Shown here one piece after another: positions 1 to 64,000 of a stretch of 64,000 bases of DNA. The stretch comes from Mytilus edulis. Lineage: Eukaryota. The stretch lies in assembly GCF_963676685.1 (NCBI RefSeq), contig NC_092346.1, positions 6,882,001 to 6,946,000 on the forward strand. The letters are read 5' to 3'. How positions within the stretch are numbered: the stretch's first letter is position 1; every line of letters starts with the position of its first letter. Under the pieces are notes generated by a model. It ran no database searches. It had not been told where the DNA came from and saw only the letters and a list, made by a program, of their open reading frames with translations. The translations under genes were made by a program, and so were the position numbers.

Positions 1-332
1 TTGCTGTTTTATTTTTGGCACGGCTTTTCAAATTTGTTATTTTATTTTAACCATAACATATGTATAATGACATAGACCACACATTACACATCTTTTTTAA
101 TTACACTGACCTTCACATAAATGCATTATAAAATGTAAGGACATATAGCTTGTTTTTTAAGCTGTTCCACCAGACATGACCTCTTCATCAAAGAAGAAAT
201 AAAGATAGAGGATGTATTTGTGAAATAAAAAAAATCACACACAATTTACCTATAAAAGAAAAATTATGGAAAACATCGACTTCGTAGTATCATGAATTAC
301 GTCAAATTTTTATTTCTATAAAAATGAATTCG

Positions 333-570
333 GGAAACTACAGAAATTCAATTTTTGTCAGAAATATATAACACTGTGAAACTACAGAAATTCTATTTTT
401 TGTTGTTGTCAGAAATATTTAAAACTGTGAAACTACAGAGATTATATTTTTTTGTCAGAAATATATAACACTGTGAAACTACAGAAATTCGATTTTTTTG
501 TCAGAAATATAAAAACTGTGAAACTACAGAAATTCTATTTTTTTTTTGTTTCAAATTTATAACACTGTCA
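333..570. repeat. Minisatellite, unit about 45-52 bp, about 5 copies
   Basis: gaaactacagaaattc(t)ntcagaaatatataacactgt repeated. Confidence 0.85.
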
Positions 571-1789
571 GTTGTTGTTGTTACTTTTTCAGATACCTGT
601 ATCAGTAGCGCTCGAGTCAAACTTGTTTGAAGGCAAAATCAAATACATACTTCTTATATTGAATAAATTATTTATTAGTTTTTCTTTTATAACACATTGA
701 CATAATTATAAATACATAATGATATGAAATAAACAAATTATTTCACCAATATTTTCGTTTTACAACACTTATTTCGAAGAAATCTCTGTAATCCATTGCA
801 ACAAATATAATAGAAAGTATAAAATTTAAGAGTGTCTAAATTAGTTGAACTAGTTTTTTTCGGGATTGCAAGTGAAGTGGTATATTGCTTCAAATTCAAC
901 AAAATTTTGGTTACTTAATTTGACAATCGTGTAAATGGCATGCCGTCAATTTTAAACCAGAGATTAGGAGACAGCGAACGTTACAGACATACAAACCTGG
1001 GCGAGTTTAAATCTTTCTGGTCTCTAGACGCCCTCTTATTTTGGTCAATTGAAGAACCATCAAATCTTTCAATGAAAGTCGAATAATAAAAGTGCTGAAT
1101 CCATCTAACATATACATACCAAATCAATAGAAAACAATTGTATTGTGTTTAAGATAAACAAAAAAAACAACAAAAAAACTTTAGGTCTCGACTTTTGTGA
1201 CCAGTTGTAAACAATTTGTTTTTATTTAACTATTTTAATTCTAAAACAAATAACTTTGTTCTTAACTTGTGTTGAGCGAGATTTTATAGATATAAAATAC
1301 ATTTTAAGTCCTCAAGGTCCTTCGTTATCTTTTGGTTTTAAACAACAATTGATTCGTAATGTACAAATAACACATACAGTATCATATAAAGAAGGAATAA
1401 TTCAGTGGACGTTTTTAACTTTTTTAAGACAAGACGACTGACGCTGCTAGTAAAATAACAAATTTGATAGATAGTTAGATATGGGCAAGGTTTTAAATCA
1501 TTGACGTATTTTTCATGGTTTAAACGGAGCAGTTTAAAGCTTTGAAGTCAGCAAAGTATTCTTTAATTTGCACAAAGTGCACAAAGTAGCATGTCGTTAA
1601 CTTCCACAACAGATTTAATAAGACAAAGATGGTAACAGAAACGATCAATGACCAGTGACGACAGGCATAAACATCTGACTGAGTTAACACAATCGGGACT
1701 CTTAAAACAGAAAAAAGGCTGAAGTTGTTGAAACTAACAACATACATATCAATAGATATACTTCAAATCTGTTTACAAATGAAATTAAA

Positions 1790-3230
1790 AAGTCTCGACT
1801 GTGTACACAGTTGACGATTGTGACTGTTTTGCTCAGTGTGAATTCGCATTACTATAAGACGTGTTACGGTACTTGTCTATCCCAAATTCATGTATTTAGT
1901 TTAAATGTTTAATGTTATATTTGTAATTCTCATCGGAGTTTGTCAAATGTGTTGACGTCTTTTCTATTATATTTATGTGTTATGGAAAGAAAAATTAATC
2001 ACCGCCTTCATTTATTGGATTTAATTTTGTTCAACGTAATCTGTACGATAATTTACGTTTAAAGTTGGATTCATAACAAACTGGACATATATATATATTA
2101 TAGTTAATTGCTGTTAATAAGTATTGCAATATGCATTGTGTTTTAATGTAATATCAGTATTTAGTTCTATCATAATCTTAAATCAATCCTAATTCTATCT
2201 TACTTTTGAGATATAGTTTTTCATATGTGACGTAATTTTTGTGCTGTTTCAGAAATTTCATAAATTCAAATGTGACGTAATTTTGTGCCTTTTCACCATC
2301 GTATGTGAAGTCATTTTTATGATTTATTGCGTTGAGGCCTGGACTGAGTCGGGTGTGTCTAATCTGTGTTGGTATTTGCATTATGTATTCGGGTTTTGTT
2401 TTCTGTAATTAGTTAATACTTCAGTTTCATTATGTATATCTTTTATATTCATTTGATAGAATTTACTGTTTGCATAGCATAAATTGTTCTAAATAATAAG
2501 GATGTTCTTATCCCAAGCATAAAAACATAGCCGTATTTGACACAACCTTTTTCAACTTTTGATCTTCAGTGCTGTACAACTTTGTACTTTTTTCAATTTC
2601 GATCTTTTATATCTGGGCGTCACTGGTGAGTCTTGTGTGGACGAGGCGCGTTTTCGGCGTATTGAATTTTAAACCTGATGCTTTTTGTTATCTATTAATC
2701 ATATGTTTCTTTGTCTAATACGTTCTCCTATTTATTTGTATTGTAGTCCTGTAATATTATGTTTTCATTTCAATGCAATATTCAACATTGCCATTATAAA
2801 AGTGCGAGGTTTGGCATGCCACAAAACCAGGTTCAACCCACCATTTTTTTCTTTAAAAATGTCCTGTACCAAGTCAGGAATATGGCCATTGTTATATTAT
2901 TGTTCGTTTCTGTGTGTGTTACATTTTAACGTTGCGTCGTTTGTTTTCTCTTATTTTTGTGTGTAAATTCACATTGCGATAAGACGTGTCACGGTACTTG
3001 TCTATCTCAAATTCATGTATTTGGTTTTGATGTTATATTTGTTATTCTCGTGGGATGTTGTCTGATGCTTGGTCTGTTTCTGTATGTGTTACATTTTAGT
3101 GTTGTGTCGTTGTTCTCCTCTTATATTTAATGCGTTTCCCTCGGTTTTAGTTTGTTACCCGGATTTTGTTTTTTGTCCATGGATTTTTGAGTTTTGAACA
3201 GCGGTATATTACTGTTGCCTTTATTTACGG
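1790..3230 (+). mobile_element. Non-autonomous repeat with direct repeats and a decayed hammerhead (Penelope pLTR/retrozyme-like)
   Basis: Direct repeat ataagacgtgt(t/c)acggtacttgtctatc at about 1853 and 2979; decayed hammerhead motif at 2617-2660. Confidence 0.45.
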
Positions 3231-3712
3231 TTTTATTAAAGTATTTTCATTCTTCACCGAAATGACCTCAAAACTAGGTTTCAACTTTTCTAGTCAAAGA
3301 TTTTTTAGATATAAAATATATTTTTATTCATTCGTTATCGATAGTGGTTTTTAAACGACAATGAATTTTGTAAATAAACTGCACGTACAGTTTTTGAAAT
3401 GAAATAATAGTAAATTAAAGGAAATGTTTAAATGTTTTAAGATCGGACTGACCTTGCTATTTAAACACTAGTTTTGTTTTGATCTATCGCAATAAAAACA
3501 AGTAATGAATTTATATTTCGTGTCAACTTAACACATTTTCATTTAGAGAATAAATTCAATCATACAATATTTTAAATGAAGAGGAGCAGGATACCAAAGA
3601 GACATTTGAACCCATAACCAACAGATAATGAAAACGACAATAGGACAAGCAAATATTTACAAAACTCAATTTTAATAAGTATGATTTAGTAATAAAATAT
3701 CTCCTTGATCGA

Positions 3713-4159
3713 TAGAATGAAATTCAAAACAGTGTGGCTATGGCCATTGATTGACACATTAAATTCATCCATTGACTAAGACAATTTAGGTGAACGTTTG
3801 TATGTAACGACCACTGCTCACTATGTACTTTTCAAAGACACTTAAACTATGGGGTCACCAAAGGTTCTCAACACCTTAATAAAGTAATTCGAAAAATTAA
3901 TCAGAAATAACACGATGTTTTGATTTATATCAATTATGTAAATCAAAACATAAAGGTTATTCCTGATTAATTTTCCGAATTATTTTATAATCAAAGGCGT
4001 TAAGAAACCTTTGGTGACCCCATAGTTTAAATGTCTATCGTAGGTACGTCGTGAACAGTGGTCGTTACAGACAAACGTTCACGTAAATTGTCCCAGTCAA
4101 TGGATGAATTTAATGTGTCAATCAATGGCCATAGCCACACTGTTTTGAATTTCATTCTA
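3713..4159. mobile_element. Foldback/MITE with inverted arms of about 200 bp
   Basis: tagaatgaaattcaaaacagtgtggctatggccattgattgacac... and its reverse complement ending ...ttttgaatttcattcta. Confidence 0.8.
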
Positions 4160-6259
4160 GTTGATCTTAGATGTTCTGGATTGGGAATCATTCAATGATT
4201 AGTCTGATGTCACATTTTAGAAAATAAGAACGTGAATTAGATAACCATCATTGGAACATATACGTGGTCATCTGTAACACAGCTACGCCAGAGCGATCAA
4301 TCAGCACGTGATCACGTATGTAAACCATTAGAATAACATTTATTAACACTTCGAACCCAGAGTTCAATTTAATTTCGGATTATGCGTTTGAATGTCCCTT
4401 CGGTATCTTTTGTCTCTCTTTGATAGCTTCCTTGCATGATAAGTTTGTTTATGCATTGTAACTTAATGCCTCTTTGTTGGAAAATCTTTGTTTTCCATTT
4501 TAAAAAACAATGTGGATAGCTTTAATGTATGATGAAAGTTTGCACTGTTAATTTAAATCATTAGCCAAGTGTCCTAATTCTTCAATAACTTAGATGATTA
4601 AACATTTAGACACAAAAGCTTATTAGTAGTGAGCTATTTCTATGCGTGTAAACTTTTATAAAAAGCAAGGTCGTTTTTAAATTTAGCATTCAAGCCATTT
4701 AAATGATAAGCCATGATTTCAAAATGAGGTAAAATGTATTCGATTTTTTAGAAATAGTGTTTTTGTATAAGGCGGTTTTTTAAATAACTTATTCTCTTTC
4801 AGCTCCATTTCACGTTATAAATTAGTTTAAAACCAGTTTTGAAAAGCTTATTAGTACAATTATTATTTATATGCATTTAGTCATTCTACATTTAATGGTT
4901 ATAAAACAAACACGGATTTGGAGTATAATATATTCACATATAGTATTTTCAATAGAAAATAATTAGTTGGATATGCAAGTTTTTCAAACCTGGTTGACAT
5001 TGCCATTATAATATCAACATTTGTTTCGATATATCGAAATACGAATAAAGTAAGTTATTTTTTATTTGTTATCACAAGTGTGGACACAGATGAGTGTGGA
5101 TAGTATGTTTGGATGTTTGACAGTGTCTTATGACAAAAGGAGTTCTATGTTTCCTATATGGTGTTAATAACTGTGTTGCACGGTGACAACCGATCTGAGT
5201 ATTAGGAGTGTTATTTATTTAATATTTTTTCAAGACAGGCATGGAGGAGACAGTAATTACATTAGTTACCAAATGGTTATGATAGAATATGTTCTACATC
5301 TTTGACTTTGGATACATTTTGTAGCTAGGAACGCAACACATAAAAGGTTCATTTTTTCACGTGTTTTTTTTCTAAATGGGAGATGATATCTAGATTTGAG
5401 AACATGATATAAGGAACCTGTAACTCAGTGGTTGTTGTTTATTTAAGTGTTACATAATAGTTTTCTGTTTATTTTTTTAACATAAATAAGGCCATTAGTT
5501 TTCGCGTTTGAATTGTTTTATATTGTCATTTTGGGGCCTTTTATAGCTGATTATGCGGTATTGGCTTTGATCATTGCTTATGGCCGTACAGTGACCTGTA
5601 GTTGTTAATTTCTGTGTCGATTTGGTCTCTTGTGGAGAATTGTCTCATTGGCAATCATACCACATCTTTTTTTATATGTATTTGCTTACTATTGGTATGA
5701 TTCTATTTATATTACTTTGTGGTGGATCGTCAGTATCATTAGTAATTTTTTTTGTTTAAATGTCGAATTGTTCTTAGATTAGAATATATTTATTGGTTTT
5801 TAGTAATGACATTGCCTGGCATGATGCTTGGGGCTAAATGAGCTATGAAGTAAACCTCTGTGCTGATTTATATCAATTCTTTGATTATATCGCCTCCAAA
5901 GCTGGTCGAAGTAAAGAAAATTTTGACCAATATGAAAATGATTTCACCAAAAGAACCTTTGTGAGCATGCTCCAAAGACTCATAACTGCTCCAAAAGTAA
6001 TCTGATAGAATTTCAAGCATGTCAAGCAGATATTATCAACATCTACTTAATTAGTCTTAATATGTCTAAATATCTAAAAAGTTATAGTATTCAAAAGGTA
6101 TTGTAAAATTTTTCCTTTTCCTTTTTGGTTTTGTTATATGGATACAAATATAAGTGATACATGTACCATTACAATATTTGTTGTGGTATGAAAGTGTAGT
6201 AACTAACATTTACTGTAACAATGTTAATTCACACAAATTAAGAAATAAACAAATGAATG

Positions 6260-8870
6260 GAACAGATGCTCCGCAGGGTGCAGCTTTATACGACCGCAGA
6301 GGTCGAACCCTGAACAATTGGGGCTAGTATGGACACAACATTCAAGCTTGATACAGCTCTGAATTTGGATTGTGATTAAATAGTTGACATAGCTTAGGTT
6401 ACACAGAACGAATGTGGTCTTATGAACTTAAAATAATTTTTTTTCTTTTGAGCAATTCACCAAGCTGTTGAATATTAATCCTTTCAAAATAAATATACTT
6501 GAAGCAATTTTCTTTATAATTTATGAAATCTGAAATGAAAAAAAAATCCCCTCCCCCTTTCCCTTATTCCAACCAGGTGCTCCACAGGGCGCAGCTTTAT
6601 ACGACCACAGAAGTCAACCCCTGAACAGTTGGGGCAAGTATGGACACAATATTTAAGCTTGATACAGCTCTGCATTTGGATTGTGATTAATTAGTTGACA
6701 CAACATAGGTTTTTGATACAGAATGAATGTGGTCTAAGAACTTCAACTTAAAAACTTAAAAATTTTAAATTGGACATTTACCTGTTATGGTCCAATATCC
6801 AAAATCTAAATACATGGTTAGATTCAGCATATCATAGATCCCAAGAATTCAATTTTTGATGAAATCAAATAATGTTCAATTTTAGACCCTTTAGACCTCA
6901 ATGTCGACCAATTTGATAACCGGGCCCAAATATTAAAAATCTAAATACATGGTTAGATTCAGCATATTAAAGAACCACATATATTCAATTTTTTTTTTAA
7001 ATGAAACAAAGTTTAATTTTTGACCTTAATGTAGACCAAATTGAAAACGGGACAATACTGTACAATTGAATATTTCTTGCTATTGGCAATACTGTGCAAT
7101 TGAAAATTTCTTGCTATTGTGCAATACTGTGCAATTGAAAATTTCTTGCTATTACACAATACTTAATATAATTATTTTGGACACCGATTTGGACCAACTT
7201 GAAAACTGAGCCCATAATCAAAAATCTAAGTACATGTTTAGATTCAGCATATCAAAGAACCCCAATAATTCAATTTTTGTTAAAACCAAAGTAAGTTTAA
7301 TTTTGGACCCTTTGGACCTAAATGTAGACCAATTTGAAAACAGGACCAAAAATTAAGAATCTGAATAAACGGTTAGATTTGGCATATCAAAGAACCCCAA
7401 TAATTCATTTTGTGATGAAATCATACAAAGTTTAATTTTGGACCCTTTTGGCCCCTAATTCCTTGGGACCAAAACTCCTAAAATCAATCCAAACCTTCCT
7501 TTTGTGGTCATAAACCTTGTGTTAAAATTTTATAGATTTCTATTAACTTATACTAAAGTTATTGTGCAAAAACAAAGAAAAATTATTTGGGACCTGTTTT
7601 TGGCCCCTAAATCCTAAACTGTTGGGACTAAAACTACCAAAATCAATCCCAACCTTCCTTTTGTGCTCATAGACCTATGTTAAAATATCATAGATTTCAT
7701 TTTACCAAAACGTAAGTTATTGTGCGAAAACCAAGAAAAATGCTTATTTTGGCACTTTTTGGCCCCTAATTCCTAAACTGTTGAGACCAAAACACCCAAA
7801 ATCAAGCCCAACCTTCAATTTATGGTCATTAACCTTGTGTTTAAATTTCATAGATTTCTATTTACTTTTACTTAAGTTAGAGTGCAAAAACCAAATGTCT
7901 TTAAAGGACGACGATGACGCCAACGTGACACCAATATACGACCAAAATATTTTCAATTTTTGCGGTCGTATAAAAATGATCTCATTTCAAATTTCTAATG
8001 GAGTTTGCAACAATAATTATATAACTACTCATTTAATATTAAAATATAAAATGTCACACAGTCATGGTCAGGTGATTATGCCCCCGCTAGCATACAACGT
8101 TAAAAAGGGACATCAATCAAGAACTGTAAAAGTGAAGCTGCCAAAAATTTAACTAAAAGAGTTTAGAGGTAATAAGCATTATATACACATTTCACTCAAT
8201 TTAGTTTAGACAAACTTAAGAAACTAAATAATTCTTCAATTTTTCCATTTTTAAAAGGGCATAACCTTAGAATGATAATCAAAGTGCTTGTAATCACTGA
8301 ATGGTTATTAAAGTGAATTTTGCATTGTATATTGTATATAGCATTAATTTAAGTTGATTCAACTACTATTCTGGACAGAGAAAGATAACTCCAATTTTCA
8401 AAGAGTATTTCATAAAGCATTGGTTTTAGGTAATTCAACAATCATTCTGGACAAAGAAAGATAACTCCAATCTGGACAAAGAAAGATAACTCCAATTCAT
8501 GGTCTTGAATCTACAAAAATGCTTGTTTTTGGCTCTTAATTCCTAATTGACTGTTTGCCCCATAACCCACAAAATATACCCCAACCTTCTACTTATGGTA
8601 TTAAACATTATGGTACAATTTCAGAACAATTGAAATACTTATACACAATTTTTTGTACTGACACTAGATTAATGCTTGTTTTGGGCACCTTTGGAACCCT
8701 CATTCCTAAAGCTTAGGGACTATAACCCCCAAAATCAATCCCAAGCTTCCTTTTGTGGTTATAAACATTGTGTTATAATTTTATTGATTTCTTTTTGCTT
8801 ATACTAAAGTTATTATCCGGAAACCATCTGTCTTCGGACGACGCACAGGTCAAAACTTTTTTGTGGTATA
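6260..8870. repeat. Cluster of Helentron-like interspersed repeats with internal tandem units
   Basis: Repeated cagatgctccgcagggtgcagctttatacgaccgcag and ggttagattcagcatatcaaagaacccc; related copies near 9485, 25400-27300, 29130 and 50830-52130. Confidence 0.55.
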
Positions 8871-11651
8871 ATCATTCAGTATCTAGCAACTATCAATTTG
8901 CTTCATGCACATATTGATATAGGTTGAGAGTCCCTCTGTTGGAAATAAAAACACACACACCTCCACCTAGTTTTAGTCAACTGACAAAACATTCAAAACT
9001 ATAAAATGTTATCTAAGACTTGTCAGTGTCTATTTACCATTGCCACTGAATCAGTGATATATGTACACATAATTATATACATGTAAGACTAAAATTATAA
9101 AGTACATATATAAGACTAAAACTGACATTCGTTCTTTACTACATCTTTATTCCCAAAGTCATTTTCAAATCTGACTTCATGATAAAATAAGATTCCATAT
9201 CTACAACCAATGAAAATGAAATATTCCTCTAATAGACTAGCATTTAAATCACAGTTTTCTAAAATGGTAGCTAGGTCACCGTGGAACCTATAACTAAAAA
9301 ATTTGAAACAATATTTCTCAAATATTTCAAATGCATGTACATTTAATAATATAAATTCTCCAAAATTTACTATATTTTTCCCTTTTTTATCTTCTGTTAG
9401 AGACTGTATATTGACCTCTAGATGTCTTTCAATTACATTCAGTTTGGTGTGGGTTGATGTTTGATGGTTGTACATGTTACAACCAGATGCTAGGCAGGGT
9501 GCAACTTTATACGACCGCAGATGTTGAACCCTTAACAGTTGGGGCAAGTATGGGCACTACATTCAAGCTTAGGTTTTGAAATAAGGGGGGAAATGTAACC
9601 TTTTCAATTTATAAAAGGGGTGGATACATTTCCATAGAATAAAACTTTTCTGAAAAATGATTCCATTTATTTTCAATAAATGATAAATATTGAAGTCTAT
9701 CTCATGCATCTAGAAACAGGCTCATCATTATTTCTATACATGTATAAACATATTCCAAAATGTGGACAAACCTTCATTAAATATTCTATTTTAATTAGTG
9801 GAGGAGATCAAATTAAAAAAGTTGCAATGGTTAAATACTCCAATGCCAGTCTTTCCTGCTAAAATCTCATGTGTAGAATGTGATATACCATTTTTGGGTC
9901 TATATATTGTCCTTTATATTAAGGTCATTTTGACACAGCAAAATATAAAGAAAATGTAAACTATGATATGGAAATTGAGTTCTTTTTCGCAAAATAAACC
10001 CACTTAAACTGAACTTTAAATGCAAAAGACCCCTAAATGGCTAACAGATATTGCTATAAACAATAGTTCATGATTATACATGATATTAAAGAATTCATGA
10101 AATTTACACTGATTCTGTCAGTTGAATGGACTAGAATGAGACAATTAAGTTATATAGACATAAAGGTTTTTTCGTTCGGAAAGGTAAGCACGGTTACAAT
10201 TATTGACGTTGTGTTATAATATTTGAATTACATAGACAATTAACAATTGAGTATTTAAACCCATTTTACGTAGTGACATATTTATTTGAGGGTACACTTT
10301 AATACAAAGAAAGGTCATATTTAAACTATACATCTAAGCCCTTTCAAAGAATTCCTCAGATTACAAGCACTATTTCACGACAAAAATTGATTTAAAACCT
10401 GTTTTGAAAAACCTTTTTCGTACAAAATATATTTAAAAGAAACTTATTGACATGAAGACATGACAAAAATAGGACTATTGACTCACAGGCACGTATAAGA
10501 TACAATACAAAGGTAACATAAAAACATACCGATAGCCATCGTTGGCGGATGGGTTATCTGCACGAGAAGGCAGGTCATCTGACTCAAAGTTGAAAAAAAA
10601 ACTATACGAAAGTTTGTTTCCGACGTGTTTTTTTTTTTGTCACCTTTCTTTTGAATCTGACTTGTGTGACGTTTTAAGAATGATGAAGTACATTTTTCAT
10701 TTAGAAGAGATTGCAAAATTCACCAAATCAAAAACGTAAATGGCCATATACCAGTTAATGTAAGTTTACAGTTTAAACAAACTTCCCTTTTCACTTCCCT
10801 TCAGAAGACAGTTCACTTTGTGGTGACCAGTGAAAAGTTTCCAAGTTTTTGAAATAAGAATTCAACTTTCTAAAGTGTAACAAAAATTGATGCAATTTCC
10901 TTGTGAAAGGTGTAGTACTGCAAAAGGTGTGTACATTTCAAAATGTTATGTGAATAGGTATAATCATTTTATAAAATCATTACAAAGATAGTGTCAAATT
11001 AAGAATATTTAATGTCACAATTAAGGGCACTTGGTGGGTAGTATCCACATATACGATGTACATACAAAACAATATACTATGATTTCGTAAAATTTTTCAC
11101 ATCGCAATGCTATATTGAATATAAAAATAAGAAAGTCAATGTTAAAACTTTAATATGCATTCCCAAATGTTTTATATTTGGTATATTTACACATTGACAT
11201 TCTTATTTATATGATCAAAGGGATTAAGATGATGTACAGGACGGGTGGGAAATCTTAAAATCTAAAACCAAATTAATTTTTTTAAACCACTTTTTCATAG
11301 TTCAGATTTCTCAATCAAATAGGAGGGACTCCTATTCCCTTTGACAAATTCTGGTTCTGTACGGTAGAAAGCTTTTTTTAAATGACATGCATGTCTTACC
11401 TTTCGTTTAGAGAGGGTAGATTTTTGTCAAGGGCAATAATAGTGTTCGAAATCACACAGAGAATATAACGTTACTGTAACACGGCATATTCTTATATTTT
11501 TACGTCTTATGCTTATGACGTTACATGTACCTTCAGTCTTCAGACTTTAAAATAAATTCAGATAGTTTACATGTCTTTGTTTATATACATGCAGTTTAAT
11601 CACAACCACTATACTATAAATAGATTTCAGCTAGATCATATATGCACCTAC

Positions 11652-11830
11652 TTCTTTGTAATATCAAGTTCTTCAGATAGACATACAGCCATGGTGCTTT
11701 TAGCTACAGTCTCTATAGCACCCCCTGATCCCTTCTGCCTTGCACAGAGTAATGTATTGCTCACAGGTGGTATATTGAGAGCTGTGAGGAATGTGTTGAC
11801 TTGTCTTCCTCCAATACTAGTATTATCTAG
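11652..11830 (-). pseudogene. Isolated exon remnant of a Kolobok/'Mutator-like' transposase
   Basis: Splice-bounded (tttcag|...|gtaggt) frame LDNTSIGGRQVNTFLTALNIPPVSNTLL..RQKGSGGAIETVAKSTM..LSEEL resembles the GIG..L..LNIP segment, from recall of the family. Confidence 0.5.
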
Positions 11831-12179
11831 CTGAAATTAAAAAGAGAAAATTTAACATTGAAAGTCTTAATTTGTAATAGCAGAATAGAAAATAAACAAT
11901 TCTGAATATTGATAAATTACAAAGCATGTTTAATTTCACAAATTTTAATCAATATTATGTATTACTATAACAGGGGAAGTTGCATTTTGGGACAAAAATA
12001 TAGTGTAAAATTGAATGTAAGTTCTTTATACTTGTACTGCAATAATAACTCAATTGAATTATTCATAATAATTAAAATATTTTTCTATCAATATTAACTT
12101 TTTTGTCGTTGAGATTGTTTTCTTTTGTATATTCTTTTAATATTTATTTGGAATAAGTAATTTTAATAAAAAGGAAATG

Positions 12180-12293
12180 TTTTCTTGTCGCTAAATAGTT
12201 TCTTGTCGCTTCTTGTCGCTAATATTATTCTTCTTGTCGCTTCGTGACGCTTCTTGTCGCTAAAATTCTTCTTGTCGCTAATTAGTGAGACCG
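12180..12293. repeat. Array of the 11-bp motif TTCTTGTCGCT (likely subterminal repeats of a DNA transposon end)
   Basis: About 7 copies followed by aattagtgagaccg. Confidence 0.55.
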
Positions 12294-14629
12294 TACTATT
12301 GGGAGTGAAATGATTGTTATTACTTTTTACTTGTAAGCTTTAGAGAATTAAGCGATTGACTAAGAGTCATTTTGTTTCTATTAACTGACCTCAGCCCCCA
12401 TGAGCTGTGTTTGTCCATTTTCAACTAAGCACTATCTTTAATAGTTTTAATGTATCTTTAACCCAAATGATTTTTTTTTATGTTACAAGTCTTTTTTGTA
12501 CATCAATATATAAGTATACAAAAAATTAAGTGACTGCAAAAAAAGATTAATAGTTTTCCAAATTATTACCACCAGCTTTATTTCACCCTGTCAATGTCCA
12601 TTATTCAAGTTGGTTTATAATCCTGTGTTTGATAGAGTTGTTGATATTTTACAAATATTAAATCCTGATGCAGTCCAAATTGAATAGATACATTATTTTA
12701 GTCACAGACCCAACATTTATAGAAGGTCACTTAAAAAGATGAGATTCCACCATAACCAAGAATTAGGAGGCTACCATTTGATTTTTAGGCGGAGGGGGAC
12801 TAGGATAGAATTTGAAAAAGGCAAGACATTGATTAAAAAATTCAAAATGAACATGAATGAACAAATGAGAAAAAAGGAAGGATGAAAAACTATAAAAAAA
12901 AGAGTAGGATATGAACAAATGAAAAAAATCCAAGATCATGAGAATGGATTTGTAAAAAATAACAAGACAAGTCAGAGATTACAATTAAAAATATGCAGGG
13001 CATTATAATTCATACTTCTTATAAAAATCAAATGGAAGTGCCCTTCTTGTCCAAACAAGAGGGGGTTGCAATGCTGAAAACTTCTAAAGATAAGCAGTTC
13101 AACATTAAAAAAAATTGGGCAGCATAACCACTAGAAAAACACATTTTTTTCTATTTTTGACTAAATGAAAATATGGCAACAATTAATGTACATTTAAACG
13201 ATCATATTTATCTTCTGCGAAAAATGACTTTTGCAGCCATTTTGCGACATCGATGTCAATCGCAAGTTATCTCCCGTTGACCACTTCCAAATTACGTTAA
13301 AATCGTCAGAAGAGTACATCGAACGCGCGCACATGTAACGTCGGAAAATAGCGTTTTTACGGATTTTTCGACGTTTTCAGACGTTTGGACAAATTGGCTA
13401 CCGTTTTGTAATGTGTGGAAGCATTCTATACCCTTAAGACCTAAATATTTAGTAAATAAGAAAGGAATCTTGGCATTTTGTACTCTTCGTGTATCTTACT
13501 TTTGTTTTGATCAATTATAAATAGCTTATTGAAATATCAGTTAAAAAATACGCGCGTAAAATGAAATATCAACTTGGACAAAATTGCTACCGCTTGAAAA
13601 ACGACTGTGTAGAGAAGATTTTATAGAATCTGCAATATTTGAACTTACGAACAATGAGGCAAATATTTGTTCTTTTGGTAGATGTTATTATTGTTTTACT
13701 CTTTTTATACATTTTCTGCTATATCGACTTATAAAATTTACTTTCAGTCGTTGAGTTAACGAAAAACGTCGTTGGACATTTTTCTTATTCCAGCTAAATA
13801 TGCAGCCACCAAGTCAAATGAAATTTTGCAGAATAACTGCTTCAACGCCACAAAGAACCGACACATGTCGTCGTTTCTGACAAGTTTCAAGAAGATCAGA
13901 GAATAAGAAATAGGATAACTATACATAAGAGTTAAAACAGTTTTTCATAAATGTAACGTTGGACATCCGTTTTTTTCACATCGCTTTGCTATTTTAATCC
14001 TCAAATATACTATATATTACTTAGTATATGATCAAGAGCTATAAAAACATAATTAAAACATATATTTAATTTGTTTTAATAGTGGTTCGTGTTTGCTAAC
14101 ATTTTTATTTTGTTTAGCAGAGAAAATTTTGAAGATTCTCTTTAAAATCCTAGGAGTTGTAGGAACAGCGTGCGTAACGTTATTCCGTTCAAATGAAGGA
14201 AGCTATGTGTTTTATTTCGTATATAGGCTGTTTTGAAATTCTAAAAAATTGTTTGTATGATTACTTTGATTTTTTTCCAACTTTGCCCGGCAAACAAGAA
14301 CATCATCATATATACGGTATGAAATCTTTACCTAAGGTTTGAATGAAAACACCACTTTATATTTTTAGTATGTTGATCTATATTGTTCATAGCTAGATAA
14401 TAAGGAGAAGAAGTGTCATCCAGGCTGAGAAAAACTTTTAAAGTCTTTGTGTTGCAATTATTTGTAGCACAGATATATAATTATATACATCATGCTATTA
14501 ATCAGCATAATCGGTTTCCGAGGCATTTTACTGGTAGTTTCTGTACATATGAATTTCTTGTATGATATGTATCTGGTTGCAGATTATTAGTATAAAGTTG
14601 ATTCAATAGCTTACCTTATGATATCATCG

Positions 14630-15503
14630 GACAAAGATTCACATGATTTACAACTAGATCTGGACAAACTTGGAATATGGGAATCAAAAGTGGAAAATGT
14701 CATTCCACTCTGACAAATGCAATGTTCTCACCATCAGCAGGAAAAACAAGACAATTGCAACTTCATACAGTCAACATGGTCAAATTATTGAGTCAGTCAG
14801 CAGTGCAAAATATCTAGGCTGCACATTTACATCCGAACTCAGATTGAATGACCACGTCAATAACATATGCAATAAGGCAAATAGAACAATTGGTTTCCTA
14901 AAAAGAAATTTAAATATAGGATCAACCACAGTGAAGGAGAATGCCTATAAAACATTGGTACGTCCAAATGTAGAATATGCCAGTCCAGTATGGGATCCAT
15001 GCCTTAGGACAGAGACTGACAGACTTGAGATGGTACAAAGAAGAGGAGCTCGCTACGTATCTAACAAACATCATAACCATTCCAGCGTTAACTTGGTGCT
15101 ACAACATCTGAAATGGACATCCCTAGAACAAAAAAGGAAAGAAGCGAGACTCACAATGCTATACAAAATAGAAAACAATAAAATAGCCATGTCAAAGGAA
15201 GGTCGTCTAATACCACCAAAATGAATGACACGAAACATGCATGATAAATCCTTCCAAGTACCATCATCAACATCCTGTGATTACCGAAAACACTCATTCT
15301 TCCTAAGAACCATCCGGGATTGGAACGCTCTTCCTCCTGGTGTCGTATCAGCAACGTCAGTCGAGGCCTTTACAGCCTCGATGACAAAGCTGAATTAAAT
15401 TTCAAAATTTTGGGGGGAGGAGGGGTGGTCGAAAATGCGCACCAAACCATGGCAGTATAATCAGTCCTTTGATTGTGACCATTACCTGGCAGAAGCAGAA
15501 GAA
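14630..15503 (+). mobile_element. 5'-truncated CR1/L2-group LINE remnant (RT C-terminus and 3' UTR)
   Basis: KWKMSFHSDKCNVL...SAKYLG...HVNNICNKANRTIGFLKRN...AYKTLVRPNVEYASPVWDP; frameshift and stop present; short GCAGAA repeat tail. Confidence 0.85.
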
Positions 15504-15516
15504 CCCATTGCTGTAC

Positions 15517-15717
15517 CACAGGGGTTTGTTACAATTGCCGGGTTTACTATCCATACGAACCCCTAAAAACACGTTTTTTTAGGGGTTCGTATGGATAGTA
15601 AACCCGGCAATTGTAACAAACCATTGCCGGGTTTACTATCCATACGAACCCCTAAAAACACGTTTTTTTAGGGGTTCGTATGGATAGTAAACCCGGCAAT
15701 TGTAACAAACCCCTGTG
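15517..15717. mobile_element. 201-bp double-hairpin MITE with 7-bp TSD (P-like)
   Basis: CACAGGGG...CCCCTGTG termini; TSD GCTGTAC at 15510-15516 and 15718-15724; two internal near-perfect palindromes. Confidence 0.75.
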
Positions 15718-15777
15718 GCTGTACGTTTTGATCTAATTATCGTGTATCGTGATTCTAGTGGTTAGTACTTCGCTTAA

Positions 15778-17636
15778 CCCTCTTTCTGCCGAGTTTTTTT
15801 CTGGCTTTGTCGCGCCAAAAGCATCTTGACGTTTCTTATCTGGGACGTTGCAAAACTTGTGCCTCTCTGTAGAACTGCGCTTTCCCGCCGTCCATAGTTT
15901 TTCCCGCGTCAATGTAGCCGTAATTATGAAAAGCGATGTATAAATTTTACGGAAGTTATTGCTCTAAGATTGTCATAAACGATGTTTTTAATAAAACATT
16001 ACTTAAAAATACAACTTTCAACCTTGGAATATATTTTTATTTATCTTGTCTTAAAATAAATTGAAAATAATATACCAACTGCTATACTAGCTTTGAAGGC
16101 GACACTTGTGGAAGGCGACTTTGTTTTATCTTTGTCAAGTGAAATGCATAAACGATTCTTAACCACCTATAAAATAGTAAAATATTTATTCTCGTTTTTT
16201 TAATTGGTAATTGATATATACTGAAAAAAAATCCTCTCAAATCATTATATAAACGGCAAAACAACGGCACCCAATGATAATGAAAATAAAAACAAAGCGT
16301 GTACAAATTAATAAAAATAAATCAAATCTCCGAGCAGCTGCTCTATGATTCTAGTAACTACTTCTTGTTGTAAAGTATCAAACTTGTCAGATTAAAATTA
16401 TCATGATTTCAATCCTTGTTTCGGTAGGCGAGGATATATTTTTTATATAAAATTTATTATCGATATTCATTTTGCTTATTATTAATCATGTTTATTATTC
16501 TTTTGTTGACCACTTATTGCTCAAAATTTTAGAGAATACGAATAAAAAAACATAGTAAAAACGAGGGAAGAAATTCTCTAAAATGAATTTCTATTGTCTA
16601 CAAGTGAATCTGAATCAATAATAATTCATTTTCATTTACTATGATAAGTACACACTGTAATTGACATACACGAAATATCTTTAAAATCTGTTAATTGATA
16701 AATTGTTCTCTTCTCAACGTTCAGTGGCAAGTATTTCATGCAATATTAAGGACGTCTGAAATTCAATATACAATAAATCTATTGCTCAGTGGGTCCTACA
16801 AAGTAAAAGACCTGTGGTGAATGTCAGAAAAAAAAAGGTTGCCACTGGGAAAGAATATCTATGATAGGAATAGAAATCATTGTGTCTACTATTAATTTAA
16901 CATCCCCATTTCGAATGAAAATTAAAAAAAATTAAGTCAGTGCTTCCATGATGAAACAGGTTTAAAATGTATTGAAATTTCGTATGGCAATATTATACAA
17001 GTACATCGGTTAACATGTGTGTACTTTTACAAAAACAAATCCTAACTGAGATTTCAATCGTTGTATTTGAGCCCTTAATAAATTATCCAGTTGTTTAAAT
17101 TTATAAAGCGTGTATATATATGGTGTATTGTGAATGAATATTAATATTTCGCGTAATCAAGTATAACAGTTACCTTTTTATGATTATTTAACAGGGATAA
17201 GATTTTTGATTTATATGAGATATTCTAGCTGCCAATCTGATGTACGAAAAAAACGTAAAACAAATTTCTTGAAAGAATGCAACATTTTACATGAAAATGA
17301 CGAACTAGATAATTAGTAAACACGTTAAAAAAGTTGGTATTATAGTACTTACAAGCTTATGATCCTGTATCATTTCTTGACATCCGTTTTAAGTATACTT
17401 TTAAAGCATTTTATTCAGTTTGCTTCATTCCCGCCAAAATCGCCCTTTTGACGGCGGCTTTTGACGTTGTCGGTACCCCTGAGTATTGTGACGTTACACT
17501 GGACCTTTGACGTTCTACACAATCAACAAGATTTGTGTGTAGAAGCCATAAATGTCCCTTTAGCACCTTTGACGTTCTACACAATCAACAAGATGTGTGT
17601 GTAGAAGCCATAAATGTCCCTTTGGCAGCAAGAGGG
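15778..17636. mobile_element. Non-autonomous piggyBac-type element (about 1.86 kb)
   Basis: TTAA|CCCTCTTTCTGCC ... GGCAGCAAGAGGG|TTCA; about 60-bp subterminal tandem duplication at 17503-17623. Confidence 0.7.
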
Positions 17637-17637
17637 T

Positions 17638-17850
17638 TCAGTTTCATTAGAATGGAGATAACAATATTGTATTTTAAGCTCCGACGGCATCAATTTTGGA
17701 TTTGATGGTCGCAAATACCCGTTTACTGTCTCCGCTAACGCGTCGCCAGTAAACTTAATTTGCGACCATCAAATCCCCAATTGATGCCGTCGGAGCTTAA
17801 AATACAATACAGTTATCTCCTAATTGTTATCTCCATTCTAATGAAACTGA
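17638..17850. repeat. Palindromic foldback/MITE-like element
   Basis: tcagtttcattagaatggagataacaat ... attgttatctccattctaatgaaactga, with inner arms gtattttaagctccgacggcatcaat / attgatgccgtcggagcttaaaatac. Confidence 0.7.
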
Positions 17851-19508
17851 CAGAAAACAACGTTAAAACATGTATTTAAAATCTGTCATATGCCGTCTGC
17901 GCTTGCGCGTACTTCCCATAGCATCAATTGTCAATTGATGCCATGTAAGAAAGTGACGTTATCCAATCAAATTGAACGTTACAAACGTTGTTGCATTAGA
18001 ATTTGACGTCGCCAGTGCCGAATTCTTTTAACGTCGTCTTTTTGGCGTTATTTTTTTCATATTGATTTATAAAGTAGTTTTTTCTACACGAACGGCATTC
18101 ACAAGGGCGGTGACCAGGAGAACATTTTGATAATTCTATATTGACTAATTAAAATCATTTTATACAAATTTGCATCTTGATGGACCAAGTAGATTCACAA
18201 ATGTAAAGTGTACTGATATTTTTTTCAAAATGCTGTTGAATTCGTGCAATTATAAAAAGATCGTTTTTAATTTAGAGAGAATTTATTTAAGTATTATGCG
18301 CCGCCTACAATTTTTTGCTACATATTTTCATATCATAACAGTTTTTAAAAAGATATTTTAGGGTATTTATGGGCGGATTTTTACCAAACCTTATGTTGAA
18401 AGATACGGAATTGCCGGATATACATTTGTTTATATGGTCATAATTTTATCTTTGATTGTTTTTATTTTCTACTGATGTGGACATCTATAATAATATTTTT
18501 GAACCAATTTTGGTAAAATATATGGCAAATTTCAGGATAAAAAATTAGTGTTTATATCTCCAGTAAAAGATAATTGTTCAATGATAAATATAACCTGATA
18601 AACAAATAGATATGTGATAACAAATAAATGTATTGGTTGATTGACATCCCATAAGAAATAACTTTATAAAATTTATTCAAAAAATGCAATATATAGCCCA
18701 AAGTTGTTCGTGAAAATATTCTTCTCGCCACTGTATGAAAGGGGTTCGTACATCATTTCTTCTAAAAGGTTAATAAAGCGTCAGTTATAATCGTTTTTTT
18801 TTTTATCCATGTTCAAGAACTTTTATTTTTTTATTTTGATATAACAATTACCGATACAAAAGGAGGCGAATAATGTCGGGATATTTTAGCCTCATATCAT
18901 TGTCCTGTGCTGTCTAAATACATGAACCATGCGAGCAGAAGCCTTTTTTTTTTATATCTCACATTTTTTTCTTGCATATAATGTGTAGGGATAAATTCAG
19001 AAGACTGGCTTGAATTTATCCCCGTCTCGACACGGGACTATTTACTTTATGAAGTATTATACATTTTGTAGATGTGATTACGTATTTTATGTTTGTTTTA
19101 ATTTATTGCGTCTTTTGATGTTGGCCTATATAAAAATAAATAACATGAAGGTCACGAAATTCCTTTTGTGTAAATTTCTGAAGAACCACATCCATTTCAA
19201 AAACCTAGCAAATACAAAACAGTATGAAAGGAAGTATTGCCCGTAACTATTATCTAAAATAATTTTAGTATTCATACTCCTTGTACTCCTCACCTGCAAA
19301 ACAACTTATATTATTTCTTAATTGTATATGTTACATCATTATCCGAATCAAAAGATAAAAATAGGTCCAGATTTTAAAGGCCTAAAAACCGCTGCTGGTT
19401 TTGTGTAACAAAATTGTGCCATTAGAGGGTGTCTCCTCTTATATATCTTTTCGTGTTCTCTTCTAAGTCTTCTAACGAATGCCAAAAAAATGGGTGATCA
19501 CTTTGGAT

Positions 19509-19968
19509 TTTTTAATATATCTTTATTGCAAAATTACACCCATGAGGGTCAAGCAATACAATGAAACAATAATTTTATACTATACAATGCAATACAATGA
19601 AATACAATGTAATACAATGAAATACAATGTATAAATACAAAATAATACAATACAATATATGGAATAAAAGAACATTAGAGTTCAATTATAAATGTATGTA
19701 AAAAACACCATCATAACCTTGCCTGACACGGGTCTGACTCCCTCAGTTCTAAAGACTGTTTAATGAAGACTCCAATATGACAAACAAGTTCAGGGATGGG
19801 GTTTAGAATGTGTTTAAGTTTATTGAATGCATCAAGATGCTGAAATAATGGTACATAGTCTTTTAGATAAGCAAAAAGATTAGAACGCAAAGATATGTTA
19901 ATGTCACAATACAAAAAGAAATGATATTCATCATCTAGGACTTCACATTTTTTACATAAAATGTGAAT
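19509..19968 (-). mobile_element. 3' fragment of a LINE with a C-terminal CCHC-type zinc motif
   Basis: LCKKCEVLDDEYHFFLYC...LR; (CAATA)n-like 3' UTR; AATAAA and an A-run at the 3' end on the minus strand. Confidence 0.65.
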
Positions 19969-22900
19969 CATCGCACAGATAAATAGAGAATTATTTTATC
20001 GACAAGATCCTTTTAAGTTAAATTACAAAAATGAATGCCAAACACTCGGAGAACATATTGTTCCATCAGTTTATTCTCCATAATTTGGTTTTGAATATTT
20101 CATGACCATGCAGTCTTTGGTTTCCCGTTTAGTGAAATTCAAATCCCTAGCTTTTAAATCCGGAAAAGTCCGACTTCAAATAAAAAAGACTGGTGCCTTT
20201 AAAATTTCAAGCTACTTACAGAGGGTGCATGCATGCATGCATGGCTAAAAAATACCAAAATAATGTCATGAACCTGTATGTTTAAATAAGGATCTGTAAA
20301 GGGTCTATATGGAATTCAATTAAGCTGATCCTAATATAGATGAATAGTCCCTGAGCAATATAGTCTCCTAGAAATCATATTGGATATAGAAATACAGAAC
20401 CCGTTACAAATATTTAAAGGTTAAAATTCGTTAATTTTCATTTTTTCCCTCTCAATTAAATGATTAATACTTATTTGTTATACACGAGTATGAATAAGCC
20501 AAATATAGTATTATGAATTAGGCCATTCATTTTCTCGATTAAATTGATTCCCATTTTACAATTCAGGGCCTTCTGTAGGCGATTAGTTGTACTGTTTTTT
20601 TTCTCATTGCTGAAGGCCGTACGGTTGCCTGCAAAATTGCTAACATCCACTTCATTTCAACGTTGTTTGATTGTTGTCTCATCATGTTCATTGGTAGTTA
20701 AACCAAATCCCCTTATTTTTATATTATAATTATAAGTATGAAATATTTGTCGCTGAACTAAATGACACGCAATTAATTAATCGTAAATTCAGTTTTAAAA
20801 TAGCTTTAGTTAAAATTTAAAATTAAATATTTCATAGATCAATTATGTGAAGCCGACTGAAAGTGTCCGTCAATAATGCACCATATATTATATAATGTTT
20901 AATAGTGACACGATTTCAGTCCTAAAATAAATGTTTATAAATGTTTCTCCTACGGGATTCAGACAAATAAAAGTCTTAAGTTTACGAAACGTATGTTTGT
21001 AAAAAAAATGAATAAACCCTTTCCACCTTCATAGCAGGAACTAAGCTAGCAATAATAAAGAACACTTTAACATCAAAAGGTGTAATTCCAATGGGCGAAA
21101 ACTAATAAATATGACATTTAGTTTATCAAATTAAAGTCAACTTGCAAGTATTTGTCGCTTATCAATCAAACACCATTTGGATAAAAGGAACTCAATTTAG
21201 ATAGGAAAATGTGAACATTGACAGTGTGTGTTTTATCGATCATTTAAGGTCAATTTTGTTTAGTTCCATGCTGAAAATTAGTGTTTTTCTAAATTTTCAT
21301 AACTCCAAATCTTACCATTCTTTTCAGTGTTAATAATCGAGTTTTCTTGTGCCATTATTCTGTCATGAGTGGACGGGCCGATTTCCTGTTTCGGACTGTC
21401 TTAGAGGATAAACACATAAACATTAATATTCGAACATACGTAATGTGCGAAACTTTATAAGTCATTTTTCAACACACAGTTTATCGAATTATGTAAGTCT
21501 AATAAGTAACGATGCAAAAAAAGCGTGACCCGACCCGGTTTTATTCAATTATCTTGTGTTTCCAGCTCTTATGTCAATCACTAAATTTCAGCACCAGTGT
21601 CATGTGCTTGCAAAGATCTGCAAATATAAAAACCAACGTTGCCGTTTGCCGCTGGTTAACGTGTTTTTTTGCCATAATTATAACGTCATAATGACGTCAT
21701 GGATATTACGTCATTGCTTCAAAATACACTAAGATGACCGATGGTCAACAATGTTATACAGGTTTAATTATTTACTGAAGTGAAGATTGCTAAATTTTGA
21801 TTTATAGTATAAACTATTGTTGAAACGACATATATGTCGCCTTGGCATCAAACCCCCAAACGACGTATATGTCGCTTTGGCATCAACACTAGAACGACAT
21901 ATGTGTCGCTTTGGCATTAAGAGGGTTAAAATTTCCATGTTTGATTTTCTCCCACACGAGAAATGTAGCATTCGTACATCAGCTGAATAATACGACTGAA
22001 TTATTCGGGTTACAATTTGTGTAAATCCCGAATGCACATAAAGTAAAGGTCAAGCCCGACTTTCGGAAAAGGACTGTTGTAGATTTCAGATTGATTTCCA
22101 GAAATAAAAATCATACAAAAATGTTTCACGCAAATATTCGTCTTCAGACGTGTAAAGTTATACAACAGTTACTAGCCGGTCTGGATTGTGATAAAAAGAA
22201 GCGCATGCAGTGCATAAAATATATAATGTCGTGGCTCAGGGATGTGTTGAATTATAGAGATGCTTATGCGGCACAAAGATAAGATTAATTTACCCAAATG
22301 TACTAACAATTACCACACAACTAAAATTTACTTAAATATTGAGTTGTTATCCTGTGCCAGACAGATGGCTGATATTCTGAGAAGAGACCTTAATGAAATG
22401 AAGTTTATGGGAACAAAGATTTTGAAAACACGTCGCAGTGTTTAGATTTTAACAAAAAGAAGGCACTAAGGTCGAAAATAGTTCTAGTTCATAATGAAGA
22501 AAATGTCAACCGTTTTCTAGCTAATTGGCGATCTCCGCATTCACCCGAATATAATAGACAAATACAATACAATAGTACACAAAACGTAACATAAAGAACT
22601 AAAGACCGAGCAACACGAACTCCAACAAAACAGTCTATATTTCATACAAGTATAGAACTATATGAAGCGTCGTAAGTATTGCAGCGACGTCAATAACGTT
22701 GTCGTTGTTTTGTTTTTTTTTACACTCAAGATTCAACTTTAACAGGGTATAGCTTGAAAAGTAGCACGGTTGCTAAGGACTTTCTTTGCACCAATCGATT
22801 CCTCAGACATTTTAGAATCGTCTCATAAATTTAAAAAAAAATCGATTGTCTAATATAATAGAAAATCTTGGAAATGTAACAATTCCTGCCGAATTTCACG

Positions 22901-23090
22901 ATTTTCCCTATATATCCTTTGTAATTTTGGTGTATGATGCTGTTAACTTCAACAGCTCGTATCTCAAAAACGAAAACGGTTACCACCTTTTTTTATTTTA
23001 TTTTCCGATTTATTTTTACAAGCAGAATCTACATGTAAAATTTAAAAAAAAATCTATTGTGTAGTTTTAATTACGTACACTTCGCCTTAA

Positions 23091-23154
23091 CCCTCTTGCT
23101 GCCAAAGGGACATTTATGGCTTCTACACAAGAAAAAAACTCGGCAGCAAGAGGG
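23091..23154. mobile_element. 64-bp minimal piggyBac-type element
   Basis: 13-bp TIRs CCCTCTTGCTGCC/GGCAGCAAGAGGG with TTAA on both sides; both halves match the ends of 15778-17636. Confidence 0.8.
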
Positions 23155-23351
23155 TTAAGGGTTAGTAATGAAAGGCGTTGTATTCATATCAAATTGTTTT
23201 CAAGTTATGCGACGTTGCGCACAAGGCAACGTTACGTAAACAATAGGCAACGTAAACAATAGGTAACGTTAGTGACGTTAGTTACTTAGTAAATGTACAG
23301 CGGCTAATACTTGACACTAATCATATATTTCGGTCTTCAGATAGGCCATTC

Positions 23352-25292
23352 AAAAACGAAAGTATTCCATTTTCAAGTTGGAATTTACATACGGAAGTTA
23401 AGTCAAACACCAGGACTCAAGGGATCAACATAGAGAAATCAAACTATGGAATCAAGTGGAAACCAACTGGTAGGAATTGACTAAATTGTAAAAGTGATTT
23501 TCACACAGTCACAGATCTCAATGTACAGGAAATGAAAAATATGACAACACTTAAAAAAGTACGTCTACTTGTGTACAGACATACATATTCACTTGTAAAA
23601 GTTTTAAAGCATGACATTCCTTTGTTCTGTTCCCATAGACATGTTAAAATGTACTAAATAAACAAACACATGAATTTTATCAAAAAAATCCTCTAAGTTA
23701 GGGAACTTAACCCTTCAATTTTAATTAGACTGCAAAAATTACAAATTTTTGGGTGTATATTGGTGTATATTGGTATCACGTCAGCATTCGGCGTTGTCAG
23801 CGTCGTCCCAAGACAGATGGGTTTCCGGATAATAACTTTAGTATAAGTAATTAGAAATCAATGAAAGGAGAAGGATCGGTAAGGGTCAATTTCGGCCTCA
23901 AATTTCAGGTTCATCTAACTAAAGATTTTGGACATTTTTTTTAACAATTAAGTGTCTTTCTCAATTGCTTCAATTAGTTTATTTGAACCATTTTAACTGA
24001 TTTAGTCATTTAAAACGATCCGATTCAAGCTTAATATGAAACATCTATCAAATATGCCAAAAACGTCAATTTTCGGATGTTTTTTTGGGGTCAAAAATGA
24101 AAGTGGCCGCATCCGTATTCATCCTCAACCTTTAAATATGTTATGTATTATCATCAAATACAACTTACATTTCAATATTATGAATGAGCACGAATGCGGC
24201 CACTTTCATTTACGACAGAAACCGTCTAAAATTTAACAAAATGCTAAAATTGTGAAGATTTCAGTAATTTATCATGACTTAATGATGCTAGAACCCGATA
24301 TATGGGCTATGTATTATCAAAAAAACGAAAGTATTCCATTTTCAAGTTGGAATTTACATACGGAAGTTAAGTCAAACACCAGGACTCAAGGGATCAACAT
24401 AGAGAAATCAAACTATGGAATCAAGTGGAAACCAACTGGTAGGAATTGACTAAATTGTAAAAGTGATTTTCACACAGTCACAGATCTCAATGTACAGGAA
24501 ATGAAAAATATGACAACACTTAAAAAAGTACGTCTACTTGTGTACAGACATACATATTCACTTGTAAAAGTTTTAAAGCATGACATTCCTTTGTTCTGTT
24601 CCCATAGACATGTTAAAATGTACTAAATAAACAAACACATGAATTTTATCAAAAAAATCCTCTAAGTTAGGGAACTTAACCCTTCAATTTTAATTAGACT
24701 GCAAAAATTACAAATTTTTGGGTGTATATTGGTGTATATTGGTATCACGTCAGCATTCGGCGTTGTCAGCGTCGTCCCAAGACAGATGGGTTTCCGGATA
24801 ATAACTTTAGTATAAGTAATTAGAAATCAATGAAAGGAGAAGGATCGGTAAGGGTCAATTTCGGCCTCAAATTTCAGGTTCATCTAACTAAAGATTTTGG
24901 ACATTTTTTTTAACAATTAAGTGTCTTTCTCAATTGCTTCAATTAGTTTATTTGAACCATTTTAACTGATTTAGTCATTTAAAACGATCCGATTCAAGCT
25001 TAATATGAAACATCTATCAAATATGCCAAAAACGTCAATTTTCGGATGTTTTTTTGGGGTCAAAAATGAAAGTGGCCGCATCCGTATTCATCCTCAACCT
25101 TTAAATATGTTATGTATTATCATCAAATACAACTTACATTTCAATATTATGAATGAGCACGAATGCGGCCACTTTCATTTACGACAGAAACCGTCTAAAA
25201 TTTAACAAAATGCTAAAATTGTGAAGATTTCAGTAATTTATCATGACTTAATGATGCTAGAACCCGATATATGGGCTATGTATTATCAAAAA
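23352..25292. repeat. Tandem duplication, 969-bp unit, apparently identical copies
   Basis: Identical ORFs at 24036 and 25005 (offset 969); CAAAAA at all three junctions. Confidence 0.9.
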
Positions 25293-25652
25293 CAGCCCAT
25301 ATTTATGTAGCAGAAGCATTCTACTTTCCAGTAAATAGCTAAAAGATTACATTTTCACAATTTTGTAAAACTGCTTTATTTGGGGGCCAAAAAGGGGTCT
25401 TACTGAACCTACTCCTTTTAACACAATGTTCATAACCACAAAAGGAAGGTTGGGATTGATTTTTGGAGGTTATGGTCCAAAGGGTTAAGAAATTAGGGGC
25501 CCAAAGGGGCCCACAACAAGCATTTATCTAGTTTCAGGCAATAAGTTGTTTATAAATATTTCAATTGTTCTGAAATTGTACCACAATGTTTAATACCATA
25601 AGATGAAGGTTGAGATTTATTTAAGGGTTATGGGACAAACAGTCTAGGAATA

Positions 25653-26362
25653 CTTTACGTTTTTAAGGCATTACACGATAAAGCACCTAAATATTTGAAA
25701 GAACTGATTGTACCATACGCTCCTATTAGAACACTTCGGTCAGAAAATGAAGGACTCATAACGAATCCAAGAGATGTCCGCACTAAAACATACGGTGAAA
25801 GACGATTCGACCGAGCTGGAGCTACATTGTGGAATGACCTACCAATTCATTTACGGAGAGAACAATCGCTTCCTCGTTTTAAAAAAGATTTGAAGACACA
25901 TATTTTTAGACTGGCGTACTGTGATGTGTAAGAAATGTGATAATTTATTATTATTCTAAAAAGTTTAAGTGATAGGATCTTTTTTATTTTTAACTTATTT
26001 AAATTTTTAGTTTTGACGATTTTATTGAATAGACAGTTTTATTTATCTTTTCATTGTGTTTTACTGGAATGTAAATACTTATAATTTTCATCATTATTCT
26101 TTTATTGACTGTTATATTTAATATGTTTTATGGTATTCATTGTGATATATATTTCCCCTGTCAATGCTCTTAATTTCCATCATTATTCTATTTAATTTCT
26201 GTTTTATTCTTATGTTCATATATATATAATTGCTATTATTGTATGCATTGTGATATATATTTTCCTTCAATTTTATATGTTAAGCGCTTAGAGTATTATG
26301 TTTATTAGATAGGCGCTATATAAAAGCTATGTAATGAATAAATAAATAAATAAATAAATAAA
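25653..26362 (+). mobile_element. 3' fragment of an L2-clade LINE with (AATA)n tail
   Basis: APKYLKELIVPYAPIRTLRS...TYGERRFDRAGATLWNDLP...FKKDLKTHIF; AT-rich 3' UTR ending in (aata)n. Confidence 0.8.
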
Positions 26363-29259
26363 GGGTCAAAGAGGGGCCAAAAACATACATTTTTCTAGTA
26401 TTCGGACAATAACTTGTGTGTAACTGTATGGATCTCTCTGACATTGTACCACAAGGTTCCATTTAACAAAGGGAAAGTTGGGATTTAGTTTGGGGTTAAT
26501 ATCCCGAAACATGTAGGAAAAACGGGCCTAAAAGAAGTTTACAGACAATAACTTATGTTTAAGTGTTTGGATCTATCTTTAACTATACTACACGGTTTCT
26601 TACTTCAAAGGAAAGGCTTGAATTGAGTATTGGGGTTCTTGCTCCAAGGGGGGTTTCAATAAGTTCGGCCTAAAAAGGGGCCCAAATAAGCATTTTTGAT
26701 TTTTCCAGGAGATAACTTGTGTTTAAGTGTATAAGTCTCTCTGAAATTATATCACAAGTTTCCATACTACAAAGGGATGGTTATGGGGGTTATGGCTCAA
26801 ATCATTTAGCAAATAGGGCAAAAAAAGGGGGAAACAAGGGTTTTCTGGTTAATGAACAATTTAGACAATTTAAAAGCAGTGAAACGGAGGTAATCGATTT
26901 CCATTTAAAGAATACTGTTAAATACATGTTTGATTATCTCCCTTACACTGCTTGAAAATAATGAATTAAGAAATGATGATTGTTTTGAGATGATTAGCTG
27001 TAATTTTTTCTTAGAAGTTACTCTTAATTAATATTAATTTTAACCATGACTATGTCATGTTATATTTTGATATTTTATGATGGATTTATGAGTAGTTATT
27101 GTTGCAAACTCCATAAGAAATTTGAATTGAGATTATTTTTGCAACATGGGAAAGGGGGATTTGAAAAAAATTGGAAAAGGGAGGTGTACAATTTTACTCA
27201 TTTCAGATTTCAGAAATTAAAAAGAAAATGTCTTCAAATATATTTTTTTTGAAGGGATTAATTAATATTCAACAGCACAGTGCATTGCTCAAAAGCAAAA
27301 CAATGTAAGCAATTATAGGCAACAAATATTCTGTTGAAGAAATTGCATTTGCCTCATATGGGGGAAAAAATAAAAAAAGAGGTAATTTAGCTTTGCTTAT
27401 TACTTGACATCTGTCGTGGTCCATTACTTTTTACAAAAACTTCTCCTCTGAAACAAAGTTGTCAAATTTACTTAAACTTGGCCACAATCATCACTGAGTT
27501 ATCAAATTTTAAACAGCTGCCAACTGACATTGCTAAAAATAAAAAATAGCCCTGGGTTAAATGCAAATTGTGTAAATTACATCATGTACCGTAGAAACCT
27601 TTCGAAATGGAGCATACCGGTATCTTATATCGGATCGTCTGTACATGCATGAAATATTTACCACTGGACGTTAAGCAACCATCGATCATCATTATCATCA
27701 ATCAATCATCTTCTTACATTGGCAAACATGTTTAGAATGTTGAGATCTGTACTAAATGCAAATTTACATCAAAATTGTCAAAAGAAATATTTATAGGAGT
27801 TATTTCCCGTAAATGATGAATTTAACTTTAATTTGTTTGGCTTGCCTTGACGGAGTCAACGGAGTCAAGAAGTGAGTCATAAGTTTGCTTAATTAATGAT
27901 TTATTGGAACCACTCGTTAGTGGTATGTAAATGTTATTTGGTATCCAGTGATATGAGCATTGACACCCCCTTTAGTCAGCAAGTCTATTCACTTTTAAAC
28001 TTTTGCTTAGTTTACATGTACCGGTATTAGTTTGTGATTAAGTCATTTTACGGGGAACCACTGGACTAATGGTAGGTCAATGATATTTGGTATGCAGTTG
28101 TATTAGCATTTGAACATCTAATTTCTGTATAGATTATTTGTACCTGCCCCCGTTAAAGTTTAAGTATTGCTATTCTATTTTCAACATTTATATTTTAATA
28201 TCAACATAACAAAAAGGCAAGACTTACATTTGTATCTCTTTGTGTTTGTGAACTGTTTATTTTCATTTTTGCCTAAAACTCATGATGAATAGAGAGAAAA
28301 TTTTGATCAGCAAAAATGATCTGACAGCAAGACAAGATCGCCAAATAAGTTAACACATGGCTGAAATCATTTGACGACACATTATTAGAGTAAACATGGT
28401 TAATGCTCTTCAATAATAATTTTACAATTATTTTTTTTTGTTTTTATTTAAAAGCTTATAAAATTTATAAAATAGATACATGAGGTTAGCAAAATGATCA
28501 CCAATACAAGATCTAAAAATGAGTCAAAATGGGATAAACAGTCTGATGGCTCCAACATCTGCAACTTTCAAGTAAGAAGCAGTTATTATACGCCGTCAAA
28601 ATGTTGACGGAACGTATTATGGTATACAAATGTCCTGCATCCGACTGTGTCTGTTTGTCTGTTTAGGAATTAGGGGCAAAAAAGGGGGTAAACAAGGGTG
28701 TCCTCACTGTCCTGGTTAATAGACAATTACTAAAGTATAAAACATAATTTAAAAGCAGTGTAATTTGATTTTAGCCATGATTATGAATATTATTTTCTAT
28801 TTTAAGACTTTTATGATGTATTTAAATGGGTTATTATTGCAAACTCCATTGGAAATTTGAATTGAGATTATGACCATATCTTAAGGGAAAGATTATTTTT
28901 TTGGAAAAAAGGTGGGGGGACAATTTGTTCTCAAGATTTCAGAAATTAAAAAGAAAATTTCTTCTATTTATATTTTTTTTGTTGATGAAAAAATGATTAT
29001 AAATTCAATTCACATAACCAATACAAGTTCTTTAAATGCAGTTATTTTGTGTCAGAAACCTTTTATGTGTCAAATACTTAATACCAATCCAAATTCAGAC
29101 CGGTATCAAGTATGAATACTGTGTCCATTTTTGCCCCAACTGTTCAGGGTTGGACCTCTGTTGTCAACTCCAGCTGCGCTTGGCGAAGCAATGTATTAGA
29201 TATTATCTACTTTTTAATAACTAAATGCACATACACACGATAAAGGAGATTTGAAAAAA

Positions 29260-29549
29260 TCAGTACAAATATTATACTGGTCAACAAGCATCCAATTGAC
29301 CTGTTTAGACTTTTTGTTTCATTTATATCTTATTTTGCAGTTAATATACCAGATATCATAGTATTTTCTTCATAACACTCCAGATTTAAGCAAACTTGAA
29401 TGTCATGTATTAGTGTCACATAGCAAATAACAATGATTTAGAAATTGTAGTAAAGATCTATTGCTTGATAGAATTCTGTTTAAAATTAGCAAAGGAACGA
29501 AGGAGACTTAAATATTGCATCTCTTTCTGTAGAGGAAGAAAACTATGCA
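29260..29549 (+). pseudogene. Degenerate duplicate of the upstream region and first codons of exon 1
   Basis: gcatctctttctgtagaggaagaaaactatg matches the exon 1 start (ATG is ATT here); aagcatccaattgacc and agaattctgt(t/c)taaaattag are shared with 30700-30960. Confidence 0.7.
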
Positions 29550-30235
29550 TCTATACTATTAAACGAGAAGACCTCATTTTGTGTGTCGCTTCTCTTTCTT
29601 CCACAATAAATTAAGCATCCTGCCTCTGTGTCCTATAGGTTCAGTGCATAGTCGCATTTGTCATTCATTCTTAAGATTATACAGATCGAGCTATTTTAGG
29701 AGAAAAACGAGAAAAAAGGCATCCGGATATTTTTTTCCGTCATTGGACAAAATTTTAAGTCAAACTAGACATCCGGTTTGCGTTTTTTTTCTGTATACAT
29801 TGAACATATATACATCACGAATAAAGTGTATTTACTATCTGATATCATTTCAAAGTGTTCTATTCACGACGATTACAGATTTTTTTTAAATAGAGACGGT
29901 CTGTTTAATATATCAATGACCGCCGTGGATCGATTAGTAAACTGAGAATTCATAGTGAAAATGCAAAAACACTTTATTTATAGGAATGAATGAACATAAT
30001 ATACAGATAAGCGCTAAATAATCTCCAGTCATAAAATCTTTTACAAAAAGTCATTGATTGTTAAACTGAGAATTGATAGTTGTCCTAATGAATGTTCATG
30101 CATAATATACTATAATGTTCATATTGAAATTAATAGAAAACAAAAAAGAAAATTCTTCTAAAAAATTCTTCCTCCAACACTTCACATACTTTCAACCACG
30201 GTCTGAATGCCCGCGATTTCGCGGGTGTATTCTAG
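29550..30235 (+). mobile_element. Non-autonomous Helitron (686 bp)
   Basis: 5' TCTATACTATTAAA; 3' hairpin CCCGCGA-TT-TCGCGGG (30210-30225) followed by CTAG; inserted between A (29549) and T (30236), no TSD. Confidence 0.85.
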
Positions 30236-30958
30236 TGTACTAGAAAGCTAACGAACCAAATATCTATAGCGGTAAATTTAAGTATCCCTTTGATAATTTT
30301 ACAGACGCCATGAGTTGGTTGACAATTTTGTAATTTAACTTTAAGAGATAGCCACGGATAATTATCAATTGAGCCGTCTTTACAAGAAGTATTCTCGACT
30401 GTGACATCACCGAACGAGAATTATGGCAAAATTGATTAACATGAGGAACATGAAGGATGACACATCTTGATCAGGATCTGCCTACCCTCCGGGAGCACCT
30501 GAGATCGCCCCTGGTTCTTGTGCCTTATAATGTTAGAATGACTAGAATATAACTGAACAATCAATTGTTATTCATACTGCCCTGAAATAATAATTTTCGT
30601 TCATGAAGTCTTTTATTGGGTTTTGAAAAATTACTTACTAATTGTTATACATGTTATATATGCAAAATACACTAAAATATCAGTATATACAGGAATTATA
30701 CCAGAAAGCATCCAATTGACCAGTTCATGCAGACATTAAAATTAATGTATAACTTATTTTTCAGTAAATACATGGTAAATAAACCAGATTTCCAAGTGGT
30801 TTTCTTCATCAGAGGGGCAACAACCAAGATTAAATCAAATTTGAATGTCATGAATTATTGTCATATAGTGAATAACTATGATTTGACAATTAGAATAAAT
30901 ATATTTTGCTTTAGAGAATTCTGTCTAAAATTAGGAAAGAAATAAAAAAGTCTTAACT

Positions 30959-31175
30959 ATGGCATCTCTTTCTGTAGAGGAGGAAAACTATGTTCGAATG
31001 AGTTTGTTATTAACTGGAATTTCTCCTCGTGCAGCAAGAACTTTCTTTGATAGTGAATTTGCTCCAGCATGTTTAGAAGCAACAATAAAAAAGGAGTATA
31101 ACAAATTGCTTGACTTAAAAAAGAAGCATAGAATCAACCAATCACAGTGGAACCTTCTGTGTCCTAGATTTCCCG
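30959..31175 (+). CDS. Exon 1 of HEPN-STAND NTPase-ankyrin gene (N-terminal part of DZIP3-like HEPN region)
   Basis: ATG at 30959, MASLSVEEENYVRMSLLLTGISPRAARTFFDSEF...QWNLLCPRFP; donor G|GTGAGT at 31175/31176, phase 1. Confidence 0.85.
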
Positions 31176-33288
31176 GTGAGTACAGAAATTTTTATTTCAT
31201 AAAACAATGTTTACCTTTCCTAGATTCCCAAAAAGTATACACAAAACTGTGCTTTACATGATGTTTATATATATATTGTTATAGCCAAACCTTCTGTTCC
31301 AAAATACTTGTTATTGCAGATAATTTAAATATCCTTTTTCTAGTATCAGTTTTTGTATACGCCCAATTTCAGAACGCATTTTGGTATACCGTTGTCTTTC
31401 CATGTCAGTCTGTACATGTATGTCCTTCCTTTTATCCGTCCCTTCTTACATCCCGAAATCGGTTTCAGTACTCTAACTTTAGTTAGCCTGAACCAAATGT
31501 AATGAAATTTATACAAAATGCTCATTACCACAACAAAATAGCTCAAGTTTTATTTGAGCTGTCATCCCTTTTATAGTTCTAGATGTATGCCCCTTTACCC
31601 TCTCTAACCTTAGTTTGCCTCAACCAAATGCTATTAAAATTATGCACAAAGCTTAGAACAACAAAATACAGATCAAGATTGAATTTTGGTGGCATCACTT
31701 TTACTATTTATTTAGAGTTATTGCTGAATTTTGAGTTTCTGTTCTCTAACTTTAGTTTGTCTCATCAAAATGACAGACAATTTAGACACAATGCTTATAA
31801 CTTAAAAACACAAAGCATGTTTGAATTTTGGTGGTGTTACTTTTACATTTCTAGAGTTAACGTTATGTTTAAGTTGACAAAAAGATATATGAGTAAACTA
31901 AATAGAAGTTTTTTTAAAAAGTTTTATTCTGGAGTGATGAATTTTACATCCCAAATAGGGCAACATTTTACAAAATCGTACAGATTTCAACCAAATAAAC
32001 GCATCTATGGAAACAAAGTGTGCAGGGGTTGACAAACTAAATATTTGTGCAAGATATGTAAAATGCCATAACAAAGATTATGCTAAAAGTTTTTCTTAGT
32101 GGTCGCCTGCTCTCTATATGTTTCCTATCCGATGCAAGAAAGTAATGGTAATTAATCCATTTTCATTTAATTTTCGTCTATAAAATTCAAAATGAGTGCT
32201 ATTAATGTGACGTCATGAACAAAGTGAACTATGTAAAATTTCAACAACCAAAAATTTGATATTGTCATCGTACAAGCAATGATTTATTTTTGCATTGGTT
32301 AACTAATCCTGATTTTGAATTTTTGCCAGAAATTGGGGCCATTTTAGGACTTCATCCAACATACTCCTTTTGCTGTATCTCTAAGCTTTTTCAAATGAAA
32401 GTATGTTTAAAATTAAGATATAGTTTTTCATGCCCTTGCTGAATTGTTCATTTCCGTTTTCTAACTTACATGTAAGTTAGCCTCAACCAAATCTAATGAA
32501 ACTTATTCACAATGCTTAGTCACCACAAAATACATATCAAGTTTGAATTTTGGCAGTGTCACTTTTACCATTCTAGAGTTATGATTTGATGATTTTTTTC
32601 ATTTCTGTTCTATAACTTAAGTTAGCCTCAACCAAATGCTATTATGAAACTTATACACAATGCCTATTTCCACAAAATACAGATCAAGTTCGAATTTTGG
32701 GAGTGTCACTTTTATTGTTCAAGAATTATGCTCTTTATAAATGGAAAAAATTGCTGGATTTTCGTTTTTATTTTCATGGTTCTCTAACTTAAGCTTTCCT
32801 CAACCAAATGTTTAAAACTTAAACATAATACTTATTTCCACAAAACTCAGATCAAGTTCAAATTTTGGTAGAGTCACTTTTACCATTCTTCGGTTATGTC
32901 CCTTTATAACTTTATATGATATGCAAGCAAGGGCATCATCTTTGTTCTGTGGACACATTCCCACTTTGTTTCACAATTGTCTGTAATAACATTATTTATA
33001 GCTAGAACCTATAAATCTCCCTCCCCCTCCTCAAGTCACACTTAGCTGAATATGATACGAAAAGGGAAACACAAATTGTGCTAGCTTATCAATTGCAAGA
33101 ATCATGAAACCATGTTGCAATATTCCGTAATAAGCAATAAAAGTTAAAAAAAAAAATGGCAAAGAATTCAAATGAAATAGTAGCAGCTTTGTTCAAATTT
33201 TTGTTCCTGGCTTTTACAGAGGGTAAACATGTTTGTGAGCATGGTGAGTCCCGGTTATCCGCCTCTGACTAATGGTATTACATGGTAC

Positions 33289-34090
33289 TTTTTAGCTCAC
33301 CTGTCCTTAAAGGGCCAAGTGAGCTTTTCACATCACTTGGCTTCCGTCGTTGTCGTCGTTAACTTTTACAGAAATCTTCTCCTCTGAAACTACTGGGCCA
33401 AATTTAAATAAATTTGTCCACAGTCATCATTGGGGTATGTAGTTTTAAAAATGTGTCTGGTGACCCGACCAACCAAACCAAGATGGCCGTTAGGGCTAAA
33501 AATAGAACATAGGGGTAAAATGTAGATTTTTGCTTGTATCTCTGAAACCAAAGGCATTTAGAGCAAATCTGACACGGGATTAATAGTTTATCAGGTCAAT
33601 ATCTATCTATCAGCCCTGAAATTTTCAGATCAATCGGACAACCTGTTGTTGGGTTGTTGCCCCTGAATTGGTAATTTATAGGAAATTTTACAGTTTTTGG
33701 TTATTATCTTGAATACTATTATAGATCATTGTAGATAGAGATAAACTGTAGACAGCAATAATGTTCAGCAAAGTAAGATTTACAAATAAGTCAGCATGAC
33801 CAAAATAGTCAGTTGACCCCTTAAGGTGTTATTGCCCTTTATAATCAATTTTTAACAATTTTTCGTAAATTTTGTAACTTTTTACACAACACATTTTCCT
33901 CTGTAACTACTGGGCTAAGTTCATTATAGATAAAGATAATTGTAAGCAGCAAGAATTTCAGTAAAGTAAGATCTACAAACACATCACCATCATGGAAACA
34001 AAGTTTTGTGATAAACCCATCTGTGTCCTTTGTTCAATATGCACATAGACCAAGGTGAGCGGCACAGGCTCTTTAGAGCCTCTAGTTTTT
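33289..34090 (+). mobile_element. Helentron/HINE (DINE-1-like) non-autonomous element in intron 1
   Basis: T-run ends; subterminal inverted repeat GCTCACCT/AGGTGAGC; 3' hairpin AGGCTCTTTAGAGCCT; gtc microsatellite near the 5' end. Confidence 0.65.
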
Positions 34091-34288
34091 CGAAACTACT
34101 AAATTTATGTTCCTTTGAATCACTTATTTACAACTGTAATCAATGAACATGATGGACTCACTATACAATTTTTAGGTAAGACTATTTCCAAGTACAATGA
34201 AGTATTGATTTGGCTAAAAATGTATTAATAAACAAACTTGCTATTTGCTTTTACTTTTATAATCTTTATTATATAATGTATTTTCTAG

Positions 34289-34518
34289 ATGTACCAGATT
34301 CTAAAACATTCGACGTAACTTTGATGATACTGTTACTGAGGAATTTGACTCCAATCACCCCTCCTCTTTGTGGGTTTGACAGTTTACCTTCTGCAATAGA
34401 AACCACACCAGCTGCAGACTTAGCAAGGATCAAATACTACAGGAATCACCTGGCTCATTTAGATGATGGCAAACTAGACACAGGGTTCTTCAATACTGCT
34501 TGGAATGATATAACTTGT
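34289..34518 (+). CDS. Exon 2: DZIP3/hRUL138-like HEPN core
   Basis: Acceptor ttttctag|AT completes GAT (phase 1); DVPDSKTFDVTLMILLLRNL...ADLARIKYYRNHLAH contains an R-x4-H HEPN motif; donor TGT|GTAAGT, phase 0. Confidence 0.88.
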
Positions 34519-35749
34519 GTAAGTATCTATATCAAGGTTCATGTAACTAATTGTAGGTCACCTGTCAGTAGATATTTAAAACCAAATTACAAGAAACCAA
34601 ATAGAACTAATTTGCCTTAAACACACTTATGAAATTTATTTTATAGAAAATATATGATTTTGATTTTTGTGGCGCCTGCAACTTTGGTCGCGGAAAATGA
34701 GACACAAGGACTGCTTTTAGGATGACTTCGTCAACAATTGTAAGTTTTCTGCTAAAGTTAGTTTGAAAGGAAATACTTGTGATAGATCATTAATATTTCA
34801 TGTAAAGATGCATTACTATCAGTACACATCAGTTTAACCACTATTTTGAGGCCCCGTCTCCTACTAAGGTCATGGTCTAATGGCTTTGAATTAATTAGAA
34901 ATTAGGTTAATTTGTTTGCTTAACTTAGCTCGATAGGATCTACTTGTGATAAATCAATGGTATCTTGTATGAAGTTGCATTACTATCTGTTCAGGTCAGT
35001 TTGACAACTATTTTGAGGCCCTCTCCCCTAGGTTTCAATAACTTATGAATATTTCAATATTTAGTTTTCTGCTTAAGTTTGTTAAATAGGATCAACTTGT
35101 GATAGAACAATAATATTTTGTAAGAAGTCATATTTTTATCAGTTCATATCAGTTTGACGACTATTTTGGGCACTGTCCCCTTGAACATCATGGACATGGT
35201 CCAGTGACTTTGAATAAATCAGCATTTTTCATGTGGTAGATTATTGATTTTTTATGTAAAGTTGCATTACTATCAGTGCATATCAGTTTGACGACTATCA
35301 TGAGGCTCTGCCCCCAAGGTCATGGTCCAGGAACTTTGAATACTTTACCAATCTTCATTGTTCAGGTTTCTGCTTTGACAGGATCAACTTGTGATAGATC
35401 TATGATATTTTGTAGGAAATCAAATTCAGATAGAGAGGAACTACTTACTATGATTTTTTGTAAAACATTACATTACTGTCTGTACATCTCAGTTTGTGTC
35501 CATAATTTATTATTGTCTCACCTGCAACCGAATTTGCAGAATGCAAGACCAAAGGATGCATATTTTGGTGCATTCGCTTTTGCCACAACAGCAGCAGCCT
35601 TATTAACATGATTAACCAATTTAAAAAAAATGTAAACTTTTATGTCAATATCTTGCTTATTATGCATGTTATGAGGAAAAGGATAGACATGCTGTCAAAC
35701 CAAGATACGTCAATGTGACAAAAAAAAACATTTGACTCATCTGATATAA

Positions 35750-36790
35750 ATAAGAAGATGTGGTATGATTGCCAAATGAGACAACTCTCCACAAGATACC
35801 AAATGAAACAAAAATTAACAACTATAGGTCACTGTACGATACTCGCACCCGCAAAGTGGAAAGGGATTAATATAAGTTGCAAAACTTGTTTCCCAATCCA
35901 CTATAAATAAATATGTTTAAACTAAACTGTACAGAATTCATCAATGAGTAAAACCCATACCGCATATTAAGCTATTAAAGACCCCGAAATGACAATGTGA
36001 AACAATTCCACATGTTCGAATGAGAAAACTAAAGGCCTAATTTATGTATAAAAAATGAATGAAATACAATAGTTATCAAAGGTACCAGGATTATAATTTA
36101 GTACGCCAGACGCGCGTTTCCTCTACATAAGACTCATCAGTGCGCTCATATCAATATATTTATAAAGCCAAACAAGTACAAAGTTGAAGAGCATTGAGGA
36201 TCCAAATTCCAAAAAGTTGTGCCAATTACGGCTAAGGAAATCTATGCCTGGGATAAGAAAATAACAAATATCTAACACATACAAACAAACGACTACCACT
36301 GAATTACAATCTCCTGACTTGGGACAGGCACATACATAGAGAATGTGGCGGGGTTTACATGTTAGCAGGTTCCCCATCCTCGACCTAACCTGAGACAGTG
36401 GTATAACAGTACAACATAAGAACGATTATAAAAACCTTAATAAGTCAATGTGACAAAAAAAACATTTGACCCAACTGATGTCAATATGAAGATGTGGTAT
36501 GATTGCATATGAGACAACTCTCCTCTAGAGACCAAATGACACAGAAATTAACAGCTATAGGTCACCCTTCGGTCTTCAACAATGAACAAATTCCCTACCA
36601 AATATTCAGCTATAAAAAATCTCAAAATCACAAATGTAAAACATTTCAAAAGAAAAACAAATATGTTTCACACAAACAAATGACAACCACTGAATAACAG
36701 GGTCCTGACTTGGGACAGGCACATACATACAGAAAGTGGTGGGGTTAAACGTTATGTTAGCCAGATCCCAACCCTCCCTATAACCCTAAA
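35750..36790 (+). repeat. Abundant short interspersed repeat family (aagatgtggtatgattgcc..gagacaactctcc / cctgacttgggacaggc)
   Basis: Two copies here; related copies at 5420-5670 (-), 45300-45480 (-), 38240-38510 (+), 47485-47860 (+). Confidence 0.7.
36103..36146 (-). ncRNA. Minimal type I hammerhead ribozyme motif, partly degenerate, in an interspersed repeat
   Basis: Minus strand: gcgca-CTGATGA-gtcttatgtagag-GAAAC-gcgc-GTC-tggcgt. Confidence 0.6.
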
Positions 36791-37192
36791 CAGTTTTGAA
36801 TTTTTATATTGGTGGTGTCACTTTAAATTTTTTGCTGGATTGCTCACTTTTTCATTCTAACTGATCTTGAGTTATGCATATTAAGAACTGGAAAAAAATC
36901 TTTCGTCAGCTCTTTTACTGTTGTATGCACTGACTAAACATTTCATTTCCATGCTCAAAAGTTTAAATGAGATATTAGAATATGACCTTGACCTCATTTT
37001 CACCATGGACTTTTAATCAATAGACACTAAATCTCTTTCATTTACCTTTTTCATTTATGTTTAAGATATGCCATATATTACTGGTTTGTTATTTTGTTTC
37101 GGAGTAATGCAAGAATTAGGCAGACCCGTTTTTGAACCTGCAAGCTTTATTGTAGTCATTTACAGTAATAAGTATCATCCTTTATTTTGCAG

Positions 37193-37487
37193 GCTGTTGA
37201 TAGATTGGGTGGGCAGCAAACGAAGCAGGAGTGTGATCATCTCAAAACAAAACCATTAGATCAAACCAACCAAGAAATAATGATGGACATAAAACATTCC
37301 AATAATGAAATCCGGGAACTAAAAGAATCATTTAAAAGTTTGATAATATCGCATGAATTACTGCAAAAACACCATGCTGAAGTGAAGAAATCCCATGAGA
37401 CATTACAGGATGACCATAGGAAAGTAACACAAGAAATGGAAACAATAAAAACTTCACAGAAGGATACTGTACCATGGAATATAAGAG
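37193..37487 (+). CDS. Exon 3: end of HEPN region plus coiled coil
   Basis: Acceptor ttttgcag|GCT (phase 0); AVDRLGG...NNEIRELKESFKSL...KVTQEMETIK heptad-like; donor AGAG|GTAAAC, phase 1. Confidence 0.85.
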
Positions 37488-39420
37488 GTAAACAGTTTGA
37501 AGGGACTTGGGGTACATCTTCTCAATATATTTTGTGGGATTTCTGGTTGGTAAGAGGTAGAAACCTTTGGATTTTTAAATTAATCATAATGTCAAATCAG
37601 GCAATTTAGTTTATATTGCGTCAGCTTTTTGAGACTGTTTATACCTTTATGGTTGAGTCTATGGATTTTTTTTGGAAAAAAAAGTTTGTTTCCAGTTTTT
37701 AGAGAAAAAAAAATAATTTGTTGTTTTCACCCTCAGCCGCCACTATATGTAGTGCTAAAATTAAAAGAAAAAATTGTTTTCAACTTTTTGCCAAAAGGTA
37801 GATTTTTTTTCGCCAGAGGCAGAAAAAAAATTTGTCTGGGAAAATAAACAAAGCCCCCCCCCCCCCCCTTCCGAAAAAATCAAATGGTTGCTGCCTTATG
37901 TTAACATTATTTTTACCCTCTGGTTGTTCAGTTAAATTTTCAGATATATATACTTGTTAGCAAGTGTTATGTCACAACCTAACCTTCAACAGTTTTGTAA
38001 TATTACAAAGTAATAACAACCTGTAAACAAATATTTGAAAATGAGTTGATTCATTGTATTGGTATTATCCACAAATACAAATTGGCATAAGACACAGTAT
38101 TACTAATCTGAGAGTAGTCAAAATTTATGAAAGCCCTCTCAAAGAATTAAAAATGATGCTCCCTAGACATATAACACACACGAAATCTAATAATAGTTAT
38201 TGACTGTATATATGACCATACAGGATTTTAATTAGATAGTAATAAAATTGAGAATGGAAATGTGGAATGTGTCAAAGAGACGACATTGACCATAGAACAG
38301 ACAACAGCAGAAGGTCACCAATAGGTCTTCAATGCAGCGAGAAACTCCCACACCTGGAGCGTCCTTCAGCTGGTCCCTTTACAAATATCTATACTAGTTC
38401 AGTGATAATGGACGTCATACTTAACTCCGAATTATACACAAGAAACTAAAATTTAAAATTATACAAGACTAACAAAGGCCAGAGGGTCCTGACTTGGGAC
38501 AGGCGCAAAAATGCATATTTATACATGTTTTAATGTATTGATAACAACACAAATGAAGTACTGAATAATACAGTATTCAAATATCTTAATCGTGTCAGTT
38601 AATTAACAGCCTTTCAGAAAAAGTTGATTAAATGGCTAACAAAAACACAAAAGACACAATGTACAGATCTGAACAAGGATTTGTATAGTGAGAAGGATTG
38701 GAATCTCGCGGTATCTCATTAGTTCTCGCGTATCGTGAGAAGTCGTAAACTCGCCACTTATACCATGATACTCGCTTGTATTGTAAATATCCGGTTTTAT
38801 CGCTTGGTTAACAACGTTATGAAAATACACATGGTAAGCTACGATCTTACGATCTTTTTACGATATTAGTTTTGTGTAGACTTACCGATAAAACAATTCT
38901 TATTTCTCTTAAATTACAAAGCGATAATTACCTAAATAGATCAAAAGGAAAAGTTGGCGTTTATAAAGTTTGTTTGTGAAATTTTCGTATTAAAATTAAA
39001 TTAAGTTTGTAAATTTGATATTCATCCCGGAAAAAGATAAAAAATATTGAGTTTTCCCCCTCATGTGACCGCAGTTTTGGTAGTCATTTATTATCTTCAT
39101 AATAATCATTTACTCAAAGAGGAAGATGAAATAATTATTTGATTGTCACAGCTTGTTGTTTGACTTTCTGTTTTTTTAAATAGTTCTTTGTTTTTTATTA
39201 ATTATGCAAGGAACTGTTTGTAATTGAAATATACTTTTGTGGTGATTAGATTAATTAGTGAAGAATATATATAATTAAATAAATTACAACCTTTAATCTC
39301 AAAACATAACATTTAATTTAAAAAAAAATCAAGATGATTAATTAAATGAAGTCTTTGATCTCAGTATCAGAACAAGCTTAGATATATTATAAAATGGAAT
39401 ATTTAGTTATCAACTTTCAG

Positions 39421-40683
39421 TTCAAATTATTATTCAATGTTACAACCATGTCAGATTTTTTATCCTGGGACCAAGATATTGACCTTGATCTTTTGTTAGG
39501 TGAATATACTGAGTATGATCCAGAACCCAGTGACAGTGATGAAGAATGTTACATTGCCAAAAAGAAAAAGTCTGAACCTGTACCAGATACATGTATTAAA
39601 CCTTCATACACTTGTCCTGTTTGCAAAAAGACTCTGAAAACAATTTCAGGCTTCCGTGGTCATGTCCAGAAACAACATGGACAGAATTTGAGAGCAACAG
39701 ACCATCGCACACATGCAGATAGTAAACTACCTAGCACAGTCCGTGACGCCTTAAATGAAAGTTCATTTGCTGAAATATTCCCTACAGCTTTGCAGTCCAG
39801 TTTGTCCAACATTGCTAATGATCCATTTACCATCAATGACAGCATAACAGACATTTGCAAATTTGTGAGCAATTCAGCAGTAGTGCAAGACATTTTGTTG
39901 AAATATTTTCAGCCGATATTTGTTGAAACTACAATCAACATATCTTCCTCATGTGACAAAGAGCAAATGTTTCGCCGTTTACACATAAGTAGAGTAAAGC
40001 CAGAATTGACAAACACTTTTCACTCGCATTGTCCATCTCACTCATTGAACCATACCAACTTATTCCTACAGATGGTACATGAGGATATTGTTGGTGAAAT
40101 TTTTAAAGTTCAAACAATGACAGCTGTTCAGAAATCAACATCAAATCAGGAAAAGTTAACAGAAAATGACCAAAGCATTCTGTATTATATTGCTGGTTAC
40201 ACCATTCGTGCCCTACAGAAGAGATACACCAGGTACTCTACTAAGAAGTTGTCCGTCATAAATAAATTTACAGACAATTCTTCAGGTGTTAACTTTGTGA
40301 AACAATATGACAAGTGGTATAAGACACAAGACCGTGGTGGCCTTCAGAAACCATCAGATTCCCTGTTCTTATTAATCCGTGAATTAGAGACAATTATTCG
40401 CAAAACAGTTGAACCTTCATATAGTGCTAGTTCGCTTCTTATTGATCCTTTAAAAGAAGCTATGATGGAAGGGTTCATGGTAAAACATTATTGTGACATT
40501 CTTATGCAAGGTGAAACTGCAGATATTGTGTCAGCTATAACTGAAGACATCATTCATTTGTTTTTAACCATCCGTGGCTTTGCTGTTACTCGTATAGAAC
40601 GCAATAAACTGACCAAGAAAGCAAAATCTCAACCCTCATCCAGTCTAAGACAAGCCTTAAAGGAGAAATCTTTAAACTGTTGA
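39421..40683 (+). CDS. Second transposon gene: C2H2 zinc finger plus P-transposase C-terminal-domain-like region
   Basis: Intact ORF; YTCPVCKKTLKTISGFRGHVQKQH (C2H2); LYYIAGYTIRAL...DRGGLQKPS...IRELE. Acceptor actttcag at 39420; a candidate upstream exon ends ATG|GTAAGC at 38833/38834 in frame; alternative start ATG at 39448. Confidence 0.82.
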   Translation, partial: FKLLFNVTTMSDFLSWDQDIDLDLLLGEYTEYDPEPSDSDEECYIAKKKKSEPVPDTCIKPSYTCPVCKKTLKTISGFRGHVQKQHGQNLRATDHRTHADSKLPSTVRDALNESSFAEIFPTALQSSLSNIANDPFTINDSITDICKFVSNSAVVQDILLKYFQPIFVETTINISSSCDKEQMFRRLHISRVKPELTNTFHSHCPSHSLNHTNLFLQMVHEDIVGEIFKVQTMTAVQKSTSNQEKLTENDQSILYYIAGYTIRALQKRYTRYSTKKLSVINKFTDNSSGVNFVKQYDKWYKTQDRGGLQKPSDSLFLLIRELETIIRKTVEPSYSASSLLIDPLKEAMMEGFMVKHYCDILMQGETADIVSAITEDIIHLFLTIRGFAVTRIERNKLTKKAKSQPSSSLRQALKEKSLNC

Positions 40684-42346
40684 CACTGTGACATTTAGTT
40701 TTGTTCTGTTCATACATGAAATATAATTATTTAAATTGTTTCCACATGATCTTGATGTAACTGTTGTATGAATATTTAAAAAGAGTGAAATGTGTAAATG
40801 TCTTTTTATTTATTGTCTTTCATAACACTGCTTTACAACTACTACTGAAAGAAAATTTAGCTGCAATCCAACTACAAAACTTATCTCATACGGCCTACAC
40901 TAAACAGGAACAATATAAGGTCTTCAACAAATGAGGGACGAAATGAATTTATTTGTATCCACGACAACCATCAATATTCTGTCAATATAAGATAATAAAT
41001 AAGAACAATTGTGGTACTTAAACCTAGCACATCAGGAGCAAAACAAAGAAATATGACAAATATAAATACAATTTTGGTGTCAGAACATTGAACTCTGGTG
41101 GATAGTTGTCTCATTGGCATTCATACAACTCTTATTTATATATCCTTGTCCCTTGGATTCTTGTCTCATTGGGAATCATGTATCATTTCTTATGACGACC
41201 ACAGCAAAACACAGGAACTCATGAACATGAATTGAACACTACTAAAGTATCAGGGACACATACAATTATATGTACATGTATGTAAATTTATCCAGGATAG
41301 CTTTTAATAATAGAGATTTGTTCTTGCTGAAAGTTTTATTTTCACACAACAAAATTCACAATATCAAATTATAAATCAAGCATGTGACAAACATTGAACG
41401 TTTTCTAACTCTCTCAATTTCTACACATTCATATAACAATGAAAAAATTTTGTACAAATATAGATTGGCGCAATAAAAAAAACAACATCATATATTACAC
41501 GTTATACACAATTTATTTCACATATTTTTTGTTTCAAAAACTACATACCTTAATTACCTTTTTAGACAGAACCATGCGAGAGAAAAAACACTTCACTAAT
41601 AAGCATGTTTAAAAAAAAAGTGTTGAATATTTGTTCCTGTATCTTTGAAATTAACATTGAAAAGTTAGAAATAATTAATTATCAAATGCATAAAGATTTA
41701 TGAATTACTATTTACTGTATTGAGTATTGTATCTGGTCCAAAAACAAAAAATCTTTCATATAAGGTAAATATTATGATGACAAACATGACAACATGAAAT
41801 ACATGTAGGAACACAACAAATAATCACAGACAGTGTTGTCTCAAATTTGCACACACAAGATACATGTACAACATTGTACAATGCATGTTAGTAAAAAATT
41901 TCCATACCCCACCAGACAAAGAAAAACTCTATCAAATGCAAGGACTCAACTAAAATTCAAAACTTCGTCTATTTTTATAACTTTTTAGTGAACCCAATTA
42001 CTGAGAACAAAAAAATAAATATTGAAAATTGCACCCTTACAAATGTTTTCTCAATTTCATAAGCATCAACCTGACCAATGGTTAACTAAGACTATTTTTA
42101 GTTTAAGTACTATAAAGGATACCTGCAATCATACGTGTACAATTGTACATACATGTATGTACCATATGCATGTGTACATTTCACCTTTCAAGTTTACATG
42201 AAAATGTTTACAAACTACCAAACACTCATATACTGCTATTAGAATTGCATAAATAATACATTATTTGGAAATAAATACATATGACAAGTATACATCATGT
42301 ACATGTAAATTAAACTTGTACAAAAAGACTTCCTGCATTATTTACA

Positions 42347-45019
42347 TTAAAATGTTTTGCGCTTTGGTAGCGAAGTGTTATCAATCACAAAGTTCCTGTC
42401 TCTCTGGTTACTGACATTTCCTCGTTTGGGTGCCAAAGCTTGAGCTCCAACCGCTCTCATGGAGGTCATCATATGACGAACATCATTCACTGTAGGGTTG
42501 TTATTGTCCCCAACCCTGTGTCGGTAGTGTCCAAAATGTTGCTCCAAGGGATCTTGGTTAAAGTGATGTGTGAGGACAAACTTTGCGCCAGATTCTAATA
42601 GAAATTTAACACAGTCTACAATTGAAAACACACTGATTTTAAAACCTGTCAATGTTTGATGACTCAATTGCATTCCTTTGCGTTGTTTCCTTGAAAAATT
42701 ACCAGCTCTTTGCATCACTGATTGTTCCCAGGAATCAAAGTACTTAATAAAGTCTACTCTCAACCACTGTAATCTTTCATCATTGACTGTTGTGTATGGA
42801 TCAAGGTCAGGATTTCTCTTATTTCTACCTTCATATAAGTTTCTTACATTCAAACAATCAAAAAATTTGTTCATAATTCTGATGAAATTAACTGTCTCGG
42901 TTACATTATCTCCATACATCATTTCAAGGGCATTCGCTACTGTGGAGCTCAAAACTTGTGCTGCAATGTTGACTTTCATGCAACCGTAGGTTGTCATGTC
43001 AAGGTGACTTCTTGTCAATTTAGGACACGGACTGTACAGTGATAGTTCACAATGGTCTTCAAACAATTTCAACAGATGCATCCACGAAATATCTTTTCCA
43101 TCTTTCCACATTTTTCTGGTGTTTTTGTGGGAATATGAATTGCTGAAACAGTTTCTAGTTGTTTTCACAAGATGGGGAACATCTGAGATGAAATAAAGTT
43201 TTCTTTCGTCATCGGCATAAGGATTGGTTGTGTAATGAATAAATTCATTCACCTGTCCATGAATGTTGAAGAACTTCCTATTTGCAGATGCGCCATCACA
43301 AGTCAGAAAGAGTACTTTAAGTTGAGCAAAGCCGGTCTCTAAAATGCGAATAGCCTTCCAAATAATAGGATAAAGATAATCAGCAGTAATACTTAAGGTA
43401 GCAAAGCCTGCTAAAGGGAATTTCAAGTCTGTTGCAACACCTCTCACCATTAACACAAGCATGTATTTGGCAATGTCTGCATCTGTTTCTGTAGAACTTG
43501 TATCTTTCATACTTCTTTCAAAGTTCATTATCTGGTTTCCGACCTTATCTAGATTGCAATAACCAATTAGTTCGCCACTATGTTTATCATACACCAAGTC
43601 TGATTTAACCTTGATTTCGTCGAACAAAAGTCCTACATAATTCTTCCAAGGATCAACTGTACTGTACATATCTCTTTTCGAAGCCTCACTTTTCAGTTCT
43701 TTCACTACATCTGGCAAAAAACCATTGTCACTTTTAGTATAATGCGAATAATCGAATAATGTCCTTGAACTTGGAAGAGTAATGAAACCCGAATCTCTTA
43801 AAGCCTCGTAGGCAGCACTTGATTTGTGACGCAAGTACAGACACCATCTTAGTATCATTGGGTGCCATCGCATACCCTTCAATGACTTCACATTCGTGCT
43901 CTTTTGTTGTTCTGACCAGACAAGGCGTTGATAAGAATTGGCATCAGGAAAGGCTTTCATTATTTCAGTTGTACATGCTGCCATTGTATCTTGCATTTCA
44001 AGTGTCTGACTGAAGTCTAATGTTACACCTTTACTGCTAACCTCACGTTGAAACTTCCGTTGAGTTTTGTCAATTTCACTCTGTAGGGTTGTTATTCTGT
44101 CTTTCTGCTGGTGAATTTTTGTAATTAGTTCAGTACGGGACATCTTGGTATGTCCTATAGTGCTGTGTAAATAGTTTGGTATGTTTTCCTTACTTTTTCT
44201 CTCTTTTTCTTCTCGTCTGTGTTTTCTACTTATCAGCACTCTTCTTAATTGTGTACAGGGTGAACATCTGTTTCCCTGCACAAGTAGTAAACAGTTCATG
44301 CTTCTTACAGTTGATGAATAGGAAATGGTACCTTTCACTGCTTCAAAGTCACCTTCTCGAAAACCTTGGCTACTTGCAGAACCTTCTGCGCTCTCGACAG
44401 ATGTGCCCACTGGTATAAAAGACATTAAATCTGCCTCGAAATTTCCTGTACACACAGAATAACTTTGTAATTTCATAAGTAATGTTTGGATGTGTTTAAC
44501 ACTGTCAAAAATTCTTGGTAAACCGATCCATAGGTCATGGTCTTAGCTGAGCTGGATTCTGTGTACAAATACTTTGGCAAAAAAATCTCTATTTATCATC
44601 ACATTTAATTTAACAGATATTCTTTCAGCGGACGGATATAAAAGCATTATCTTGATTGAATCACTGGTTGTATCTAAAACATATGGTGAACTGATGCAAC
44701 CACTCTGGACAACATCTTGCTTAAGTTTATCGAATGGGTCTGTATATGATGATGTCACACATTCGGTTTCCTCTATCATGTCTATAGCTACTTCTTCTTG
44801 ATAGGAGGTACATTCTATGTCCTCTACAGGCTCAGCAGTGTACAAAGTAAAGTCAGGGTCAATCCTTTCTCCACGCACTTCTACTTCTTCTTTTAGACAT
44901 AATTGCACTATGTCCTCGTTTGGCATACTATAAGAATGGTCATTGTGCAAGTCAGTAGATTGGACTTTTTTACGCTTTCTCTGTGAAGGAACATCCCTCC
45001 TTTTCCTTAACTTTGGCAT
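42347..45019 (-). CDS. P-element/THAP9-like DDE transposase, about 890 codons, with one in-frame TAA at 44545-44543 (probably disabled)
   Basis: ORFs 44543-45079 and 42347-44476 share a frame (…HRIQLS*DHDLWIGLPRIFD…MKLQ). Motifs: RWHPMILRWCLYL..KSSAAYEALR..LPSSRTL, LLFDEIKV (D), TCDGASANR (D), DVPHLVKTTRN (GTP-binding insertion), FNQDPLEQHFG (E). Acceptor ttaatttgcag|A precedes ATG at 45019. Confidence 0.88.
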
Positions 45020-45847
45020 TCTGCAAATTAATAAAAACAGAATTGTTAGTCTAATTTTCACAGCCAATTGGGTTGGCATATATATAGCATGTAAAGTTAT
45101 GGTTAAAAAGGTTAATATTGATTTTATTTTTAAACCTAACTAATTTGCCTAATGAGGTTTCCCTTAGTTAGGGTGTTCTTTTTACATTTAGTCTTGAGCA
45201 ATATTCTGACTTCAACAATGAAAATTTAAGAAAATCTTAAGTTGTTGTTTGTTTATCATGTTTATGGGTTAAATAATTGTTTTTCGTTATTTAATATTTA
45301 AGGCCGTTAGATTTTTGTTTGAATTGTTTTACATTGTCATTTCGGGGCCTTTTATAGCTGACTATGTGGTATGGGCTTTGCTCATTAGTGAAGAACGTAC
45401 GGTTACCTATAGTTGTTAATTTATGTGTCATTTTGGTCTCTTGTGGAGAGTTGTTTCTTTGGCAAACATACCACATCTTCTTTTTTTATATTTAGGGTAG
45501 GTTAGGCTATTATTATAGAGACTAAAAAGTAGGGTTGGCAGGGTAATTGGAACCACACATGATTTTTTTTATTTGGCCCTTAAGTTCTACACATGTCAAT
45601 TATGTTGTTTGCCTAAAAAAATACTGACCTACCAACCCAACCCTGTCAGGCCTGTAAGGCATAGGTAGGCAACAACTAACATTTTTTTTCTGAAGGTCAA
45701 CTTTCAAAATTAACAATAAAGAAACATATAACTACATCCTTAATGAAGGGGGATAGGACTTTTATCTTTTTAAACTGTGGATTGACCCTTTCAGGATGTC
45801 AGAATTTGTTTTTTAAATGCTGGCCCTCAAGATTTAGTGTTTTTAAG

Positions 45848-45998
45848 CATAGGCGTATCCCGGGCCCCCCCTTTCGTGGGAAAAATTTGGTTGATTATAT
45901 AGGGAATCATTGAAGCATGACTGGAGCCCCCCCCCCCCCCCCCCCACTTAAGTCAGTCAGCGGGCCCCCCCTTAGGAAAAGTTTTGGATCCGCCACTG
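45848..45998. mobile_element. 151-bp GC-rich MITE nested in the P element
   Basis: CATAGGCGTATCC...GGATCCGCCACTG; 5-bp TSD TTAAG; related partial copy at about 63010-63128. Confidence 0.65.
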
Positions 45999-48900
45999 TT
46001 AAGCCCAGGATTTCTGGATCAGGACCCCTCCTACCCCCCACCTTTTGTTTTTAGATTAAAAGTGCAAACCCTAGCACACTTACATATTACATTATTACAT
46101 TGTATGGTTGTTTGACCTAATAATAATTTAAAATTCTTATTCAGCTTCATGACTTTTATGCCTATTTGGTCAAATTCTCATGCATTACAATTAGAATTTC
46201 ATGTAATCTGATAATTTCTTTTATTCTTTACCGGGTTCATTAATGAATTTCAGTGTAATATTACCTCCTTCTTTTATCATGTATGACTATTCTTTATAAT
46301 TTGGCACCCCATTGTTTCCTATTTTACCCAAGCATAACTTTGATCACTAATTATTATTTCAATTCTCAAATTTATTAACCCCATTTAGACCCTCTTTTGT
46401 AATAGGGGAAAACAAAGGTGGTAATACCCCTATATGTACAGCATAATACCATCTGTTGCTTTATTAATACACAGGGTATTATTCAAAAGATACATGGAAA
46501 TCCTGGGTACAGATAAAGTGTCTCAGGTAAATTGTAAGGCACATGTGCCTCAGGAACATAACATGTGTTTGACAAATTTCTTATTTGATTTTACTGTGGA
46601 CAAGATACACTAATCCATATAAACTTAAAAAAAAGGATAAAAAAAATGTAACAACCAGACATGCTAAATGAACTTAATATTAATACAAATATAAATGACA
46701 CTTTTCAATGCATTTACAAAAACTAGTCTCGTAACCTCAGTTCTATCAGGAGCAGATCCAGCTATTTTTAAAAGGGGGTTACAACTTGAGTCCCATGTCT
46801 TGATCAGTCCAAAAGAGGTCAATGTCTATATAGAAATGACTCCTTTATTTATGAAGTAAACTGCTGTTTTTTACATATGCACAATGATATATACATGAGT
46901 AACATGATATGTGAGATTTGGGCTTCAGAATTAAGAATTACTTCTGGTAGGCTTGTTTAAACTATATCATGATCAATACCTTGTCTTGTCATATAGTGGT
47001 AATACAAAACTTTTAAAGTTTTGCCATGTTCCATGGGTAATTGAAAACTTCATGGAATAACTTACAATGCATGAATCCATGATGCAGTAATTTATACATC
47101 TATATGGGTTGACAATTATTTACTGACAATTTGACAAATAGCACATTTAAAAAGATTGCTAGAAAAATATTTCATCTTTCTTTTTCCTCATGCTAACAGA
47201 CATGACAGAGCATAATATTAAAGTATAAATTCTATATACATGTACGCCCGGAATATATACTGAGTGTGTCCATCTTAAAATAATAGCTTAGTTGAGTACT
47301 AAAACCACTAATTATTATAGTATTTATATTGATAAATAAAGATTTCAGTCACAACTTCAGGATGTTAGATAAGTATACAGTACATCCAAAAAGGAGCAGT
47401 TCCTGTCTTTTATGTTGTTAACTTTTTATCCATAAGTGGATTGTTTTGTCATGATGGGATATTTTTCTTTGCCGATTTCAAAGGTAAAATTGAGAATGGA
47501 AATGGGGAATGTGCCAAAGAGACAACAACCGGACCATAGAAAAAAACAACAGCAGAAGGTCACCAACAGGTCTTCAATGTAGCGAAAAATTCCCGCACCC
47601 AGAGGCGTCCTTCTACTGGCCCCTAAACAAATATATACTAGTTCAGTGATAATGAACGCCAATCTAATTTCCACATTGTACCCAAGAAACTAAAATTAAA
47701 ATAATGCAAGACTAACAAAGGCCAGAGGCTCCTGACTTTGGACAGGCGCAAAAATGCGGCGGGGTTAAACACGTTTGTGAGATCTCAACCCTCCCCCTAT
47801 ACCTCTAGCCAATGTAGAAAAGTAAACGCATAACAATACGCACATTAAAATTCAGTTATATACATAAAAATTGTCTTGTCTCTTATTCATACACTGGACT
47901 GAACACAAAAAAAAAAACCATTGACCATTGAATCATGAAAATGAGGTTAAGATCAGATGAATATAAATTCCATGTGTTAAGTAGTCGGTGTACTGTACTT
48001 AAGCATAATAGTAAGAAAGGAAAATATTTACCTGGCTATTATCTACACAAACTTTTTCTATCTTCAGAGGGCTGTATATACTACGTAGGCTCAAGAAATC
48101 TTGAAATATGAAATCTGAAATTGAAATATGCAATTACTTCATGTACTTAATGGAAATGTTACAGAAAACAGTTTTTGTTTGAACCTGTCCTAAGTCAGGA
48201 ATATGATGTACAAGTGTACAGTAGTTGTCGTTTGTTTATGTAATTTATATGTGTTTCTCGTTTTTCATATAGATAAGACCGTTGGTTTCCCCGTTTGAAT
48301 GGTTTTAAACTTGTAATTTACACATTTGGTTATCCCAAAGTAGTTTCTAAATTTATTCAGACAATTAAAGTTATAACTGTAAACTTGTAAACAGATGGAT
48401 CAACTTACATACATACATGCAAACTCTTAACATATACAAAAACATGTACATACTGAACACGTAAATCAAAACATAGCAATTGAACAGCAACTTGAGACAA
48501 ACTTAAAATTTGCAGACTGTCCTTTCTGTTTTTTACATCAGCTTGTGATTTTGTTTAGTTTTTCACCATAATGAATTTCAGACTTAACGAATGTTTGCCA
48601 GACTAACAAGCCATAAAAGCAGTTTTTCTATGTCTCTTAATTTATTTGGCGGTCCAAGGATCTGTATAGCGAGAAAAATCCTTGGTTCGTTAGATTTTTT
48701 TAAGATGAATATTTTAGACTAGGTTTAAGTCGTAGCACTAGCTTGTTCTGGTAGAAAATTGAAGATTGTGATGTTCGGATGAACGTGCATTTTCCAATTA
48801 TTCAATAATGGTATAGAGGCATTTTCCAATTATTCAATGAAGGAATAAAGGGGGGGGTGTTCAAATGCCAGCTGCGCTTCAGCACAAACATGTGCACCTT

Positions 48901-49066
48901 TCTTTTATCATTTCAACACTGGATTATACCTTCAGCTTGTTGTAGTCTCTTTCTGATTAATATTTTTATTTATATACATGTTCTTGAATAATTTTATTTA
49001 GAGTTGGACCAAGGATTTGTATAAAATGTCGTATAAAATGTAAATAACAACAGACAAAACATGAGC

Positions 49067-49217
49067 CAGTGGCGGATCCAGGGAGAGGGTTCCGAGGGTT
49101 GGATTCCCCCATTTCTTTGGACGATCAATGCATTTGAATGGGGACATATAGTTGGAACCCCCCCCCCCCTGTCCCGGGTTAGGAACCCCCTTTTTTAAAT
49201 GGCTGGATTCGCCACTG
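49067..49217. mobile_element. 151-bp GC-rich MITE nested in the P element
   Basis: TIR CAGTGGCGGATCCA/TGGATTCGCCACTG; 5-bp TSD TGAGC. Confidence 0.7.
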
Positions 49218-50295
49218 TGAGCGGTCTCTGATTTCAGAGTTCTTTTACGGACATTCTGATTCACCCATCTCCTACTAGTAAGTAAGTCAGTAAGTAATGA
49301 CTTTATTTAAAAAGGGTGACTCAATTAGCTTTCGCTTATCTACCTTGAGGCCCTCACAAAGAACAAACAGTACAAATATTACGAAGCTTTCTAACATATT
49401 ATGATACTCCTGAAACCTTTGTAACAGATCATTAATAATATAATTCTAGTAGGAAGAAATTCTCACCATAGTTATAGTAAACACAAAAAGAAGCAATATG
49501 AAAAAGGGTAATTATGTCATAATATGACTGCTTACAAGTGCTTCTCTCCGACCTCTAGGGGACATACATTTGTACATGTATGCACAATAGGCCGTTTTAA
49601 AAGATATAATTCTGTTGAGAAATACAGTACCTTTGTTGTTAACATCCAATTTAACACAGAAGCAAGTATAGATGTAAACATTTCCATCACGTTTTCTCAG
49701 AAAATTCGAGATCAAGGAAGTTAATTTATGTTAATTTGATCCCGCCCATAATGACAACATTTGGATGCATCTGGTGACCGTAGTGGTATTTTAAAACGAT
49801 GATAATAGCACACGTTATCAATTTACAAGCACTTTTTTTTTTAAAGAACACCAAACAAACTATACTTAAATGAAATAATTACGTTTCATAGCTGAAATCG
49901 ACAAAATGAGATACTTTATTGATTTTATCTAAGCCCATCCTACTTTGCACTGACGCGGAGCCATTTTGGACAGGTCGGCCTGAAACATTCATCAAAATAG
50001 CAACAACCAAAGCACCTTTCACCATATTATTTGAACTGTTCACGTATCAAACACATTTATTTCATATTATTAAAGTTTTTTCACATAATTCCTCATTTTG
50101 AAGGAGGAGATTGAACTCAAAGATGGGGTTTGGACAGCCTTTTTGGGCGGGATTATGGCGATGATCAGGAGAAAATATGCATAGTCAATTTAGCTGTAAA
50201 TAATGCGTATTGTAACGATGTTAATTGATTTCTTAATCTGAACTGACATAATATTACATATAAAAGTATCATTATCATGCAAATATATATATTAT

Positions 50296-50430
50296 ACTTA
50301 CAATAGGCTGACTTTAATCTTGATGCGACACGAATTTAACTGTTAATGGATGACATAAAACGACAAACGAGATGCATCACGGTTAATCTCGTCAAAATCT
50401 CGTATACGCAGCTTTTTATATACAGCCAAT
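50296..50430 (-). promoter_or_regulatory. Candidate transposase promoter and first non-coding exon just inside the right TIR
   Basis: Minus strand reads ATTGG, then TATATAAAAAG (about 50422-50411), then donor GTAAGT at 50301-50296. Confidence 0.4.
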
Positions 50431-52407
50431 GCAAACTGCTCGCGAGATTCCAATCCTTCTCACTATACAAATCCTTGATCTGAAGTACTTGCAGTTACTT
50501 AATGCTAGTTCAAATCCAATAACATCTTATACAAAACAAATGTTTCTAAGACAAATAAATCAATCAGTATACCACCAAAATCTTTACAAGGCATACATGT
50601 ACATGTCCTTTAGACAACCTTCTCATAACCTTTACCTCAGTTCAAAGATCAGTAATCCACATAAGTTTTGTTGATAAGCTCTGATACTTAGACAAAAAAA
50701 AATGAACCAGTCAATATTGATTTTGTATGTAATAATAATATAGTAATACAACAACGATATTTGATTTTGAATCAATAAGAAATATGTAAGTTGTTAGTTA
50801 TATTGATATCTTAGTTCTGATGAAGGAAAATTCAGAACAGCCGTATAATGGTATGACCATGTTTTTCTTCGTTGTCGTCAGAAGCCATTTAGCTTCCTGA
50901 CAATATCTGAAGTCTAAAAGTGTAAGGATTTTTGAGGAATTGTACCACAAGCTTTCATACTACAAATAAAGATTGGTATTGATTTTGGGGTTTATGCCCT
51001 GGCTGTGTTGGAAAATAGGGACAAACAGGGTGAAGAAAGCATTCATCTTGTTTCAGAGCAGTTACTTGAGTATAACTTATGTATTCAAATCTATAAAACT
51101 GTACCACAATGTTCCATTCCAAAATGGACGTGTGGGATTGACTTTTGTGGGAAATGTCCTAACCGTCTAGGGTGTATGGTTACGGGTACCTATTTCAATG
51201 TGATTTAATTCAAAGTCTTGAATTTTTGGTGTTCTTCAATATGGCGAATCTAGCTGTATTTAGATTGTTGTTGTGGCCCCATTTAAAAAAATGGTCAAAC
51301 TTGAGGTCGAATGGGTTCAAAATTAAACTTTGCTGGATTTGATAAAAAATGGAATTATTGGAGTTCTTTGGATGTGCTGATTCTTACCGTGCTAAGATTT
51401 TTTTTATCTTGTCTGTGAAGAAAATCAAGATAATCAACATAGGTATTGCTTTTCTTGAAACGACAACAGGGTAAAAAGTTGTTAAGTTTTCTGCTAAAGT
51501 TGGTTTGATAGGAACCAGTTACAATAGGCAACCATATTTTCTATGAAGTTAACATTAAGATCAGAAAGTCCAAAATTGATTTCACAAAAATTGAAATCTT
51601 GGTTTTTTTTCGTATGCTGAAAAATAAGCATGTATTTATCTTTTTTGATATTGGCCCAGTTTTCGAATTGGTACAAATCGGTGTCTAAAATTAAACTTAG
51701 TTTGATTTCAACACAAAAATTAAAAGTATGGGAATCTTTGATATGCTGAATTTAATAACTTCTATGTTGGATTTTGGGCCCTGTTATCAAATTGTTGCAC
51801 ATTGAGATCCAAGCTGAAACTTTGTTTGATTTCATAAAATATAGATTTTTTTTTTGTGTGATATGCTGAATCTAACCATGCTAACCATATATTTAGATAT
51901 TGCCATTATTGGACAATAATAGGTTAATATCCTATTTCAAATATTTTAGTTCTTCGACCATATTCATTCTGTGTCAGAAACATATATATATATATATATG
52001 CTGCATCAAATATACTCACTATCCTAATTCAGAGCTGTATCTAGCTTGAATGTTGTGTCCATACTTGCCCCAACTGTTCAGGATTAAACATCTGTGGTCG
52101 TATCAAGCTGTGTCATGAGAAGCATTTATTTAAACCTATTACAAATATATTGTCACTGTTCGGTCTATGAGAAAACTGATGCATACTAAATGCATATTAC
52201 AAACATTCCAAGAAGAAATTTGAAAAGAAATAAAAACTAATTGACAACAATATATTCCAAGAATAAAAATGAGATTTGTGAATTTCAACATAGTGCACCA
52301 TTGATAATGACAGATATGTTAAACCCTTAAAAGTGTAGACCAATCAGTTATATTGATCAATTAATCGTTTATTTATTTTTATTTATATTCCAAAATTCGT
52401 CTTTCAG

Positions 52408-54737
52408 CAAGAAATGAACAATTACTCAAAAACTGGAAGGACAGTGATGATAAGATGTTTGTTAATACAAGAGCTGCAGAGCATATTTTCAAATGCATAA
52501 AGGAAAACAGTTGTGTAACTATAACAGCTAATTCTGGTGTAGGGAAGACAGCAACACTGAGACATGTAGCTTTACAAATGGTAGAAGAATATGATGTACT
52601 TGTGGTCACAGAGCCAGGTGACATTCTGAGGTATAACAATCCAAATAAGAAAACATTGTTTGTTGTTGATGATTTATGTGGAAACTTTTCGCTGGACCAG
52701 AGTGACATTAAATGTTGGGAACCAATACTAAAAGATATAAGACAAAATCTTGAAAAAAAACAAACAAAAATACTTGCAGCATGTCGGTTACAAGTATATC
52801 AAGACGAAACGTTTGATTCTTTGTCAGTTTTTAAGTCATGTGTATGTAACATGTTATCTAAAAACATTTGCTTGTCAAAACCGGAAAAAGAATTAATAGC
52901 TAAGTTGTATCTCAATGCAAAAGCCTCTGAGATAAGTGACTTTTATGATATTTATGACTGTTTTCCTCTTTTATGTAAACTGTGCCATGATAATTCAAAA
53001 CTTATTATTACAGATTTCTTTCAAAATCCATTTTCAATTTATGAAGCAGAGATTGATAAGTTTCTAAAGAAAGGGCATCACGCTAAATACTGTGCTTTGG
53101 CTTTATGTGTCATGTTTAACAACAAATTAAAGGAAGAAATGTTAACAGAAGAGTTGAATGAACAAACTAGGGCTATTATAGAGAACACGTGTGAGGCATG
53201 CAGATTAGACAGGGGAACATCACGACTTGTATTACAAGATGAACTTGACTCACTTACACATACATTCATAAAGAAAGAAAAAAATGTTTACAAAATTTTA
53301 CATGATAAGATATTTGACTTTCTTGCTAAGATATATGGCAAACACATGACATATTGCTTGATAAGGAATGCAGACAGTGGTTTAATCAAGGAACGATTTT
53401 TATTAGAAACAAAAGATAACATGGATCCGTTTATTACTGTAGTACCTGCAAAATATCATCAGATGTACATACAGAGAATGATTGATGACTGGTCAAATGG
53501 AAAATTACAAGATGTATTTAGTAACATCAATATGAAGATACCTCAGTTTAAACAGAAATTGCTATGCTATTTGAAAACACTAGATATATCCAACCAGACA
53601 AAACTGGCAAATATCTGTAATGAACATGAATACTTATTAAAAAACAGTTGTTCACGTTATATATATATATTTGATGATGATGATGATGATTATGAGGTTG
53701 AGGAGGATGATGATGATGAGGAGGAGGATTATACCTATGAATATACCTATGGAACTTCTTTATTGCATTGTTGTTATTTAGGTGATATGTCATTTGTCAA
53801 GTGGTTGTTAGACAGAGGAGCGGACTGTAATAAATGTGATAGATATAACGCGTCACCTGTAATAACCGCTTGTCAACATGGTCATACCGAAATAGTTAAG
53901 ATTTTGTTAGACAGAGGAGCAGACTATGACAAATGTAATAGTTTTGGTTCATCAACTTTAATGATGGCTTGTAAACATGGTCATACAGAAATAGTAAAGA
54001 TGTTGTTAGACAGAGGAGTAGACTGTAATAAATGTGATGAAAATGACATTTCACCTTTAATGAAGGCTAGTCAACATGGTCATATAGAAATAGTAAAGAT
54101 GTTGTTAGACAGAGGAGCAGACTATAATAAATGTGGATGGTTTGGTGAGTCACCTGTAATGAAGGCTTGTGCACATGGTCATACAGAAATAGTAAAGATG
54201 TTGTTAGACATAAGAGCAGACTATAATAACTATGGAAGGCATGGTGAGTCACCTTTAATGAAGGCTTGTGTAAATGGGCATATAGAAATAGTAAAGATGT
54301 TGTTAGACAGAGGAGCAGACTTTAATAAATGTAACAGGTATGATGAGTCACCTGTAATGGAGGCTTGTAAACATGGTCATATAGAAATAGTAAAGATGTT
54401 GTTAGACAGAGGAGCAGACTATAATAAATATGGAAGGCATGGTGAGTCACCTTTAATGAAGAAGGCTTGTGTAAATGGGCATATAGAAATAGTAAAGATG
54501 TTATTAGACAAAGGAGCAGACTATAATAAAGGTGATAATGATGGTCAGTCACCTGTAATGATGGCTTGTGAATATGGCCATACCGAAATACTGAGAATGT
54601 TGTTAGACAGAGGAGCAGACTGTAATAAATGTAATGGACAGGGTCAGTCAGCTTCAAAGATTGCCTATGAAAGAGGAAACAAAACTATAATTGATATGAT
54701 TCATCAACATACCAGTCAGAAAATAGTTCGAAATTGA
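52408..54737 (+). CDS. Exon 4: STAND P-loop NTPase (nSTAND3-like), acidic linker and about 10 ankyrin repeats
   Basis: Acceptor ctttcag|CA (phase 1) in frame with ORF 52455-54737; Walker A ITANSGVGKT, Walker B LFVVDDLCG; ankyrin consensus SPLMKAC..GHIEIVKMLLDRGAD; stop TGA ends at 54737. Confidence 0.92.
53748..54710 (+). repeat. Tandem 99-bp ankyrin-coding repeats (about 10 units including caps)
   Basis: Recurrent ggtcata(c/t)agaaatagtaaagatgttgttagacagaggagcagact at about 99-bp spacing. Confidence 0.92.
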
Positions 54738-54769
54738 AGTTTAATCAATTTTTTCCAAATGCTTTAAAG

Positions 54770-57070
54770 GCAATAACAATCAAAACCAAGGAGTAAACGA
54801 AGATTCACAAAACCAAAGGACATTTACATCAACAGTTATAAATAATAATTAAGAAACAACACCAACTCCAGGGATTGAAATCAGGTGCTCCGGAAGGATA
54901 ACCATTTCCTGCACCGTATACGGCACCCGTCGTGTAATTTCTTTGTTCAGTTCGGTAATGATGGAAGGTTATTATGACTGAGGAAGCATATCAGATATGA
55001 TTTCTGACACACTTTTGTGATAATGGCCAATCAGCTCATGATTGCGACCGTAAAATTTCTTGAGTGATGACCTTAATTTGATTGATTCATAGCCCTGATT
55101 ATCAACTTTTGAGAAAGTAGTATTCCTCGTTCAACAAAATCAACGTACTTTGAGCTAGCTCTAGAGTAACGTATCAATTGACACACATATACTACATATG
55201 CTGGTGCCAGTGGGATGTTGCTACACAGAAATGGAAAGTTGACAAAAGGAAAATTAAAATCATCGCGTTTGTCATAAATTTTGGTATTCAACCTACCATC
55301 AGTACTCATTTCGAGAAAAAAAAGTCTAAATATGAAGCAGATTTATCTGTGTCGGTAGGATCTTTAATTTCAAATTCACTTGGCTATATTAAATGTAAGT
55401 GATCATTGAATCTATTATTATTGAGAGACAGTACATCATCAATATACCGAAAGGTGAAATTAAAAGACTGGGCTAATTTCTTTTCTCCTTTCTGTACTAG
55501 CCCTTGGAAAAATTCTGCTTCATAGGAATATAAAATCAAATCTGCAAGTAGAGGAGAGCAATTGGTACCCATTTGGATTCTAATAGTCTGTTGGAAGACC
55601 AAACTTCCAAATTCAACAAATATGTTGTCAATTAAAAAGTCCAGCATGGCAGTGATATCCTCTTCGGTATATTTTTTCCTTGACTCTGTATGATTTTAAC
55701 AAAGGAAGCTAAATTCCAGCCCAAAATTAGATATTTTAAACGTCTAGTGCCCTTTTTGTTAAAGCTGGCGAGTTATTTCAGTCGAGCTTTAAGTTTAGTA
55801 TGTGAAATAGTGGTATAAAGAGTTGAAAAATCAAAGGTTTTAATGTTGGTACAATGTTTTAATGATTGAGATTATAAATTCACCAATAACTCTTTGAATT
55901 TTTCAGTATCCACATTTGATTAAACCCAATTCTTGAATATGCCGTTTTGGAATATTTCTGAAGTCTTTCTTTGACTGCAGTGAGTATGGCAGTAAGAACA
56001 TAAGAAAGGGGTTTAGTGGAACACTTGGAAGAACCTGCAATATACCTTTCCTTATAAGGATTCTTGTAAAGCTTAGTAATCCAATATAAGGATGGAAGAT
56101 CCTGGTCTTCATCCTTTGGATTAACACCAAAGGAGATTAGAACCGATTTGTGGTTTTCCAGGATCTCCTGCTTCGTAAGCGTACTTAGTGCATATGTAGG
56201 ATTTCAAAGTGTGTTATTTATCGCCAGTTCCTTAATCAGGCAGACAATGTATTGTTTCTTGCAAACACAAACAATATTGTTTGAGGCTTTGTCAGCTGGA
56301 ACGACAACATATTTGTCATGGAGGCAAGACAACTCCTCTATTATATGAGGGTCTTTACAGATGGAAGGAGCTTTGGTGCTCATTGACCCTTTAAGCTTAC
56401 TTACTCTTATCTGAATCAGTGACCTCACTGATTTTACCCACACCGAAAGAGTGTCAACCTCAACTTTTTCTCTTTTTGCCCAGTCTTTTGCATAACCCTC
56501 AACAAAATGCATTAGTAGTTTGAAGTTCTGCTACCAATTGATTGGCTGTGGCTCTCTGTATTTCGGACCCTTTGACAAAAATTGTCTCAACTTGTAGTTA
56601 TTGACTATGTTTAGGTCTCCAGAAATTACTTGGCCAGCAGGATTATACACGAAAAGGGAATTGGGAACAGGCACAATCAGGTGGTTTAGCTTTAGATTTG
56701 AGGTCATCAATATTTAGATTCTGCAACACTTTTTTGTGATTAAACATTTTAGATGCAACAGGGTTGGTGTAGGAATAGGATACTATAGAAGAAGATTGAT
56801 CCTTAAAGTAATAAGGCATGTTGCTTTTTACTCTTTTATGGTGAAGATTATTACTTATATTTATAGCATCAATACCCTTGTTTGTGAACTTCAAATTGAA
56901 GAATTAACGTTTTTGCAGTTCCTTCGAATGTTAAAAAACGGGTCTGAATAATCTATGGTTAGCAATATCCATCACCCTGGCAACTATTTTAAGTTTTAAA
57001 GGCTGTCATAAATGCTTGTTGATATTTAAACTTGTGTGTGGTATATGTTAATACCTGTTATATTGAAATT
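54770..57070 (-). mobile_element. Degenerate Penelope-like retroelement (RT pseudogene)
   Basis: Frameshifted ORFs: KYVVVPADKASNNIV; LDFLIDNIFVEFG..FQQ...MGTNCSPLLADL; FRYIDDVLSLNN; TKIYDKRDDFNFP. Confidence 0.85.
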
Positions 57071-59180
57071 TCAATATTCTACCTTTTTTCTAGAGACTTT
57101 CTTGTTATTGCTTACAGTACTTAAGGATGTACTTAGGTCAGGTGTAGGAATTTGTGTCGGATTTTTATTTTTTCATACGATACAGGGTAAAATATATTGC
57201 ACCATAACACCCATTTTTCTTTTCATATAAGACTTCAATAGCTCATAAAAGGTCATTTAACATAATTTAAGCATATTATAGATTTCTTTTCTTTCGATTT
57301 GAAGCCCAAATGATACCAATGCAAGTATAAGGTAAAAGTCTGAGTCAGCCTTTTCCTGCCATTTCTATATACATGTAATTCGAAAAGGAGACCCAAAACC
57401 AATCAATATTTTTAGCTTAGTTTGTGTCTTAACTAATGCTCTTCTGACTTATAGTATCAATTTTAAATTCCAAATTCGTTTTTTGATTTCACCTAAGTAC
57501 ATCCTTAACCTATTGAAGATATATGTATTTAAATCCGTTGTAAATACTAATATTAGTCCGTTTTATTTACAAAATACAGATATTATGACAAGATATTTCA
57601 TAGTCATTGCCTCCATTGTTAAAGTAATATGAACTTCAAATTAAAAAAATATAATGCATATGTTTTTTTATAACTAAATGTCTAGTTTTTGGAAAGTTTG
57701 CTATAGCTTGCTATAGCTTACTATAGCTACTTTCTTAAGGCGTCGGCCTCAACTTCCGGTGAGACAGACTATCGCAGATGTTGACTGCTCCAAGATAAGG
57801 TAGTACTAGTGTTCGAAGTCTGATTCTTGGATATTTTGAGTTGCTACTCTTTTGAAAAGATTACAGCTTGAATAAAAAAGTAATGAATTTTCACCGACAA
57901 TTCAGATGAATTTAACTTCATTTTGAAAATAAGTATCACACACTCTACTTTGCGGATCGGTCATTGACTGAAGAGAAAATCAAAAGAAATCTACACGAGA
58001 CAGCGTTTCATTCATTATTATTTCATGAATGAACATTTTCCCGCACTATTGTTTACTATGCACGATATTTACAACTGTTTATTATTGAATAAGTAAAAGC
58101 CCGAGTGTATCGATAGAGTCCGGTATGCGAGAAATAGTTAACATTTGACCAAGTTGTCGGATAATTGACAAGTGATAATGGTTTGATTTATTTTCACAAT
58201 ACACAGGTGATAGAATATAAAGTAATCGATAATTATATGGCTAATGTCTCACGCCAAAGACGAGTAAAGGTAAATACCGGCTGTTGTGTATTGTTTTTGT
58301 CAAAATGACATCGATCTGGAAGTTTTGATGCCAAAAATCATTTGAAAACTTTTAATTCCGTTATTTACATACCAGCTGTTTCCCATCCCAATGTGGATAT
58401 AAGGACCTTCACTCGTTCAGCATGATCAAGTGGATCAAACTGACAACAGAAAAACATTGTCTTAATGACAATTAGTATCATAGCATCCGTATAATTTAAA
58501 AGCAACCGAGTCATCATCTACTTCTTGGAATATTATAGTTCAATGTATCAGGACCGAGATCAAGCTATAGACAAGAGCTGTAGAAATTATTAAAATGAAT
58601 TTTTTTTAATAACATTTGTCCATGTACTAGCAAAATGACGTGCTTAGTGCTTAACAATGCAGTGGCGGATAAATGGCTGAAAACGAAAATCTCAAATGTC
58701 ATTGCCTCAATGGTAAATTACACAGCAGCAACTAAAATGTGTTACAGAGTTATAAGTACCTCAGGTCAACATTGTATGAATCTAATGTATATAAACTTTT
58801 TAGTCCTGATGTCATACTACTATTGTTATGCCCCCACCATATTGAGTTTTATCCTTGTTTTTTCTATAAGTATGTACGTCCCTTACTTGTACGTACGTCC
58901 ATACATCCCAAAATTGATTTCTGTTCTCTTATCTCGGTTTGCCTGAACCAAATTTTATGAAACTTATACGCAATGCTTATAACCACAAAACACAAAAGTC
59001 AAGTCTGAATTTTGTTGGCGTCACTTTTATCATTCTAGATGTAAAGGGGTGACATTTGTAGTATACCCTATCAAGTATATATACCCTTATATATATATAA
59101 GTTTGACTTGTAGCTTTCTCCGGTTATACATTTATCAGCTGAACATAAAAACGGTCTTCAAATTTAGAAGTATAGATATA

Positions 59181-59461
59181 TAAAACAAGAATGTGTCCAT
59201 CGTACACGGATGCCCCATCCGCACTATCATTTTCTATGTTCAGTGGACCATGAAAATGGAGTAAAACTCTAATTTTGGCATAAAAATTAGATAGATTATA
59301 TCATAGGGAACATATGTACTAAGTTTCAAGTTGATTGGACTTCAACTTCATTAAAAACTACCCCGACCAAAAACTTTAACCTGAATGGGACAGACGAACG
59401 GACGGAAGGACGAACGGATGCACAGACCAGAAAATTAATGCCAATAAATGGGGCATAAAAA
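59181..59461 (-). mobile_element. Short Helentron/HINE-like element
   Basis: A-run ends; ATGCCCC/GGGGCAT inverted motif; GGAC/GAAC microsatellite; terminal hairpin gtgtcc..acacgg. Confidence 0.55.
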
Positions 59462-59749
59462 GTGACTTTTGGAAATTGCTGGCGAGACAATAATTTAGTT
59501 TGAAAAATCTAAACTGTGATTAAAAACATATTTGAAATAATACACAAATACAGTTTCAAACTTTCCAGAGGTGCTATCCAGCACTTTGATTATAATAAAA
59601 CTGATGTACACTAACTTTTTTTCTGAAGAATATTCTATAATTTGTCCAAATTTAAACACTTTTTTAAATTTCAAAATGTATGGCCGGACATTTTTATTCC
59701 AAATGGTGCCCTCAATTTGGTGCCTTTTGTGTTATCAGTTGAACAAACA

Positions 59750-62290
59750 TCAGTGCATGTCATTATAAGGTATACGGAAGTGATAACATGACAGTCATTA
59801 TAAGGCCAACGGTAATGAGAACATGATAATCATAACACGATCTACAATACTGAGAACTTGAGAGTCATTATAAGATCTTCAATAATGAGAACATAAGTAT
59901 AGTAATTATTAGGTCAACAATAGTGAAACATCATTATAAGGTCTTAGATATTGAGAACATGACTGTCATTATTACGTCTACCAAAGTGAGATCAAAAGAT
60001 TCATTATGAGTTCATCAATAGTGAAAACATGAAAGTCATTATTAGGTCTTAAATAATGAAAATATGACAGTTTTATATGGTCTACAGCATTTAGAACATA
60101 AGTCATTATTAGGTAAACAGTTAACAGTACATGAGAGTTATTATTTGTGTTACAGAAAGGAAACACATGAGAGTCATTATAAGGTCTGCAGTACTAAGAA
60201 CATGACAGTCATTATAAGGTATACAGTATTAAAAACATGACAGTCACTATAAGGTATACAGTTAGCAGGCCATGAGAGTTATTATTTGTGTTACAGAAAG
60301 GATAACATATGGGATTCATCATAAGGTCTACATCAGTGATAACATAGTCATTAATGGTTCTACAGTTCTGAGAACATGTATTATTATAAGGTCTACAGTA
60401 GGCAGAACATGAGAGTTCGTTTTTTCTATACAGAAGGGATAAAAGAGGGGCGAAAGATACCTGAGGGACATTCAAACTCAAATGTGGAAAATAAACAGAT
60501 AACCTCAATGCAAAAAAAAAACCAATAGACAAACAATAGAACACAAAACACAACGTAGAAAAATTAAAGACTGAGCAATACGAACCCAACTAAAAACTGG
60601 GGATAATTTCAGGTGCTCCTGACGGGTAAGCAGATCCTGCTCCACATATGGCACCAGTCGTGTTGCTCATGTTATTACAGACACGGTAATAAGTCTTAAT
60701 TCGGTAGGTCACATTCGGGAAAAGGGTACGGGATTATAGTTACGATATTAGGAACATATCCGTTATCATCTGTGAAACCGATATTCAATAACGGTCAACC
60801 AACTCTTGATGGCATCCTGTAAAACTTACGAAGGAATGACTAAAACTCCATCATTTGGAACTGTTTGTTTAATAGCTTCCTTAAGAGCAGCAATCCTCTA
60901 TCAACGAAATCGTGATGGCAAATACACGCCATGGAATATCGTATCAACTGGGAGATAAATACTCCCTATGCAGGCACTGATGGAATGTTGCTACATTGAA
61001 ATGGAAAGTTTACAATTTGGAAGCTGAAATCACCTCTGTGGTCGTAAAGTTTTGTTTTCAACTGACCCTCATTGTTAATATCTAGATGTAAGCCAATATA
61101 TGAGACAGACATCTGTATCTGGTGTATCCTTTATCTCAAGTTCGATGGAAAGATTCGTTCAACATAGCCAAATTTCATCTTTTTAATGATAGAACACTAT
61201 CTATATAGCTGAAAGTAAAATTAAAGAATACTGCTAACTTCTTTTCTTTCTTCTTAAAAAGCTCCTGTATGAAATCAGCCTCATATGAATAAAGGAACAA
61301 TTCGAATAGATGGACACAGTTTGTTCCCATGGGAATGCCGATTGTTTGTTGAAAACACGTCATTCAAACGTAACAAATATGTTGTCCATCAAGAAACAAG
61401 CATCTTGATACTGTCAGTTTCAGAAAATGTGTTGTTAGAATCAGAGTGATTTTTTCACAAAGTAGGATTTTCCCCTTCCTATGACAAGATACTTGTATCT
61501 ACGTTGACTATTCTTTTTATGAAACAAAGCAGGACCAACTCCTTCAATTTTTCTTTTAATTGGAATGGGGAATGCTTGTGTAAAGTGTAGAAAAATCAAA
61601 TGTTTTATACTATTGCAAGATGAAAGAGACTTAGATTGTATGTACTCTTAAAGATCTTTTAAATTTTGTAGTCTCAACATCTGATTCACGCCAACTCTAG
61701 AATTGGTAGATTCACAATTACTTTGAAGCCCAGCTTTGATTGTTGATAACATTGATGTTAATAATTTAGAAAGAGGTTTCGTCGAGCACATTGAAGACTA
61801 ATTATAACATGTGCAAGTCATTTCTAGGCAAACAAGAGTATGAGGGTCATTATAAGATCTACAGTACTCAGAACATGACGATTATAACGAGGTCTGCAGT
61901 AGTGAGAAAATAATAATCATTTTGAGGTCAACAGTCCACAGTATTAAACACAAAAAAAAAATCATTATTTGTTTTAAAGTATAGAAAACATGAGAGTCAT
62001 TAGGCTACAATGTTGAGAATATGTAAGCCATTACAAGGTCTACAGTAGAGAGAACATGACAGTCCTTATTAGGTCTACAGTACTAAGAGCATCAGTCCTT
62101 ATTAGGTCCACAGAAGGGGGAACATGATAGTCATTATAAGCAAAATAAAGTGCACAAATGAAAGTTTGCATGAGGTCTATATTAAGGAGAGCATGAGGAA
62201 CAATACCAGGTCTACAGTACTAAGATCATGAGTGTCATTATAAGACCTTCGATGATGAGTCTATCTAAGTAATTTTTAGGTATACAAGAG
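59750..62290. repeat. Degenerate minisatellite of about 35 bp, interrupted by the Penelope fragment
   Basis: Unit approximately gaacatgacagtcattataaggtctacagtactaa, present at 59750-60420 and 61800-62290. Confidence 0.75.
60435..61800 (-). mobile_element. Second, more decayed Penelope-like RT fragment
   Basis: FQQTIGIPMGTNC...LYSYEADFIQEL...FSYID; terminal region caggtgctcc...tcctgctccac resembles that at 54880. Confidence 0.8.
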
Positions 62291-64000
62291 TGATTGGTAA
62301 GCTATTCTATAAATTGGCCATCTCTCAGTTACCAAACCAGTATAAAAGTTTCAAATGGCGGAAAATACAAATTCCGCCATCATTGAATGTGTCATATATT
62401 ATCAATGTCCTGAACGTTCAAACATAACATTAGCGAAAGAAAGAAAGAGGATAAACGTCAACATTAACCATTCACTACAGCAAGTTATCAAAACAATTTC
62501 AGATGACGGTGGGCTCGAAGCAGAAGCTGAAAAGATTGGGCATCGGGGGGGGGGGAGGGGGGGGGGTGATACAAGTCACCATAAGTAGAATAGAAAAACA
62601 AGATGGTGCTACAAAGGTCTTTTCTATATCCACAGATACTTCGTGGAATTTAGAGAAACTTCATCTAAAGGAATCTCCCATTTTACAAGGTCATTATCTT
62701 CATACTCATTCATGTAGCATTAGTCCTGATTTTCGGGCAGGTATGCAGATTATCCACATCAATTTTATCATTATTTTTTACACTGAATTTTCTCTCGCCT
62801 GCACAATTATGGAAGGAAATTAAAACAATAATACAGAAATAACCAACAAAATGACAAAACACTTCAATGCAGGCATTCGAGTTGAGACTGGCACAACACA
62901 TGTTGGTTGTTTTCTATATTTGTTTACATAATTATTATGCGATCAGTTATTTATGATCATTTATGTTTATCCTTTGCCAGGACACTTTATTCTATTTTCA
63001 AAATCCTCGACCGCCACCCCCTCTTTCGTGTTGATTATATAGGGAATCAATGACGGATGACTGGAGCCCCACCCCCTTTTAGGTCAGTCAGTGGACCCCT
63101 CTTATAAAAAGTTCTGGGTCCGCCACTGTGCTTTTATATTATCGGGTATTGATGGAATAAGTAAAATCGCGAGTTTATGCAGATCTATGCATACTTCAGT
63201 TGTGTAAACATCATGTGTAATTTTTAATCGAAAAGTATGTCATGTGTATAAAAACGCGGACCTCGAAGAAGACACATACATTTTCAGAAAATGAATTCGT
63301 CTCTTTTATTATCTTCTATATATAGATTTTTAAAAAAAGTACACGCATGTCCACCCTACATTATTACGAAAACTTATTTATGAAAGCAGTTTATAGCGAG
63401 AACAAAAAGAAAAAGACTTACCTAAGCAGTTTTAATAATTACGCTGCTCCTTCAGGAGAGATTGAGATACATGTAACATCCATTCACTGCATCCATACAT
63501 TTGTAGTGATACTGTTTATTTATTATTTAACACATTAAAAATATAGTATGTTTCGATCTGTTCACTTTACTATATTAATTGTCGATCACAACGATGTTAT
63601 GGTTCCAATTGAATTCATATAGTCTGACGCTGGGAAACCATCTATATAACCACACCTAGTCCTAGATCATGAGGTGACGTCAAATGAACGTTCAGCACAT
63701 GTGATTTAATAAATGAAAACGATTGGTTATGAGTTATACCCTTCAGGGGCACAATAAAGTTCGAAAAAAGATGCATCGTGCAATTAACAAATGATAAATG
63801 TCCCTTCTCGTATATCTACACATCACCATTTTTTTTTAATATAAAAACTTAAACATTTACACATAAAAAAGGACAATTACTGATTTGTACAGCAAAGAAA
63901 ACTAAAGTGTTCAATCAGGCAGTAATAAAAAGAAATCTAAATTACCAACACCCTGGTCCTCTATATTTTTATAGCCCTAAAATGTTATGGTTTGACCATA

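Follow-up and report, generated by a model that had tools for sequence, protein, structure and literature searches.

A Mytilus edulis gene for a predicted HEPN-nSTAND3-ankyrin receptor and its expanded, NLR-like family

Broad and specific intracellular recognition in invertebrates is an open question. Among animal RNases, RNase L is activated by dimerisation and senses 2-5A via a conserved ankyrin surface. SAMD9/9L, an animal STAND-RNase that is already characterised, is kept inactive by its C-terminal half until virus infection activates it (PMC10246899, available portion); it is the best working precedent for the protein described here. A HEPN-NACHT immune RNase of animals is also already in print as a prediction (PMC3710099, PMC9646362, PMC8260672; available portions), and a table in PMC3710099 (2013) has DZIP3-type HEPN fused to ankyrin, CARD and NACHT, with an expansion in oyster. 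For the pearl oyster and coral proteins, the same portions of these papers give an antiviral or apoptotic RNase as prediction alone. In bacteria, defence by Avs5 requires Walker A, Walker B and a conserved Arg (bioRxiv 10.1101/2025.07.08.663546, available portion). With the HEPN-NACHT prediction in print and SAMD9 characterised, the novelty of the concept is below what the first-pass annotation of this locus had implied. A HEPN-nSTAND3-ankyrin family was not found in the literature searched, within which the annotation's remark that such architectures lack functional characterisation also holds; the supplements of PMC9646362 and PMC13449251 may list the architecture.

The gene lies in a 64,000-nt window of Mytilus edulis DNA, the whole stretch analysed, and all coordinates are positions in it (Table 1). 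It has four exons and three introns, all GT-AG (3113, 2674 and 14920 nt; phases 1, 0, 1), and its CDS of 3072 nt gives 1023 aa with the terminal stop as the only one, as had been read from the sequence at first pass. The public protein XP_071160488.1 ('uncharacterized protein [Mytilus edulis]') is identical to the model at 1023/1023 residues; it probably derives from the same DNA, and so supports the gene model rather than expression. The ends of exon 2 are matched by an RNA contig (X11 record 9). That the model fuses two separate genes across intron 3 was ruled out by a paralogue built of the same four exons, its intron 3 being 3.6 kb long, and an assembly or splicing artefact was also rejected as the source of the model.

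Table 1. Features of the gene and of the transposon in its third intron (positions in the window).
Feature	Positions	Strand	Remarks
Exon 1	30959..31175	+	aa 1-72; first half of DZIP3-type HEPN; phase-1 donor; Pfam
Exon 2	34289..34518	+	aa 73-149; HEPN core; PF18738 E 3.5e-21
RNHLAH (R-N-x3-H), predicted RNase half-site	34441..34458	+	aa 124-129
Exon 3	37193..37487	+	aa 150-247; HEPN end and coiled-coil stalk; RNA contig
Long helix between HEPN and STAND, likely coiled coil	37262..37462	+	aa 173-239; model of 97% identical homologue region
P-superfamily DNA transposon	38674..50477	-	11,804 bp; inside intron 3
Second transposon-borne gene	39448..40683	+	411 aa; weak C2H2 zinc finger; same frame in copy L021
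Transposase frame	42350..45139	-	TNP-like RNase H and GTP-binding domains; one in-frame stop, 44543-44545
Exon 4	52408..54737	+	aa 248-1023; nSTAND3 NTPase, helical and winged-helix domains, acidic linker, ankyrin array, stop
Walker A, A-N-S-G-V-G-K-T	52527..52550	+	aa 288-295; K in 118/120 homologues
Walker B, LFVVDD	52656..52673	+	aa 331-336; D335 in 117/120 homologues
Conserved Arg374 after strand 4	52785..52787	+	117/120 homologues
LHD, winged-helix region	53298..53306	+	aa 545-547; H 111/120, D 103/120 homologues; model
Acidic linker	53673..53729	+	aa 670-688
Ankyrin array	53745..54701	+	9 units by motif count and cap-like end; variable repeat positions 2, 3, 5, 10, 13, 14

The protein matches HEPN_DZIP3 (PF18738) at aa 38-177 (E 1.9e-36; 125.5 bits, curated cut-off 27; profile 3-142 of 144) and nSTAND3 (PF20720) at aa 265-416 (E 8.1e-23; 81.3 bits, cut-off 27.2; profile 1-153 of 155). 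Both profiles named at first pass therefore score above their curated cut-offs, and the effector-STAND-sensor layout is borne out by Pfam matches to HEPN, nSTAND3 and ankyrin. The R-x4-H motif reported as intact is indeed so, with R in 61/61, N in 60/61 and H in 61/61 HEPN-bearing homologues, and the residues between R and H vary freely in the same 61 close homologues. RNHLAH thus has what is expected of a HEPN RNase (Rx4-6H, a polar residue after R, conservation). NCBIfam gave no match for the HEPN domain or for the 638-aa protein, and a homodimer prediction with two copies of aa 1-172 scored 0.27 against a mark of 0.32, a value taken as evidence neither for nor against pairing. The best structural matches of the HEPN model tentatively point to a HEPN fold, and for this model Foldseek gave no match at E 0.001. 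In the homologue model aa 173-239 form a single 67-residue helix, all coiled-coil Pfam matches being sub-threshold. Non-nuclease and RNA-binding helical proteins such as Roquin are among the top structural matches, in some HEPN subclades K replaces the motif R or the H is absent, and some Mytilus relatives carry CARD in place of HEPN, or CARD+HEPN fusions, on the same NTPase. These points speak for an immune sensor family whose HEPN does not cut RNA but binds it or relays a signal, taking the place that CARD occupies in the sister proteins. We consider this rather improbable, since an invariant R and H with free variation between them is what an active site would show and the motif is present in 194/202 oyster DZIP3-HEPN proteins (PMC9646362, available portion).

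Walker A and Walker B are both present, as first reported, with the refinement that Walker A opens with Ala; this is a family-wide trait (106/120 homologues), with Gly in distant members. Arg374 we take to be the sensor-1 position, and LHD at aa 545-547 presumably resembles the MHD/LHD motif of NB-ARC proteins. The P-loop domain leads into a helical and a winged-helix domain, and the Walker A Lys/Thr, the Walker B, the sensor Arg and the xxP and xHD motifs are all present (names as we apply them here), which places the protein among STAND NTPases. The model of this region best matches NACHT/STAND folds, with Avs5 and Avs4 among the fold matches and SAMD9 at E 2.6e-4. PADLOC gave no Avs model match, only PDC-S73 (E 1.9e-9) over the NTPase. 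Sequence searches of solved structures gave nothing under E 0.1 with an ankyrin-free homologue as query, and with the full profile the best 60 matches were all ankyrin proteins. A prokaryote genome scan for close relatives gave 37 pattern matches and 0 confirmed, by a method too strict for distant bacterial relatives.

The bivalve expansion suspected at first pass is supported, with at least 93 HEPN+nSTAND3 gene pairs in this Mytilus edulis genome and the same layout in oysters. The genes cluster in tandem (14 STAND matches within C3 4.5-7.1 Mb) and many paralogues have decayed. In a FastTree phylogeny (122 rows from 241 with full STAND), CARD members fall at several places inside one subclade, which points to swapping of CARD and HEPN, a claim that covers the swapping and not the order or count of swaps. 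The effector-STAND-repeat order with an exchangeable effector is that of an NLR-like tripartite receptor in the broad sense. Taken singly, this gene is unremarkable among its relatives; what draws interest is the family, whose size and receptor-like character exceed what the first-pass annotation could see.

The ankyrin array has 9 units here and 35 in the adjoining gene, and its length differs among paralogues. Repeat-to-repeat identity within the array is 81% at the nucleotide level here and 86% in the adjoining gene; for amino acids it is 0.65 and 0.70, by our own measure and not the T-REKS Psim to which the 0.70 threshold for high-internal-conservation NLRs applies. Paralogues vary at binding-surface positions of the array. 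HEPN and STAND have dN/dS of ~0.2 among paralogues and are under purifying selection, unlike the variable ankyrin sensor. A first dN/dS estimate for ankyrin positions was circular, the positions having been chosen from the same data; repeated with a published position set, the comparison of paralogues is suggestive of diversifying selection. The acidic linker is not typical of the family: a D/E run of at least 6 occurs in 7/78 homologues.

Ankyrin arrays can grow by unequal crossing-over alone, and human DZIP3 is an RNA-binding ubiquitin ligase, which would suit a neutral or selfish expansion of proteins with a housekeeping RNA-processing or scaffold role and no immunity. This is very improbable in our view, as immune receptors are marked by just such features: tandem clusters, fast birth and death, swapped effectors and a binding face that varies on a constrained body. 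An RNase receptor for self/non-self or damage (allorecognition, transmissible tumour cells, transposon proteins) rather than microbes, comparable to fungal HET-type NLRs, also seems decidedly improbable. The alike repeats, length variation and hypervariable sites do parallel fungal NLRs (PMC13449251), and infectious tumour cells have been suggested as triggers of other bivalve immune proteins (PMC8195603; both in the portions available); the mechanism would however be the same, the trigger alone differing.

Intron 3 owes its length to an inserted P-superfamily transposon of 11,804 bp, a feature absent from the first-pass description. The element has perfect 37-bp terminal inverted repeats (38674-38710, 50441-50477) and a 7-bp target-site duplication (38667-38673, 50478-50484), and its copy L021 has an open transposase frame of 930 aa. 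In RNA contigs exons 2-3-4 are joined where the model predicts, with ~95% identity to this copy, so the splicing is credited to close family members; the junction support asked of RNA-seq was obtained to that extent, and the claim that the gene is intact stands for its reading frame. It may be that the family is functional and this copy has been silenced or mis-spliced by the transposon and is drifting to a pseudogene. The insertion looks recent, most RNA contigs differ from this copy and decay is common among paralogues, yet frame and splice sites are intact and dN/dS to the nearest paralogue is ~0.2-0.27. A weak sign against such silencing is that two RNA contig pieces are nearer this copy than the paralogue (0 vs 2 differences over 127 nt; 7 vs 13 over 257 nt). 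We think it unlikely, although with a real chance; it bears on this copy and does not conflict with the favoured explanation of the family.

That explanation, which we hold to be probable, is that the HEPN-coiled coil-nSTAND3-ankyrin protein is an intracellular NLR-like immune receptor in which ligand binding by the array, STAND oligomerisation and a paired HEPN RNase are predicted to follow one another. The ligand of the variable array would be a foreign or altered-self protein; by analogy with STAND biology, the repeats would hold the protein autoinhibited until triggered, and ligand binding would lead to nucleotide exchange and oligomerisation of the STAND module. As in other HEPN proteins, the HEPN domains might then pair, aided by the coiled coil, into an active RNase. 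As substrate we favour, as a guess, host tRNA or rRNA, whose cleavage would shut off translation or kill the cell, over viral RNA cut directly. More tentatively, and with rather more doubt than confidence, the mussel repertoire of at least 100 nSTAND3 (Avs5-type) receptors with DARPin-like shuffled arrays may be a germline-diversified recognition code wired to HEPN RNase or CARD, a counterpart of bacterial pattern-recognition nucleases and fungal variable-repeat NLRs, and a main source for the specificity of intracellular immunity in bivalves. Since enzyme and switch stay constant while the ankyrin face varies and is easily modelled, the question of recognition becomes testable, and sensors could be swapped between paralogues 95% identical in the body. 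If true, this would be a second animal STAND-RNase type beside SAMD9 and the first activity for a DZIP3-type HEPN, would extend the Avs5-type bacterial NTPase to animal immunity, and would bear on disease resistance of farmed bivalves.

SAMD9/9L is a one-to-two gene family, whereas the mussel family comprises around a hundred variable receptors. Both join an animal STAND to a built-in RNase effector (PMC10246899, available portion), but the SAMD9/9L nuclease is not HEPN and its sensor is not ankyrin. RNase L (ankyrin-pseudokinase-KEN/HEPN) shares a HEPN-superfamily RNase and ankyrin in one animal protein (PMC3710099, available portion), with reverse domain order, a kinase-like domain instead of STAND and, in KEN, a different HEPN family; membership was rejected, as Pfam finds no kinase domain here and the order is reversed. 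Avs5 (Sir2-nSTAND3-TPR/PPR) shares the Pfam NTPase family, the effector-STAND-repeat order and a same-chain enzyme effector (bioRxiv 10.1101/2025.07.08.663546, available portion), and the residues matching those essential in Avs5 are conserved in the mussel protein. Membership was again rejected, the effector being HEPN and not Sir2 and the sensor ankyrin and not TPR/PPR (Pfam), in a spliced animal gene family. The pearl oyster and coral HEPN-NACHT proteins share a HEPN family N-terminal to STAND, an intact Rx4H and lineage-specific expansion (PMC9646362, PMC8260672, PMC3710099; available portions). Their NTPase is NACHT, whereas XP_071160488.1 has nSTAND3 and no Pfam match to NACHT (PF05729) or LRR at E 0.001, and the oyster sensors are LRR, TPR or WD40, with no mention of ankyrin in the main text of PMC9646362. 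With its ankyrin sensor the protein is not a canonical NACHT-LRR NLR, and at most may work like one. The fungal high-internal-conservation NLRs (HNWD/HET-E, NACHT-ankyrin) share the combination of an effector (an enzyme or one for cell death), a STAND and near-identical repeats that vary in number and at a few hypervariable positions (PMC13449251, available portion); they have NACHT/NB-ARC NTPases and other effectors, HEPN having no mention in the main text of that paper, and the mussel repeats (65-70% aa) are less alike than theirs.

The gene is real and, by its frame, intact. Its introns of 3113, 2674 and 14920 nt are all GT-AG, with phases 1, 0 and 1, and the 1023-aa frame is interrupted by its terminal stop only, as the first-pass annotation had claimed; the model is identical at 1023/1023 residues to XP_071160488.1, an uncharacterised Mytilus edulis protein. 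A Mytilus galloprovincialis protein lies in register with it (96% in the HEPN, 97% in the coiled coil, 93% in the STAND). The proposed domain layout is borne out by Pfam, with HEPN_DZIP3 at 38-177, nSTAND3 at 265-416 and ankyrin repeats; no NACHT, LRR or kinase was found by Pfam on this protein. At 29374-29547 the surroundings of the exon 1 start recur as a degenerate copy (80%) that breaks off after ~10 codons; paralogue loci L001 and L003 have it too.

Features of the window, with positions, strand and basis
Feature	Position	Strand	Basis or remark
Exon 1	30959-31175	+	gene model with open frame
Exon 2	34289-34518	+	gene model with open frame
Exon 3	37193-37487	+	gene model with open frame
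Exon 4	52408-54737	+	gene model with open frame
P-superfamily transposon, 11,804 bp	38674-50477	-	perfect 37-bp terminal inverted repeats and 7-bp target-site duplication
Broken reverse-transcriptase-like retroelement fragment	55387-56530	-	weak RVT_1 match (E 0.015), the sole Pfam match of the three fragments
Broken reverse-transcriptase-like retroelement fragment	14658-15221	+	
Broken reverse-transcriptase-like retroelement fragment	25614-25928	+	
Degenerate 35-bp tandem repeat arrays	59725-62299		
300-bp exact duplicate	23352-23651 and 24321-24620		
Inverted-repeat element, probably MITE-like	3713-4159		arms 154 nt at 92%
Inverted-repeat element, probably MITE-like	15516-15718		arms 99 nt at 97%

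Splicing across exons 2, 3 and 4 is seen in an 839-nt contig from RNA run X11: one piece maps to 34288-34518 (14 differences from the gene), a second to 37193-37485 (12) and a third to 52406-52676 (13), and the pieces meet at the predicted splice sites. In two further runs, called RNA by guess, contigs stop at the exon-4 acceptor and carry tails of exon-3 type, one of them matching the exon-3 end of this gene exactly; neither run covers an intronic bin that an unlabelled, DNA-like run does cover. Since the last 32 bases of exon 3 do not differ in the nearest paralogue, which also carries the RNA letter at 6/7 listed sites, the predicted junction is established for the family and not for the window copy. 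In two raw RNA runs (~6% and ~18% of reads sampled) depth was < 0.2 on exon bins. The predicted exon 1-2 junction rests on homologous proteins.

Intron 3 holds a transposon, and without it would measure ~3.1 kb, against 3.6 kb in the nearest paralogue; exons 3 and 4 are thus parts of one gene. Within the element are a P-type transposase frame, broken by one stop, and, convergent to it, a second gene of 411 aa. Its terminal-repeat end has 106 genome matches (control 0), a 7-bp duplication is present in 4/5 other copies checked, and in one other copy the transposase frame is open over 930 aa and the second gene is also there. The transposase region is covered by RNA-run contigs. The element belongs to a two-gene family that was probably active recently.

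The Walker motifs noted in the first-pass annotation hold. Walker A reads A-x-x-G-V-G-K-T, with its Lys in 118/120 homologues and Ala at position 1 in 106/120 (Gly in distant family members). The further STAND-motif positions, namely the Walker B Asp, Arg 374, FPL 433-435 and LHD 545-547, are also kept. In a 638-aa structure model (pLDDT 90.4, pTM 0.57) a single helix of 67 residues joins the HEPN to a P-loop domain with helical and winged-helix domains after it; the fold matches include NLRP3, NOD2, an archaeal STAND, Apaf-1, SAMD9, Avs5 and Avs4 (E 4e-5 to 7e-4), as well as other AAA+ proteins (ORC, RuvB). Bacterial Avs5 has nSTAND3 as its NTPase (bioRxiv 10.1101/2025.07.08.663546).

The architecture is expanded in bivalves, as had been suggested. 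Searches of the mussel's own genome used the best 150 of 341 HEPN-exon, 470 STAND-region and 651 Pfam-HEPN-model candidates. At least 98 of the best 150 STAND matches are preceded on their own strand by a HEPN exon lying ≤ 60 kb upstream, at least 93 of them distinct and all these counts being lower bounds, against controls of 25 with the exon downstream and 4 on the opposite strand. An open frame of ≥ 600 aa is found in 72 of the 98, and 32 of the 150 are short or stopped. All named near homologues among the 120 listed are from Mytilus; a deeper search found oyster homologues at 26-29% identity, 4/7 with HEPN, nSTAND3 and ankyrin, and a profile search gave 521 clusters at 1e-30. The nearest paralogue (G000:C3:7014308-7029400; loci L001, L002) has the same four exons and a body 93-95% identical. 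Paralogue L013 (G000:C3:6505862-6507457) has one 1240-aa open frame in which the STAND and helical region is, for the most part, duplicated internally. STAND-exon frames reach 3810 aa (e.g. G000:C7:93002568), which suggests very long ankyrin arrays.

Among 26 relatives picked for unmatched N-termini, there are five, all from Mytilus, in which CARD replaces HEPN on nSTAND3; four of these have ankyrins. Such proteins are P0169, P0187, P0191, P0212 and P0274, and CARD occurs together with HEPN on nSTAND3 in P0136, P0140 and P0141; Roc or Ig domains in P0020, P0127 and P0128 are possibly due to fused gene models.

Compared with 8-12 paralogues, the HEPN has a dN/dS of 0.18-0.21, the coiled coil 0.20, the STAND 0.24 and the last helical part 0.32. 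The ankyrin array departs from this pattern: its units, by a motif count that misses degenerate ones, number 9 here and 35 in the nearest paralogue, which lies 100 kb away; seven other paralogues have 7-15, and two truncated frames have 0. Units 3-6 of the window gene match units of the nearest paralogue at 92-94%. Entropy peaks at positions 2, 3, 5, 10, 13 and 14 (84 regular units of 123), and positions 2, 3, 5, 10, 13 and 33 have been randomised as a binding surface (PMC4308713), assuming from the consensus that the numbering is the same. Single-base codon changes on a spanning tree of units (84 multi-base changes left out) are 143 non-synonymous to 17 synonymous at those six positions and 306 to 152 elsewhere (p 9e-9); the p value is 2e-6 when the long array is left out and 0.16 for the window gene alone. 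At the six positions pN is 0.114, against an overall pS of 0.101. This excess is consistent with relaxed or positive selection, and is not proof of either.

In the most likely mechanism, inferred throughout from domain identity, the ankyrin array would bind a ligand, which would relieve autoinhibition. The STAND module would then oligomerise, and the coiled-coil stalks would bring two predicted HEPN half-sites together to cut RNA. Homodimers are typical of HEPN proteins (PMC12165695), and SAMD9 is a precedent for an animal STAND with an RNase of its own (PMC10246899). RNA cutting would shut down translation or kill the cell. Rival readings are that the HEPN is non-catalytic, that the trigger is self or damage, that the window copy, despite its open frame, is silenced, or that the role is non-immune.

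No paper on the HEPN-nSTAND3-ankyrin family was found in the literature searched, which took in few subscription papers and the main text of PMC9646362 and PMC13449251, nor was it described in the available text of PMC8195603, PMC13581612, PMC7773633, PMC11817969 and PMC8229355. nSTAND3 is mentioned in five papers, and of the four listed no paper deals with bivalves; one supplement of PMC3710099 gave no match. The Avs5-type NTPase, variable ankyrin sensor and family size were likewise not found in print in the literature searched. NLRs whose repeats are near-identical have been reported across all domains, nSTAND3 being among those counted (PMC13449251). HEPN-NACHT proteins are known from corals (PMC8260672, PMC10236652) and number > 50 in the pearl oyster (PMC9646362). 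The NLR-like HEPN-STAND idea is itself already published, as a prediction: the DZIP3-type HEPN, expanded in oyster, has been described in fusions with ankyrin, CARD and NACHT, and an RNase L-like action has been proposed for the HEPN-NACHT proteins (PMC3710099).

What the first reader, a model, noticed from the sequence alone, without database searches (positions are those of the whole stretch)
38674..50477. Apparent split, two-gene P element: catalytic core and zinc finger plus C-terminal domain on separate convergent genes
Seen: one pair of perfect 37-bp TIRs with a 7-bp TSD encloses two tail-to-tail genes, each starting near a TIR. The transposase ends about 60 aa after the catalytic Glu (NQDPLEQHFG), and I found no THAP finger in it. 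The partner ORF has a C2H2 finger and LYYIAGYTIRAL...DRGGLQKPS...IRELE. Known: canonical P/THAP9 transposases are single chains with an N-terminal THAP domain and a C-terminal domain; from recall, the Drosophila domain contains EYIAGYVIKKL...HGGLIKPS...LKELE. Inference: the C-terminal domain, and perhaps sequence-specific DNA binding, moved to a second subunit. The convergent layout parallels ProtoRAG RAG1L/RAG2L, and two-protein systems are known in PIF/Harbinger and Kolobok. I do not know of this being described for P elements, but I cannot search.
Basis: partly seen in the sequence, partly recalled or inferred. Interest (0 to 1): 0.9.

Follow-up and report, generated by a model that had tools for sequence, protein, structure and literature searches.

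The report
Two-gene (split) P-element transposon in mussel
This is a recently mobile P-type "jumping gene" of the blue mussel whose transposase lacks the usual C-terminal domain; that domain sits on a separate neighbouring gene, and the pairing recurs in other mussel P-element families.

Summary
Perfect 37-bp TIRs (38674-38710 and 50441-50477) with a 7-bp TSD (ATCTGAA) enclose two convergent genes.

- **Transposase (minus strand, 42347-45079).** It is a P-superfamily enzyme with RNase H-N, GTP-binding insertion and RNase H-C domains. It ends 64 aa after the catalytic Glu and has no THAP and no C-terminal domain (CTD). This copy carries one nonsense codon at 44543-44545; an intact 910-aa ORF exists on another chromosome.
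- **Partner (plus strand, 39448-40683, 411 aa).** It has a C2H2 finger plus helical domains.
  - Its AlphaFold model (residues 253-409) has the Drosophila P transposase CTD (6p5a_B) as top structural match among 48,161 PDB chains: Z 10.2, 116 of 118 residues aligned, 22% identity.
  - A family profile finds the same chain as best PDB sequence hit (E 9e-4), aligning YIAGY, GGLxxPS and ELE.
- **Linkage.** The gene pair recurs in at least seven diverged families in this Mytilus edulis genome. Both protein families occur in other molluscs and a hemichordate. The 120 best transposase relatives all lack a CTD.

Physical interaction is untested (complex prediction gave no verdict).

The parts
38667..38673 (.). 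left target-site duplication ATCTGAA
   Evidence: identical to 50478-50484
38674..38710 (+). left 37-bp terminal inverted repeat
   Evidence: perfect complement of the right TIR; 129 genomic occurrences against 0 for the control
39448..40683 (+). partner gene, 411 aa from M19 (the ORF opens at 39394); intact
   Evidence: dN/dS 0.15-0.33 between element lineages; low RNA read cover
39607..39678 (+). single C2H2 zinc finger of the partner (aa 72-95 of the 429-aa ORF)
   Evidence: (C74, C77, H90 and H95 nearly invariant)
40150..40620 (+). P-transposase C-terminal-domain fold of the partner (aa 253-409)
   Evidence: 6p5a_B, Z 10.2, 116 of 118 aligned; E 9.3e-4; PF12596
40684..42346 (.). spacer between the two convergent stop codons; holds a ~30-bp motif (41098-41126) shared with many unrelated transcripts
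42347..45079 (-). P-superfamily transposase gene, 910 codons, inactivated here by one nonsense codon
44543..44545 (-). premature stop (codon 179), the only frame-breaking difference from the intact C10 copy
   Evidence: 30 substitutions, no indels
44090..44722 (-). conserved N-terminal domain of the transposase (aa 120-330): beta-rich module, four invariant Cys, long helix; not THAP
   Evidence: (pLDDT 94.2)
43262..43726 (-). RNase H-like catalytic domain, N-terminal part (PF21787)
42821..43174 (-). GTP-binding insertion domain (PF21788)
42488..42568 (-). RNase H-like domain, C-terminal part with the catalytic Glu (PF21789)
45080..50440 (.). 5.4 kb of family-specific non-coding DNA upstream of the transposase, with a nested 373-bp high-copy repeat at 47485-47857
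50441..50477 (-). right 37-bp terminal inverted repeat
50478..50484 (.). right target-site duplication ATCTGAA

Best explanation
The feature is an 11.8-kb cut-and-paste DNA transposon of the P superfamily in Mytilus edulis. Its transposition machinery is encoded by two convergent genes inside one pair of TIRs.

**Gene 1 (minus strand)** encodes the catalytic chain. [quoted passage not shown] It has no C-terminal domain.

**Gene 2 (plus strand)** encodes a 411-aa protein. It has an acidic N-terminus, one C2H2 finger, a helical middle domain, and a domain homologous in sequence and fold to the C-terminal domain (CTD) of Drosophila P transposase.

**Shown here:** the anatomy, the homology, the conserved linkage of the two genes, recent mobility, and purifying selection on the partner.

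**Inferred:** the partner joins the transposase-DNA complex in trans and occupies the position the CTD holds in the Drosophila strand-transfer complex. There the CTD sits between the RNase H domain of one subunit and the GTP-binding domain of the other, touching transposon and target DNA (PMC7776569). The partner's zinc finger would add DNA or chromatin contacts.

This window's copy cannot make full-length transposase because of one nonsense codon. It could still be mobilised by intact copies elsewhere in the genome.
For: **Element anatomy and mobility**
- TIR and TSD, with four independent 7-bp TSDs.
- Copies are 96-100% identical, which indicates recent mobility.

**Transposase**
- Pfam PF21787, PF21788 and PF21789.
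- 6p5a_A at E 2.7e-15, aligned through the catalytic Glu.
- No CTD and no THAP.
- None of the 120 best relatives carries PF12596 or PF22824, and only one carries THAP. They come from bivalves, gastropods, echinoderms, hemichordates and amphioxus.

**Partner is homologous to the CTD**
- VIA-align rank 1 of 48,161 chains is 6p5a_B: Z 10.2, 116 of 118 aligned, 22% identity.
- The family profile's best PDB sequence hit is 6p5a_B at E 9.3e-4, with YIAGY, GGLxxPS and ELE aligned.
- The only PF12596 hits in the genome are in partner paralogues, at 24 and 23.8 bits against a cut-off of 22.6.
- Of 73 family members, 8 hit PF12596 at E<0.1.
- Precomputed Pfam THAP9_C (PF22824) is listed on 20 of 28 homologues.

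**Linkage**
- The partner-plus / transposase-minus pairing recurs in at least seven diverged families of this genome. Partner identity falls from 51% to 24% as transposase identity falls from 75% to 36%.
- The C6 family has both genes inside TIRs 9.8 kb apart.
- Homologues in other taxa share contig lengths or have adjacent RefSeq gene numbers.

**Partner is a real, selected, standalone gene**
- 2,159 clusters at E<=1e-3. All but one of the best 150 are 92-493 aa; the exception (1,153 aa) matches through seven copies of the zinc-finger region. No transposase fusion appears among them.
- dN/dS is 0.15-0.33 between element lineages.
- Low RNA read cover in 3 of 4 RNA runs.
Against: - No direct evidence that the two proteins bind. 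The complex prediction scored 0.23 against a mark of 0.34, which the tool rates as no verdict.
- A 2026 preprint (10.64898/2026.08.31.747927) reports that CTD-truncated Drosophila P transposase and human THAP9 still excise and integrate. The partner may therefore be dispensable or regulatory rather than a required subunit.
- Foldseek against the PDB found nothing.
- Z 10 is within the range that helical domains can reach by chance (note).
- The window protein itself scores only 14.6 bits on PF12596, below the 22.6 cut-off.
- The precomputed PF22824 annotation was not reproduced by my own hmmscan or by the genome scan.
- Almost no transposase RNA was seen, and no transcript ends or splice joints could be defined.
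Confidence: 0.75

Rival explanations
1. The anatomy is the same, but the partner is a regulator, for example a repressor or an integration-site modulator, rather than a subunit needed for catalysis. It could act like the truncated 66-kDa and KP repressors of Drosophila P, or like the CTD of THAP9, whose removal increases integration.
For: - CTD-less Drosophila P transposase and THAP9 remain active, and CTD removal favours integration in THAP9 (preprint 10.64898/2026.08.31.747927).
- Two mobilised deletion derivatives (C8 5.2 kb, C12 6.4 kb) keep an intact partner ORF but have lost the transposase.
- The partner is transcribed at a low level where the transposase is not.
Against: - In the Drosophila strand-transfer complex the CTD makes many contacts with transposon and target DNA (PMC7776569).
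- The partner gene is kept with the transposase across families down to 24% identity. That argues for a function that benefits the element.
- Regulator and subunit roles are not mutually exclusive.
Confidence: 0.2
2. The partner is a passenger: a captured or coincidentally nested host zinc-finger gene with no role in transposition, and its resemblance to the P CTD is a chance match between helical bundles.
For: - Foldseek found no match.
- Helical models often reach Z 10 or more by chance (note).
- The window protein is below the Pfam cut-off.
Against: - Structure and sequence searches independently rank the same 135-aa chain first, in the same register.
- The transposase lacks exactly this domain.
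- Linkage and orientation are conserved in at least seven diverged families, and the two proteins diverge in parallel.
- The partner has no TIRs or TSD of its own. Other inverted repeats in the region are 78-82% matches of 21-27 nt.
Confidence: 0.03
3. It is a single ancestral transposase gene whose 3' exon was inverted, or an assembly artefact, so the two ORFs are really one gene.
For: - The convergent layout puts the two 3' ends together.
- One copy pair on C10 lies in a palindromic context.
Against: - The partner has its own conserved N-terminus (MSDFLSWD), zinc finger and middle domain, conserved from bivalves to a hemichordate and an annelid.
- The same layout is seen in independent copies on five chromosomes and in diverged families.
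- RefSeq models in related species call two separate genes.
Confidence: 0.02

Closest known systems
Drosophila P element transposase (and human or zebrafish THAP9)
   Same: [quoted passage not shown]
- An alpha-helical C-terminal domain with YIAGY, GGLxxPS and ELE motifs and the same fold.
- TIR-bounded cut-and-paste element with a 7-8-bp TSD.
   Different: - The CTD is not part of the transposase chain. It sits on a separate, convergently transcribed gene, fused to a C2H2 finger and an extra helical domain.
- There is no THAP domain; a four-Cys N-terminal domain stands in its place.
- TSD is 7 bp rather than 8 bp, and TIRs are 37 bp rather than 31 bp.
- The element is 11.8 kb rather than 2.9 kb.
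Galileo and 1360, other P-superfamily elements of Drosophila
   Same: P-superfamily transposase. Galileo also has a 7-bp TSD (PMC4168063).
   Different: Those encode a single THAP-bearing transposase, and Galileo has very long TIRs. No second gene is described in the papers found.
PIF/Harbinger (transposase plus Myb-like DNA-binding protein) and ProtoRAG (convergent RAG1L/RAG2L)
   Same: Two genes inside one pair of TIRs. The second protein carries a DNA-binding-type domain and is presumed to act with the catalytic chain. The layout is convergent, as in ProtoRAG.
   Different: The superfamilies are unrelated. In those elements the second protein is not a detached domain of the canonical single-chain transposase. 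Here it is homologous to a domain that other P transposases carry in cis.
Pfam families Tnp_P_element_C (PF12596) and THAP9_C (PF22824)
   Same: Partner paralogues reach the PF12596 cut-off. Precomputed annotation lists PF22824 on 20 of 28 homologues.
   Different: - Only about 45 of the 107 PF12596 positions match.
- The window protein is below the cut-off.
- The domain is in a standalone C2H2 protein rather than at the end of a transposase.

Membership tests
P superfamily transposon (transposase gene) | [quoted passage not shown] | tested here: met
   PF21787 at 7.8e-21, PF21788 at 1.2e-19, PF21789 at 2.4e-6, all over their cut-offs. 6p5a_A at E 2.7e-15, aligned through the catalytic Glu.
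P superfamily transposon (transposase gene) | Terminal inverted repeats with 7-8-bp target-site duplication | tested here: met
   Perfect 37-bp TIRs. 7-bp TSD in 4 of 5 copies examined. Galileo also has 7 bp (PMC4168063).
P superfamily transposon (transposase gene) | N-terminal THAP zinc-finger DNA-binding domain | tested here: not met
   No PF05485 at E<=1. No C2CH or AVPTIF signature in six frames. No THAP structure among the top 50 fold matches of the N-terminal domain. Only 1 of 120 relatives has THAP.
P superfamily transposon (transposase gene) | C-terminal domain on the same polypeptide | tested here: not met
   The protein ends 64 aa after the catalytic Glu. No PF12596 or PF22824 in it or in its 120 best relatives.
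P superfamily transposon (transposase gene) | GTP-dependent transposition | not testable with these tools
   Biochemical property. Only the presence of the insertion domain was shown.
P transposase C-terminal domain (PF12596 / PF22824) for the partner | Score over the Pfam gathering threshold | tested here: inconclusive
   - Window protein: 14.6 bits against 22.6.
- Paralogues: 24.0 and 23.8 bits in the genome scan, 22.5 bits in hmmscan.
- 8 of 73 family members hit at E<0.1.
- PF22824 is listed in precomputed annotation but was not reproduced.
P transposase C-terminal domain (PF12596 / PF22824) for the partner | Same fold as the solved Drosophila CTD (6p5a chain B, residues 617-734) | tested here: met
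   Rank 1 of 48,161 chains: Z 10.2, rmsd 2.7 A, 116 of 118 residues, 22% identity; next hit Z 6.7. The model has pLDDT 80-90 over this part.
P transposase C-terminal domain (PF12596 / PF22824) for the partner | Conserved sequence motifs in the same order and register | tested here: met
   The family profile against PDB sequences gives 6p5a_B at E 9.3e-4. YIAGY, GGLxxPS and ELE are aligned, and the register agrees with the structural alignment to within one residue.
Two-protein transposons (PIF/Harbinger type), analogy only | The second protein binds the transposase and is needed for transposition | tested here: inconclusive
   The complex prediction gave no verdict.

The most novel reading that the evidence does not exclude
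The partner is an obligatory trans-acting subunit, so this clade of P elements works as a heteromeric transposase, as RAG1/RAG2 and Harbinger do. The clade occurs in molluscs, echinoderms, hemichordates and amphioxus for the transposase, and in molluscs, an annelid and a hemichordate for the partner. On this reading the two-gene form is ancient, and possibly the ancestral state from which single-chain P and THAP9 arose by gene fusion.
Probability: 0.35. Interest if true: 0.85.

Novelty: new variant of a known kind. Interest (0 to 1): 0.68.

Why it matters
The C-terminal domain of P transposase and human THAP9 is still described as functionally uncharacterised (2026 preprint 10.64898/2026.08.31.747927).

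A natural lineage in which this domain has been a separate protein for a long time would help in three ways:
- It is a ready-made experiment on what the domain does, because the domain can be added, withheld or titrated without truncating the enzyme.
- It would add the P superfamily to the short list of eukaryotic cut-and-paste transposons that use two proteins.
- It would give a case for studying fission or fusion of transposase domains, which bears on how THAP9 was domesticated.

The family looks recently active in Mytilus: copies are near-identical, TSDs are clean, and intact ORFs exist. Functional tests with natural sequences are therefore realistic.

Tried and rejected
- **Foldseek against the PDB**, with the partner model and with the transposase N-terminal model: no match at E<=0.001.
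- **Narrow 18-sequence profile and a single paralogue against PDB sequences:** only C2H2 hits or nothing. The wider 73-sequence profile was needed.
- **PF22824 (THAP9_C) scan of the genome:** no hit.
- **ESM Atlas**, for the partner and for the transposase N-terminal domain: no usable hit.
- **Complex prediction**, transposase 400-910 with partner 115-429: score 0.23 and 0.02 against a mark of 0.34. The tool rates this as no verdict, so it is neither support nor evidence against binding.
Cross-species linkage rests on shared contig lengths and adjacent RefSeq gene numbers.
- **Metagenome scan for partner loci:** one 2.4-kb contig, uninformative.
- **RNA reads (4 runs, 6-18% of each read):** low cover on the partner, almost none on the transposase, no joints. 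This is too thin to define transcripts.
- **THAP hidden elsewhere in the element:** rejected by a six-frame motif scan.
- **Kolobok affinity:** considered and rejected, because of the GTP-binding insertion domain and the 7-bp TSD.
- **The PHD-finger ORF beside a second P-like family:** tested as a possible partner relative and is not related.
- **Earlier findings of this scan near this place:** one unrelated note only.


Full report
**1. The observation**

The inverted-repeat search finds one long pair in the region. Reading the ends shows a perfect 37-bp TIR at 38674-38710 and 50441-50477, flanked by the direct repeat ATCTGAA.

The 37-mer occurs 129 times in the genome at up to three mismatches. 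The reversed control occurs 0 times.

Two convergent ORFs lie inside: plus-strand 39394-40683 and minus-strand 42347-44476.

Protein names and contig lengths returned by the protein search identify the genome as Mytilus edulis.

**2. Copies and mobility**

The genome holds several near-identical copies (96-100%):
- this one on C3;
- one on C11 (14 kb);
- two on C10 (12 kb);
- a partial one on C1;
- two internal-deletion derivatives on C8 (5.2 kb) and C12 (6.4 kb).

Four of the five copies examined have clean 7-bp TSDs of different sequence. The family has therefore transposed recently, and 7 bp is its TSD length.

The two deletion derivatives share a left breakpoint. Both keep an intact partner ORF and have lost the transposase.

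**3. The transposase**

In the C10 copies the 709-aa ORF and the 178-aa ORF upstream form one 910-aa frame. The window copy differs from it by 30 substitutions and no indels. One substitution creates a stop at codon 179, at 44543-44545.

*Catalytic core.* Pfam finds the three P-transposase core families over their cut-offs and nothing else. The Drosophila enzyme (6p5a_A) matches at E 2.7e-15 through the catalytic Glu.

*No CTD.* The chain ends 64 residues after that Glu, where the Drosophila protein goes on through a linker to its C-terminal domain at 617-734.

*No THAP.* No THAP domain is found by Pfam. No C2CH or AVPTIF signature occurs in any frame of the whole element.

*A different N-terminal domain.* Residues 120-330 form a domain that AlphaFold predicts with pLDDT 94. 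It is beta-rich, is followed by a long helix, and has four cysteines invariant in 36 relatives: C210, C263, C272 and C275. It has no convincing match in the PDB; the best Z is 5.9, to RWD/UBC-like folds. I read it as a candidate zinc-binding DNA-binding and dimerisation module that replaces THAP. This is inference.

*Relatives.* The 120 best relatives come from bivalves, gastropods, echinoderms, hemichordates and amphioxus. They share 39-98% identity over the core. None carries PF12596 or PF22824, and only one carries THAP.

**4. The partner**

Relatives start at MSDFLSWD, so the protein is probably 411 aa from 39448.

*Family size.* A profile of 18 homologues finds 2,159 clusters at E<=1e-3 among 1.84 billion representatives. 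All but one of the best 150 are 92-493 aa. The exception (1,153 aa) matches through seven copies of the zinc-finger region and is not a transposase fusion.

*Distribution.* Named members come from Mytilus, Pecten, Argopecten, Tegillarca, Mya, Haliotis, Patella, Littorina, Batillaria, the annelid Owenia and the hemichordate Ptychodera. All are annotated as uncharacterised.

*Model.* The AlphaFold model (mean pLDDT 71.7, and 80-90 over most of residues 120-410) shows a C2H2 finger and two helical domains.

**5. Is the partner the missing domain?**

Four tests were run.

- **Structure.** Aligning the model to each of 48,161 PDB representatives puts 6p5a chain B first. That chain is the Drosophila CTD, deposited as its own chain covering residues 617-734. 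Z is 10.2, rmsd 2.7 A, 116 of 118 residues aligned, 22% identity. The next chain has Z 6.7.
- **Sequence.** A 73-sequence family profile searched against all PDB sequences returns the same chain as best hit, at E 9.3e-4. It aligns VLyYIaGy with MEYIAGYV and RGGLkyPsddf..LvrelE with HGGLIKPSEKF..LKELE. The register agrees with the structural alignment to within one residue.
- **Pfam genome scan.** Scanning the whole 1.37-Gb genome with Pfam Tnp_P_element_C gives exactly two hits. Both are over the curated cut-off and both lie inside partner paralogues. One paralogue scores E 1.8e-4 in hmmscan.
- **Precomputed annotation.** THAP9_C (PF22824) is listed on 20 of 28 homologues.

Weak points:
- Foldseek saw nothing.
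- The window protein is below the PF12596 cut-off.
- I could not reproduce the PF22824 hits.
- Z 10 alone would not be decisive for a helical domain.

The agreement of independent methods on one small chain, which is exactly the domain the neighbouring transposase lacks, makes chance very unlikely.

**6. Linkage**

The partner-plus / transposase-minus pairing recurs in diverged families of the same genome at:
- C6:47.38 Mb
- C10:54.94 Mb
- C13:50.18 Mb
- C11:48.48 Mb
- C9:63.95 Mb
- C1:22.53 Mb
- C11:12.85 Mb

Partner identity to the window falls from 51% to 24% as transposase identity falls from 75% to 36%.

The C6 element has the same TIR with one mismatch. Its two TIRs lie 9.8 kb apart around both genes.

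In one family (C9:18.79 Mb and C8:80.88 Mb) the transposase lies between the zinc-finger part and the CTD part of the partner.

Outside this genome, pairs of homologues share contig lengths. Examples are an 11,931-bp contig for P0009 and P0168, and chromosomes of Argopecten, Haliotis cracherodii and Ptychodera. In M. galloprovincialis the pair has adjacent gene numbers, LOC143055246 and LOC143055247.

**7. Selection and expression**

Between the full-length lineage and the deletion-derivative lineage the partner ORF shows dN/dS of 0.15-0.33, from 30-41 differences.

In four RNA runs of a Mytilus species the partner ORF has low read cover in three. The transposase has almost none, and no splice joints were seen. 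Only 6-18% of each run was read, so this does not define transcripts.

**8. Mechanism**

*Shown:* a TIR/TSD element with a CTD-less, THAP-less P transposase and a separately encoded CTD homologue. Their association is conserved and both are under selection.

*Inferred:* the partner docks on the transposase-DNA complex where the CTD sits in the Drosophila structure. That position is between the RNase H domain of one subunit and the GTP-binding domain of the other, touching transposon and target DNA, with a basic C-terminal helix pointing at the target (PMC7776569). The partner also ends in a basic helix (RNKLTKKAKS...).

A complex prediction gave no verdict.

A 2026 preprint reports that CTD-less Drosophila P transposase and THAP9 still cut and integrate, and that loss of the CTD raises integration by THAP9. 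A regulatory role for the partner is therefore a serious alternative. The partner-only derivatives fit either reading.

**9. Comparison and novelty**

The element belongs to the P superfamily by its catalytic core, insertion domain, TIRs and TSD. It fails two features of the canonical architecture: THAP, and the CTD in cis.

It works like two-protein transposons (PIF/Harbinger, ProtoRAG) in layout only.

Five literature searches found papers on P, THAP9, Galileo, KolobokP and bivalve transposons. None describes a P element with a separate CTD gene. Repbase and Dfam could not be consulted, so an earlier database record cannot be excluded.

I class it as a new variant of a known kind.

**10. Verdict**

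- the transposase ORF extends upstream to 45079 and carries a nonsense codon;
- it does not start near a TIR.

The interpretation of a split P transposase is supported at the level of homology and gene linkage. The functional claim that the partner acts as a subunit remains to be tested.

This scan's earlier notes hold nothing on this element.

Noticed in passing
L041+L042 (G000:C10:60586900-60599400) and G000:C10:60631236-60643278: The intact C10 copy has no direct TSD. Its 187-bp left flank is the reverse complement of its right flank (186 of 187 bases). A twin copy lies inverted 32 kb away. This could be a palindrome, an aberrant transposition event or an assembly artefact.
   Followed up: partly
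L046 (G000:C9:18790500-18800499) and L047 (G000:C8:80882500-80892499): A diverged family in which the transposase (minus strand) lies between the zinc-finger part and the CTD part of the partner (plus strand). The transposase may be nested in the partner's intron, or the partner may itself be split.
   Followed up: partly
L051 (G000:C6:89045000-89050000), with at least 10 identical ORF copies elsewhere: A second P-like family. Its 796-aa transposase (only PF21787 detected) also ends soon after the catalytic Glu. A convergent 239-aa PHD-finger ORF lies beside it. That ORF is unrelated to the partner family.
   Followed up: partly
genome-wide, e.g. G000:C9:59490037-59494244 and G000:C10:6083965-6088191: Many pairs of the same TIR (variant with A at position 17) lie 4.0-4.8 kb apart. 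This suggests an abundant non-autonomous subfamily. Its internal content was not examined.
   Followed up: no
window 47485-47857: A nested 373-bp repeat, 96-97% identical to dozens of copies across all chromosomes (a MITE- or SINE-like insertion). It is only partly present in the C10 copies.
   Followed up: partly
window 41098-41126: A ~30-bp motif in the intergenic spacer is carried by many unrelated transcripts. RNA reads pile up there with unlike sequence on both sides.
   Followed up: no
window 44090-44722 (transposase aa 120-330): A very confidently predicted domain (pLDDT 94) with four invariant cysteines and no clear PDB or Pfam match. It is a possible new DNA-binding module in P-like transposases.
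   Followed up: partly
partner homologues P0001-P0026: The precomputed annotation lists Pfam PF22824 (THAP9_C). Neither the local hmmscan nor the genome scan with PF22824.1 reproduces it, which may be a model-version difference.
   Followed up: partly
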